Shown here in pieces: positions 1 to 64,000 of a stretch of 64,000 nt of DNA. Every line of letters begins with the position of its first letter. Positions within the stretch are counted from its first letter, which is position 1. The notes beneath the pieces were generated by a model that was not told where the DNA came from, searched no databases, and saw nothing but the letters and a program-made list of their open reading frames with translations. The stretch spans positions 29,078,001-29,142,000 of the forward strand of contig OZ024748.1 in NCBI GenBank assembly GCA_964016885.1, written 5' to 3'. This stretch comes from Eledone cirrhosa (lineage: Eukaryota). The translations under genes were made by a program, and so were the position numbers.

Positions 1-520
1 AGGGAGTCTGTCAATCCCAAAGGGAAGCAACTCCAGCTGCTTCCTGTCTAGAGAGCGGTGATGAGATTGTCATGACAAGAGAGGCAACTCTTGCTACATT
101 ATCTCCCGTCAGATTTTTAAAACATAAAAATCGAAAGAAGCATGCATGGAGTAAGAGGGCGAGCATGTAAGAGGCATGAAAATGATGGTACAAAGTAATG
201 AAAGTAAGAGAAGAGGTCAAAAGTTCAAATATCTAAAATACAGTTAACATGTGTGCAATCATATGACAGCAGTAAAGAATGTGTTCCAGAGAATGAATGC
301 AGGTGGTTTCTGGTCTGTGGTATAACATGAAATTTCAAACTTCCGAAGGGAATTTCTCACAGGCAGAGTGCTGCAGAAATAAATTGTCTAGCTTGTTCTG
401 CTGGTTTTAGTTGTTGATGTTGTGAATGCGTTGACCTGGAAGGGTCAAGAGGCCAGCGACCAGAGAAATAAGCATTCTTACTAAATGCGTGGTTTTCAAC
501 GGCAAATTTACGTGGTAAAT

Positions 521-1549
521 TTATAAGCCGGCAAATAGAAGAATATAGCTTAAAATGTTCGTTGTAAAGGAAACGAAAAACATATATATACATCCAGTGA
601 TATGGTAATGATAAGGTGGGACAGAAGGAGCAGGTGTATGCACAAGAGAGAAAGATTGGGGTATTTGTGGCTCGGGTGTATGAGCGTCATTGTGTGCCCT
701 TTTCAGTCTATCCACCGAAATTGTCTCTCTGGACCCCTTAATGTCTACAGTGAAATGTTTGTCAGTGCGTGCTAACACACGGTAGGGTCCAGAGTACGGT
801 TGTGTAAGGGGTGGTCTCACAGCATCGTTCCTTACGAACCCATGGGTCCACGAAGCAATATCCCTCGGGACCGCAGATTTTACAGTTTGCTTCCTCGTAT
901 CCATCGGCGGCAGGTCCTGTAAATAAGAACGCAGACGGGATACGTAGGAAAGCGGATCTTGGAAAGCAAGATCAACAGGGGCAAGCATTTGCCCAGGCAA
1001 CGCTAGAGGAGCACCATAAATTAATTCGGCCGGGGAGTACCCAAGGTCCTCCTTTATTGATGACCGAATTCCTAATAACACAATAGGAAGGTACTCGCTC
1101 CAACGTTGAGAGTCTGGATAGGCGCAAAGAGCGGCCTTTAATTGGCAGTGGAATCGTTCCACCATTCCGTTTGAAGCAGGATGATAGGCCGTGGTCCGAA
1201 TCCGTTGAGCTCCAATTATTTTTGTGAACTCAGAGAAGAGATGGGACTCGAATTGTCTACCACGGTCTGTGGTGAGTGTAGTTGGTACCCCAAAGCGGGT
1301 AATCCACCCTGATACCAGGGCACATGCTACAGTCTCAGCAGTTATGTCTTGTAAAGGGATGGCTTCAGGCCACCTTGAAAAACGATCGACACACGTCAAT
1401 ATGTAAGAATATCCACTGCTGAATGGCCAAGGTCCAACGATGTCAATGTGGATGTGTTGAAACCGAGCATCTGGAGTACTGAAAGTACCAAGTGGAGTCC
1501 GGATGTGTCTATGGATCTTCGATTTCTGGCAAGCGATACAGGAACGGCA
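521..1549 (-). pseudogene. Gypsy integrase core and GPY domain
   Basis: [36 protein letters not shown] and PYSGPYRV. Confidence 0.92.
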
Positions 1550-2383
1550 TCAAGCAGCGATGTCGCGCCTCATATTTGGCCAGAAGAATCTGGCTGTTAT
1601 GAGTTTAACTGTGGCAGCAGATCCTGGATGAGAAATGTTGTGCAAAGCCAGGAACACAATTCGACGGTGAGTCTCAGGAACAAGTGGTCGTGGTGCATCA
1701 GTAGATACATCACATAGAATCTGCCTGTCGGTGGTGGACAAGGGCAGATATTTGAAAATGCAAGTCGCAAATTCAGTAGAAAGAGTGTCCAATGATTAGA
1801 GTGCAGGTTGGTCTGCAGCTAAACGACCTAAGTCAATCTCCTGGGATGACAAGATGGAGCTAATTGGCAAACGTGACAATGCGTCTGCAACTATGTTGTG
1901 CGAGCCGGCAATGTGCTGGATATCGTTTGTAAATTGTGAAACGTAGTCCAGGTGCCTTGTCTCTCTGGGCGAATATCTGTCGGCTTTGGCCCTCAAAGCG
2001 AAGGTCAACAGTTTGTGGTCGGTAAAAACCGTAAAATTTCTCCCCTCAAGAATATGAGAGAAATGTTTCACCAACAGATATATGGCTAATAATTCCCGCC
2101 CAAACGTGCTATAATGCGTTTCTGCTGGTTTCAACTTCCTCGAGAAAAATGCCAAAGGTTGTTGGTTTTCAGCGTAAGACTGTTGTAAAACTGCTCCCAC
2201 AGCGGTATCAGATGCATCAACACAAAGCGAAAGCTTGGCCTCTGGTACCGGGTGGGCTAGCAAAGAAGAACTAATGAGTGCTGTCTTGGCAGACTGGAAG
2301 TCCTGAAGCAGTCCTTGTGTCAAGGAAATGTCTTCATTCTTCTTATGACGATTTTTTAAAATGTCAGTAAGGGAAGATAGCAA
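1550..2383 (-). pseudogene. Gypsy pol: RNase H and integrase zinc-finger region, broken by stops
   Basis: VDASDTAVGAVLQQ, FGRELLAIY, TDHK and NIVADALSR, then H-x3-HPG of the integrase finger. Confidence 0.88.
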
Positions 2384-3651
2384 GTTAGCACGAAACGCCT
2401 ATAGAAATTGATTAGGCCTAAGAAGTGACGCAACTGGTGAAGTGTAGTAGGCGGAGGTAACTCCTGTATGGCTTGAACTCGCTGAGGGAGCGGCCTAATA
2501 CCTTCAGCGTCGATGAGGTGGCCTAAAAAATGTAGGGAAGTGGAACCGAAAACACACTTTGCAGGATTCACGCGAACGCGGTAATCCTGAAGTCGCCGAA
2601 ATAAGAGAAGCATGTGGCGCATATGCTCTTCCGGAGAGGAACTAGCGACGAGAATATCGTCTATGTAAGCATAAACAAAGTCCAGACCACGCGTGACCTC
2701 GTCTATGAACCGCTGAAAAGTGCTAGCGGCGTTCCTGAGTCCGAAAGGCATGGTCAAAAATTTGAATGATCCGAAAGGGGTTGTAATCGCCGTTTTCGGA
2801 ATATCCTCCTTCCTGACCGGAATTTGGTGGTAGGCTCGCACTAAATCTAACTTAGAAAAAATTTTACACCCCTGCAGTGAAAATGCAAAATCGTGGAGTT
2901 GGGGAATGGGATACCTATCCGGGACGGTCATGGCATTTAACCTCCTATAATCCCCCGTGGGTCTCCAGTCGCCGGAAGTCTTGGGCACCATGTGTAACGG
3001 TGAAGCCCAAGGACTCGTAGATGGGCGAATAATGCCCAGCTGCAGCATATGGTCAAACTCAGACCGTGCTGCCTTTAATTTTTCTGTCGGTAAGTGGCGT
3101 GGACGCGAAAACACTGGAGCACCGGTGGTGGAAACGAAATGTTCGGTCGAGTGTGTTGGGTTAGTGACTCGAAAATTTCCATCCGTGAGCTCCGGGAAAG
3201 AACCCAGCAAAGCATGGTAGGCGTCTCCAGCGGCAGCGACAAAGAATATGGGGCTGACTATCGGAGCATTGGCTTCCTGGCCATGAATTGAAAAGCCGGT
3301 GATGTTATCCACCAGGCGTTGGCCACGGACATCCACAGTTAAAGAGAAGTTGTGGAGGAAATCCGCTCCTAAGATGGGATATGGCAAATCAGCAACCGTA
3401 AAAATCCACTTAAAATCCCTTCGAAGATTTAGGAATTTAAGAGGGAGTGAGATTTGCCCGTACGGCTTTATAGACGAGTGGCTAACTGCCTGCAGCATAA
3501 CAGATGACTCTATGGGGGTATCTTTCAGGCAATGGACCGGCCAAATACTACAGGAGGCTCCTGTATCCACGAGGAAACCTCTTCCGGACATTAGGTCCTT
3601 AATGAAGAAATGGCGGTTTGGTGGCTTTATGTTGAGGTCACCTGTCCCCAT
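2356..3651 (-). pseudogene. Gypsy pol: protease and reverse transcriptase
   Basis: ORF track shows [39 protein letters not shown] and AYIDDILV. The frame shifts into RNase H at about 2380. Confidence 0.92.
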
Positions 3652-4440
3652 CAGAGGACCTCTTAAGCGTTTCCCGCCTTATGAAAGGAGCAAGGTTGCA
3701 CGCAGTGATTCGCGCTCTCAGCAAATCGCTCGTGGTACCAGCATAAAGATGAACGCCGTCTAACATAATGAACGCCGTCTAAAACTTTGCGATCTCCCGC
3801 GACTGCAGGGGCGCGAACAGCCACCACACAAGGCCTTCATCTTGTGGAGCTCTATGTTGAGCTCCTGAATGAACCTTTGCATCGCTATAATGGTCGAGCT
3901 GTCTGTTGGCGCTGCCGCGTAGATCGCATGGCCGTATGTGGCCCGAGCTGGGTGGTGAACACAAGCCATTGGTATACCGTAGGCAATCTACCGTTTGGAA
4001 AAATGTCTGTAACGTAACAGAAAAGGAAAACAAAATTTTTCTGTCAGACCACTGGACCGGAAAAATAATGCATCCGGGACAATATGCAAACAAGCGATTA
4101 AATGAATGCTGTTATACTAAGGTAAGGGCAAGGAACCTAAAAAAAAAATCCAACATGGCGGACTATTTTGCGTCAAAAACACTATTGATGGAGAAGAGAG
4201 ACTCCATCTTGTCATCCTCAAAAATGTTTAGCCAGAGAAGAGAAGGGCAGAAAAGGAGAGAAAAATAAAAGGCAAACACATTTATACAATTGCTGTTTGT
4301 CTGTGTGTCAATAATTGTAGGTATTCGTTTTGTATTAAATTGTTATATTTTTCTCTTTTTCTTCTGTCTCTAGTTTTTTTTTTATATTATATTATATACA
4401 CCATATACCATTTCCATTCTTTTTTTTTTTCTTTTTTTAA

Positions 4441-4459
4441 ATCACATCGGGGGTCACCA
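4441..4459 (-). other. Primer-binding site complementary to the tRNA-Trp 3' end
   Basis: The - strand reads TGGTGACCCCCGATGTGAT, next to the putative 5' LTR. The canonical form is TGGTGACCCCGACGTGAT. Confidence 0.8.
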
Positions 4460-4460
4460 C

Positions 4461-4761
4461 TTTAGGAGATTAGTATCGGTGTACATATAACATAAAAAAG
4501 ACAGTAAATACCGGTGTGTGTGTTATAATAAAGTTTTTACTTCATGGAAGTCAAAGGTATTAAATAATAAGGATTTGTTACCCGATGGTCATAACTCGAG
4601 CCTGAAGTTGGTAGAGAAAAGAAGAGATCTTTTCTAGCTGGTATTGACATCTTAGGCTCAGGCTGCAAGTTGCATTGTTCTTGGTAACGAAGGATCATCA
4701 AGAAGGAATCATCACAATGAGTGATGAGATTGTCATGACAAGGGAGGCAACTCTTGCTACA
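4461..4761 (-). repeat. Putative 5' LTR of the Gypsy element
   Basis: Bounded by the PBS and by ...gctaca. Ends are tttag (probably from tgtag) and ctaca. The last ~40 bp match 58-98. Confidence 0.6.
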
Positions 4762-4827
4762 CACTCTTTTGCCTTTCTTACCTTTGTGTATGTTTTTTCA
4801 TTTCATCTCTCTTTCTCTCCCTCTCAG

Positions 4828-4980
4828 CTACTATGAATATGATCATATTGGTGGTGAAAGACATGTGGAACTTTATGATAGAGAAATGAAGAGAATGGAG
4901 ATGGGTCCTGTCCGAGATATTCGAGACAGAGAGGACAGACAATCTGATGACTGGTCTCGAACAGATGAAAAACTTGGAAG
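4828..4980 (+). pseudogene. Upstream SAFB-like copy, R/D/E-rich late exon
   Basis: Polypyrimidine-cag acceptor and ag|gtaatt donor. Encodes YYEYDHIGGERHVELYDREMKRMEMGPVRDIRDREDRQSDDWSR. Its phase 2 end fits the next exon. Confidence 0.65.
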
Positions 4981-5124
4981 GTAATTTTTGTTTTTCCTTT
5001 TTTTATCTTATATTAGTTTTTCTTTATTTTTCTTTAGGTATTTATTTATATATTTATGTGTGTGAAAGATCATATATAAATATATATAAATATACTCACT
5101 CAGACATATATATAGACATTACTA

Positions 5125-6680
5125 AAGACAAGTTCAATGAGTCTCTAATGCTCACTACCTCCCAGAAACCCAACAGTGACTATAAAATTATTGCTGGCGA
5201 TCTTAATGGTCATGTTGGACAACATTGTGATGGCTATGATGGTGTTCATGGAGGTTATGGGTTTGGTACTAGAAATGAGGAAGGCTTCAGGATCCTGGAA
5301 TTCTGTGATGCAAATGACCTGACTATATGCAACACAAACTTCAAAAACGTTACAGTCATTTGATCACGTATAGATCAGGGGAGTACACCAGCCAGATAGA
5401 CTTTATCCTTACTAGGAAACGAGGCAAAGTGTCTGTTTTGAACACTAAGACCCTCCCTTGGGAAGAATGTGCCTTCCAACATAATTTAATAGAAAGTGAC
5501 CTCATAGTCAGAACCAAACGTAATTGCCGGCAGAGAATACCTTAAGGAGAAGATTATGCTGAAATGTTGAAGGTATCTGGAATGGTGGGACATACTATGG
5601 TCACCCGGATAGTAAACCAAGTAATACATAATGGGGTCATAGTGTAGCAGCATCATCATCAACTATTACAAGGGCAAAGGAGACGCCCTGGATAGAGGAA
5701 ACTATAGGGGTATTAAATTAGTTGACCAAATCATGAAAGTCACAGAAAGAGTTATTACTCAACTGATTAGAGACCAAATTGATCTAGATGAAATGCAATT
5801 TGGGTTTGTGCCAGGTAAAAGTACCACGCATGCTCTTTTCCTTGTACGGCAATTGAAGGAGAAGTACCTGGCTAACAGTAAACCCCTCTACTTAACTTTT
5901 GTTGACCTAGAGAAGGCCTTTGACAGAGTCCCGCGCACCTTAATCTGGTGGGCTCTTAGAAAACTAGGAGTGGAAGAACAGCTTTTGAGAGCTATACAAG
6001 CCATGTATAGAGGAACAGTCAACAAGGTTAGAATTAACGAAGAATATAGTGATGAATTTAGTGTAATGGTAGGGGTACACCAGGGTTCCGTTCTTAGCCC
6101 CCTCCTGTTTATAATTGTTCTACAGGCTATAACAGAGGGGTTTAAGACTGGCTGCCCATGGGAACTTTATTATGCAGATGATCTAACACTCATAGCTGAA
6201 TTTATGGCTGAACTAGAGAGGAAGTTCCAAACATGGAAGCATGGCCTAGAATCAAAAGTCCTTAGAGTCAACTTATCTAAGATTAAGATTCTAGTATGCA
6301 GAAAGGAGAATAGGGCACAGGTACCCTCTGGGAAATGGCCATGCTCAGTGTGTAAGAAAAAAGTAGGTAGAAACTCCATTCTATGACCCAAATGCAAAAT
6401 ATGGGTGCATAAAAGATGTAGTGGGATCAGAGGTAAGCTATCTAAGAATGTAGATTTTATATGTGGCCGATGCTCAGGTACATGGAGAAAAGGCTCGCAG
6501 TCCACACTGTAAATGTGGTTGGCATTAAGAAGGGCCTCCAGCTGTAAAAAAAACCTGCCAGAGACGCTTCCGTGTGAGCGAGACATGGTCTCCCGATCAT
6601 TCCCGCGTCAAATGGAACAAAATCGTCTAACCCATGCTAGCGTGGAAGAAGGACATTAAACGATGATGATGATGATGACA
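5125..6680 (+). mobile_element. RTE-type LINE fragment with internal deletions and a (GAT)n tail
   Basis: Endonuclease motif IAGDLNGHVG; RT motifs QFGFVPG, FVDLEKAFDRV, GVHQGSVLSP and YADD; Cys-rich KWPCSVC; tail at 6662-6678. Confidence 0.85.
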
Positions 6681-7204
6681 TACACACATACATAACACAT
6701 CCTAATTCCAACCAATTTGCAGAGTTTACTGGCTGTATTCCATCATGCTACATACACTTGTGAGGTTGTCTTGTCAACAGCAGGCTAAAAGGTACCTTCC
6801 CACTCCATGTAGTCTCCAATCTCTCACTACTTTTAATGGTATTGTCGCCATCCTTGTACCAGTGGACCTTCATCACAATCCTGTGTCATTCCTTGACAAT
6901 GTTCAGGAGATTATTCTTCACAAATTCCTCACATGTCTTACATAGTCTCTCTTTTTCATGTGTTCTATTTATTTCAAACATTCAACACTTTTTTTTTGTA
7001 CAACCCTCGCCCTCCTTCCACATCACATGCCTGTACCAACACTAAATCCCATTCCACTTCTACTCAGCTTTTCTCTCAGCTCTCTTCTGCTCTATCATTC
7101 AGGCACACTTACATTTAACATGCAATGAATGTGTAAATCTTTATATGTACATTTATATTTGTTTATATGTATTTATACATATACATCCACAAAGCAAGTT
7201 TTGG

Positions 7205-7560
7205 AGTTGTAAATGTATACACCAACCTCTATAGAACAGTGTTGATGTATATACCAACCTCTATAATATGATAGTGTTGGTATATACACCAAACCCTATA
7301 TAACAGTGTTGACATATACACCAACCTCTATATAGAACAGTGTTGGTATATACACCAACCTCTATAATATGACAGTGTTGTTATATAGACCATCCTCTGT
7401 ATATGATAGTTTTGGGACATATACCAACCTCTTTTTATAACAATGTTGGTGAATACACTAACCTATATATGTTAGTGTTGATGTATGTACATCAACCTCT
7501 ATACATGACAGTGTTGATGTATCTATATATGACTGTTGATATATACACCAACCTCTCTAT
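7205..7560. repeat. Minisatellite with a ~35-41 bp unit
   Basis: Repeated acagtgttg(g/a)tatatacaccaacctctata, about 9 diverged copies. Confidence 0.8.
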
Positions 7561-7651
7561 TTGTATCAAAATATCTCTTGTAGAATATGCTTCTAAACAC
7601 TTTCTTGAAGTAAATTGCTAGCTTTGCATCTGATTTAACCCTTATATTTAG

Positions 7652-7785
7652 GATGCCCTATGAATTCAGAAGAGATATGGGAGTAAACCAGGAAAGATAT
7701 ATTGGCCCTGAATCAGGACAAGGAGACCCTGACAGACAAAATATATCAGCTCATGATAGGCTGGGCTGAATGAGAAATACTCCTG
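7652..7785 (+). pseudogene. Upstream SAFB-like copy, penultimate exon with an in-frame TGA
   Basis: tttag acceptor and g|gtaagt donor. Encodes RMPYEFRRDMGVNQERYIGPESGQGDPDRQNISAHDRLG*MRNTP with TGA at 7767-7769. Phases 2 and 1 fit both neighbours. Confidence 0.65.
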
Positions 7786-10109
7786 GTAAGTTTTTATTGT
7801 ATTCTCACTATCAACATCATTTAATGTCTGCTTTCCCTGTTACATAGAAATGTATGTTTGTATGTATGTTTGTATTCCTTCTTCAGAAGATAGAATGAGA
7901 AATAAAAGATGAAATAGAAAGATAGAGAGTGAGAAGAGGAAGGAATGATAAAAAACATTTTTTTTTAGAAAAAGTACAGGATCTTTTCGGTTTGGTTGCC
8001 AGCATTAAAGTTTATTGAACATTTTTTAAATTTGGCATATATTGATGTAGTTTTCCAAGCTGAATTGCTGGAATTGTTTCATTTTTTCCAGAAAAATGTT
8101 TTTAAAAGGTTATTTAAGTTTGATATTTTTCACCCAGTCAGGAAACAGGATTTGGAACCTGTCATCCCCAGTTTACACTTGTTACTATGGAAACAGTCTT
8201 CAATATATTGTCAACACGTGCTTCCTTGCAGACAAAACAGTTCTCATGTTCCGCTTGTTACTATGGAAACAGGCATGAATATATCTGTGGCTTACGATTG
8301 GCTAAAATTACCCAAAATGTTCAATCTTTAATTGCTAATAACTCTTTATTTAATGATTTATAGCAAAAATGATTTTCATGGCATTCATTAGCCTATAAAT
8401 GTGTATTGTTACACTGAATATGAAATCAATTCGAACAGAAATGCCGCTGGCAGTCAAACTGAAAAGATCCAAAGTACATGTGTATTCTGTCACCCAATTT
8501 TGGGAATGCTGGTTAGTGGGTATCTTAGGTATTATAGAGGTTTAGCAAGGGAGATAATTATTGTGTATTTTGAGTATGCATATGTGTGTAGATTTGTCTG
8601 TGCAAAGCTGTGAAGGATTGGCATTGTACCGTAACCGAGTTGGCTGGTGTGAGAGTATATATATATATATATACACATGAATATTTCTCTCTGCATACAC
8701 ACACAAATACACCTGTCATCATCATCATCGTTTAATGTCCACTTTCCATACTAGCACAGGTTAGACGGGCTATCCCATTTGAGGCAAGTTGGATCAGCTG
8801 ACTGTGTTTTGTTCATATGGAACTGTCCCATCCCAGCCTATTGGTTATATGCACCCAGGCCTACTTTGGCATTCCTGTCTCCTTAGACGATGAGGATGTT
8901 CCTTGAGGAGCTATCTTGATAATTTTCTCCAGGTCCTCATAGAACTCAACAGCATCATCATCATGATAATCAAGTGCTGGTGCTTAGATTTTATGATGGT
9001 AATATTCTGTGGTCTTACAGTCACATGCATGGGGATGAGTCTACTGAATACTGGTGTACAGCTGATAACTGACCTTACTCTCATCATCATCACCGTTTAA
9101 CATCTATTTTTCCATGCTTTCATAGATTAGATGGGTCACCCATGTCACTAGACAGGTCTGAGCAGTTGGCTGCGCCATACCTTTCTTAGACAGAACTGTA
9201 ATTTTGCAGTGATTTTTACAGCTTGATGCCCTTCCTAACACCAACCATGTTTATAGTGCAGAACTGTATGGCCCGTTATGAGGAGGGTCTGGCCAGTTGG
9301 CCATGTTGTACTCTGCTTACATTGGAACCATAATTTGGTGGTCCCACTATTTGGGAGGTTGGGCCAGTTGTTCGCGCCAAATCTTACTCATAAAGGAGCC
9401 ATGTTACCAGGTGGTCCTGATATGTTTGTTAATGATGAAACCCACTCCATGTTTGTGTTTGGTGTCACTACGATTTGTGGCCTTCATCTGTAGTTGTCTC
9501 ACTAAATCCAGTCCACCTGACTTCAGCCAACCCTAAGATATCCCGTGTGTATCTGGCAAGCCATTGGTGTTCTGGGCCTCGACTGATCTGGCATCTTATT
9601 TGACTGTTTGTGTATTATGGTATTTCAGTGGACCTTAGAACGCTTGGCAGTGCCCATTTTCTCTCCAACCTTCAAGTCCCTCACTAAGTTTAGCCTGCCA
9701 GCAGAAGCAGTTTCCAGGGTGTAGCTGGAAAATATTTTCAAAGCCAAAAATGAGAGTAGGGTAAAAGCCAGTGTACCCGTCCATCCCTAAGGATGCTGCT
9801 ACCGGACATCAAGGTACTCTCTCTACACCCAAGTAACTATATAGATTTTCAATATAGTGCTCTCTTACCACTTATTGAATATTTTGCTACACACACATCT
9901 TCCTTCAGCTGTCTTTTATATACTTCTCTCAATACAGCCCTCTCTTAATCCTGTTTCTTCCCTCACCCTTATTTCTCTCCCTATCCCCGCCTCTCTCTAC
10001 TGTTTTCGATACTCTCCTCTTTACACAATTATAACTACTCTATTCTAAATTGTTCATTGTTTTCATATTTGTGATTTATTTGAAAATATCTTTTTTGTGT
10101 TCCTGTTAG

Positions 10110-10486
10110 TTGGTGGACCTGACCAAAGACCTCAATGGAGTTCTGGCAGCATGGGTAGGAAAGTGGACAGCTGGTCTCACATGCATGGAGACATGGACAA
10201 CAGTGGCATGAACCAATCAAATGACCAGTGGCATGAGAACAACATAAACCCAACAGGTCTTGATGCCAGTGGGGCATTTGTTGACCATGGTAATAGAACT
10301 GGTAATAGTGGAGGGATTGTGCAAAACGTGGGACCTGGTAACATGTATGGCAACCCTCAGTCATAGGGTGGGCTTACAATGGTTTCACATGCTGGTGGAA
10401 ATGGTGATGGTGGTGGTGGTAATAACATGAGTGGACGTATACAGGAACCTCAATTTGATGCTTATAAATTTATGGGACAAATGTGA
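10110..10486 (+). pseudogene. Upstream SAFB-like copy, G/N/W-rich terminal exon
   Basis: ctgttag acceptor. Encodes GGPDQRPQWSSGSMG...GNPQS*GGLTMV...QEPQFDAYKFMGQM*, with an internal TAG at 10364-10366. From recall, an FDAYK tail is typical of invertebrate SAFB/SLTM C-termini. Confidence 0.62.
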
Positions 10487-10867
10487 AAATTAAACAGAGG
10501 GGAAGCAGATGGAATCTGAGGCATAGTTTATAAAACTCTACCCTACAGCTATATATCACCTACATCCTCCATTTATGAGTTAATGCTTGGTTTCAGAATA
10601 TCCAATCATTTTTCTGACCTTCCATATGTTAACACACACAAACACACAACTTTCTCTCTATCTTCACATTCTCCATTTCCCAATTATACTGTCTTAATAT
10701 ATTTTATGTGTTGCTATAGTTTATTTCTATAACCTCATCCAACACACACACATCACACAGCTGAATGTATTAATGAAAGAGAAGGAGGAGGAGAAATCAG
10801 ATAGATTGTATTTATGAAATAGGGGGAGAATGGAAAAAGAGCAACTATAGAATGTAATATATGGAGA

Positions 10868-10873
10868 AATAAA
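10868..10873 (+). terminator. Candidate polyadenylation signal of the upstream copy
   Basis: AATAAA about 380 bp after the terminal exon stop, followed by a GT/T-rich tract at about 10900-10970. Confidence 0.5.
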
Positions 10874-12109
10874 ATTTATTCACTGTAAAATACACAAATG
10901 ATGTTGTTAATGTTGTTTGTTACTCCTTCTTTTTTACCTTTTACCTTTGTTTTTCTCTTTTCTGTTCTCCATTACTTGGTTGCCAAAGAAATAATAGTTT
11001 TAAAATGTTGTTAAATCAAAACTGAGTTTTGAAAATATTCTTTTACCCTCTGTAGACTCTAATTGAAACTCTAACCAATAATATGTTCCATAAATGATAT
11101 TACATTTTATTGAATATCACTGCAAAAATGAAAATGAATGGAACTTTCCTGTTTGAAAGCGTTAAATCTTAGATTTTCTGAGTGTGATATAGAAGGACAT
11201 GGTAGCCATTTAAAACATAATTTGCCATCTTTGTCTTCCTCATTATCAAATAAGAAACGACAGTTTGACATAAAAGGACCTTCAATGTCCATATTAATTG
11301 AATTTATCTAATAAAAACTCTCACTGAAAGCAGTAGTTGTTTAGTAAGCTTTTTATTTGTCTGTCCCTCTCATTAATAGGCAAATTAGGCAAGATCCCTA
11401 ATTAAGGAGTTAGGAGTTGAGCATTTCAAATTAGCAATTTAGAGCTCAACACTGGTCATTAGTGAGCTGTGAAAACACCCATTCTAGAAAATGGTGTTTA
11501 GGGAGCAATGTAAACATGCTCTCTAGACAATGGTTTATGAAGGTGATTGTCCCTGTGGTTATGATGCTGGACTCAGAAATATAAATTTGTTTGTTTGATT
11601 CCTGGACCAGATGTTGCACTGTGTTTTTGAGCACGACACTTCATTTCATGTTGCTTTTTGAGATAGAACTGAGATCCCTATCTTTAAATCACCCAAGAAT
11701 CTACGTTAGTCAACTTTGTAGGCTATTTTTGCCAAAGAAATAAAAATGAACGGTACTGGTTGAGAATAAGGGTGTAATGGGTTGTTTTCAGGAGAAATAT
11801 ATTAGAAAGAAATTCAATCATGTTAAGATGGTTATGTATGAAAGCATGCATATCAGGGTTTTACATTAGAAACAAAAGAAATTACAATGGAAGGTATAAT
11901 TTAAATAATAAACTAGAAGAGAGAAAACAATGTCTGTCAAATGAATAAAAAAGCATTTTGGGGAGTGAAGACTCTGGAGAGAGTCTCGCATTGACCAAGC
12001 TTTCAAGTTTATCAGACTGTTGGAGAGATGAGAATCTATAGGAGGGACTGATTCTGACTATATCAACTACGAAGGAATTGATAAGTAATCCCTTTGTATA
12101 AACTTTTCT

Positions 12110-12297
12110 AGTTTTTGGCAAAAGGCCAGCAATTAATTACCCAAGTTGATTACTGGTGTTTTATTTTATCGACCCCATATGGATGAAAGGCAAAGTTAAC
12201 CTCGATGGGATTTGAACTTAGACCGTAAAGGGCTCTAACTCTGTGCTGCAAAGCATGGCATCCGACCCTCTACTAATACTGCCAATTCACTGCCTTT
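12110..12297 (-). mobile_element. SINE-like element
   Basis: Reverse complement of the copy at 50699-50880 (gttcaaatccc..gaggttaactttgcctttcatcc..ggtcgataaaataaa). Confidence 0.75.
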
Positions 12298-12386
12298 AGC
12301 ATAACGAACTCTTGATGGGGCTCGATTGCTTCAAGGTTTGCCATCTCGGATGGAAAGGTGGGCTGGGATGCTAAGATCAGTAACAG

Positions 12387-12608
12387 CCCTTTACCTATGA
12401 TAAGGTAGAGCCTGCTTTCTTTATTGTTGCCACTAGATGGCACAAGTATGAACTTACAACGACCTTCCCCTCACCTATTGGCATGGTACTCCCTAGGAGT
12501 AAGGAGTACCATACCAATGGGTGAGGGTAAGGTCGTTGTAAGTTCATACTTGTGCCATCTAGTGGCAACAATAAAGAAAGCAATCTCTACCTTATCATAG
12601 GTAAAGGG
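12387..12608. repeat. Long palindrome with 106-bp arms and a 10-bp loop
   Basis: 12387-12492 is the reverse complement of 12503-12608 with few mismatches. Confidence 0.92.
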
Positions 12609-12735
12609 GAGTTAACTCTTATTTGTACGAAGAAGTGTATTAAACACATTTTAGAGCTTTTTTCTCAAAAGTGATATTATCCACCCTAGTGAGCACTTAA
12701 ATCTTTCAAAATTCATACACATATATCTTAACTAT

Positions 12736-12848
12736 ATGATGGCCAATGCTAGTGGTGAGATCTCCAACAAGTTAATAGATTTAAGAGTTGTGGATCCCTG
12801 TAGCGATCTGGAAAAACGAGGACTAGACAAGACTGGAGTGAAGGTCGT
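12736..12848 (+). pseudogene. Orphan, truncated duplicate of SAFB exon 1 (SAP domain)
   Basis: MMANASGEISNKLIDLRVVDPCSDLEKRGLDKTGVKVV aligns with 15450 onward. The upstream 200 bp also match 15260-15449. The copy is cut before the splice donor. Confidence 0.88.
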
Positions 12849-12919
12849 GATTGTTTCTATTTTAGGCACAAGGCCAGCAAATACCCAGTACATTACCCTC
12901 TACCCATATCTCTCTCTAT

Positions 12920-13130
12920 ATACGAGGTGGGTCAGAAAAGTTCCAGGACTGGTGTCACAAAAGATTTATTTCAAACCCAAACTTCACACTAAGAGTTTCT
13001 CCTTCAAAGTCATCCCCCTGGAGTCTAATGCACTTTTCCATCCTTTTCTGCCACGCTTGCATGCACTCCTGGAAGGATTCTTCCGGGATCCTCCGCAGTT
13101 CCGTCGTCACGGCCTTTTTGATGTCATCAC
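12920..13130 (+). mobile_element. Mariner-type transposon end (remnant)
   Basis: TA|CGAGGTGGGTCAGAAAAGTTCCAGGACT resembles a mariner terminal repeat. I found no partner end. Confidence 0.5.
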
Positions 13131-13369
13131 TGACTGTGATGTCCCAGATGAGACATCTGCCTCTTACCCAGAGACAAAGTGTAATACCATCTAGTCTCTT
13201 CCCATTAATTCTGGATAGACCATTTGGCTCCAGAACTGATGGGATATTTACTCAAGCAAGGCACTGCTTAATGATCAGGTTTAGTTCAGTGGCAGGCGAA
13301 GCAAGCAGCAAGACAAACCATGGAAGCCTGTGGACTTGGGGGTGGGACTAGCAAAGTTGAATTTGGTTG

Positions 13370-14860
13370 TAAAGTAGATGTAGTGATGGAAAGAATTGGT
13401 TTGAATTTGTTGTTGTTCATTTGAGCATGACAGAGGTTGTAGTAGTTTGTGGTGTTGGCTTCATGGGTGATTATGAAGAAGATAAAATTTGTCCTTTATC
13501 CATATAGCCTAACCCTGTCGATAGGGTTGGAGTGTTTTACTAAGCTCTACATCTCTCTACGTCTTGAGCTACTCGAAGTGATGTCCTTCTCTTCCTAGAA
13601 ACGAGAGTGGAATGACTTAAAGAAAATCTTATCTCCTTTTACTTCAAGTTGGCCAGTTTCTCCAGACTACAGGTGCCCACTCAAGATAAAGAAAAATAGC
13701 AGCCAAGTATCATTTGGGGGTCAGGATGTGTGAAGAGATTTTGCTACATTTGTTCCTTGCCCAGAGCAATGTGGAAGCAGCAATCAATAATAGAGGCAGT
13801 AGTGAAAATACTAGAATCACCATCATCACTATTTAACGTCCATTTTCCATGCTAGCATGGGTTGTACTGTTGTGAGCTAGGCCTGGTCAGGTGACCATGT
13901 TTTGCTCATACAGAACTGATTTGGGCTTAGTTTCTACAGATGGATGCCCTTCCTAACGTCAACTATATTTACACTGTGTACTTGGTGCTTTTTGTTGACA
14001 CCTACATGACCACTTTACAGTAGGGACTGGGGACTTTGGTCGGTCAGAATTAAATTTGGATCTTTAAAAGTGATCGCTGTTGCTGTTGTTGTTCGTGTTG
14101 TGTCAGTAAGTCAGGGATCACTAACTGTTGTAGGACAAAGATTTGTTGTCGTTGTTTTCCAATATTATGCAAAAGCTCTATGCAGCTGAAGAAAATGCAT
14201 CTGAAGGCTGTTCGAAAAGTCAGGGTCACCAATGCAGCATATGGAAATGTAGCACAGTTGAATGTAATGAATATGAATGTGGAGTAGATGTAGCGATGGA
14301 ATGAATTGGTATGAGTTTGTTGTTGTTCATTTGAGTATGGCAGAGGTTGTAGTAGTTTATGCTGTTGGCTTGATGGGTGATTATGAAGAAGATAAAATTC
14401 GTCCCATCATAAAGCTGTGTGGAAAGTTGTAGTGCACCTGATCAATGTACACAATAATTTCATTATTATGAACAAATAAAACATGATCGCTACTTTAAAA
14501 ATTTTTATTAAGAAAATAGCTTACATCGAAGCTATTGTTGATAAAGCAGGAAAACAACAAAGAGCCAAGTTTGTTATGTTTGTCTGGCTGGTTTGCGTGT
14601 AATAGTAGTCTAACCAAATGCATTGAACTAACCTTTATCCTGTCAATAGGATTGGAGTGTTTTGCTAAGCACTACATCTCTCTCTACTTCTTGAGCAACT
14701 CGAGGTGATCTTCTTCTCTTCATAGAAACGTGAGTGGAAAAACTTAAAGAAAATCTGATCTCCTTTCATTCACGTTGACCAGCCTCTCCAGATTACTGGC
14801 GCCAACTTGAGATAAAGAAAAAATAGCAGCTAATTGTTATTTGAGGGTCAGTATGTGTGG
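13370..14860. repeat. Local direct duplication
   Basis: 13370-13495 matches 14284-14405, and 13510-13735 matches 14630-14860, both diverged. Confidence 0.8.
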
Positions 14861-15281
14861 AGATTTCACTTCAAGCCTACCATAGGACCATCTCAGACCC
14901 CTACAGACATTAGCTCCCATTCTGGGTGCAATGGAGATGTGGAGCTCATCCAGACTGAGAAATTCACCAATGTTGGCCACAAGCAGGGTATCAACCCAGT
15001 CAATGGAAAGTGAGTTGAAGGTATCACTCGAACTGACAAATCCAGCTCCCTCCATTGTAGTAGAACAAATGAAATTAAAATTAAATAATTAAGTTCTATG
15101 AAATAAAATATTACGACCGCCTCCAAATCAATGGACGATGTTTTTTTTATTTATTTAAAAGAAACGCGAATAACTTAATAATTGTTTCTACTTTAGGCAC
15201 AAGGCCAGCAATTATCCAGTGCAATAATGGGGTGGAGACTATTACGGAGGTGAAGGTCATGGTCGTTGTAAGTTCATACTT

Positions 15282-15296
15282 GTGCCATCTAGTGGC
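15282..15296 (-). promoter_or_regulatory. CTCF-like motif upstream of the SAFB start codon
   Basis: The - strand reads GCCACTAGATGGCAC, matching the CCASYAGRKGGCR consensus. It lies about 155 bp before the ATG. Confidence 0.55.
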
Positions 15297-15449
15297 AACA
15301 ATAAAGAAAGCAGGCTCTACTTTATCATAGGTAAAAGGGAGTTAACTCAGTTTGCGTGTAACTAATTTGTATTAATTACATTTTAAAAGTTTTTTCTTAA
15401 CAGTGAGCACTTAAATCTTTCAAAATTTATACACATATATCTATACCAT

Positions 15450-15587
15450 ATGATGGCCAATGTTAGTGGTGAGATCTCCAGCGACAAGTTAATAGATTTA
15501 AGGGTTGTGGATCTCCGCAGCGAACTGGAAAAACGAGGACTAGAGAAGACTGGAGTGAAGGCCGTGTTGTTGGAACGACTAGGAAAG
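15450..15587 (+). CDS. SAFB: SAFB/SLTM-family protein, exon 1 (SAP domain)
   Basis: KLIDLRVVDLRSELEKRGLEKTGVKAVLLERLGK; donor aag|gtagga; 46 codons, phase 0. Confidence 0.9.
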
Positions 15588-16649
15588 GTAGGATATACGT
15601 ATATAAATATGATAGACTTTACAATGTCCACTTGTTGTTTATATATATAATATTATAATATATAGTGTTATCGGTTGGTGCAATTTTCATAACAGATCGA
15701 AATAAACATGATTTTCAAAGAAAATTATGATTTCGTCGTGGAAGGGTGCCATTTTAAGCACCAACCCGTTATGCATCTGTCATTTGTTTTACGAGTGTTT
15801 TATAAGTATGTAATTTTACAAAATTTCGAAATCATTTGTTGTACATCCACCACCCCCACCTGGTTATTGTCATTTATTTCACTACGTGCAGCAATTTAAT
15901 GGAAAATAATAACATTTGTCTCTTGATTGTAAGATGTACCACGACAAAATACTTAGCAACTTAATATATAATGGTGAATCTACCACAATGCAAATATTTC
16001 AGCTTTGACACAACCTTACATCGTGTGACTTGCTTAAACTCCGAAAACGGTCTATTTACCCACACCCCCATATATATATATCTATCAAATATAGAGATAT
16101 AAGTAGAGGATTATATATACAAATATATCTATCTCTATATATATCCTCTGCCTATACTCCCTTAATGGAACATAAACATTTAAGTTCAGTACACAGGTGT
16201 CCCATCTGCGGCAATGTACTGTTCGAAGAAGCACCCAGCAGGACACAACAACCGGAAGCTCTAGGTACAATGTCAACCAAGTCCTAGTAACCACTTCTTT
16301 TCTGCACGTGTGATCATCCACTGGAACAACCTCAGAGTCAACATTTTAAAGTCAAGGCTCGAGAAGGAGTGGACCAATCACCCGCTCAAGTTTAACTATC
16401 GCTTCTCGAATCAGGGAGGCATCGATACCAAATGATGTTCGATACTCAAAAGAGGATCATCTCTACATTGGTATGTGTCTAATTACCATTACCGGGTACC
16501 AAATGACCATACTTAAGATATATACTTTAATTGATGTTCAGAGTCTAAAGTATCTATTTTCATCTGTGAGGAAGAAAGTTTACCAAACGATATTAATGAA
16601 CACAGACACAAGGAAATTCATTAATATTTTGTTATTGCTGTCTCAATTA

Positions 16650-16790
16650 GGTCGGAGGATTAGTTGAATCGTTGAGTTCAAATCCCACCGAGGCCAAATT
16701 TGTCTTTCATCCTTCTGAGATCGAAGAAATAAAGTACCAGTGAAGTACTGGAGTCGATTTAATCGACTTTACCCTCCCATAAATTGATGT
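16650..16790 (+). mobile_element. SINE-like fragment
   Basis: gagttcaaatcccaccgaggccaaatttgtctttcatcc..aataaagtaccagt, the same family as 50699-50880. Confidence 0.65.
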
Positions 16791-16831
16791 CCCTATCTCT
16801 ATATGTGCGCGTGTAAATATATATATTTGTA

Positions 16832-18548
16832 CTCTCGTGTCTCGAATAATGCCCATCCTCCCATTTATTTTTCTGATCCCCCACCCCCGCTTATTAAATT
16901 TTTCTAATCTGTGTCCGGTGAAATTTTATTTTAAGTGGTGGCATTCCTGCGACAACTAATTTTCTTTATACATTAAACAAGATACATGACGAAAATATTA
17001 CATTAGTAGAAATCCCATACGCTATAAAATAAATACGATGGGTTGGGGTCTCAATATGTAAACTTCTTCGCCCATCTATTCCTGAGAGGGTTGTGGAGGC
17101 AGAGTCCTCAAACACTCTTTCCAGATGGTCCTGTCAGAAGCAACTGATCCAGCTGGATCCCTAAGCAAGACCAACCAAGCTTATAGATGTTATCTATGCT
17201 CTGGGTCTTCTGCCATTTGGCTTTGTCCATAAAATCTGTCCAGTGATTCTTTCCTCAGATATACATGCCCATAGTATAGGAGCTGTGATTTTTCAATTCG
17301 GCGAAGTAGCGGCTCTACTTGGAGTGGCCCTTTGATCACCAAGCTATGCACTCTATCAAGTAATGTTACTCTCAAGACCCTTCGGAGGAACCCCATTTTG
17401 GTCACTTGTATTCGCAATCGTATGCTTTCAGTCATTACCCAAGATTCATGACCATAGGTAAGGGTTGGCACAAATACTGAATTGAAGATAGGGAGTTTAG
17501 CTTTTACACCTACCTCCCTTCTTCTGATTACCAAATGCTGAAGCTGACGAATTACTGCACCAGCTCCTGCAATTCTTACACTTAATTCAGCCTTCCATCA
17601 CTCGTGTACATGGCCCCGAGACACTTGAACTTCTCCACCTGCTTCATTGGAACTTCATTCAGATGTAGTGTGCACTGCGCATGCTTCCTTGAGAGGACGA
17701 ATTTCATTTCGCAGTACTGATTTTCATTTCAGCCATGCAGTATTCAGCATTGAACCTTTCAAGTGCAAGTCTGAGATCATCTGCAAATTCCAGCTGACTG
17801 ATTTTACACCCACCAGTCATGATACCACTTCCAACTTGACTGTGCATCTCGATCCTGTTCATGAAGATAATGAACAGGATAGGTGACAGTAGACACTCTT
17901 GATGGAGTCTGACTCCCACATTGAATAGTTTCGATCTTTACCTCTGTTTATCCGAACGCAACTACTTGAGCATTTATTTAGAGACATCAGAGCAGCAAGA
18001 AGCTGACTATCGATCCCTATACTCCTTCCTGCAGAACCTTCCACCACAGGTCCCGAGGAATGCATCATATGCCTTTTCGGGATCTACAAAAAAAGAATAT
18101 ACCTCCTGACAATACTCCCATGATCTCTCAAAGACCTGCCGCGGTGTGAATATTTGGTTGGCTGTGCTGCATCCGGGGCGAAAATCACACTGCTCATCAG
18201 CTAGCTTGGACTCAACAATCTCCCTGCATCTCTTTGCGAGACACTTAGCATAGACTTTACCGGGGAGGCTTAACAAGGAGATCCCTCTGTAATTGGAACA
18301 ATCTGTTTTGTCTCCCTTTTTGAAAATTGGAATTATTACTCCCGATTGCCATTGTTTAGGTGCCTTTCCAGAGATCCAGGCCACCCAGTACACACAAGTT
18401 AGCCAGAGAATACCTTCTCCATTTAGTTTTTGTAAACTAAACGACTAATTCTGGTTCTAAAGACAATTAAAAAAAAATTAGAAAAATTACCAATTTTCCA
18501 CCTGCAACCTCACTTATTCCAACCCCCCTATTATTTGGGACCTGAGAG
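16832..18548. mobile_element. TA-flanked non-autonomous DNA transposon containing a nested LINE
   Basis: Terminal inverted repeats ta|ctctcgtgtctcgaataat and attatttgggacctgagag|ta. Confidence 0.55.
17040..18425 (-). mobile_element. RTE-clade LINE RT fragment, decayed
   Basis: WQSGVIIPIFKKGD, NYRGISLLS, LLSPILF, FADD and TLTYGHESW in broken ORFs. Confidence 0.85.
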
Positions 18549-19000
18549 TATGTGTGTGTTCATATTTAATGATTGGATGTGGGGGAGCTATTATTAAAAA
18601 TATTGTATTAGGGAGAGCTTTGATTTGCATATAAAGTAAGCATTACCCACACATATATAATGTGGTGATCATGGTGTCGGGTAGTTAATGTTTAACTTTT
18701 ATATTCACATAATTACCTCCTAAAGTATAACAATATCTGTTTCAACACACATTTTTAGATAAGAAATTTTGCAAAAGAAATACAAAAACGATTTATTTAT
18801 TTTTTCTTTTAACTCTCCCACTCTTTGCTTTACTTATATCAATCTCTCTCTCCCTCTCTCTCTCTCTTGTTCTACATTTTCTTCTGTCTCTAGTTGTTAA
18901 ATTGATATACTGTCCGTAAAATAATGGTTTATCTACTACATAGTTATGATAATGGGGATTTCACTAACTGTATTGTACTTTTCTTATCTGTTTATTACAG

Positions 19001-19061
19001 GCTCTGAAAAGTGAAGGTGGAAGTCTAGGAAGTGAAGTCAAATCAGACGCAACTCCATCTC
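19001..19061 (+). CDS. SAFB: SAFB-like exon 2
   Basis: ttacag acceptor and c|gtaagt donor; ALKSEGGSLGSEVKSDATPS; phase 0 to 1. Confidence 0.8.
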
Positions 19062-20277
19062 GTAAGTTAATTTTTACTTTTAGACATTTTGATTCCTTTA
19101 TTTTATTTGGTCGTTTTGGTGACACTAAAAAAAGCACCCAGTCCACACTGAAAAGTGGTGGTGTAGGTGTCACAACAAAAAGTACCCAGCCTACACTGTG
19201 AAGTGGTTGTGTTTCTTTTTAGCATAGTTGAAATGACAAGGTCATTTTTATATAATTTACTATATTTTTATTGTGCTGGTGTGACACTAAAATATATTTA
19301 GTACTCTCTGTAAGGTGGTTGGTGATAAAGAGGTCATCCAGGTGTAGAAGCCATAACTGTAATCTATATTAGCAGGATGTACCCCCGCCCCCCTGAGCTC
19401 AGGGAGGACAGTAAATTCAGTAAAGTACTGACTTCTTGGCCTGTAATGACTCGTGCCAGCTACTTCAAGTTAACATGGCGACAAGGAAGGTCGCTTGACC
19501 ACGTCTTGACCGAACAAAATATAATATTTTCACCAAAAACTGCCCTTTAAACACATGTCAGATGGATTACAATATTCATTATCACAATTACTTTCACTGT
19601 TCCCTGACAACTAGTACCAGTTTCAAGATAGAATTATTTTAACGAAGTATATATAATTTGACTTGATTTTCGCCAACAAACCACGTGTGGACATGGACGG
19701 GGAAAAAAGGGAAAAAAAAACAAAACAAATCACTACGTCCCTTAAGGATCGCAGTAAGTACTCCACAAAACATATAAACAACAATATACACACAGATTTA
19801 TATACAGATACATACCATATGCATATACACATACGTGAAAAGAAACCACACTATTTCGTGTGAGACACTATACCGGCCAATTTTACCAATTTACATTGGT
19901 AAAATATTTCTTAACATTGACCTCGCTTCTAACCCACATACACCTTTTAATTATATATATATATACTAGCAGCTGAAAGTTAATAATTTGGAAAAAAAAA
20001 TATTATTGAAAGTTTACTATAAAGAAGCAGTATCAGGGGAAAAAAAAACAAAAAAAAACCTTATTTCGCTGTTAATAAACAACTGCCTTCTACAGTACGT
20101 TTCATTTAACTTACGCAGCATATTTATTTGTTTACATGTAATGTAATTCAGACTCTTCTGTACACACACAACATTTAGGAAAACGGAAACAAAATACACA
20201 AAAAAACAGACATTTTATTTCTATCGTAATCAAGTGCGCTAAACCTATATTGTTTACATTCTGTGTTTTTCTACGGA

Positions 20278-21650
20278 TGGGTAGAAATAACAAAATTGCC
20301 ATGGTGATATCCATCGATGAAATATGTGACAAAACCGGCCGATGTCCCAAGATAGAACATTGCCCAGAAAATCACATCTGCCATATCTGTGCGGAACCCG
20401 AAAACTCGTTCCGTAATCGCTGGGTCGAATGTGGAACCTGTCGCATCTCTGTCTGCCTTCAATGCGCCACAGGCTTCCGGAGGATCCCAGGCCAAAAAAA
20501 GAGACACCATAATGCTATGATGGATGGAATATGGGAGATGGTCCAGCTAAAATCCTGGTCCTTTCAGTGTCTGGCCTGTGTGCCTGCCTCCACGAATGTT
20601 ATTAATGTTATTGAAAAACAACAACAACAACAAAAACCAATGACTGTGTCTTCCTCTACCACTGTTACTGAACAACGGCAAAAACCTATGACACTGGCTT
20701 CTACTGTTATTCCTGTGGGAGAACATCAGAAACAACAACAACCCATGTCTTCCACTCCCAGTACATCTCGACACCAACAACTGGTGACTGTGTCTTCCCC
20801 TACCATTCCCGTGGAGGAACATCATCATCACCAACAACAACAACAGCAACAACCTGCGACTGTGTCCTCCCCTGCCATTCCCGTGGAGGAACATCATCAT
20901 CACCAACAACAACAACAACAGCAACAACCTGCGACTGTGTCCTCCCCTGCCATTCCCGTGGAGGAACATCATCACCAACAACGACAGCAGCAGCAGCAAC
21001 AACAACAACAACAACAACCGACCAGTACAGATTTTGCGGAACTGCAACTAATGATTTCTGCTCTGAGAAGGGAAGTTGCAGGAATAGAGGCAAGCATTCG
21101 GGTAGGACCCCACAATGAGGGGTCTTATCGGAATGCCTTGCTAAAGAATCTCCCTGTACCTCTTGCTGGAAAGACTGAAAAGACTGCGGAATCTGCTACC
21201 CATGAAGTGATTGCCATTGGGGTACCAGAGGACAAGGCCGATCTTCAGGCATTTGCTGCCAGCTCGGCCAAAGACCTAGGCTGTGTTCCCCCAAAGGGTG
21301 CCCTCCGCCTTGGTCGACCTGGTCCAAAACCCAGACTCATCAGGCTGTCTTTCTCGGACCCCGCAGAGGCAACCTCATATCATCTGGCCTCTGCTAAAGC
21401 TGGGCGTGAAAATCGGATTACCTTCCGAACACGCCCAGGCCTACCACCCCATGTACGTCCAAAACTACGTGCTGCAGCCTCCTTGAATCGGAACTCAGCA
21501 CAAGATGAAAGTTTCAGTCTGCGTGATGATGGGCAGATCTGGAGGTTTGTCAAGGCGGGTGAAACGTGGAAGAGAGATACCAGCTGGTCTGAGTGTGATC
21601 TACCCACAATAACTGGCAATGTAAAAACTGCTACAACTCTGGGAAACTAA
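20278..21650 (+). CDS. LINE ORF1: PHD-like finger, Q/H-rich repeats, CR1/L2 ORF1-like C-terminus
   Basis: CHIC...WVECGTC..SVCLQC...FQCLAC; polyQ; RLGRPGPKPRLIRLSF. Open frame, first ATG at 20278. Confidence 0.82.
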
Positions 21651-21706
21651 ACCAGAACAACCTGCCACCCTCTACACACCATCATAGACTGCGAGCAGGG
21701 TACAAA

Positions 21707-24465
21707 TTGTTGTCCTTAAATGCTCGCAGTTTATGCAACAAGATACATCTGTTCGAATCCTACGTCAGAAGCATCGACCCTGACTTCATCACAGTCACGG
21801 AAACATGGGCACATTCCTTACTCTGTGATGGGGTTTTCACCATTACTGGGTACAACCTTTTCCGCAAGGACCGCATTAACCGCCGTGGTGGTCTACGTTC
21901 GTTCGTTCAAACTTTTCGGTAATTCCTTGCGTTGATTTGAACGAATCACAGGAAGAAGTTTTTTTCTGTGACATACGTATGACCATGTCAACACTTCTGC
22001 TTGGTGTTGTTTATCGCTCCCCAAACTACCATCAGGACACACAGCTTTGCGATATCCTCAGAGTTGCTGCCAAGAAAACAGCCACTTATGTGTTTATTGC
22101 AGGTGACTTCAATCATCCTGAGATCGATTGGGAAACCTTTCGTTGGCCACAGGGTGCAAACGATTTCCTTGAACTAGTGCTGGACTCAAACTGGTCACAA
22201 GTAGTCACCTCTCCAACAAGAGGTGACAACACTTTGGACCTGATCTTCACCACTACTCCTGAAGTGGTTATCAGTTGTACTACTGAGGAACCTCTAGGCG
22301 ACTCTGATCATGCTATGATCATTGCCAATCTGGCACTTGAGGGCAGCAACAAAAACCAGAGCCATCTCCAATCTGCTTGCTTTGATTGGAAGAGGGCGGA
22401 TTGGAACTTGTACTGCACTGAGCTACAGCGCCCAAACTGGCATGAGATGTATAACTCTGGAGATGTGAACTCTATACTCCAGAGCATCCTGGACTCAATA
22501 TGGATAGCGTGTGCAGCATCAGTGCCACGGAAGCGGAAAAATAACCACCCCAAAAGTGCAATCTGGGAAACTTCAGCAGTCCGACTTGCCAGGAAAGAAC
22601 GTCGGAACGCTGAACGGGAATATAAACTGCATAGATCAGATGCCAACAGAAAAAAGCGGAATAAATCTTCTAACCATCTCAAGCAAGTGACAAAGAAGGC
22701 AGTGCTTGAATTTGAACAGTGCATCGCAACCAATCCTGACAGTAAGGTGTTCTGGAAATATGTTCATTCAAAGCAGAGACCTCACTCTCCAGTTGGTCCT
22801 CTTCGCAATCCCCACACAAGCCAGATCACTGACGATCCCAAGGAATGCGCAGAACTCATTGCTGAGTGCTATGCAAGTATTTTTACTGTTGAAAACCAGA
22901 ATGTACCATCTCCACCATCTCTAACATCAAATTCCATAACAACTATGGAATTTACACCTGCAATGTTGCGACGTCACCTTAAGAATAAGCGCAACTATGC
23001 CTCCCCTGGTCTTGATGGTGTGACATACCTGCTTCTCAAACGTGGCGGGGATTTCCTTTTGCGCCAGCTTTCTTTTTTCTTTCAATACTGTCTCAGCAAT
23101 GGTGCTACTCCGGAGCAGTGGAAAACTGCCAGTGTCATTCCCCTGTTCAAAAAGGGCAACCGCATGTCACCTGTCAACTATCGTCCAGTCAGTCTTACTA
23201 GCTGTATGGCCAAACTGATGGAATCCTGTGTCAGAGAAACACTTTGGAACTTCTGGAGCTCTCACAGCCTCATCCGGCCCTCACAGTTTGGATTTATCCC
23301 TAACTCCAGCTGCTGTGATCAGCTTATCGAGTTCCTTGAGGACATCACCCGGATCACTGACAGCGGCTCATGGGTGGATGTTGTTTACCTTGACTTTGCT
23401 AAGGCTTTTAATTCTGTGCCACACAAAAGACTTATGGCAAAACTCTCTGCAATGAGTGTGAGGGATGATCTTTTCGACTGGCTGAAATCCTTCATTCTCA
23501 GCCGAAGGGAAGTAGTCACGGTTCTAGGACAGCATTCTTCACCATATGAGATGTCATCTGGTGTACCACAGGGATCTGTTCTTGGTCCTCTTTTGTTTGT
23601 GGCATATATTAATGACATAGATGCCAACTTACAGAATGCCACGGTACTAAAATATGCAGATGACATCAAGCTGTACCTTGAAATCAAAAGGACTGATCCT
23701 GAAATTTACAACTCTTTCCTACAATCAGACCTGGACACAATGCAGCAATGGATCACAGACTGGCAACTGAAGCTGGCTGTGGACAAGTGTACCACCATGC
23801 ATTTTGGAAGGAAAAATCCAGCGTCCACATACTCCCTCCACAACACTGACATCAAAAAGTCCTCTTGTGAACGTGACCTAGGCATTACTGTCAGCAACGA
23901 TTTGCGTTGGACAAAGCATGTCTCTAAGATTGTCAAGAAGGCCGAGGGTGTCTTGGCATCACTCAGCAAGACCTTTGTTAGCCGCTCTCCAGCCATCTAT
24001 TTAAAACTGTATACAGCTATGGTGCGACCACACTTGGAATTCGCATCATCAGTCTGGAACCCCTATCTTGCTCGGAACATTGACCTCCTGGAAACTGTTC
24101 AGAGACGTGCAACCAAGCGCATACCCTCCATCAGACACCTACCATACTCTGAACGCCTTGCTTCCCTGGGCATGGATTCATTGAAGCTCCGACGTCTGGC
24201 AGTGGACTTGGTGAATACCCACAAAGTTTTTAACCATCTCGCCAACTGCAACCCTGAGCGCCTCTTTGATCTCCATGTGTCTAACACACGTGGACATGCC
24301 TACAAGATAAGAAAACAGCACAGCTCCCATGACTTTCGCAGACATTTTTTCACGCTCAGAGTTGCTGAAACATGGAACAAACTGCCTGCGTCAATTGTTA
24401 GCTGCCGAGACACTGCATCCTTTAAGACACTCATGCTTCCCGAAATACGCCAAAACTACACCTGA
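21707..24465 (+). CDS. LINE ORF2 (APE endonuclease and RT) with one frame disruption at about 21890-21936
   Basis: LNARSL, VTETW, GDFN, SDH, NYRPVSLTS, YLDFAKAF, GVPQGSVLGPLLF, YADD and VRPHLEFASSVW. The remaining 842 aa are open. Confidence 0.88.
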
Positions 24466-25062
24466 TGTGCCCCTTCCATACACATGCACACATGTGTGCA
24501 CTGTTCATTTTACTGATGTTTGTGCATTGCCCTATGTACTGTACATGCACTTTTTTGATGGGTTGTGGTGCACCTGGGCACTGTACACAATATTTCATTA
24601 TTGTTATTGTTATTATATCATGACTCATACACTGTTTATTTTCCTGACATTTGTACATTATTCTATGTACTATACATGCACCTTTGATGAGTTGTAGTGC
24701 ACCTGAGCACTGTACACAATAATTTCATTATTATTATTACTTTATTTATCAAATCTAAAATGGTGAGAGGCAAAATTGACTTTGACAAGATTTGGACTCA
24801 TAGCTGAGAGAACTGGAACAAGTCTCATAAGCCACTTTATCTAAAGACCTTCCAATCTTCATAGCTGAGAGAGCTGGGACAAACCTCACAAGCCATTCTA
24901 TGTGAAGACCTAACAAACCATTTGCTTATGAAGTAAATTACTTAGCTACACAGCCATGCTTGCACATATGACCAAATATCCATGATGTTGAAGAAAAGAA
25001 GTAAATTCCATTAAATATTGATTGAAACACAAATCTAATTATATTTAATATTTATTTTTCAG

Positions 25063-25091
25063 AAGATCTTGCTGCTTTGGTCAAAATTGAG
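25063..25091 (+). CDS. SAFB: SAFB-like exon 3 (29-bp microexon)
   Basis: tttttcag acceptor and gag|gtgagt donor; QDLAALVKIE; phase 1 to 0. Confidence 0.68.
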
Positions 25092-25561
25092 GTGAGTTTC
25101 TTTTGTATTCATTAGACTGTGGACATGCTAGTGCACCACCTTGAAGGGATTTTGTTGGTTATATTGATCCCAGTACTTATTTGATCAATCTTTAGGTTAT
25201 GGAGCACACACAGGTATTATAACGTCCATTTACTGTAGATTCACCAAAGTGGGCAATCGATACATAGTTTCCAGTAGGCATATTGGTGTTGTACTAAGCA
25301 GAGTGTAATACTAATAATAAGGAAAGGACGAGGTGTTAGGTCTTCATTACATTTATTGAGGTTTCATGATTGATCAGTTCAAGGCTCGATCTATGTCAAT
25401 CTGGCCCAACTCTGGAATCAAAAGCTCATCAGACTTCTGTTATGGTAATGACAGAACGATTCCCTTACAGTTTTGAAAAAGTATATAACAATTTTTATTC
25501 ATTTATGCTGGTCAGTTTTACTTCATTTTGATTGGTGGTGTTGTGACAAAAAATGATTGGG

Positions 25562-25619
25562 TGAATCCATTCATCAGATAGAAATCTTTAGTAAGATTTC
25601 TATCTGATGAATGGATTCA
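25562..25619. repeat. Perfect 27-bp-stem hairpin
   Basis: tgaatccattcatcagatagaaatctt-tagt-aagatttctatctgatgaatggattca. Confidence 0.92.
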
Positions 25620-25839
25620 GATGTCTCTCTTAGAATCGTCTGACTTTGTGAAACCTTGGGTAATGGAATGATTATATTGTGTTGTTTATTACATAATTAA
25701 ATAGCTCCTTACTATACATAGAGCACTCTTCTTTCATTTACCTTTTTCACGGAAATACTTAACATATATATAGATATATGTATATATATATCAATGATAG
25801 GCTTCTGCGCAGTTTTCATCTACTAAATTTCACTCACAA

Positions 25840-26216
25840 AACGATGGCTGGAGAGAAATGAAGCAAGCATTCTTGGATAGATATGTAATGTCAATGTGAG
25901 TGAACGACCAAGCATAAACGAGTTGAGAGTGAAACTGTGTATAAGAGGGATAAACTGTTGTGTGCGGGAGAGAATACTGCGTTGGTATGGCCATGTGATG
26001 TGCATTGAAGATGACCGCTGGGTGAAGTGCCAACAAATCCCGGTGGAAGGAAGGCACAGTAGAGGAAGGCTACAAAAAACATGGGCAGAGGTGGTGAGAG
26101 CAGACCTCAGATTGCTGAAGCTCACAGAGGAGATGATGATTGGAGAGATGCTGTGCTGAAAAGGACCTGTCCCACCCTTGCAAGCAAGGAAAAGTGGATT
26201 TAAATGATGATGATGA
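25840..26216 (+). mobile_element. RTE-type LINE 3' fragment
   Basis: LRWYGHV...RGRLQKTW followed by a (GAT)n tail. Confidence 0.8.
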
Positions 26217-26284
26217 AAACATTGGTCAACCTGAAGCTGTGAAAAAAGACACTTTCCCAAGGTCTCATACTGTTAGATTGAAAC

Positions 26285-26595
26285 GAATTTAGGTTGACAA
26301 TTGTTGTGTCATTTTCATAGACAATTTTGTCAATTTAGGTTGATAATTATGTCAATTTAGGTTGATAATTTTGTCGATTTAGGTTGACAAGTATCAATTT
26401 TGGTAGACAATTCATCATCATCACTATCATCATCATCGTTTAACATCTATCTTCCACGCTAGCCTGGGTTAGACGGGAATTGTCCCAATTGTCCCACAAT
26501 TGTTGTGTCAATTTTGGTACACAGTTGTGTTCATTTTGGTTGATGATTATTATGTTGATCTTGGTTGACAATTAGTGTGTCAATTTTGATTGTCA
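26285..26595. repeat. Degenerate ~21-bp minisatellite interrupted by a LINE/SINE tail
   Basis: Repeated tgtcaattt(a/t)ggttga(c/t)aatt. Confidence 0.65.
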
Positions 26596-26673
26596 TTTAA
26601 CAAGCTTTACATACAGAATGTTGTATGTATGGAAACTTTTGTGTGGACTTATTTGAAATATTAACATTTTTAG

Positions 26674-26728
26674 GCACTCTGTGAAGAGAAACTTATGGAG
26701 GAAAGTCAACCCATGGAAGATGGTCATC
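26674..26728 (+). CDS. SAFB: SAFB-like exon 4
   Basis: tttttag acceptor and c|gtaagt donor; ALCEEKLMEESQPMEDGH; phase 0 to 1. Confidence 0.68.
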
Positions 26729-26960
26729 GTAAGTATCACAATTATAAGATATAGATTTTCTATGTGTGTAGCTTCCTTTAATTTGTACAACTGACATGTG
26801 TGTAACACAGTATTATGTCATGTAGTAATGTGTATGTAATTGTATTTTAGACTGTTTAGATATGAATGTTGTTATGTGGTGGTGTGTGAGTAATTGTATT
26901 TTTAGGTTTAGATGTGTGTAACACAGTGTTATGTAGTGTAATGGTATTTTAAACTGTTTA

Positions 26961-27444
26961 CGAGGGGGCTTCAAAAAGTTTGTGGAAAAAGTACATAGGT
27001 AAAAATCATATGCAAGGATTTTGATCTCAATGCACCTGTATGTTCTTGTCATGACATGTTCTAACATAAACCCTTAGATGCATGTTGCAATGTGGTGGCG
27101 TCAGTCAGAAGTCAGCCCTTGCTTGAGCAACATGGTCTCCATCAAAACATCAAATTCATGGTGTGGAAGAGCAGTCAAATCATTGACACTCTGGAACAAG
27201 TTTATGGGGATATTGCCCCAAAGATATCAACAACCTACTATAAGTCATTTTAGATGTGGAAAAGATGAGGTTGAAAATGATTTCCAGCTGAAGATTTAGA
27301 AAAAGCTGCTTTGAGGTGGTTTAAATTGCATGACTCAGTTTTACACAGATGAACTTAAAGGATGGAGCATATGTTAAAAAACAAACATAATTTAAACAGT
27401 TTTTCCAACAATCCTTTTTCTGCGAACTTTTTGAAGCACCCTTA
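26961..27444. mobile_element. Internally deleted mariner-type element (MITE)
   Basis: Inverted ends ta|cgagggggcttcaaaaagtttgtggaaaa and ttttctgcgaactttttgaagcaccctta|ta. Confidence 0.78.
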
Positions 27445-27517
27445 TAGATGTATGTAACTCAATATTATGTTATATGGTGGTGTATGTCTTGATCTAATGT
27501 ATTATTTTAATTTCCAG

Positions 27518-27549
27518 AAAATGAACTTACTACAGACAACATGGATGAG
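27518..27549 (+). CDS. SAFB: SAFB-like exon 5 (32-bp microexon)
   Basis: tttccag acceptor and gag|gttggt donor; QNELTTDNMDE; phase 1 to 0. Confidence 0.62.
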
Positions 27550-27649
27550 GTTGGTGAACTTTATCAATATATTTTTATAAATTGATGTTTTCCTCTATAG
27601 ACACATACAATAGGTGCAGGCATGGCTGTATGAATAATCCTTTTGATAT

Positions 27650-28405
27650 TAACCCAACTATGACTGGCCCTGGTTCTATGATTCCAACCCAGCTAAGACT
27701 GGCTTTGGTTCTATGATACCAACCCAACCATGACTGGCTGTGGTTCTATGATACCAACTCAACTATGACTGGCTCTGGTTCTATGATACCAACCCAACCA
27801 TGACTGGCTGTGGTTCTATGATACCAATCCAGCTAAGACTGACTCTGGTTTTATGATACCAACCCCCAAGGTGACTCTGGTTTTATGATACTAACCCAGC
27901 TAAGACTGGCTCTGGTTTTATGATACTAGCCCAGATGAGACTGACTGTGGTTCTATGATACCAACCCAACCATGACTGGCTCTGGTTTTATGATACTAAC
28001 CCAGATGAGACTGACTCTGCTTTTATGATACTAAACCAACCAACTCTGGCTCTGGTTCTACTATACCAACCCAAGCAAGACTGACTCTGGTTCTGTGATT
28101 CCAATCCAGCTAAGACTGGCTCTGGTTCTATGATACCAACCCAACCATGACTGGCTGTGGTTCTATGATACCAACCCAACTATGACTGGCTCTAGTTTTA
28201 TGATACCAACCCAACCAAGGTGACTCTGGTTTTATGATACCAACCCAACCATGACTGGCTCTGGTTTTATGATACTAACCCAGATGAGACTGACTCTGCT
28301 TTTATGATACTAAACCAACCAACTCTGGCTCTACTATACCAACCCAAGCAAGACTGACTCTGGTTCTGTGATTCCAATCCAGCTAAGACTGGTTCTGGTT
28401 CTGTG
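27650..28405. repeat. 35-bp minisatellite, about 21 copies
   Basis: Unit gactggctctggtt(c/t)tatgataccaacccaaccat. Confidence 0.9.
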
Positions 28406-28719
28406 GCACAAAACCACCCATTTTAAAGGGTTCCTAAATAGATTAATATCTTCTAACATAATGTTATATAAGAACTATATATTAAATTACTTAAAATTCT
28501 TCATTAATTAATTGAAATAGAATTTATTTCATTATAAATGTAGTGACCTAAGGTTTAAGGAATTCACTTTGCAACAATGTGGTACCTTAGGCAAGTGTCT
28601 AATAAGGGGTAACCATGGGTATTATAGTAATACCAGGATGATACAGGAGAAATAACATAAGTCTTGAAGATCACTGGAGTGCTAAAGCTACAGTTAATCC
28701 TTTAAACATTATACATTCT

Positions 28720-29714
28720 GTAGTTTCCGTTACCTGGGTGACTAAATTAGCAGTGGAGGTGGATGTTCCGAAAGTATGTTAGAGTGAGAACGGGATGTAG
28801 AAAGTTCAGGGAGCTGCTAGCCACAAAAATATTTTTTCCTCAAAATGAAGGACATGTTATGATGCGTATATTCGAACAGCAATGTTGCATGGCAGTGAGA
28901 CCTGGGTGCTGTGTGCAGAGGACCTATGAAGACTGGAAAGAAATGAAACTTCCATGTTTCGATGGTTGTGTAATAATAATATACATGAATGACAAGAGAG
29001 AACTGGGTATAATAGAAGTCAGATGCAGTGTGCAGGAGAGGAGAATGCACTGGTATAGACATGTGATGTGTATGAAGGATGACAACTGTTTAAAACGGTG
29101 CAGGGGGCTCAAGGTTAATGGAAGCTACAATGTAGGAAGACTTGGGATGAGGTGGTAAAAGCTGACCTCTTGAAGGCAATGACACAGAATCAAGATCTCT
29201 AACATTATGAAGCAATACAGAAGACCCGCCTTTACATGTGCACGAGTTGAAGCATACATCTTGTACGCACTACTTTACCCCTCCCGCTTCCATACATCTC
29301 CACGCCCTAACAACACTCTCCCGTCCACGTCCCTCCCTCTCTTGCACCTTCCATGTCCTAATACTTCACCCATGCCTGAACATGCCTCTGGATCTAACCC
29401 CCCTTCCTCAGTCCCCTGCTGATACTGTAAAGTAATTGTGATGGCAACATAACAAAAAGTCCCTAGCCCACACTGTAAAGTGGTCGTGTAGATGACACAA
29501 CAAAAAGTGCTCAGCCCAGACTGTAAAGTGGTTGTGTAGGTGACATGATAAAAAGCACCCAGCACACGCTGAAAATGTGGTTGGTGTTACGAAGGGCATC
29601 CAACTGTCGAAACTGTATGAGCATGTCATGGTTGTCAGACCTGGCTTCTCTCACAACTGGGCAACTCTAACCTATGCTAGCATGGAAAATAAATGTTGAT
29701 GATGATGATGATGA
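28720..29714 (+). mobile_element. RTE-type LINE 3' end with long 3' UTR and (GAT)n tail
   Basis: RVRTG..KFRELL and QERRMHWYRHV, then cactgtaaagtgg repeats and the tail. The tail ends 35 bp before exon 6. Confidence 0.78.
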
Positions 29715-29748
29715 TTCCTCTCTCATTATATTTTGTTTGAATTTTCAG

Positions 29749-29940
29749 AAAGAAACAGAGACATCTGATGTGGCATTGGCTGATGTCTTTCTAAACACCA
29801 CCAATCCTGATATTACTGACAATCAGATACTTTCAAGTGATACAAAACCATCAGATATGTTGGTAAATGACACCCTTGATAAAGTCCAGCTTGTGGAAGA
29901 GCTACCTGATACAAAAAAAGAAACTAATACTGTTTTGAAG
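29749..29940 (+). CDS. SAFB: SAFB-like exon 6 (acidic linker)
   Basis: ttttcag acceptor and aag|gtaaat donor; KETETSDVALAD...KKETNTVLK; 64 codons. Confidence 0.8.
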
Positions 29941-30020
29941 GTAAATCTACTTTTGTTTTACATGTTAATACCTTAACCCTTTCATTACCAAATTTTTAAT
30001 TTTTAAAATCATTTTCAAAA

Positions 30021-30504
30021 CTAGCAGAAAAACCACCCTTCGGGTGGTTTTCTGCTAGTATGTGTAGTGTGTATATTGATATTATACGCAAGTATATATG
30101 CATGTAGATATGATACATCAAATAAAATCGTAATTGACAATATACACAGAAATTGAACGAAGACTGCATTACACTGTCTTCTGTAATCAATAACGTAATC
30201 CATGATACATTAAAAAAAGACAATATTATATATAAACTGCTTTAGGAGAAAATTAGTGACGGACATATATGAGTGTTTATTTAAGCGATCGCTAACCGGA
30301 AGTGTTGACATTTGTAAAATTTTAAAGAAGTGAATCTTTAAATAAGCAATAAAATATATTTAATCAACAGCTACAAAATTTAGTAGATAAATTATGTAAT
30401 ATTTATTCATTATTTATTCAAAGTAATCCAACTTATTTTACAAACGGGGTAAAAAGAAATAAAGTGTACGCAGTCCCGCACTCCTTACTTTATTATAGTT
30501 TAGA
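30021..30504 (-). mobile_element. Non-autonomous Helitron
   Basis: The - strand begins A|TCTAAACTATAATAAAG and ends in a hairpin plus CTAG|T. The body matches 52368-52735. Confidence 0.75.
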
Positions 30505-30815
30505 TAATGAAGAATTTGGAGATATTTAGTAAGACGACTGACTTTCTTATTATTAAGCTGGTGTTCAGAACATAACTAAGTTTCTTACATAAAATTATTA
30601 TGGAATGTTATTAAATAAATACAAACACTTTAAAATAAATTAGTTTGTATTATAGAAGTAGATACATTTCAACTATGATAAACTGTTAAAATTACTAGCC
30701 ACAAATTAATAAATTAATCCTTTTGATACCAATCCAAATAATTTATTTCTACTATGTCCATGTATTGTATATCATCAGTTGTTGTTGTTATCAGATATCT
30801 TCTTCTCTATTTTAG

Positions 30816-30849
30816 GAAGAAGCTGATGATACATTAAAGGATACCACAG
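30816..30849 (+). CDS. SAFB: SAFB-like exon 7 (34-bp microexon)
   Basis: ttttag acceptor and cag|gtagga donor; EEADDTLKDTT; phase 0 to 1. Confidence 0.7.
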
Positions 30850-31368
30850 GTAGGAAATTTCAGATTCAGTAAATTTTTAGAATAATCTGCTTATTGTTGT
30901 TATACTTTAGTTGATTTTCTTTCAGTTGTTTCAGCCTCTCTTCTTTCTTCTCCCATAAAAAAATAATAAAACTGGTCGAAATATAATATTTACACAAACT
31001 GTCCTTATGTTATAAGTGAAATTTTATATTAATTTTGTGACTATTTAAGCTAGATACAGACTGTAATTTTATCCGTGAGGTGTTGTAAGAAAAACGGTTT
31101 ATACAAGACTAGGAGGAACTATATTGGTTCAGTGTATGATAATCAACTACTAATCCAGTTTGTAATGTTATTTAACTCTTAACATCAAAGAAAATCAATC
31201 CTATTTCTTCTGATGTCTGTATTCAGGAATAAATTGATGTACAAATATATAATGTTAAATAATATTTAATAATTATATTATTATTAACTCATGACAACAG
31301 ATCCTCAAACAAATGTTCAGTGGGGAGCAGCAGTTCATTTCTGTTATAATATATGATATATATATATA

Positions 31369-31590
31369 TCATCATTCTTTAACGTCCATCTTCCACGCTA
31401 GCATGGGTTAGACGGTTTTGTTCCATTTGATGCGGGAATGGTTGGGAGTCCATGTCTCATTCGCATGGAAGCGTCTCTGGCAGGTTTTTTTACAGCTGGA
31501 TACACTTCCTAACACCAACCACATTTACAGTGTGGGTTGGGAGCCTTTTCACTGTGTCTCCTACGCAGCCACATTACAGTATGGACTGTT
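31369..31590 (-). mobile_element. LINE-tail/SINE-like repeat
   Basis: Reverse complement of 6500-6678. Confidence 0.75.
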
Positions 31591-31669
31591 GTGTCATCGA
31601 CACAGTAGACGGAATGGGAGAGGGAGGGTGGGGTGTACATTGAGTTAAGAGGTGCCTACTGACTGTAGG

Positions 31670-32949
31670 TTTGTATGCAATGGCAGTCGAGTCTTCTGTA
31701 CAACTGCATGGAGAAGAATAAGCCACTATACTTAGCTTTTGTTGACCTAGAGAAGGCCTTTGATAGGGTACCCTGATCTGTCATCTGGTGGTCCCTAACG
31801 AAACTAGGTGTAGAGGAATGGCTTGTGAGGACAGTGCAAGTTATGTACAGAGATGCTGTCAGTAAAGTGAGAGTGGAAATGGAGTTTAGTGAGGAATTCC
31901 AGATACAAGTAGGAGTACATCAGGGTTCAGTCCTCAGCCCGCTCTTGTTCATTATAGTCCTTCAAGCCATAACAGAGAAGTTTAAGACTGGCTGCCCATG
32001 GGAACTTCTCTATGCTGATGATCTGGTTCTTATAGCAGAATCAGTAGAGGAGCTAGAGAATAAATTCTGGCTATGGAAACAGCAGTTGGAATCAAGAGGA
32101 CTGAGAGTGAACCTAGCTAAGACAAAAGTGTTGATAAGTAGAAAAGGGGACAAAACTCTGATTCCATCAGGGAAATAGCTATGTTCGATGTGTAGAAAAG
32201 GAGCTGGCATAAATTCTATAAAATGTACACAATGCAGATTTTGTATAAACAAGAGATGTAGTGGAATAGCAGGCAAATTAACAAGTAGGGAAAACTACAT
32301 ATGCAGTAGAAGTCGCAGTGATACACACATTTTTCAAATGCAGGTAGGGTCTATAGAAGTGGTTGATAGCTTCCGGTATCTGGGTGACCAGATTAGCATG
32401 GGAGGGAGATGTTCCGAGGCCATAGTATCTAGAATAAGGACGGGTTTTAAGAAGTTTAGGGAGCTGCTTCCTCTGTTGAAAAAGAAGGGTTTCTCCTTGT
32501 GTACGAAAGGCCATTTATATGATGCCTGTGTGAGATGCACGATGTTGCATGGTAGTGAGACATGGGCAGCAACTGCAGAGGATATGCGACGGCTGGAGAG
32601 AAATGAAGCAAGCATGTTCCGTTGGATGTGTAATGTCAATGTGTGTGAGCGATCAAGCATGGATGATTTGAGAGAGAAACTGGGTATAAGAGGGATAAGT
32701 TGTAGTGTGTGGGAGAGAAGACTGCGATGGTATGGGCATGTAATGCGCATGGAGGATGACCGCTGAGTAAAGAAGTGCCAAGAAATCCCTGTAGAAGGAA
32801 GACGCAGTAGAGGAAGACCACGAAAAACATGGGTGGAGGTCACGGAGGAGATGACAAAGGAGCGTGACATGTGGAGAGATGCTGTGCTGAATAGCACCTG
32901 TCCCACCCTTGCAAGCAGGGAAAAACGGACGTAAAATGATGATGATGAT
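31670..32949 (+). mobile_element. RTE-type LINE RT and 3' fragment
   Basis: GVHQGSVLSPLLF, YADD, Cys-rich insert, LRWYGHV and a (GAT)n tail. Confidence 0.88.
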
Positions 32950-33092
32950 ATATATATATAATGTATATGCAAGGTGTGTCAGTTTTGTTTATGACATTTG
33001 CATGAATTTAGGAAAAGATGCATACACATCAAAGAAATGCTATATTTATATACAAATTGGTACAAATATTATTTACAATACATTTATGATAT

Positions 33093-33500
33093 CTATTCAA
33101 TGAATCCTCTGTTAGCTTCAATGACTACTTCAATATGGGGTCTGAAGTGTTGGCATGCCCAAATCAGATGACTTCTATCAATACTGGAAATTGTGTTGAT
33201 AATGGCAGACTTGAGATATTCTATAGTGTTGTGAGGGTGACAGTTGACCTCTCTTTCAACTATGCCCCCTACGCAATAGTCCAGGAGAATGAGGTCTGGC
33301 AGGCTACAAGGCCATGTGTCTGGAAGAACGTGGTCATGGAGATTGTCATGCATCCATGCTTGTGTCATTTATGAGAGAGCAGAGTTTGTTGGAAGACGAA
33401 CGGTCTTCCGTGGCTTACCCTGTCTATCCAGAGCTTCACAACTGACTCCAACGCCTCTTTATAGACAGCATCATTGACTCTTAAGGCCATAGAAAAAAAA
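33093..33500 (-). mobile_element. Tc1/mariner (maT-like) transposase C-terminal remnant
   Basis: WPCSLPDLILLDYCVGG and RPHIEVVIEANRGFIE. Confidence 0.72.
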
Positions 33501-33535
33501 TGAGGAGGTATGACATCTCCCTTGACACCCAGAAC

Positions 33536-35250
33536 CATCACATCATCATCATCATCATCGTCACCGTTTTACGTTCATTCTTCCATGCTAGCATGGGTTA
33601 GACAAGTTGTCCTGTTGTGGGCAATGCCAGATCAGATGACCATTTCATGCTTGTACAGAACTGATTTTGGCTTGATTTCTACAGCTGCATGCCCTTCTTA
33701 ACACCAACCTCATTTACAGTGAGTACAGGGTGCTTTTTATTGTGGTGCCTACACAACCATTTTACAGTGGGAAGGGAGTGGGGGCATACTGTTTATATAC
33801 TTCAGCTTCGGCTTGTACCCGTGGGAAGTCGGGTCTTCTGTATTACTGCATAACACCAGAGGTCTCAGTCCTGTGTCATTGCCTTTGAGAGGTGCACTTG
33901 GGCAAGATCAGGTTTTATCACTTCATCCCAGGTCTTCTTGGGTCTCCCCATTCCAAGGCTTCCATTGACTTTTAGCACTCTGCACCTTTTTATGCATGTA
34001 TCATCCTTCATACGCATCACATGTCTATACCAATGTAATCTCCTTTCCTGCATACATCATTTGATTCCTCGTATTCTCAATTTGTTTATGCTTGGCCTTT
34101 CACATGTATTGCTATTACGTATTCATCAGGGCATGCAAGCTTCAATTCTTTCCAATCTGCACAAGTCTTCTGCACACAACACCCAGGTCTCACTACCATT
34201 GCTGTTCATATGCATGCATCATACAGTCTGCCTTTCTTTTTGAGGGAAAAGCCTTTTGTAGCTATCAGTGGTAGTAGCTCCCTGAACTTCTTCCAACCTG
34301 TTCTTACCCTGGCTACTGTACTTTTGGAACACCCACCTCTGCTGCTAATTGGGTCACCTAGGTAGCAGAAGCTGTCTACTGTTTCTACTGAGCCCTCCCA
34401 GAATTTGGTAGTGTTTGTTTCCTGTAATCATTTGCTGCTTACTGTCCCAGTGCAACTGCTACATGTAAAACTTAGATTCTTAACTAAACTTTCTGAGATC
34501 CCACTACATCTCTTGTGTACCCATAGTTTGCATTTGGAGCAGAGGATTAATTTCTACCTATACCTTTCCTATATACTGAGCAAGGCCATTTCCCCGAGGG
34601 GATCAGGGTTCTGTTTTCTCTTCTAATTACTAGGACCTTAGTCTTTGTCAGGTTGACTTTTAGACCATTTCTTTCTAAGCCCTGCTTCCATGTTTGGAAT
34701 TTCTTCTCTAGTTCCACCATAGATTCAGCTATGAGTGTGAGATCATCTGCATACAGGAGTTCCTATGAGCAGCCGGTCTTAAACTCCTCTGTTATAACCT
34801 GTAGTATAATGATAAACGGGAGAGGGCTAAGAACAGAGCCCTGGTGTACACCAACCTGTATGCTAAATTCCGCACTATAGTCATTGTTAACCCTAATTTT
34901 ATGAACTGCTCCCCTATACATGACTTATACAGCCTTCACAAGCCACTCATCTACTCCTAGTTTTCTAAGAGCCCACCAGATTATAGCATGGGGCACTCTG
35001 TCGGAAGCTTTTTCCAGGTCGACAAATGCCAGGTAGAGCAGCTTACTTTTAGCTACGTACTTTTCCTGTAACTGCCTCACAAGGAAGAGAGCATCAGTGG
35101 TGCTTTTGCCTGGCACAAACCCAAATTGCATCTCATCTAGGTTTATGTGGTCCCTATTCAGCTGTGATATAACTCTTTCTGTTACTTTCTTGACCTGGTA
35201 CATCAGCTTTATACCTCTATAGTTTCCTCTATCTAGTGCATCTCCTTTAC
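33536..35250 (-). mobile_element. RTE-type LINE, 5'-truncated
   Basis: QFGFVPGKST, AFVDLEKA and QERRLHWYRHV, with a 3' UTR and (CAT)n on the + strand at 33536-33560. Confidence 0.85.
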
Positions 35251-35279
35251 ACAGTCACTGGAAATTTGATGTGCATGAC

Positions 35280-37840
35280 TGTTGGAACCTCATCTACCTT
35301 TCATTTTTAGAGTGAAACCTTTCGTGGCCAACAGTGGTATTAGCTCTCTTAACCTTTTTCATCCTGTTCTTACTCTGGCTACTGTACTTTCAGAACACCC
35401 TCCTCCACTGCTGATTTTATCACCCAAATAACGGAAAGTGTCTACTATTTCTATAGAACAATCTGGGCAGTTGAAGAAGCTTGTATCCAGTGGACACTTG
35501 CTACTTATTGCACCTAAGCATCAGCCACATATAAAACCTACATTCTTTGATAGCTTGCCTGTGATCCCACAACATCTTTTATATACCCATAGCTTGGATT
35601 TGGGACATAGAATGGAATTTCTACCTACTCCTTTCCTACACACTGAGCAAGGCCATTTCCCAGAGGGAATCTGTGCCCTGTTTTCCTTTCTACTCACTAG
35701 AACTTTAGTCTTAGACAAGTTAACTAATTCTAGGCCATGCTTCCAGGTTTGGAATTTCTTCTCTAGTTCTGTCAGATTCAGCTATGAGAGCTAGATCATC
35801 TGCATACAGAAGTTCCCATGAGCAGCTGGTCTTAAATTCTTCTGTTGTAGCCTGTAGGGCAATAATAAAGAGGAGGGAGCTAAGGACAGAGTCTTGATGA
35901 ACACCAACTTTTACACTAAATTCTTCACTATATTCATTGTTAATTCTAACCTTGTTGACTGTTCATATATATATATATATGTGGCTTGTATAGCTTTCAC
36001 AAGCCACTCATCTACTCCTAGTTTTCTAAGAGCCCACCAGATAATGGAGTGGGGGGGACTCTGTCAAAGGCTTTCTCCAAGTCAACAAAAGCTAAGTAGA
36101 GGGGTTTTCTGTTAGCTAGGTACTTCTCCTGTAATTGCCTTACAAGGAAGAGAGCATCCATGGTACTTTTACCTGGCACAAACCCAAATTGCATTTCATC
36201 TAGATCAATTTGGTCCCTAATCAGCTGTGCGATAACTCTTTCTGCTTTGCCTGTCTTCATATATTTGATTGCCTTACTTACTATACTTCCACTAACTTGC
36301 GCAGCTGGTCCCTCTGTTGGATCAACTTGGGACAAACTATTTTTATCCCATTCATTCTCCTCATTTAGTTGTCTCTCGTAGTGGCACTTCCATGCTACCT
36401 TCTTATCAATATCAGTGAGGGCAAGTACACCATTACGGTTACACTTCTCCCCAACAATATCAGAATTTTCCTTGACATATTGCCTTGCAATCCTGAACAC
36501 TTCATGTTTTTGGTCCTTGCGTTGTAGAAGATGCTTGAACTTTCTATCCTCTGCTTCCCTTCTTATAAAGTACACTTGTCTCCTGGCTTCTCTCCTGGCC
36601 ACCTGATGTGTTCTCTACTTCCCCCACCCTGCCATTCTTTCCAAGCCAGCCTTGTGGCCTTAATTGTCTCCTCCATCCTACTGTTCCACCACCAAGTCAC
36701 TCTCCTCCTTGTTAAAGGTCTGCTCCAGCCAAAGATTTCATCTGTTGCCTTCAGGAGGTTATCTTTCAGGAATTTCCACTGCTCCTCTATATTGTATGTC
36801 TCTAATTGCTCTTCCTTACTGTCAAAAGCATCAAGTAATATGCTCTTAAATTTGTTTGAGTGTTGTGGGGTCCTTCAACTTCCACATTCTTCTCCTCAAG
36901 GTTGTGCTCTGTCGTCGAGTATGTCTAGTCCTGACTATGAGGTCACTAACTATTAGGCTATGTTGGGAGGTGCATTCTTCATCAGGGAGGGACTTAGTGT
37001 TTACAACAGACACTCTGTCTCGTCTTCTTGTAAGGATAAGATGGCTGGTTTGCTTCCCTGATCTAGTGATTGTCTCGTTTTTTGAAGTTTGTCTTACAGA
37101 TAGTTAAATTATTAGCGTCACAGAATTCCAGAGTTCTGAAGCCTTCCTCATTTCTATTACCAAACCCATAGCCTCCATGGATCTCGTCATAGCCATCACA
37201 ATGTTGTTCAACATGACCATTAAGGTCGCCAGCAATAATTATGTAGTCACTGTTGGTTATTGGGGAAGTAGTGAGCATTAGCAAATCATAAAACCTGTCT
37301 TTTATAACATCTGGTAGACCAGATTGGGGTGCATAAGCATATATAATTGACACAGTTGTTCTATTTAGAACTAGTCTAATTTTAATTATTCTGTTCATTC
37401 TATTTACAACAATTCCCTTATCTACCCATTTTTCTGCTAACATAATTCTTACTCCACCCAGCCCATTGTCATTTCCCATCCAGAAAAGTTTATAGCATCG
37501 TTTTTTGCCCACAATGAATTTAGCTGACCCACCCCGCCACCTAGTCTCTTGAACACAACAAACATCAACTTCCTTGCATTCAAGCATCTCTACAACCTCA
37601 TTTGATCGACTTTTCAATGTGCCTACATTCATAGTACCAACTTTGAAGTGTTGGAGTTCGCTGGGAGGGAGGAAGGAATGAGATGGGGCTAGCGGAGAGG
37701 AGTGGGAGATGGACTTATGCTGGTTTTGGTCTTCCATGTCTGAAATAAAGAAGGGTGTTTGCTTGCTCGTCCGTAGACGGGAGGTGAATTCATCTTTGTC
37801 ATTGTGAGTGCTCCGACTCTCCATCTCTGTAGTCCATTCA
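35280..37840 (-). mobile_element. RTE-type LINE 5' portion (endonuclease and RT), decayed
   Basis: GTMNVGTL, CVQETRW, YAPQSG and GDLNGHV (ORF 37063-37824), plus RT pieces at 35521-36602. Confidence 0.87.
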
Positions 37841-38154
37841 TTATACAGTACAACAACCAGGTCTAAAGTTATGTAGTAGTAGCCAAAGTGGTGGCTTTGC
37901 GATAGAGATTTGTGTTAGTGAAACCTTACTATGAACCAGTGAGTTTTGATTCGACCAAATAACTATGATGGTGTGTGTATGTGGGGGGGGGGGGGGGGGG
38001 GCGTGAGTGACTTTAGGAGATGGAAGCATGATGTTTTCAATCGTGGGAAATAATAAATAATAACAATATGAACAAAACGAAATCAGTCTAAACGACAAAT
38101 ATGACCAAACAAACTAGACAGAGAAAGAGAGATTATAAAGGAATTACATCATTA

Positions 38155-39147
38155 TCTATAAAAGGCAGGTTGTTGTTGTTGTGTGTGTGTGCATGTTCCA
38201 TGTTTATACATTTGCACAATTTCAAACCGATTTGACTCAAAGTCTGTAAGAAAGTTGTAAATGGTCTAACTTAGGTCAACGACTATTTATTTCATTCAAA
38301 CTCACCCACAATTATCGAAATAATCGATAAAACTAAATACATGACGCTTTACCCCTCTAATATAATCTGATTTACTCTCTCTACTCCCTTTAAAATTCGA
38401 TAAAACTATATACATGCTTACAAACTTCCTTTAGGAACGCCGAAGAGAGGGAGAGAGAGAGAACGTTTGTTTTTGAGTGTGGAACGGTCAAACATTTATT
38501 TACTTCAATGACAAAGAGAACTTATTACATTTCATACGAAACAACAATTATTCAAAAGCAACCGATAAATTTATTCAACAACAACAAAAATAGCGATAAA
38601 TCTTTTTTTAAAACCTCTCAACAAACGTGGAAGAAAGAAGTATCAGTTTATTTACTATACACAATAATATCCTCAATGAGGTCACTAAACCTGCTAGAAA
38701 CAGCAGCTAACTCTCCTCCATATCACACCACTCCCTACTGTCTTAAATTTAGAAAACATATCCTCTATGAGGTCAGTAAACCTGCTAGAAACAGCAGCTA
38801 ACTCTCCCCCATATCACACCTCTCCCTACTGTCTTAAATTTAGAAAACACACATTAGACAACCATGCAGAACAACTCCATCGCAGCTCTGTTGTTCAGCT
38901 GGCATCGTCTACGCGCATGTTGCGCAAGTACTGTGAAACAATAAATTTCAACACTTCTTTGCACAGAGATAATATCCATAGGCAAAACTGCAATTGTCAC
39001 TGCTGGCGCAGCTCCTGCTTCGGCAGTCCAGGTCGGCAATTCATTCACCCAGTGCCTGGCAGACAAAAAAGTGCTGCCATAAAATGGGTGGTGCAACCTA
39101 ACTTTGGTAACTTACTGACCCCGAGCAACGCCGGGCTTTAATGCTAG
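38155..39147 (+). mobile_element. Non-autonomous Helitron
   Basis: Starts A|TCTATAAAAGG and ends in hairpin cccgagcaacgccggg plus CTAG|T. Contains a ~90-bp direct duplication at 38677-38850. Confidence 0.68.
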
Positions 39148-39307
39148 TTACTGATAAACCTCAGGTCGATAGAAGGGTCAGATGAATCTAGAAAGATCTA
39201 AGCAAGTGAAATTTTATATATATATATATATACTTAAGGTGAATATTGGTGCAATTCAATTCAAGCACTCAACGTACTTTTTCCACATAGGAGTGACGGA
39301 GTATATT

Positions 39308-39621
39308 TAGAATAATAAAATGCGAAGTAGTTTCAGATGTTAAAGTCCTTTAATGATAATGCTGTGATACATATTTCAATGACGACAGTGGCCACACGCT
39401 TCAGTGTACCCAAGGGAGCAGGCGAAGGACTCAAGAACACCCGCTTTGTCCATTCCCTTGTCGATTCAATTTGGATTGCCTCGGGAACATAACCTTATTA
39501 TGTAAGAAGCTGTCACGGCACTGGGTACACCGAAGCGTGTGGCCACTGTTGTCATTGAAATATGTATCACAGCATTATCATTAAAGGACTGTTAACATCT
39601 GAAACTACTTTGCATTTTCTT

Positions 39622-39627
<6 letters not shown>
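39308..39627. repeat. Foldback/MITE-like inverted repeat with ~105-bp arms
   Basis: 39308-39412 is the reverse complement of 39522-39627 with few mismatches and a 109-bp spacer. Confidence 0.88.
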
Positions 39628-39663
<36 letters not shown>

Positions 39664-40701
39664 CAGTCACATAGTGAATGAGGGAGGGGGAGATACAGAG
39701 ATGAGAGAGAGGAGAAATAGAAGCATATTTTCAATTGTGGGAAATAATAAATGATAATAATAATATGAACAAAAAACAAACAAAAAATGTATGTGTGTAT
39801 ATATATATATATATATATGTGTGTGTATATGGGTGAAGACAGGAAAACGAGCAAAACACAGACAGTCCCATCTTATCAGTCAATCACTAGAGATACTTTG
39901 TTTCAGTGTTTTAAGATCAATACAACTGGCTCTAGAGCTCAAGGAACAGTAAGAAATAAACAAAAGACAAGATGATAGTCATTTGACAACTAAGAAATTA
40001 TGCTACAAATCAATGTGCTGCAACTGAAAATAAGATTGTGTGCATGTATATATATATATGTGTGTGTATGCATACATATATTTGTGTGTGTTGCATGCAT
40101 TTGTCTAGATGTCATTTATGTCTAGGGAAGAAGACATTGAAATTGCAGTTATTCTATAAGATTTTGATTCTTCAGATACTTGGGATAGACCTGAATAGCA
40201 ACAAGAAATATCTCAGAAAACTTATGTTCATTCTAGACTTACAATATTTGCTTGGATATAAAAATTCTCTCCTCGACTTGTTAGCTCAATATTCTTCAAG
40301 GAAATATAGCTTTATTTCAACTTTATAATGTTATCTTATCAAACTTTAACCCTTTAGCATTTAAACTGGCTGTACCAGGCCAGAATTCTCTCACCTCTTT
40401 CTGTTCAAACCGGCTGTAACTGGCTGCTGATATTGATGTTTAGGTATTCTCAAAATAAATAATATCAAAATATCATATATTTGATATTATGTGAGGTAAA
40501 GCTGTTACCATGAAAATATAATAGTATATATAGAGTAATGTAGCTGCTAAATTAGCCCAGTGAAACAAAGAAGCTGTATGATAAAAAAAGAGCCACAATT
40601 GAAAAAGTTTGAAAAGCAACTTGTATGTGTCTTTAATCTGTTGCTGCCATGCTTAAGTAACATTCATGAGCTGAGCTAGATTTGCCACTGATATATATAT
40701 A

Positions 40702-41984
40702 TAAGGTCTTGTAGATAAATTGAAACCAATTTTAAGCAGTTGACTTAGTGGGTTTAACATTTCATTTATTTGACAAAACCTTGCTTGCTTGAAAATCTAA
40801 TCCTCCTCTTTATTTTTCAGGTAAATAGTGAACTGATTAGACAACAGAAAGTCATGGAACAACAGAATCGTTCCACCATTGTTGTTTGGGCATGCGCCAG
40901 GCGCACTGCCAATAATATTGTTAAGTTGACGAAACTTCCAAAAGCAACAGTTTATCGTGTCTATAAACAATTGAAAGAAGAGGGAAAGATTGATAGGAAA
41001 GAACACAAGACTCAAAGTGATTCCGAGTGCAATCCAATGTTTCTCGCTGACCTCAAACACTCAATTGAAACCAACCTATCCACATCCATGACAACTCTTG
41101 CAAAGAAACGCAATATGTCCCTTTCCACGGTGTCCAGAGCTGTGAACAGTAACCTTGGCATGACTAGCTATGTTCAATGATACCGTCACCTCCTAACAGC
41201 CAAGACCAAAGCAATTGGAGCCAAGAGATGTTCAAAGCTTCTGTCATTCATCAAACATCAAGGTGCAGTAAAAACACTCATGTTTGTGGATGAGAAGAAG
41301 TTTACTGTGGATGCTGAGGTGAATCGCAGAAATTCTCGAGTGATTGCATAAGCCCTTCTGACGTCCCCCTTGTGTTTGAGACTAAGAAACCTGCCTCTGT
41401 GATGGTATCTGGAGCCGTGGCGAGTGATGGAAGTGTCATGGATCCACAATACATTGAGTCTGGCTTGAAGATCGGCATAAAGGAGTATCAGGATATCCTG
41501 AAGAACTTTCTATTACCTTGGATGGAGCAAAGGTTTGAGCTTGACAATGTGGTGCATTATCCAGGATTCTGCACCATGCCATGGGTGAACAGCAACACAG
41601 GCCTTCCTTGGTGAGAAGATGCCATTTTTCGTGAGGGCCAACATCTAGCCTAGTAATAGCCCAGATCTCAACCCTCTCGATTACTTTTTATGGGGCGTAC
41701 TCCAAACAAGGACCAATGCTTCACCACACTCGAGTGTCAACAGTTTGAAAACCTGCATCATGTGTGCGACATGCAAAATAAAAAAAGCAGAGGTTGCGGC
41801 AGCTGCAAAAAAATCTCATTCTCATGTGGAGGCAGTAATTGCCCAAAGGGGCGGCCATATTGAGTGATAAATGTTTTTGTTGTAGTAAATGTTACATTAA
41901 AATTATGTTTGCTACCATTATTTTAGTATTTATAACCAGTTTTATGCATTGTAAAAATTGTCTCAATTTCTCTGCAAGACCTTG
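40702..41984 (+). mobile_element. Full-length but inactivated maT-family (DD37D) Tc1/mariner transposon
   Basis: ~31-bp TIRs (taaggtcttgtagataaattgaaacc and tgtctcaatttctctgcaagaccttg) flanked by TA. HTH region, then FVDEK, QDSAPCH and SPDLNPLDY with 37 residues between the second and third D. Several stops. Confidence 0.9.
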
Positions 41985-42049
<65 letters not shown>

Positions 42050-42880
42050 TGTTTGTGTGTTCATGCATTTGCCTAGATTCGAAATGGCTGAAGTTAGAAG
42101 TCATTGAAACCCCCACTCATTCTTCCAGTATTTTCTCATCTCTCTATCGGCATCACTTCTTCCAAATGTGGAGAAAATTCTCTACATCAGTCTGCCAACT
42201 GACATCCTATTCCAGAGCATATTCAACACTCCTCCATAATATGCTATAGAATGCTGCATTCCTTATGGATCCATGTAAAATAATGTAATTTATGTAAACG
42301 AAATACAACACCTGAAAAATTTCTGGATCATTGATGACTTGATCATGAGTTTCAAATTTTACTACAAACCATTTTATTGTCTCTCTCATTAAATTACTTA
42401 CCATTGCATTAGCAGTGTAAACATGTCTGAATTTACTGAAACCATCCCATGGTTAACAGTATAATACATACATAAATATATATGTATGTGTGTGTCAGTG
42501 AGACATTTGTGGTATTTTTCTCAAGAGTCTATCCAGTTCTATATTTTCTGAGAGCCTGTAGCTTAGTTTTAGTGTTTTGTACAACTACTTCAGTTCTATT
42601 TTGAATGTGTTGAAGACAATATCACTGAGGATATATGGAGTGAAAATTTGACACAAAAGTTTCTATTTGAAATGTAATTATTATCCATATTTCAACTGTA
42701 GAGCCTATAGTCTATTAATCCTATAGGATTGCTAGACTAAAAGCTTTAATAGTAACATTTTATTTATTGCATTCTTTCGTTTCTATTTAAACTCTCTGCA
42801 GAACACAGTCTGTTGTGGAGTGAGGTTTAACAAGTTTTCATTTTATATCAACTATTTTATTCTAAATTAACTTTCTATAG

Positions 42881-43466
42881 CACCGCCAGCACTGTCATCT
42901 TCATCAGTGAAAATTAACAGAAAAGAAGAAAACAGTGGATTATCCTCATCATCAGAAATGAATACACCAGAAGAAAAGATTGAAAAGACTTCATCAGCAG
43001 AGAATAATACAAAAGAAGAAAATGATGAAAACCCTTCATCAGCCAGTAGGAAAACAACAACAACTCCGCAACAAAACTGTAATGAACCTAAAGGAGACGA
43101 TGTGACTAATAGAGTTCTCTCAGATAGTTTACCTCCAACACCCACCAGTGTACCTTGTATAGCTCCATTTACATTAAAAGACACAATCAGTATGGACACT
43201 TCCACCACTCAACAGAGTGAAGAAAATGAATCACTTATAGTTCATGTTGATGACACTCAGAATGATTTAGATGCTGACCTTGTGGCATCCAAAACAAATA
43301 ATGGTAAAATAGAGAAGACACCTAAGGACAAAGTGAGTGGCAAAAGTGAAGTGAAGAAAATAGATGGAAGCACAGTTGAGGAAAAGGCTAAAGGTAAAAT
43401 TGAAGGAGGGCAAACTGAGAAGAAGACTGATGAAAAGAAAGATGATAAAGATGTAAAGTCGAAGAG
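42881..43466 (+). CDS. SAFB: SAFB-like exon 8 (large E/K/S/T-rich exon)
   Basis: ctttctatag acceptor and ag|gttggt donor. In frame with ORF 42907 (ESLIVHVDDTQNDLD...EKKDDKDVKSK). Phase 1 to 2. Confidence 0.82.
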
Positions 43467-45138
43467 GTTGGTTTTCAAGTCATCTTTCCCACTGCTTTGA
43501 TTCAAAGATGTCATTAGTTAAATGATCTTACTTCTCGGTAACAGATGTCAACACCTTGGGTAAAACTGGGCTTTACAACATCCAAAGGGAACAGTTTTTC
43601 TGGAATTTTAAGTTAACCTATCTAAGTAGGTTTTCTTCAGAGAGCATCCTTTCGTGGTTAATCGTGAATTATTTAAAAAAGAAGATATGTGGTGGTGCCC
43701 CAGCATAGGCTCAGCTCCTCGGCTGGAACACATAAAATAATAGAGTAGTGTGTGTATCTGGTTTGATTGTAGATTTAACACCAAACTACTACTAATAATA
43801 ATAATGTTAGACATCTCTCTAGTCTTCATAAGGCATGATAATATATTGTAATAGTTGTATTGTAGGATTACTATTAAATAAGACATGTCCTGGGCTATAA
43901 TTGACTAAAACATATCTGAGATATCTTTTCACCAGTTTCTCATATTTGAGACTACAATGGAAGTGTTGAGAGGCCAGGATTTCTCTTGGCTTATGTGCTA
44001 CAGTCTCTAACAAATTGATAAAGCTTGTGTATTTGTTGAGTAAAAACATATGATGATACCAATGAAGATGTTTGGTAGATAATGATGCGTGTTTATAGAA
44101 GTAAATATTCATACTTTAGATGATTAATATGAACTATAGTTCATGAAATGAAAAGGGGCCAGCAAATGGTTTGGGAGTTGGCTGGGGATAAGGAATCTTA
44201 GTTGGAGTGTGATTGCATGAGATGCTCAAACTCACCATATTAGGAGATTTACCAAATTACTGAAGTATTATCCACTGGAACTAATAACCAATATCATGAA
44301 GCAAAGCTAACTGTTTGGATGAAGATGACAATAATGAAGAGGAGGAAGCCTGAGTTCTCAAGAATAAAATTTTAAAAAACATTGATGAATTTGTGGATGT
44401 CAGATAATTAATAATTTCTCTGACAAGATAGAAATTGGATGATGTTTGAAAAGATTGAAGACTGAGTTTATGGTTCCTGTATTCCAGCCATATTTCTGCT
44501 AAACTAGCAGTTAGTGTTTAGGGAATTGCACATTATATGCTGACCTCTTTTTAATTTCCTGAAGACTATAGTTCATGTATTTCTGTATATTTTTGATAAC
44601 TGTTAGTTCTTTATTGCTGGTGTATAATGTCAGTTGTTAACTAATTGGTAATCCATTCATTGTCTCAACCAATAATTCCATTTCAAATTAGTGCTTTTGT
44701 ATTCATTTATATCTAAAATAGATAAATTGCTAGTACAAAAGCACATTTTAATAAGAGGTAAGCTTCTTTCATCATTACATTTTCCCACTCACATGTAATA
44801 TTAATTTGATATTAGGTATAGAAATATATTTAACTATGTATAACATTTGTTATGCTTTGCTAAATATTAAAATTACGTTGTCACATCATTCTTATCTAAT
44901 AAGTATGTATTTGAGTATATATGTATATGCATGTATGTGTGTGTGTATTTTGTTTATTTCAATATATATCTGTATCTGTATATTTAGATTGAGAACCCTA
45001 ATATAAAGTGGTATTGTGTGGGTTTGCAAGTTCAATTACAATTCATATAAATGATGAAATTATGTTCCAAAATTCTCCCTTTACATTTACTTTTGATGAT
45101 GTTGATGATATTTCTAAACCATTGTTTTGTTGTTACAG

Positions 45139-45179
45139 TTCTTCAGTTTCTAAGCCAAAAGTTGTCAAAAATATCAAAA
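45139..45179 (+). CDS. SAFB: SAFB-like exon 9
   Basis: ttacag acceptor and a|gtaagt donor; SSSVSKPKVVKNIK; phase 2 to 1. Confidence 0.75.
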
Positions 45180-45288
45180 GTAAGTTGTTTTTTTCACATT
45201 TTCTCTGATTTTTGCTTCTTTTCTAAACTTATTTTAACATTTTGATATATTTGAGACATGGTTATTGATATATTTCTGTATTTAATAG

Positions 45289-45383
45289 GCAACAACGAAA
45301 ACAGTCCAAATTTGTGGGTCAGTGGTCTTGCTTCAACAACCCGTGCTACAGAGCTTAAATTGCTTTTTACCAAATATGGCAAG
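45289..45383 (+). CDS. SAFB: SAFB-like exon 10 (RRM, first half)
   Basis: NLWVSGLASTTRATELKLLFTKYGK closely matches the SAFB RRM (NLWVSGLSSTTRATDLK); donor aag|gtatgt. Confidence 0.93.
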
Positions 45384-45811
45384 GTATGTTGGAGAACCCT
45401 TCAGTCATGACAACCTCTCTTGTGTTGATGAGCTACACAGTAAATACACCCAGTATATGCTGTAAAGTGGTTGGTGATGTGCACTCAGTGAAATGTGAGA
45501 TCATACATAAGCGTGATACAGATCCCTGGCCTGCCTGGGAGATCAGTGGCTCCGTTTCAGTACCAACTTGATGTGTGGACCCTTCCAACCCTTGCTAGCA
45601 TGGAAAGCGGATGTTAAAATGATGATGATGAATTATTAGTCATATTCCCAACACAAACAGCTGTCTAGTGTGTGTGTGTAGTTATCTATTCCACACATGG
45701 TTAACATCTCCTTCTGAGGAGTTTTACTTAATTTTTTTTAATATATTTTTCATATCACACATTTTGTGAACAATGTTGTTGTTGGTGGTAGGCTTCCAAA
45801 GAGCCAATTAT

Positions 45812-46910
45812 TCATCATCATCATCATCATTTTACGTCCGCTTTTCCCTACTTGCAAGGGTGGGACGGGTCTTATTCAGCACAGCATCTCTCCACTCATC
45901 ACGGTCCTTCGTCATCTCCACCGTGAGCTTCAATCATCTGAGGTCTCTTCTCACCACCTCCGCCCATGTTTTTCGTGGTCTACCTCTACCACGTCTTCCT
46001 TCAACTGGCATTTCTTCACCCATCGGTCATCCTCCAAGTGCATCACATGTCCATACCACCTCAGTCTCCTCTCCCGTACACTACATTCTATCCCTCTCAG
46101 ACACAGTTTCTCTCTCAACACATTTATGCTGGGTCGTTCACGCACATTTACACTGCACATCCAACGGAGCATGCTTGCCTCATTTCTCTCCAGCCGTCGC
46201 ATATCCTCTGCAGTTGCTGCCCATGTCTCACTACCATGCAACATCGTGCATCTCACACAGGCATCATATAACCGGCCTTTCGTACACAAGGAGAAACCCT
46301 TCTTTTTCAACAGAGGAAGCAGCTCCCTAAACTTCTTCCAACCCGTCCTTATTCTAGATACTATGGCCTCGGAACACCCTCCTCCCATGCTAATCTGATC
46401 TCCTAGGTACCGGAAGCTATCCATCACTTCTATAGCGCCCTCCTGCATTTGAAAAATGTGTCTATCAATGCGACTTCTACTGTCTAATTTCCCTGTACAT
46501 CTACTGCATACATATTTCTCCCTACCTGTTAGTTTGCCTGCTATCCCGGTACATCTCTTGTGTACCCAGGATCTGCATTGTGTGCATTTTATAGAATTTA
46601 TGCCAGTTCCTTTCCTGCATATCAAACATGGCCATTTCCCTGACGGAATCAGGGTTTTGTCCTCTTTTTTACTCATCAACACTTTTGTCTTAGCTAGGTT
46701 CACTCTCAGTCCTCTTGCTTCCAACTGCTGTTTCCATAGCCAGAATTTATTCTCTAGCTCCTCTACTGATTCTGCTATAAGAACCAGATCGTCAGCATAG
46801 AGAAGTTCCCATGGACAGCCAGTCTTAAACTCCTCTGTTATGGCTTGGAGGACTATAATGAACAAGAGCGGGCTGAGGACCGAACCCTGATGTACTCCTA
46901 CTTGTATCTG
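45812..46910 (-). mobile_element. RTE-type LINE 3' part, little decayed
   Basis: 345-aa ORF with GVHQGS, YADD, WPCLIC..CTQC..WVHKRC..CSRC and LRWYGHV; (CAT)n tail on the + strand. Confidence 0.9.
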
Positions 46911-47467
46911 GATTATTGGTTCACTGAATTCCGAATGACAAGGGTTGAGTATCAGTGAAGCAGTTTTATCATCGACATACACCAGCAAAAGATATACACA
47001 TATACCTGTATGAAGGGCTTCTACTCAGTTTCTGTCTGCCAAATTTCATTCACATGGTATTGATCAATACAAGGCCCATATTGAAGGACATTAGTCCAAA
47101 GTGCCAGGCATTCATTCACATGGCATTGATGAACACAAGCCTCATAGTAGATAGAAGACACTTGCCCAAGATGCCATACAGCCGATTCAAAGATGGAACC
47201 CCTCTGTTAAAAAGGAAACCTAACCATAGTCATACCAGTACCTGTGTTTAAGATATATATAGTGTTTTAACCTACAATATTCTTTTAATGATATTTAGAC
47301 TTACTGTGTTGTTATTTTAATTCAAAATATATTTTTAATTTGTTAAAGAAAACAAACATAAAACCATTAGTGTTGTTGGTGTTGATGATGATGTTCACTG
47401 TTTGACTGTATAATACCAAAGTAATATTTCATTTATAAAATTTAGTTTCTATTTTTTTCTCCATCAG

Positions 47468-47617
47468 GTTATTTGTGCCAAAGTAGTGACAAATACCCGA
47501 AATCCCGGTGCCCAATGTTATGGTTTTGTAACTATGTCTAGTGTACCTGAAGCTTCTAAATGTATTCAACATTTGAATAAAACTGATTTCCATGGTCATA
47601 TGATATCAATTGAAAAG
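47468..47617 (+). CDS. SAFB: SAFB-like exon 11 (RRM, second half)
   Basis: [50 protein letters not shown]; donor aag|gtgagt. Confidence 0.93.
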
Positions 47618-48065
47618 GTGAGTTATTTTTATGTTTATTGTTTTGTCTACAAAGTTATCTTCATCATCATTTAATGTTCATTTTCTTTGCTAGCAAGGGT
47701 TACTAAATTTGATGTGTGTGGTTAGCTACAGTGATAGATATGTGATTTTGATAGATATTGATTTTGATATATGCAGTTAGATATAAATGGTCAGCTGTAG
47801 AGACAGATACATGGTAAAATATTAAATTTGATAAATGTGATTAACTTTGAACAATCATTACTCCACACCTATCTCTCTAAATATCCATTTTGTTTTAATC
47901 ATAATGTGCATTTTCTTATACATCCATTCTTATTTATTTGTGGATAGGACAGATTCATGTGAGATATGAAAGAGATATAGATAACTCAGTAATAAACTAT
48001 TGGTGTAGGGATGATGTGTGGCAAATAATTTTAAAATTGAAAAATATTTTTGTTTTATTTTTCAG

Positions 48066-48141
48066 ACTAAAAGGGAACCTGGGGCTCAGATTATTAAAAT
48101 GCCAGAAAAGAAAGTAGAAAAATCTGAAGTGAAGAAAGATG
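48066..48141 (+). CDS. SAFB: SAFB-like exon 12
   Basis: tttcag acceptor and g|gtaaga donor; TKREPGAQIIKMPEKKVEKSEVKKD; phase 0 to 1. Confidence 0.82.
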
Positions 48142-48834
48142 GTAAGATTTCTTCTGTTAATAAGAATCTACTGATATAATTTTAATGTAGATAATTTATA
48201 AGTTGTTTCTATTGACATTAGATGAGCTTGGTGATAAGTGTTACTAACCAATAATTTGGTTTAGTCTTTTTCATAATATAATCAGTGACTTGGTCTTTTA
48301 TTTTCAAAGTTATTTGGAAATCACAGGTTTTCACTTTCATTAGAAATATAGTTTTTATTGTACTGCATAAATATTACCCATTATATTCAAATAAGTATGA
48401 ATACCAAACTATTTTGTTGTCATATGTATTTCTGTATCAACTGGATCTATAAACTGATAATGTTTCATCATCGTCATCACTGTTTAACATCTGTATTTCC
48501 AAGCTTGCATGGATTAGATGAGTCGTCCATGTTATGAAACAAGTCTTGCTAGTTGGCCATGCAGTATCTTGTTCAAACAGAACTGTATTTTGGCTGGGTT
48601 TTTTACAGCTGGATGCCCTTCCTAACACAAACTGTGTTGACTGTGGAACTGGATGGTCCCATTATGAGGAGGGTCTGGCTAGTTGGCCACGCTGCACCCT
48701 GCTCATAGAGGGACTGTATTTTCGGAGCTGAATGGTTGTATACCTTGCTCCTAATGGAACCGTTTTTTGGCTGTGTTTGCCCCTCCTAGCACCAACAACC
48801 TTTACAGGGTTTACAGCGTGTGACTGGGTGGTCC

Positions 48835-49650
48835 TTATATGAGACATGTCTGGCCAGTTGGCCACGCCGCACCCTGCTCATAGTGGAACTGTATTTTGGG
48901 AGCTGAATGGTCGTATACCACATCCATACTGCCTATTATGCAGTAACTAAAGTTTTTGTTTTTGTAGCACTCATTAATTCTGCTGAGGAGGTCCTCTGTA
49001 CTGTCATATATATCTGGGGACATCTTAATTATGGGACGTATAACCATCGAGAGAAAGTAGGAGATACTGTAGTTGCTAACAATATTGGCTCCGCATACAG
49101 GTCTTGTTGGTGGTCCTGTCATCGGGTCGTCGGTTGTCTTATGGTCTTTGTGGAGCCCATACAAGGGTGGTATGTCATTATCAGACAACTTGGAAGTTTT
49201 TGGCAGTGCGTCTGCCTGGCTTTAGGGTGTCGGTTCACATCATCATGTGAGCGTTGAGGATCTTCTCTCTCTTCTCATGTTTGTTATGTTGTTTCGCTCG
49301 TGTTGATGATGTAGGGTTGCATAGCCTTGATATAGTTCAGCATGCTGTCTATTGACATCCTACCAGATTTATCTGTAGGTAGGCACACTACCTCACCATC
49401 CCTTGTGCGCTGCTTGAGGCTAAGTAGGCCTTCTACAGGTTTCCTTCCAAGTTGTTTGATATCTGGTCTGCTTTGTCTCTTAGTATATTGGTCTACTACC
49501 TGTCTAAGTTTATTTCTAGCTATGGTAAACTGTGCCTCTGTTTCGTCATCTATTTGTTGTGGAATACAAACCCTTTTATTAAAAGGTAATTTAGTGGGAT
49601 AAATTTTGTTCATTTTGTATGTCTTGTCAGCTGGGTTGAAGAATAAGTTC
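48835..49650 (-). mobile_element. Penelope-like element RT remnant
   Basis: PTDKSGR, PPLYGLHKDHK, TRPVCGAN, STEDLL and GSMDV. Confidence 0.75.
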
Positions 49651-49679
49651 TCTAAGGGGTTGTCATTAAATCTATCGTT

Positions 49680-52010
49680 ATACTTGTGTGTGCTACTATT
49701 ATTGTCATTATGGTTGTTGTTCCTACCGTTGACATTATTATTATTATGATTGTTAAACGTATTGTTGTTGTTACTGTTATTTCTATCATTGTGGTTGTTA
49801 CCTGTATTATGTTTGTTGTTTCTGTTGTTGTCCTGTCTATCGCTAACATTGCTGTTCCTGCTATTTCCATTATTATTATGGTTGTTGCTGTCCTGTTATT
49901 TCCATTATTATTATTGTTGTTGTTGTCCTGTCTATCGTTAACGTTGCTGTTCCTGCTATTTCCGTTGAAAGGTGGGTGAATGTAGCGAGAATGGTCCGAG
50001 TGAACGGAACCGTTCTGAATATACGCTTGTAGTTTGAGGAATGGGGGAAAAAATTGAGAGAGGGAGGTTGCCCTGGTGGTCAGGATGGCCGTAGTCTTTT
50101 GTGTGGTTTTCGCCACGAGTAACCCTCGTTACTTTTTCTTTTCTTATATAAATAATAAAAAAAATCTTTACACGCACAAAACCCACATCGTACCGTCCTG
50201 TACCGTCTTTCTTGATGTCAGCCCTTGTGGCCAATAAAGAAATCATTATTATTATGGTTGTTCAAATCCCGCCGAGGTTGACTTTGCCTTTCATCCTTAT
50301 GGGGTTGATAAAATAAAGTACCAGTAATGCACTGGATAATTGCTGGCCTTGTGCCTAAAGTAGAAACAATTATTATTATGGTTGTTGTTGTCCTGTCTAT
50401 CGTTAACATTGCTGTTCCTGTTATTTCTATTATTTTTATTATTTTCATGGGCTTTCTCCACAAATGTCCCTCGGAAGTCTCCCCCCTATTGGGGAATTTT
50501 TCATTGTTTTTTTTTGTTACATCCTCTGTTTTTGTTTTTTTACACGCAGAAATGCCCATTTGTACCGTCCTGTATTGTCATGTACTGTCCTTAATGTCTA
50601 CTTTATGTAAACCCTTGTGGTTAATAAAGAAAGCATTATTATTTTCATCTCCCCTGCTATTGTTATTGTTACAACTATTATTATTATAGCTGTTATAAAG
50701 GCGGTGAATTGGCAGTATCGGTAGAGGGTCGGACGCCATGCTTTCAAGCAGAGTTACGTCCCTTTACTATCTGAGTTCAAATCCCGTCGAGGTTAACTTT
50801 GCCTTTCATCCTTACGAGGTCGATAAAATAAAGTACCAGTAATGCACTCAGTAATTGCTGGCCTTGTGCCAAAAGTAGAAAAAATCATTATAGCTGTTAT
50901 TTCTATAGTCAAAGTTATTGTTTACATTATTACTTTCGTTATTCTTGTTGAAAGATGGGTGAGAGGCAAGAATGGCCCGAGTGAATGGGCCTACTCTGTA
51001 TATGTGCCTGTAAATTGAAGGTGGAAAACTGGGAGAGGGCACTTGCCCTGGTGGTCAGGGTCACCGTGGCTTTTTTAATGGGCTTCCTCCACGATGACCC
51101 TCGGAAGTCTCCCCCCTATTGGGGAATTTTTCATGTTTCTTTTTTTTGTTACAACCTCTGTTTTTGTTTTTTTACACGCAGAAATGCCCATTTGTCCCGT
51201 ATTGTCCTTAATGTCTTACTTTGTGTAAACCCTTGTGGTTAATAAAGAAAGCATTATTACTTTCGTTATTATAGTTATTTATTTTCGCATTCCAAAGTAT
51301 TTTCGTGAAACACTTTTCTACCTCTGACATGCATTTGATTGAATTTATCTTCTTGTATTTTGCATATTTTGGTGGGAGTTGTAGAATCTGTTGTTCTTGT
51401 TCACTGGTTAAAGTGTTACCATAGATATTTAGCGTCTGGACTTTGGTAAATTCTGTAGGTAATATGACATCTGTTATACAGATATTGTCGATTTTGTCAG
51501 AGTATTTTTCTAAGCTTTCTCTTCTCTTTTCTTGTTGTTTTTTCTCCTTCATCCATCATAATTCCTTATTGAAATGTTTATTGCATTCGTTTTGAGCATA
51601 TTTTGTTTCATGTCGAATGATGTTCATGAGTTTATTTATCTCGTTTGGTATGGTGAGATTTTGAATTTCCTTAATATTAACTCGTTTCTGTTTGTAAAGT
51701 TTGTTAATTTTCTTATATGTTATTCTTTTAATATTGACTGTTAACATGCGTTTTAGGCGTTCTGCTTGTGTTTTGTTTAGTAATAAATTATTTACATGTT
51801 TTAATATGTTTGCCGTGTATATTTTGAAGGAAACGGTGCTTTAAGAAGTGAATTTGTTCTGTTGTTATTTTAGTTTTTATATGACAGTAAATAGTGTTTT
51901 TCAGTAACCTTTCAGCTTGGAATAAGCTAAAGCCGTGACGGCGATGAATTTGTTTTGCAAGGTTTTTTTTATATGAAATCGTGTGTCGAAACAAATATTG
52001 TTATACTTGT
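49680..52010. repeat. Penelope-associated mosaic: (TTG/TTA)-rich repeats, duplicated ~200-bp blocks, decayed N-terminal ORF
   Basis: 50445-50640 matches 51078-51258. The K/N-rich - strand ORF 51208-51552 (ILQLPPKYA, EVEKCFTKILW) resembles a Penelope pre-RT region. Confidence 0.55.
50699..50880 (+). mobile_element. SINE-like element with a tRNA-like head
   Basis: ggcggtgaattggcagtatcggtagag (A-box-like) and gagttcaaatccc (B-box-like); several copies in the window. Confidence 0.72.
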
Positions 52011-52068
52011 GGAGGGTCATATTGTTATAATTATATTGCCAGAAATAATAACATAACACACTCAATGT

Positions 52069-52108
<40 letters not shown>

Positions 52109-52367
52109 TCATCATCACCGCTTAACGTCTTATTTTCATGCCTTGCATGGATCAGACTGGTTGTCCATGCTATGAGGCAAGTCTGTCCAGTTGGCTGTGC
52201 CAAATCTTGTTCAAATGGCCTTTTCTTTACTGTTGGTATTTTGGCCTTTTCTTTACTGTTGGATGCCCTTTCTAACACCAACCATGCTTAGAGTGTGGAA
52301 GTGGGTGGTCCTGTTACGAGAGGGGTCCGACAAATTGGCCGCGCTTACTCTGATCATAGGCGGATCT

Positions 52368-52798
52368 GTAATTGACAATATACACAGAAATTGAACGAAG
52401 ACTGTGTTACACTGTCTCATGTAATCAGTAATGTAATCCATGATGCATTAAAAAAAGGCGATATTATATATAAACTGCATTAGGAGAAAATTAGTGACGG
52501 AAATATATGAATCTTTATTTAAGCGATCACTAACCGGAAGTGTTGACATTTGAAAATTTTAAAGAAGTGAATCTTTAAATAAGCAATAAAATATATTGAA
52601 TCAAAAGCTACGAAATTTAGCAGATGAATTATGTAATATTCATTCATTATTTATTCAAAGTAATCCAACTTATTTTACAAACAGGATAAAAAATTATATT
52701 CTGGATGCAGTCCCGCACTCCTTTCTTTATTATATTTATTGTTTACTAATCTGAATAAGAACAGCAGTAACCCGGGCAACGCTGGGTCATTCAGCTAG
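52368..52798. mobile_element. Helitron fragments
   Basis: 52368-52735 is a second copy of 30130-30497. A separate 3' end (acccgggcaacgctgggt...ctag) lies at 52770-52798. Confidence 0.65.
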
Positions 52799-53499
52799 CA
52801 TATATATATATATATATATTCCCATATGCAGCGGCTGAGCCATACATCTAGTATGTGCTACCTTCCTTTCCATCACCCCTCCCATACACCTCCCACATCC
52901 TAACAACCCACGCCTAGATCTACTTCACCAGTTCTCGTGCACCTTCCCCACTCCAGTTCCCAATCCACACTATAATATGGTCGTCTTGATGCCACGGTAT
53001 CGAGTGCGCAATCCATACTGTAAAGTGGTCATGTTGGTGACACGATAAAATGTGCACAGCCTACACTGTAAAATAGTCATGTAGGTGTCATGATGAAAAA
53101 CCCCAATAGACACTGTAAATGGGTTGGTGTTAGGAAGTGCATCCAGCTGTAGAAACCAAGCCAAAATTAGTTCTGTGTGAGCAAAACACGGTCATTCAAC
53201 TTGGCTTCTCTCACAACGGGACAGTTCGTCTAACCCATGCTAATGTGGAAAATGGACATTAAATGATGATGATGTACAAAGAAATTTGGCAGTTGTGTAC
53301 ATGTATATTTGTTAAACTATTAGTCATGATAAAATGTTTCCAGTACAAAACAAGCACAAAATAGAGCATATGAGTATGACTTGGTCACCTGACCAATTTA
53401 GCCACCAGAAGTTATGGTCAATCTAACCCATGTAAGCATGGAAAATAGACATTAATCGAAGATTATGATGATATATTTGTGTGTGTGTGCTATTTGCAG

Positions 53500-53604
53500 A
53501 GAAGAAAGACCGAAAGAGAGATGACAGAAGTAGGAGAATATCCAGCAGGAGAGATGACAGAAGACATAACAGCAGCAGCAGAAGTAGTTACCATAGAACA
53601 TCAG
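53500..53604 (+). CDS. SAFB: SAFB-like exon 13 (R/D/S-rich)
   Basis: tttgcag acceptor and cag|gtcagt donor; EKKDRKRDDRSRRISSRRDDRRH; phase 1 to 1. Confidence 0.8.
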
Positions 53605-53766
53605 GTCAGTCTCCCTTAACACTTCTCTGTCAGTGTGTCTGTTATCCTTATACAAGACACTTAACTTTACTTTATCTAAAGACAATATGGTGATAGATAT
53701 ATATGTCTGGACTTCACTTCAAACATTCAACTATTATTTGTAAGTTGTTTTATGTAAATATTTCAG

Positions 53767-54095
53767 ATAAATCTCATGTGTCTACATCAAGTAGGGGTAC
53801 AAGTAAACCAGGTACAAGTAAACCAGATGCAAGTAAACCAGGTACAAGTAAACCAGATACAAGTAAACCAGATACAAGTAAACCAAGTACAAATAAACCA
53901 GGTACAAGTTCAAGATCTGTTACAAAAGAGGGCTCTGAGAAAGGTGTAAAACCTTTATCACCTTCAAACACTAAAGAGAAGGTTGCCAACCCAGAAAAGC
54001 CTGAACCAGGTGAACCAACTGCCACAACTGAAACTACAAAAGATAAAAGTGGCAAAGATGCCAAGAAGGATATTTTATCATTTGATAGAATAAAA
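53767..54095 (+). CDS. SAFB: SAFB-like exon 14; gene continues beyond the window
   Basis: tttcag acceptor and aaa|gtaagt donor. Contains TSKP pentapeptide repeats and ends KDILSFDRIK, the SAFB motif preceding the E/R coiled coil. Confidence 0.87.
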
Positions 54096-54307
54096 GTAAG
54101 TACTATTTTGTGTATGTCTTGTAGTGTGTCTAGTCAGGTGTGACTTGTATGGTTTGGTGTATTACTTGAGGAATATGTTTTAGTGTGACTAAGTGAATGG
54201 CTTCCTGTAATTAAGGGGTGTGCCTTGGTGTGACTTGTGGGTTCAGTTTGGTAGTTAGTATCACTAATTCCACCCTCAAACTAGAGCAGTTAACATTACT
54301 AATTCTA

Positions 54308-55477
54308 CAACCACAGGAAACAAGCACTACCAGATTTTGGGAGAGCTCGGTAGAAACAGTAGACAACTTCTGCTACCTAGGTGACCCAATTAACAGCTGA
54401 GGTGGGTGTTTGAAAAGGGTAAGAACGGGATGGAAGAAGTTCAGGGAGTTACTACCACTGCTAGCTGCAAAAGGCTTTTCCCTCAAATTGAAAGGCAGAC
54501 TGTATGATGTGTGCATACAAATAGCAATGCTGCATGGTAGTGAGACATGGGCATTGTGTGCAGAAGACTTGCGTAAATTGGAAAGAAATGAAGCTTGCTA
54601 CTCCAATGGATGTGTAATAGTAATATATGAGGATGGAGAAGAATAAACAAACAGAGAAACTAAGCATAAGATGAATCAAATGCTGTGTGCAGGAGAGGAG
54701 ACTGCATTGGTATGGACATGTGGTGAGTATGAAGGATGATAGCTGCATAAAAAGGTGCAGAGCACTCAAAGTCGATTGGAGCCTTGGAGTTAGGAGACCT
54801 AGAAAGACTTGGGATGAGGTGATAAAAGCTGACCTTGTTCAGTTGCATCTCTCAAAGGTGATGACATAGAACTGAGATGTCTGGCGTTATGCAGTGATAT
54901 AGAAGACCCAACTCTCCACAGGCACAGGCCGAAGGTGAAGCATATATTCAGTATGTATGACCACACCCTCCCATACATCTCCCTTGAGGGCAGTACGAAG
55001 TATGCATCTATTGAAGCCCCCAGCCACTCTGTAAAGTGTTCATGATTGTGACAGGGCAAAAAGCACCCAGCCCACACTGTAAAGTGGTCATGTTGGTGAC
55101 ACAACCAAAGCACCCAGCCGACACTGTAAAGTGGTTGTGTTGGTGACGCAACCAAAGCACCCAGTCCACACTGTAAAGTGGTCGTGTTGGTGCAACAACC
55201 AAAGCACCCAGCCGACACTGTAAAGTGGTCGTGTTGGTGAAACAACCAAAGCACCCACTCCACACTGTAAAGTGGTTGTGCTGGTGACTCGACAAAAAAG
55301 CACCCAGTACTCACTATAAATGAAGTAAGGAATGGCATACAGCTGTAGAAATCAAGCCAAAATCATATCTGTATGTGCAAGACATGGTCACCTGAACTAG
55401 CTTTGCCCACAAGACAGCACGTCTAAACTATGCTAGCATGGGAAAATTTACGTAAAACAGTGTTGATTATGATGATG
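54308..55477 (+). mobile_element. 5'-truncated RTE-type LINE with a 7-bp target-site duplication
   Basis: RTGWKKFRELLPLL and QERRLHWYGHV, ~43-bp cactgtaaagtgg tandem units at 55060-55310, and a GAT tail. AATTCTA flanks it at 54301-54307 and 55478-55484. Confidence 0.82.
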
Positions 55478-55490
55478 AATTCTAGCTTTC

Positions 55491-58400
55491 AAACTACAGT
55501 AGTTAGAATCACTAACTCCACCCTGAAACTACAGTAGTTAGAATCACTAACTCCACCCTGAAACTACAGTAGTTAGAATCACTAACTCCACCCTGAAACT
55601 ACAGTAGTTAGTATCACTAACTCCACCCTGAAACTTCAGTAGTTAGTATCACTAACTCCACCCTAAAACTACAGTAGTTAGAATCACTAACTCCACCCTG
55701 AAACTACAGTAGTTAGAATCACTAACTCCACCCTGAAACTACAGTAGTTAGTATCACTAACTCCACCCTGAAACTACAGTAGTTAGTATCACTAACTCTA
55801 CCCTGAAACTACAGTAGTTAGTATCACTAACTTCACCCTGAAACTACAGTAGTTAGAATCACTAACTCCACCCTAAAACTACAGTAGTTAGAATCACTAA
55901 CTCCACCCTAAAACTTCAGTAGTTAGTATCACTAACTCCACCCTAAAACTACAGTAGTTAGAATCACTAACTCCACCCTGAAACTACAGTAGTTAGAATC
56001 ACTAACTCCACCCTGAAACTTCAGTAGTTAGTATCACTAACTCCACCCTGAAACTACAGTTGTTAGAATCACTAACTCCACCCTGAAACTACAGTTGTTA
56101 GAATCACTAACTCCACCCTGAAACTACAGTAGTTAGAATCACTAACTCCACCCTGAAACTACAGTAGTTAGTATCACTAACTCCACCCTGAAACTACAGT
56201 AGTTAGTATCACTAACTCCACCCTGAAACTACAGTAGTTAGTATCACTAACTCTACCCTAAAACTACAGTAGTTAGTATCACTAAGTTCACCCTGAAACT
56301 ACAGTAGTTAGAATCACTAACTCCACCCTAAAACTACAGTAGTTAGAATCACTAACTCCACCCTGAAACTACAGTAGTTAGTATCACTAACTCCACCCTG
56401 AAACTTCAGTAGTTAGTATCACTAACTCCACCCTAAAACTATTTTAGTTAGTATCACTAACTCCACCCTAAAACTATTTTAGTTAGTATCACTAACTCTA
56501 CCCTAAAACTACAGTAGTTAGAATCACTAACTCCACCCTAAAACTACAGTAGTTAGTATCACTAACTCCACCCTGAAACTACAATAGTTAGTATCACTAA
56601 CTCCACCCTGAAACTACAGTAGTTAGTATCACTAACTCCACCCTGAAACTACAGTAGTTAGTATCACTAACTCCACCCTGAAACTTCAGTAGTTAGAATC
56701 ACTAACTCCACCCTGAAACTTCAGTAGTTAGAATCACTAACTCCACCCTGAAACTACAGTAGTTAGAATCACTAACTCCACCCTAAAACTACAGTAGTTA
56801 GAATCACTAACTCCACCCTAAAACTACAGTAGTTAGTATCACTAACTCCACCCTAAAACTACAGTAGTTAGAATCACTAACTCCACCCTAAAACTTCAGT
56901 AGTTAGTATCACTAACTTCACCCTGAAACTACAGTAGTTAGTATCACTAACTCCACCCTAAAACTACAGTAGTTAGAATCACTAACTCCACCCTGAAACT
57001 ACAGTAGTTAGAATCACTAACTCCACCCTGAAACTACAGTAGTTAGTATCACTAACTCCACCCTGAAACTACAGTAGTTAGTATCACTAACTCTACCCTA
57101 AAACTACAGTAGTTAGTATCACTAACTCCACCCTGAAACTACAGTAGTTAGTATCACTAACTCTACCCTAAAACTACAGTAGTTAGTATCACTAACTTCA
57201 CCCTGAAACTACAGTAGTTAGTATCACTAACTCCACCCTAAAACTACAGTAGTTAGAATCACTAACTCCACCCTAAAACTTCAGTAGTTAGTATCACTAA
57301 CTCCACCCTGAAACTACAGTTGTTAGTATCACTAACTCCACCATGAAACTACAGTAGTTAGTATCACTAACTCCACCCTAAAACTACAGTAGTTAGAATC
57401 ACTAACTCCACCCTAAAACTTCAGTAGTTAGTATCACTAACTCCACCCTGAAACTACAGTTGTTAGAATCACTAACTCCACCCTGAAACTACAGTTGTTA
57501 GAATCACTAACTCCACCCTGAAACTACAGTAGTTAGAATCACTAACTCCACCCTGAAACTACAGTAGTTAGTATCACTAACTCCACCCTGAAACTACAGT
57601 AGTTAGTATCACTAACTCCACCCTGAAACTACAGTAGTTAGTATCACTAACTCTACCCTAAAACTACAGTAGTTAGTACCACTAACTTCACCCTGAAACT
57701 ACAGTAGTTAGAATCACTAACTCCACCCTAAAACTACAGTAGTTAGAATCACTAACTCCACCCTGAAACTACAGTAGTTAGTATCACTAACTCCACCCTG
57801 AATCTTCAGTAGTTAGAATCACTAACTCCACCCTGAAACTACAGTAGTTAGTATCACTAACTCCACCCTAAAACTATTTTAGTTAGTATCACTAACTCCA
57901 CCCTGAAACTTCAGTAGTTAGAATCACTAACTCCATCCTGAAACTACAGTAGTTAGTATCACTAACTCCACCCTAAAACTACAGTAGTTAGTATCACTAA
58001 CTCCACCCTGAAACTACAGTAGTTAGTATCACTAACTCCACCCTAAAACTACAGTAGTTAGTATCACTAACTCCACCCTGAAACTTCAGTAGTTAGAATC
58101 ACTAACTCCACCCTGAAACTTCAGTAGTTAGAATCACTAACTCCACCCTGAAACTACAGTAGTTAGTATCACTAACTCCACCCTAAAACTACAGTAGTTA
58201 GTATCACTAACTCCACCCTGAAACTACAGTAGTTAGTATCACTAACTCCACCCTAAAACTACAGTAGTTAGTATCACTAACTCCACCCTAAAACTATTTT
58301 AGTTAGTATCACTAACTCCACCCTGAAACTACAGTAGTTAGTATCACTAACTCCACCCTAAAACTACAGTAGTTAGAATCACTAACTCCACCCTAAAACT

Positions 58401-61400
58401 TCAGTAGTTAGTATCACTAACTCCACCCTGAAACTACAGTTGTTAGAATCACTAACTCCACCCTGAAACTACAGTTGTTAGAATCACTAACTCCACCCTG
58501 AAACTACAGTAGTTAGAATCACTAACTCCACCCTGAAACTATAGTAGTTAGTATCACTAACTCCACCCTGAAACTACAGTAGTTAGTATCACTAACTCCA
58601 CCCTGAAACTACAGTTGTTAGAATCACTAACTCCACCCTGAAACTACAGTAGTTAGTATCACTAACTCTACCCTGAAACTACAGTAGTTAGTATCACTAA
58701 CTTCACCCTGAAACTACAGTAGTTAGAATCACTAACTCCACCCTAAAACTACAGTAGTTAGAATCACTAACTCCACCCTAAAACTACAGTAGTTAGTATC
58801 ACTAACTCCACCCTAAAACTACAGTAGTTAGAATCACTAACTCCACCCTAAAACTTCAGTAGTTAGTATCACTAACTCCACCCTAAAACTACAGTAGTTA
58901 GAATCACTAACTCCACCCTGAAACTACAGTAGTTAGAATCACTAACTCCACCCTGAAACTACAGTAGTTAGTATCACTAACTCCACCCTGAAACTACAGT
59001 AGTTAGTATCACTAACTCTACCCTAAAACTACAGTAGTTAGTATCACTAACTCCACCCTGAAACTACAGTAGTTAGTATCACTAACTCTACCCTAAAACT
59101 ACAGTAGTTAGTATCACTAACTTCACCCTGAAACTACAGTAGTTAGTATCACTAACTCCACCCTAAAACTACAGTAGTTAGAATCACTAACTCCACCCTA
59201 AAACTTCAGTAGTTAGTATCACTAACTCCACCCTGAAACTACAGTTGTTAGAATCACTAACTCCACCCTGAAACTACAGTTGTTAGAATCACTAACTCCA
59301 CCCTGAAACTACAGTAGTTAGAATCACTAACTCCACCCTGAAACTACAGTAGTTAGTATCACTAACTCCACCCTGAAACTACAGTAGTTAGTATCATTAA
59401 CTCCACCCTGAAACTACAGTAGTTAGTATCACTAACTCCACCCTGAAACTACAGTAGTTAGTATCACTAACTCCACCCTGAAACTACAGTAGTTAGAATC
59501 ACTAACTCCACCCTGAAACTACAGTAGTTAGTATCACTAACTCCACCCTGAAACTTCAGTAGTTAGTATCACTAACTCCACCCTAAAACTATTTTAGTTA
59601 GTATCACTAACTCCACCCTGAAACTACAGTAGTTAGTATCAATAACACCACCCTGAAACTACAGTAGTTAGTATCACTAACTCCACCTGAAACTACAGTA
59701 GTTAGTATCACTAACTCTACCCTAAAACTACAGTAGTTAGAATCACTAACTCCACCCTGAAACTACAGTAGTTAGTATCACTAACTCCACCCTGAAACTT
59801 CAGTAGTTAGTATCACTAACTCCACCCTAAAACTATTTTAGTTAGTATCACTAACTCCACCCTAAAACTACAGTAGTTAGAATCACTAACTCCACCCTAA
59901 AACTACAGTAGTTAGTATCACTAACTCCACCCTGAAACTACAATAGTTAGTATCACTAACTCCACCCTGAAACTACAGTAGTTAGTATCACTAACTCCAC
60001 CCTAAAACTACAGTAGTTAGTATCACTAACTCCACCCTGAAACTTCAGTAGTTAGAATCACTAACTCCACCCTGAAACTACAGTAGTTAGTATCACTAAC
60101 TCCACCCTAAAACTACAGTAGTTAGTATCACTAACTCCACCCTGAAACTACAGTAGTTAGTATCACTAACTCCACCCTAAAACTACAGTAGTTAGTATCA
60201 CTAACTCCACCCTGAAACTTCAGTAGTTAGAATCACTAACTCCACCCTGAAACTTCAGTAGTTAGAATCACTAACTCCACCCTGAAACTACAGTAGTTAG
60301 TATCACTAACTCCACCCTAAAACTACAGTAGTTAGTATCACTAACTCCACCCTGAAACTTCAGTAGTTAGAATCACTAACTCCACCCTGAAACTTCAGTA
60401 GTTAGAATCACTAACTCCACCCTGAAACTACAGTAGTTAGAATCACTAACTCCACCCTGAAACTACAGTAGTTAGTATCACTAACTCCACCCTAAAACTA
60501 CAGTAGTTAGTACCACTAACTCCACCCTGAAACTACAGTAGTTAGAATCACTAACTCCACCCTAAAACTACAGTAGTTAGTATCACTAACTCCACCCTGA
60601 AACTACAGTAGTTAGAATCACTAACTCCACCCTGAAACTACAGTAGTTAGTATCACTAACTCTACCCTAAAACTACAGTAGTTAGTATCACTAACTTCAC
60701 CCTGAAACTACAGTAGTTAGAATCACTAACTCCACCCTAAAACTACAGTAGTTAGAATCACTAACTCCACCCTGAAACTACAGTAGTTAGTATCACTAAC
60801 TCCACCCTGAAACTTCAGTAGTTAGTATCACTAACTCCACCCTAAAACTATTTTAGTTAGTATCACTAACTCCACCCTAAAACTACAGTAGTTAGAATCA
60901 CTAACTCCACCCTAAAACTACAGTAGTTAGTATCACTAACTCCACCCTGAAACTACAATAGTTAGTATCACTAACTCCACCCTGAAACTACAGTAGTTAG
61001 TATCACTAACTCCACCCTAAAACTACAGTAGTTAGTATCACTAACTCCACCCTGAAACTTCAGTAGTTAGAATCACTAACTCCACCCTGAAACTACAGTA
61101 GTTAGTATCACTAACTCCACCCTAAAACTACAGTAGTTAGTATCACTAACTCCACCCTGAAACTACAGTAGTTAGTATCACTAACTCCACCCTGAAACTA
61201 CAGTAGTTAGTATCACTAACTCCATCCTGAAACTTCAGTAGTTAGAATCACTAACTCCACCCTGAAACTTCAGTAGTTAGAATCACTAACTCCACCGTAA
61301 AACTACAGTAGTTAGTATCACTAACTCCACCCTGAAACTTCAGTAGTTAGAATCACTAACTCCACCCTGAAACTTCAGTAGTTAGAATCACTAACTCCAC

Positions 61401-64000
61401 CCTGAAACTACAGTAGTTAGTATCACTAACTCCACCCTAAAACTACAGTAGTTAGTATCACTAACTCCACCCTGAAACTACAGTTGTTAGAATCACTAAC
61501 TCCACCCTGAAACTACAGTTGTTAGAATCACTAACTCCACCCTGAAACTACAGTAGTTAGAATCACTAACTCCACCCTGAAACTATAGTAGTTAGTATCA
61601 CTAACTCCACCCTGAAACTACAGTAGTTAGTATCACTAACTCCACCCTGAAACTACAGTTGTTAGAATCACTAACTCCACCCTGAAACTACAGTAGTTAG
61701 TATCACTAACTCTACCCTGAAACTACAGTAGTTAGTATCACTAACTTCACCCTGAAACTACAGTAGTTAGAATCACTAACTCCACCCTAAAACTACAGTA
61801 GTTAGAATCACTAACTCCACCCTAAAACTACAGTAGTTAGTATCACTAACTCCACCCTAAAACTACAGTAGTTAGAATCACTAACTCCACCCTAAAACTT
61901 CAGTAGTTAGTATCACTAACTCCACCCTAAAACTACAGTAGTTAGAATCACTAACTCCACCCTGAAACTACAGTAGTTAGAATCACTAACTCCACCCTGA
62001 AACTACAGTAGTTAGTATCACTAACTCCACCCTGAAACTACAGTAGTTAGTATCACTAACTCTACCCTAAAACTACAGTAGTTAGTATCACTAACTCCAC
62101 CCTGAAACTACAGTAGTTAGTATCACTAACTCTACCCTAAAACTACAGTAGTTAGTATCACTAACTTCACCCTGAAACTACAGTAGTTAGTATCACTAAC
62201 TCCACCCTAAAACTACAGTAGTTAGAATCACTAACTCCACCCTAAAACTTCAGTAGTTAGTATCACTAACTCCACCCTGAAACTACAGTTGTTAGAATCA
62301 CTAACTCCACCCTGAAACTACAGTTGTTAGAATCACTAACTCCACCCTGAAACTACAGTAGTTAGAATCACTAACTCCACCCTGAAACTACAGTAGTTAG
62401 TATCACTAACTCCACCCTGAAACTACAGTAGTTAGTATCATTAACTCCACCCTGAAACTACAGTAGTTAGTATCACTAACTCCACCCTGAAACTACAGTA
62501 GTTAGTATCACTAACTCCACCCTGAAACTACAGTAGTTAGAATCACTAACTCCACCCTGAAACTACAGTAGTTAGTATCACTAACTCCACCCTGAAACTT
62601 CAGTAGTTAGTATCACTAACTCCACCCTAAAACTATTTTAGTTAGTATCACTAACTCCACCCTGAAACTACAGTAGTTAGTATCAATAACACCACCCTGA
62701 AACTACAGTAGTTAGTATCACTAACTCCACCTGAAACTACAGTAGTTAGTATCACTAACTCTACCCTAAAACTACAGTAGTTAGAATCACTAACTCCACC
62801 CTGAAACTACAGTAGTTAGTATCACTAACTCCACCCTGAAACTTCAGTAGTTAGTATCACTAACTCCACCCTAAAACTATTTTAGTTAGTATCACTAACT
62901 CCACCCTAAAACTACAGTAGTTAGAATCACTAACTCCACCCTAAAACTACAGTAGTTAGTATCACTAACTCCACCCTGAAACTACAATAGTTAGTATCAC
63001 TAACTCCACCCTGAAACTACAGTAGTTAGTATCACTAACTCCACCCTAAAACTACAGTAGTTAGTATCACTAACTCCACCCTGAAACTTCAGTAGTTAGA
63101 ATCACTAACTCCACCCTGAAACTACAGTAGTTAGTATCACTAACTCCACCCTAAAACTACAGTAGTTAGTATCACTAACTCCACCCTGAAACTACAGTAG
63201 TTAGTATCACTAACTCCACCCTAAAACTACAGTAGTTAGTATCACTAACTCCACCCTGAAACTTCAGTAGTTAGAATCACTAACTCCACCCTGAAACTTC
63301 AGTAGTTAGAATCACTAACTCCACCCTGAAACTACAGTAGTTAGTATCACTAACTCCACCCTAAAACTACAGTAGTTAGTATCACTAACTCCACCCTGAA
63401 ACTTCAGTAGTTAGAATCACTAACTCCACCCTGAAACTTCAGTAGTTAGAATCACTAACTCCACCCTGAAACTACAGTAGTTAGAATCACTAACTCCACC
63501 CTGAAACTACAGTAGTTAGTATCACTAACTCCACCCTAAAACTACAGTAGTTAGTACCACTAACTCCACCCTGAAACTACAGTAGTTAGAATCACTAACT
63601 CCACCCTAAAACTACAGTAGTTAGTATCACTAACTCCACCCTGAAACTACAGTAGTTAGAATCACTAACTCCACCCTGAAACTACAGTAGTTAGTATCAC
63701 TAACTCTACCCTAAAACTACAGTAGTTAGTATCACTAACTTCACCCTGAAACTACAGTAGTTAGAATCACTAACTCCACCCTAAAACTACAGTAGTTAGA
63801 ATCACTAACTCCACCCTGAAACTACAGTAGTTAGTATCACTAACTCCACCCTGAAACTTCAGTAGTTAGTATCACTAACTCCACCCTAAAACTATTTTAG
63901 TTAGTATCACTAACTCCACCCTAAAACTACAGTAGTTAGAATCACTAACTCCACCCTAAAACTACAGTAGTTAGTATCACTAACTCCACCCTGAAACTAC
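55491..64000. repeat. 35-bp satellite array, about 243 monomers, running off the window
   Basis: Unit AAACT(A/T)CAGTAGTTAG(T/A)ATCACTAACTCCACCCT(G/A), highly homogeneous. Confidence 0.98.

What the first reader, a model, noticed from the sequence alone, without database searches (positions are those of the whole stretch)
4828..54095. Tandem cluster of SAFB-like genes: one open gene, one 3' relic and one orphan 5' copy
Seen: a 14-exon, stop-free SAP+RRM gene at 15450-54095; a duplicate of its promoter and SAP exon at 12530-12848; and three phase-compatible terminal exons ending FDAYK at 4828-10486, all on the + strand. Known: Drosophila has a single Saf-B, vertebrate SAFB1/SAFB2 are head-to-head, and SAFB proteins bind LINE RNAs and suppress transposon exonisation. 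Inference: this is a head-to-tail expansion with gene birth and death of a transposon-surveillance RNA-binding factor in a LINE-rich genome. Assigning the upstream exons to SAFB rests on my recall of the C-terminal motif.
Basis: partly seen in the sequence, partly recalled or inferred. Interest (0 to 1): 0.8.

Follow-up and report, generated by a model that had tools for sequence, protein, structure and literature searches.

The report
Octopus SAFB gene array, diverging RRMs
An octopus chromosome carries about nine side-by-side copies of SAFB, an RNA-binding gene described as single-copy in invertebrates and known to curb transposons in mammals and flies; some copies are dead, two keep the ancestral RNA-binding domain, and four carry an altered one that likely binds RNA differently, which is untested.

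Summary
The window lies in a 700-kb SAFB array on one octopod chromosome, with copies Z, A–H and two exon-1 stubs. The window's gene (C) continues past a 52.5-kb intronic satellite to 21 exons and 1026 aa, fully open. The '3' relic' is the end of pseudogene B. The 'orphan' copies sister gene E, not C. Both come from one tandem block duplication (A–B–stub ≈ C–D–E, about 90–98% identical). The array is not purely head-to-tail, and the copies exchange sequence by gene conversion. G and H keep the canonical RRM. A, C, D and E change 8–10 of 55 columns that are invariant from ape to gastropod, with dN/dS about 1; positive selection is not shown. Spliced contigs show A-type and G/H-type transcripts. 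Short-read DNA holds copy-specific alleles, which argues against an assembly artefact. Public proteins show SAFB clusters in other octopods, including copies with divergent RRMs and a SAP-less Z orthologue. No paper describing this was found. The transposon-surveillance link is plausible but untested.

The parts
4828..4980 (+). Exon 19 of pseudogene copy B (B begins about 31 kb left of the window, at G000:C8:29046749)
7652..7785 (+). Exon 20 of B; nonsense TGA at 7767 (CGA in A, C, D, E, G, H)
10110..10486 (+). Terminal exon 21 of B; nonsense TAG at 10364 (CAG in the other six copies); tail QFDAYKFMGQM*
11290..13128 (+). Truncated duplicate of the 5' end of copy E: upstream region, exon-1 stub (ATG 12736, broken near 12855) and a piece of E intron 1 (12893-13128)
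   Evidence: 94.7% to C8:29244388-29245911 and 95.8% to 29246612-29246845
12381..12614 (.). 234-bp palindrome: fold-back doubling of the upstream element found before exon 1 of most copies; also present before E; matches only within this array
15249..15449 (+). Upstream element and likely 5' UTR of copy C; a G-type RNA contig starts at the place equivalent to 15371
15450..15587 (+). Copy C exon 1, SAP domain
19001..30849 (+). Copy C exons 2-7 (19001-19061, 25063-25091, 26674-26728, 27518-27549, 29749-29940, 30816-30849), acidic linker
19466..24737 (+). Near full-length LINE (ORF1 20142-21650; endonuclease-RT 21599-24465) in intron 2 of C, absent from A
42881..45179 (+). Copy C exons 8-9 (42881-43466, 45139-45179)
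45289..47617 (+). Copy C exons 10-11 (45289-45383, 47468-47617): RRM of the derived class, 9 of 55 invariant columns changed
48066..54095 (+). Copy C exons 12-14 (48066-48141, 53500-53604, 53767-54095), basic low-complexity region
55491..64000 (.). Start of a 52.5-kb array of about 1500 35-bp units inside intron 14 of C; exons 15-21 follow at C8:29186479-29198872, outside the window

Best explanation
The window spans the junction of a recent tandem block duplication inside an octopod SAFB gene array whose copies show patchwork near-identity, likely from gene conversion; copies G and H keep the ancestral RRM and likely do the known SAFB job, while A, C, D and E carry an altered RRM under relaxed constraint and likely bind RNA more weakly or differently. 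Shown: nine SAFB-like copies and two exon-1 stubs on C8 28.85-29.55 Mb. A, C, E and G are fully open. D and H share a frameshift in the last exon. B and F are dead. Z is an older SAP-less paralogue. Block A-B-stub duplicates block C-D-E(5'), which explains both the relic and the orphan. Inferred: unequal crossing-over generates the copies; conversion homogenises most exons while exons 15, 17, 19 and 20 keep an older split; canonical copies bind purine-rich pre-mRNA and block cryptic splice sites in intronic transposons as in mammals and flies; derived copies add dosage or modified specificity through the same SAP-RRM-coil scaffold.
For: Copy map and models: 9 SAP-exon, 7 RRM-exon and 7 terminal-exon hits, all in this region; 21-exon models with GT-AG introns throughout in A, C, D, E, G, H. 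Block duplication: the A 3' flank runs collinear with the C 3' flank at 97.8% into B, B matches D at 98%, and B-stub matches D-E at 92-96%. Of matching 500-bp tiles, 55 of 86 from A go to C and 27 of 51 from B go to D. Conversion: A vs G dS is 0.53 in exons 15-17 and 0.42 in exons 19-20, but 0.04-0.08 elsewhere. Exon 18 differs by 0-1 of 144 nt in all eight pairs compared, across both strands. H has an ancestral-type 5' end on a body like the other copies. Selection: A-C dN/dS 0.43 (p=0.017) and A-G 0.56 overall. The RRM is 15 N to 4 S (dN/dS 1.08), against 6 N to 14 S for the SAP exon in A-H (Fisher p=0.004). Expression: unlabelled run X2 shows GT-AG spliced contigs with A-specific and G/H-type alleles. 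Real copies: short-read DNA contigs hold A-, C-, D-, E- and G/H-specific alleles. Other octopods: at least 6 distinct RRMs in O. vulgaris, 7 in O. sinensis, 2 in O. bimaculoides, and two Argonauta genes 26 of 879 aa apart.
Against: No binding or knockdown data exist for any octopod copy. RRM dN/dS is not above 1 (exon 11 alone: 12 N to 1 S, p=0.18), and it does not differ from the old-diverged exons 15-20 (p=0.30). D vs E looks neutral (dN/dS 0.89, p=0.69), so part of the derived class may be decaying. The exon partition for the conversion test was chosen after seeing the data. dN/dS was counted pairwise (Nei-Gojobori), which conversion distorts. The link of H exons 1-3 to exon 4 crosses a 200-N assembly gap. 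The DNA runs may be the sample the assembly was made from, so they are independent of the assembly but not of the individual.
Confidence: 0.7

Rival explanations
1. Neutral turnover: one canonical SAFB (G) does all the work; the other copies are by-products of an unstable repeat-rich locus, redundant and drifting toward loss, with no new function.
For: B and F are dead, there are two exon-1 stubs, and D and H are frameshifted. D-E dN/dS 0.89 and RRM dN/dS about 1 are what relaxation predicts. Introns are full of LINE and SINE pieces that favour unequal crossing-over.
Against: A, C and E keep ORFs of 1014-1057 aa with dN/dS below 1 overall. An A-type spliced transcript exists. Divergent-RRM paralogues persist as orthologue pairs between O. 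vulgaris and O. sinensis, and Z persists as far as O. bimaculoides.
Confidence: 0.35
2. Adaptive diversification against transposons: the derived RRMs evolved to recognise octopod LINE families that escape the canonical RRM.
For: The changes sit at positions invariant for more than 500 My, several in the beta2-beta3 loop (A38T, S40N, R44Q), while the RNP aromatics are kept (loop assignment from general RRM topology). Exon 11 keeps 12 amino-acid differences with 1 synonymous one although its flanking introns are unalignable. Divergent RRMs recur in Octopus and as a second RRM in cuttlefish. LINEs are expressed in octopus brain (PMC9115989, search listing only).
Against: No significant dN/dS above 1 and no target data. 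PMC10901741 describes SAFB as non-adaptive and reports the ER-rich C terminus as the part needed for rescue. Squid and cuttlefish copy numbers were not counted, so no correlation with LINE load is shown.
Confidence: 0.15
3. Tissue specialisation unrelated to transposons: derived or truncated copies tune alternative splicing in neurons or testis, possibly as competitors of the canonical protein.
For: SAFB controls giant neuronal and spermatid exons and falls in spermatids (PMC10901741, passages). The derived class has a shortened, less E/R-rich exon 15; Z lacks SAP and most of the coil.
Against: No tissue-labelled RNA was available; the one spliced run holds both classes together.
Confidence: 0.2
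4. Assembly artefact: haplotypes or mis-joined reads laid in tandem.
For: A and C are 99.8-100% identical over about 3.5 kb around exons 2-3; one gap lies in the region.
Against: Elsewhere A and C are 87-98% identical with different insertions and a 93-nt exon-8 indel. Six or more distinct sequences exceed two haplotypes. Short-read contigs carry copy-specific alleles. Other octopus assemblies also show clusters.
Confidence: 0.03

Closest known systems
Metazoan SAFB family (human SAFB1, SAFB2, SLTM; Drosophila Saf-B; C. elegans PHM-2)
   Same: SAP-RRM-ER-rich-G-rich architecture. The G and H RRM matches chimpanzee SAFB2 at 67 of 78 residues.
   Different: About nine tandem copies instead of the single invertebrate gene stated in PMC10901741. 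Derived RRMs match at 55-58 of 78. The terminal RRY/RRF seen in ape, amphioxus, gastropod and cuttlefish proteins is lost in A, C, E and G and kept in Z.
Annotated SAFB clusters of Octopus vulgaris (CAI9735043-56), O. sinensis, O. bimaculoides and Argonauta hians
   Same: Several genes on one contig, canonical plus divergent-RRM copies, a Z orthologue (XP_014784461.2), and recurrent early ends of the last exon.
   Different: A, C, D, E, G and H form their own clade (SH-aLRT 100 in a quick tree), so the copies were re-duplicated or homogenised in this lineage, and its derived RRM is younger (8-10 changes against 27-30).
Vertebrate SAFB1/SAFB2 pair, and SAFB2 amplification on gorilla acrocentric chromosomes (bioRxiv 2025.12.22.696095, passages)
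   Same: Local duplication of SAFB. The chimpanzee SAFB2 and macaque SAFB1 entries aligned here have identical RRMs. Gorilla SAFB2 copies have a leading-branch dN/dS above 1 with a wide interval.
   Different: Here the copies form tandem and inverted blocks, with no close head-to-head pair of intact genes. The gorilla copies ride on subtelomeric amplification. The head-to-head layout of SAFB1/SAFB2 is recalled, not tested.
Tandem gene families under birth-and-death evolution with interlocus gene conversion
   Same: Pseudogenes, block duplication, mosaic identity and islands of retained divergence.
   Different: It acts on a normally conserved, low-copy nuclear RNA-binding gene.

Membership tests
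SAFB family | N-terminal SAP domain | tested here: met
   PF02037 38.2 bits, cut-off 23.9, for copy C; exon 1 present in A, C, D, E, F, G, H. Not met for Z, which starts with a different exon like its SAP-less O. bimaculoides orthologue.
SAFB family | Central SAFB-type RRM | tested here: met
   PF00076; 56 of 78 residues identical to chimpanzee SAFB2 for C, 67 of 78 for G and H; RNP aromatics kept.
SAFB family | ER-rich repeat after the RRM | tested here: met
   Exons 15-17, outside the window; shortened in A-E (exon 15 of 143-155 nt against 164), largely lost in Z.
SAFB family | G-rich C terminus with FDAY-type tail and terminal RRY/RRF | tested here: inconclusive
   FDAY tail present in A, C, E, G; removed by frameshift in D and H; terminal RRY/RRF absent from the main octopod class and present in Z.
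SAFB family | Closest relatives are named SAFB proteins | tested here: met
   13 of 13 hits of exon 8 are cephalopod SAFB/SLTM-named proteins (the organism of P0011 is cut off in the listing and taken as a cuttlefish from recall).
SAFB transposon defence (PMC10901741) | Binds purine-rich sense LINE RNA | not testable with these tools
   Needs CLIP or in vitro binding.
SAFB transposon defence (PMC10901741) | Loss causes transposon exonisation and retrotransposition | not testable with these tools
   Needs knockdown with RNA-seq.
Vertebrate-type head-to-head SAFB pair | Two intact genes sharing a short bidirectional promoter | tested here: not met
   The inverted exon 1 lying 2.4 kb from A is a stub; Z starts near C8:28904697, about 45 kb from A.
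Birth-and-death family with conversion | Intact, broken and fragmentary copies side by side | tested here: met
Birth-and-death family with conversion | Patchy synonymous divergence with tracts reaching into introns | tested here: met
   dS 0.04 against 0.4-0.5 within one pair; tracts of 90-100% identity running up to several hundred bases into introns; partition chosen after seeing the data.
Arms-race gene family | dN/dS significantly above 1 at the binding surface | tested here: inconclusive
   RRM 15 N to 4 S, dN/dS 1.08; exon 11 12 to 1, p=0.18; no codon-model test run.

The most novel reading that the evidence does not exclude
Octopods turned SAFB, described as a single-copy, non-adaptive somatic transposon guard in invertebrates, into an evolving panel of paralogues with re-tuned RRMs that track lineage-specific LINE RNAs: an RNA-level counterpart of their zinc-finger expansion.
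Probability: 0.15. Interest if true: 0.8.

Novelty: new variant of a known kind. Interest (0 to 1): 0.5.

Why it matters
PMC10901741 states that invertebrates have a single SAFB and calls it a non-adaptive defence. Octopods break the first statement. They also supply natural RRM variants, a SAP-less paralogue and tail-less copies, so a binding assay on about four RRMs could test directly whether SAFB specificity can evolve in a LINE-rich genome with long introns. In practice, automated annotations merge these tandem genes into false 'isoforms' (one O. sinensis isoform set holds two different RRMs), which affects cephalopod expression and RNA-editing analyses.

Tried and rejected
Orphan as a duplicate of the window's own gene: rejected, it matches E. 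Palindrome as a MITE: rejected, 16 of 16 genome matches lie in this array. Inverted exon 1 as the start of Z, giving a vertebrate-like head-to-head pair: rejected after finding Z's own first exon. Satellite as a dispersed family breaking the gene: rejected; it grew from a few-unit seed present in intron 14 of A, B, D, E, G and H, and the only matches elsewhere are 68-70% on C17 (only 4 of 6 candidates were scored). Restorative A-to-I editing of the derived RRM (7 of 12 exon-11 changes are G>A): not supported, since the RNA contigs keep A at most such sites; one site (47598) reads G, which is also the D/E allele. Expression of C and B themselves: their specific alleles were not seen in X2 contigs, but contigs drop rare variants, so this is no evidence. 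No RNA holder was listed on record; X2 is judged RNA only from its spliced joints. Contig depths were not used to rank copies. A short Z RRM query found nothing; the ESM Atlas gave no usable hit for Z's last exon; no solved SAFB RRM appeared at E<=1e-8. The careful tree did not finish; the quick tree was used with 27 rows (ape and amphioxus rows left out), and Z's placement with an unnamed protein may be long-branch attraction. Earlier scan findings: none. No paper on an octopus SAFB expansion was found; a 2026 octopus-transposon review has 0 occurrences of SAFB. Gene-family tables in supplements of cephalopod genome papers were not read and could list it. Copy numbers in squid, cuttlefish, bivalves and most gastropods were not counted; only Gigantopelta looked single (4 isoforms, 0 substitutions).
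Full report
Setting. The window is G000:C8:29078001-29142000 of a 3.0-Gb genome. Exon 8 of the gene matches named SAFB proteins of Octopus vulgaris, O. sinensis and O. bimaculoides at 55-69% and Argonauta at 40%, so the animal is an octopod other than those species. I did not identify it further.

Observation. The duplicate of the upstream region and exon 1 is at 12520-12855.

The whole array. Genome searches gave 9 strong SAP-exon hits (3 further weak hits on other contigs, E 0.01-0.3, not followed up), 7 RRM-exon hits and 7 terminal-exon hits, all on C8 28.88-29.55 Mb (such counts are lower bounds). I fetched 864 kb including the window and modelled 21 exons per copy. Plus strand: A (1014 aa, open), B (pseudogene), exon-1 stub, C (the window's gene, 1026 aa, open), D (2-nt deletion in exon 21), E (1057 aa, open), F (exon fragments). 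Minus strand: H (same 2-nt deletion as D; exons 1-3 lie across a 200-N gap), G (1051 aa, open), an inverted exon-1 stub, and Z. C continues beyond a 52.5-kb array of about 1500 35-bp units in intron 14. B has lost its promoter, nearly all of exon 1 and most of exons 4-12; it has a frameshifted exon 13 and stops at window 7767 and 10364. Z is open over the 11 exons modelled (751 aa) with matching intron phases and ends in RRF. It has a 60%-identical match whose cluster holds O. bimaculoides XP_014784461.2, lacks SAP, and shares its first exon with Z at C8:28904697. Z's exons between that start and exon 8 were not fully modelled.

One duplication explains the window. The A 3' flank is collinear with the C 3' flank (97.8% over 2.4 kb) up to the deletion that removed B's promoter; then B follows D (98%); then B's 3' flank and the stub follow D's 3' flank and E's 5' end (92-96%). 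So A-B-stub duplicates C-D-E(5'), and the window covers the junction. The relic and the orphan are the last gene and the cut end of the left block.

Not an artefact. Introns of A and C are mostly 87-98% identical with different insertions. Short-read contigs of runs X1 and X3 carry alleles specific to A, C, D, E and G/H around exon 11. These runs may be the source sample. A related organism's DNA run (X5) also shows several exon-11 versions.

Gene conversion (inferred). Between A and G, dS is 0.53 in exons 15-17 and 0.42 in exons 19-20 but 0.04-0.08 in all other blocks (Fisher p=5e-17 on a partition chosen after seeing the data, exon 18 alone p=4e-4). Near-identical tracts extend into introns and end abruptly. 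H's exons 1-4 resemble the ancestral-type Octopus gene while the rest groups with the other copies. In a quick whole-protein tree A, C, D, E, G and H form one clade apart from the Octopus paralogues.

Two RRM classes. Of 55 RRM columns invariant in 8 reference proteins (ape, amphioxus, two gastropods, Argonauta, cuttlefish, two O. sinensis), G and H change 0, A/C/D/E change 8-10 and Z changes 12. A vs G has 15 nonsynonymous and 4 synonymous differences in the RRM (dN/dS 1.08), against 6 and 14 in the SAP exon of A vs H (p=0.004). This shows released constraint. It does not show positive selection (exon 11: 12 to 1, p=0.18; not different from exons 15-20, p=0.30). Whole-gene dN/dS is 0.43 for A-C and 0.56 for A-G, but 0.89 for D-E.

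Expression. Run X2 is unlabelled but shows GT-AG spliced joints absent from the DNA runs. One contig matches A at all 8 diagnostic sites in the first part of exon 11; others are G/H-type in exons 11-12 and 19-21 and G-type in the 5' end. Both classes are thus transcribed and spliced. Expression of C itself is not shown.

Other species. Public proteins give at least 6 distinct RRMs among 13 O. vulgaris entries, 7 among 25 O. sinensis entries (8 strings, two being isoforms), 2 among 17 O. bimaculoides entries plus the Z orthologue, and two Argonauta genes; each set lies on a contig of one length per species. Octopus also has copies with 27-30 invariant columns changed. A cuttlefish protein model has two RRMs, one mildly derived. 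The gastropod Gigantopelta shows one gene.

Literature. PMC10901741 (passages read) defines SAFB by SAP, RRM and ER-rich repeat, states that invertebrates have a single orthologue, shows suppression of transposon exonisation in mammals and transposon upregulation on depletion in flies, and finds the ER-rich C terminus needed for rescue. bioRxiv 2025.12.22.696095 (passages) reports SAFB2 amplification in gorilla. PMC12988792 (term search) reviews octopus transposons without mentioning SAFB. PMC9115989 and PMC12767362 were seen as search listings only. Searches found no description of an octopod SAFB expansion; supplements were not read.

Verdict. A real, lineage-renewed SAFB array with canonical, derived, tail-less, SAP-less and dead copies. 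The structure and history are well supported. The function of the derived copies and any link to LINEs are inferred. The multiple genes are already present, unremarked, in public annotations, and tandem turnover with conversion is a familiar process. Interest 0.5.

Noticed in passing
window 55491-64000, continuing to G000:C8:29186047: A 52.5-kb satellite of about 1500 35-bp units (94% matches) expanded inside intron 14 of an open gene from a few-unit seed present in the sister copies.
   Followed up: yes
window 15285, 12555 and 12430: An 11-bp motif resembling the CTCF core (resemblance recalled) lies 165-195 bp upstream of the ATG in A, C, D, E, F, G and both stubs, doubled by the palindrome in E and the window's stub; absent before H.
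   Followed up: partly
window 19466-24737: Young, near full-length sense LINE in intron 2 of C only: 502-aa ORF1 with Q/H repeats, and an endonuclease-RT frame split near 21900.
   Followed up: partly
window 521-3678 (-): Gypsy-like LTR retrotransposon remains (RT and integrase Pfam hits) in an intron of B; related copies at C8:28.94 and 29.00 Mb.
   Followed up: partly
G000:C8:29240736 region (D) and 29426217 region (H): D and H, on opposite strands, share the same 2-nt deletion in the last exon, which removes the FDAY tail; several Octopus paralogue models also end early at the same glycine run.
   Followed up: partly
window 53796-53909: A coding 15-bp repeat (GTSKP units) in exon 14 varies in copy number among paralogues (exon 239-404 nt).
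   Followed up: no
P0011 (cuttlefish SAFB model): Holds a tandem second RRM that shares A38T and L69F with the derived class here; convergence or a merged gene model.
   Followed up: no
G000:C8:29453-29550 kb: Intron 3 of H is about 97 kb, rich in AT microsatellite, and holds the only assembly gap of the region.
   Followed up: no
window 40820-41870: Decayed Tc1/mariner-like element (HTH Pfam hits) in intron 7 of C, starting right after an AG and so a possible cryptic exon.
   Followed up: no
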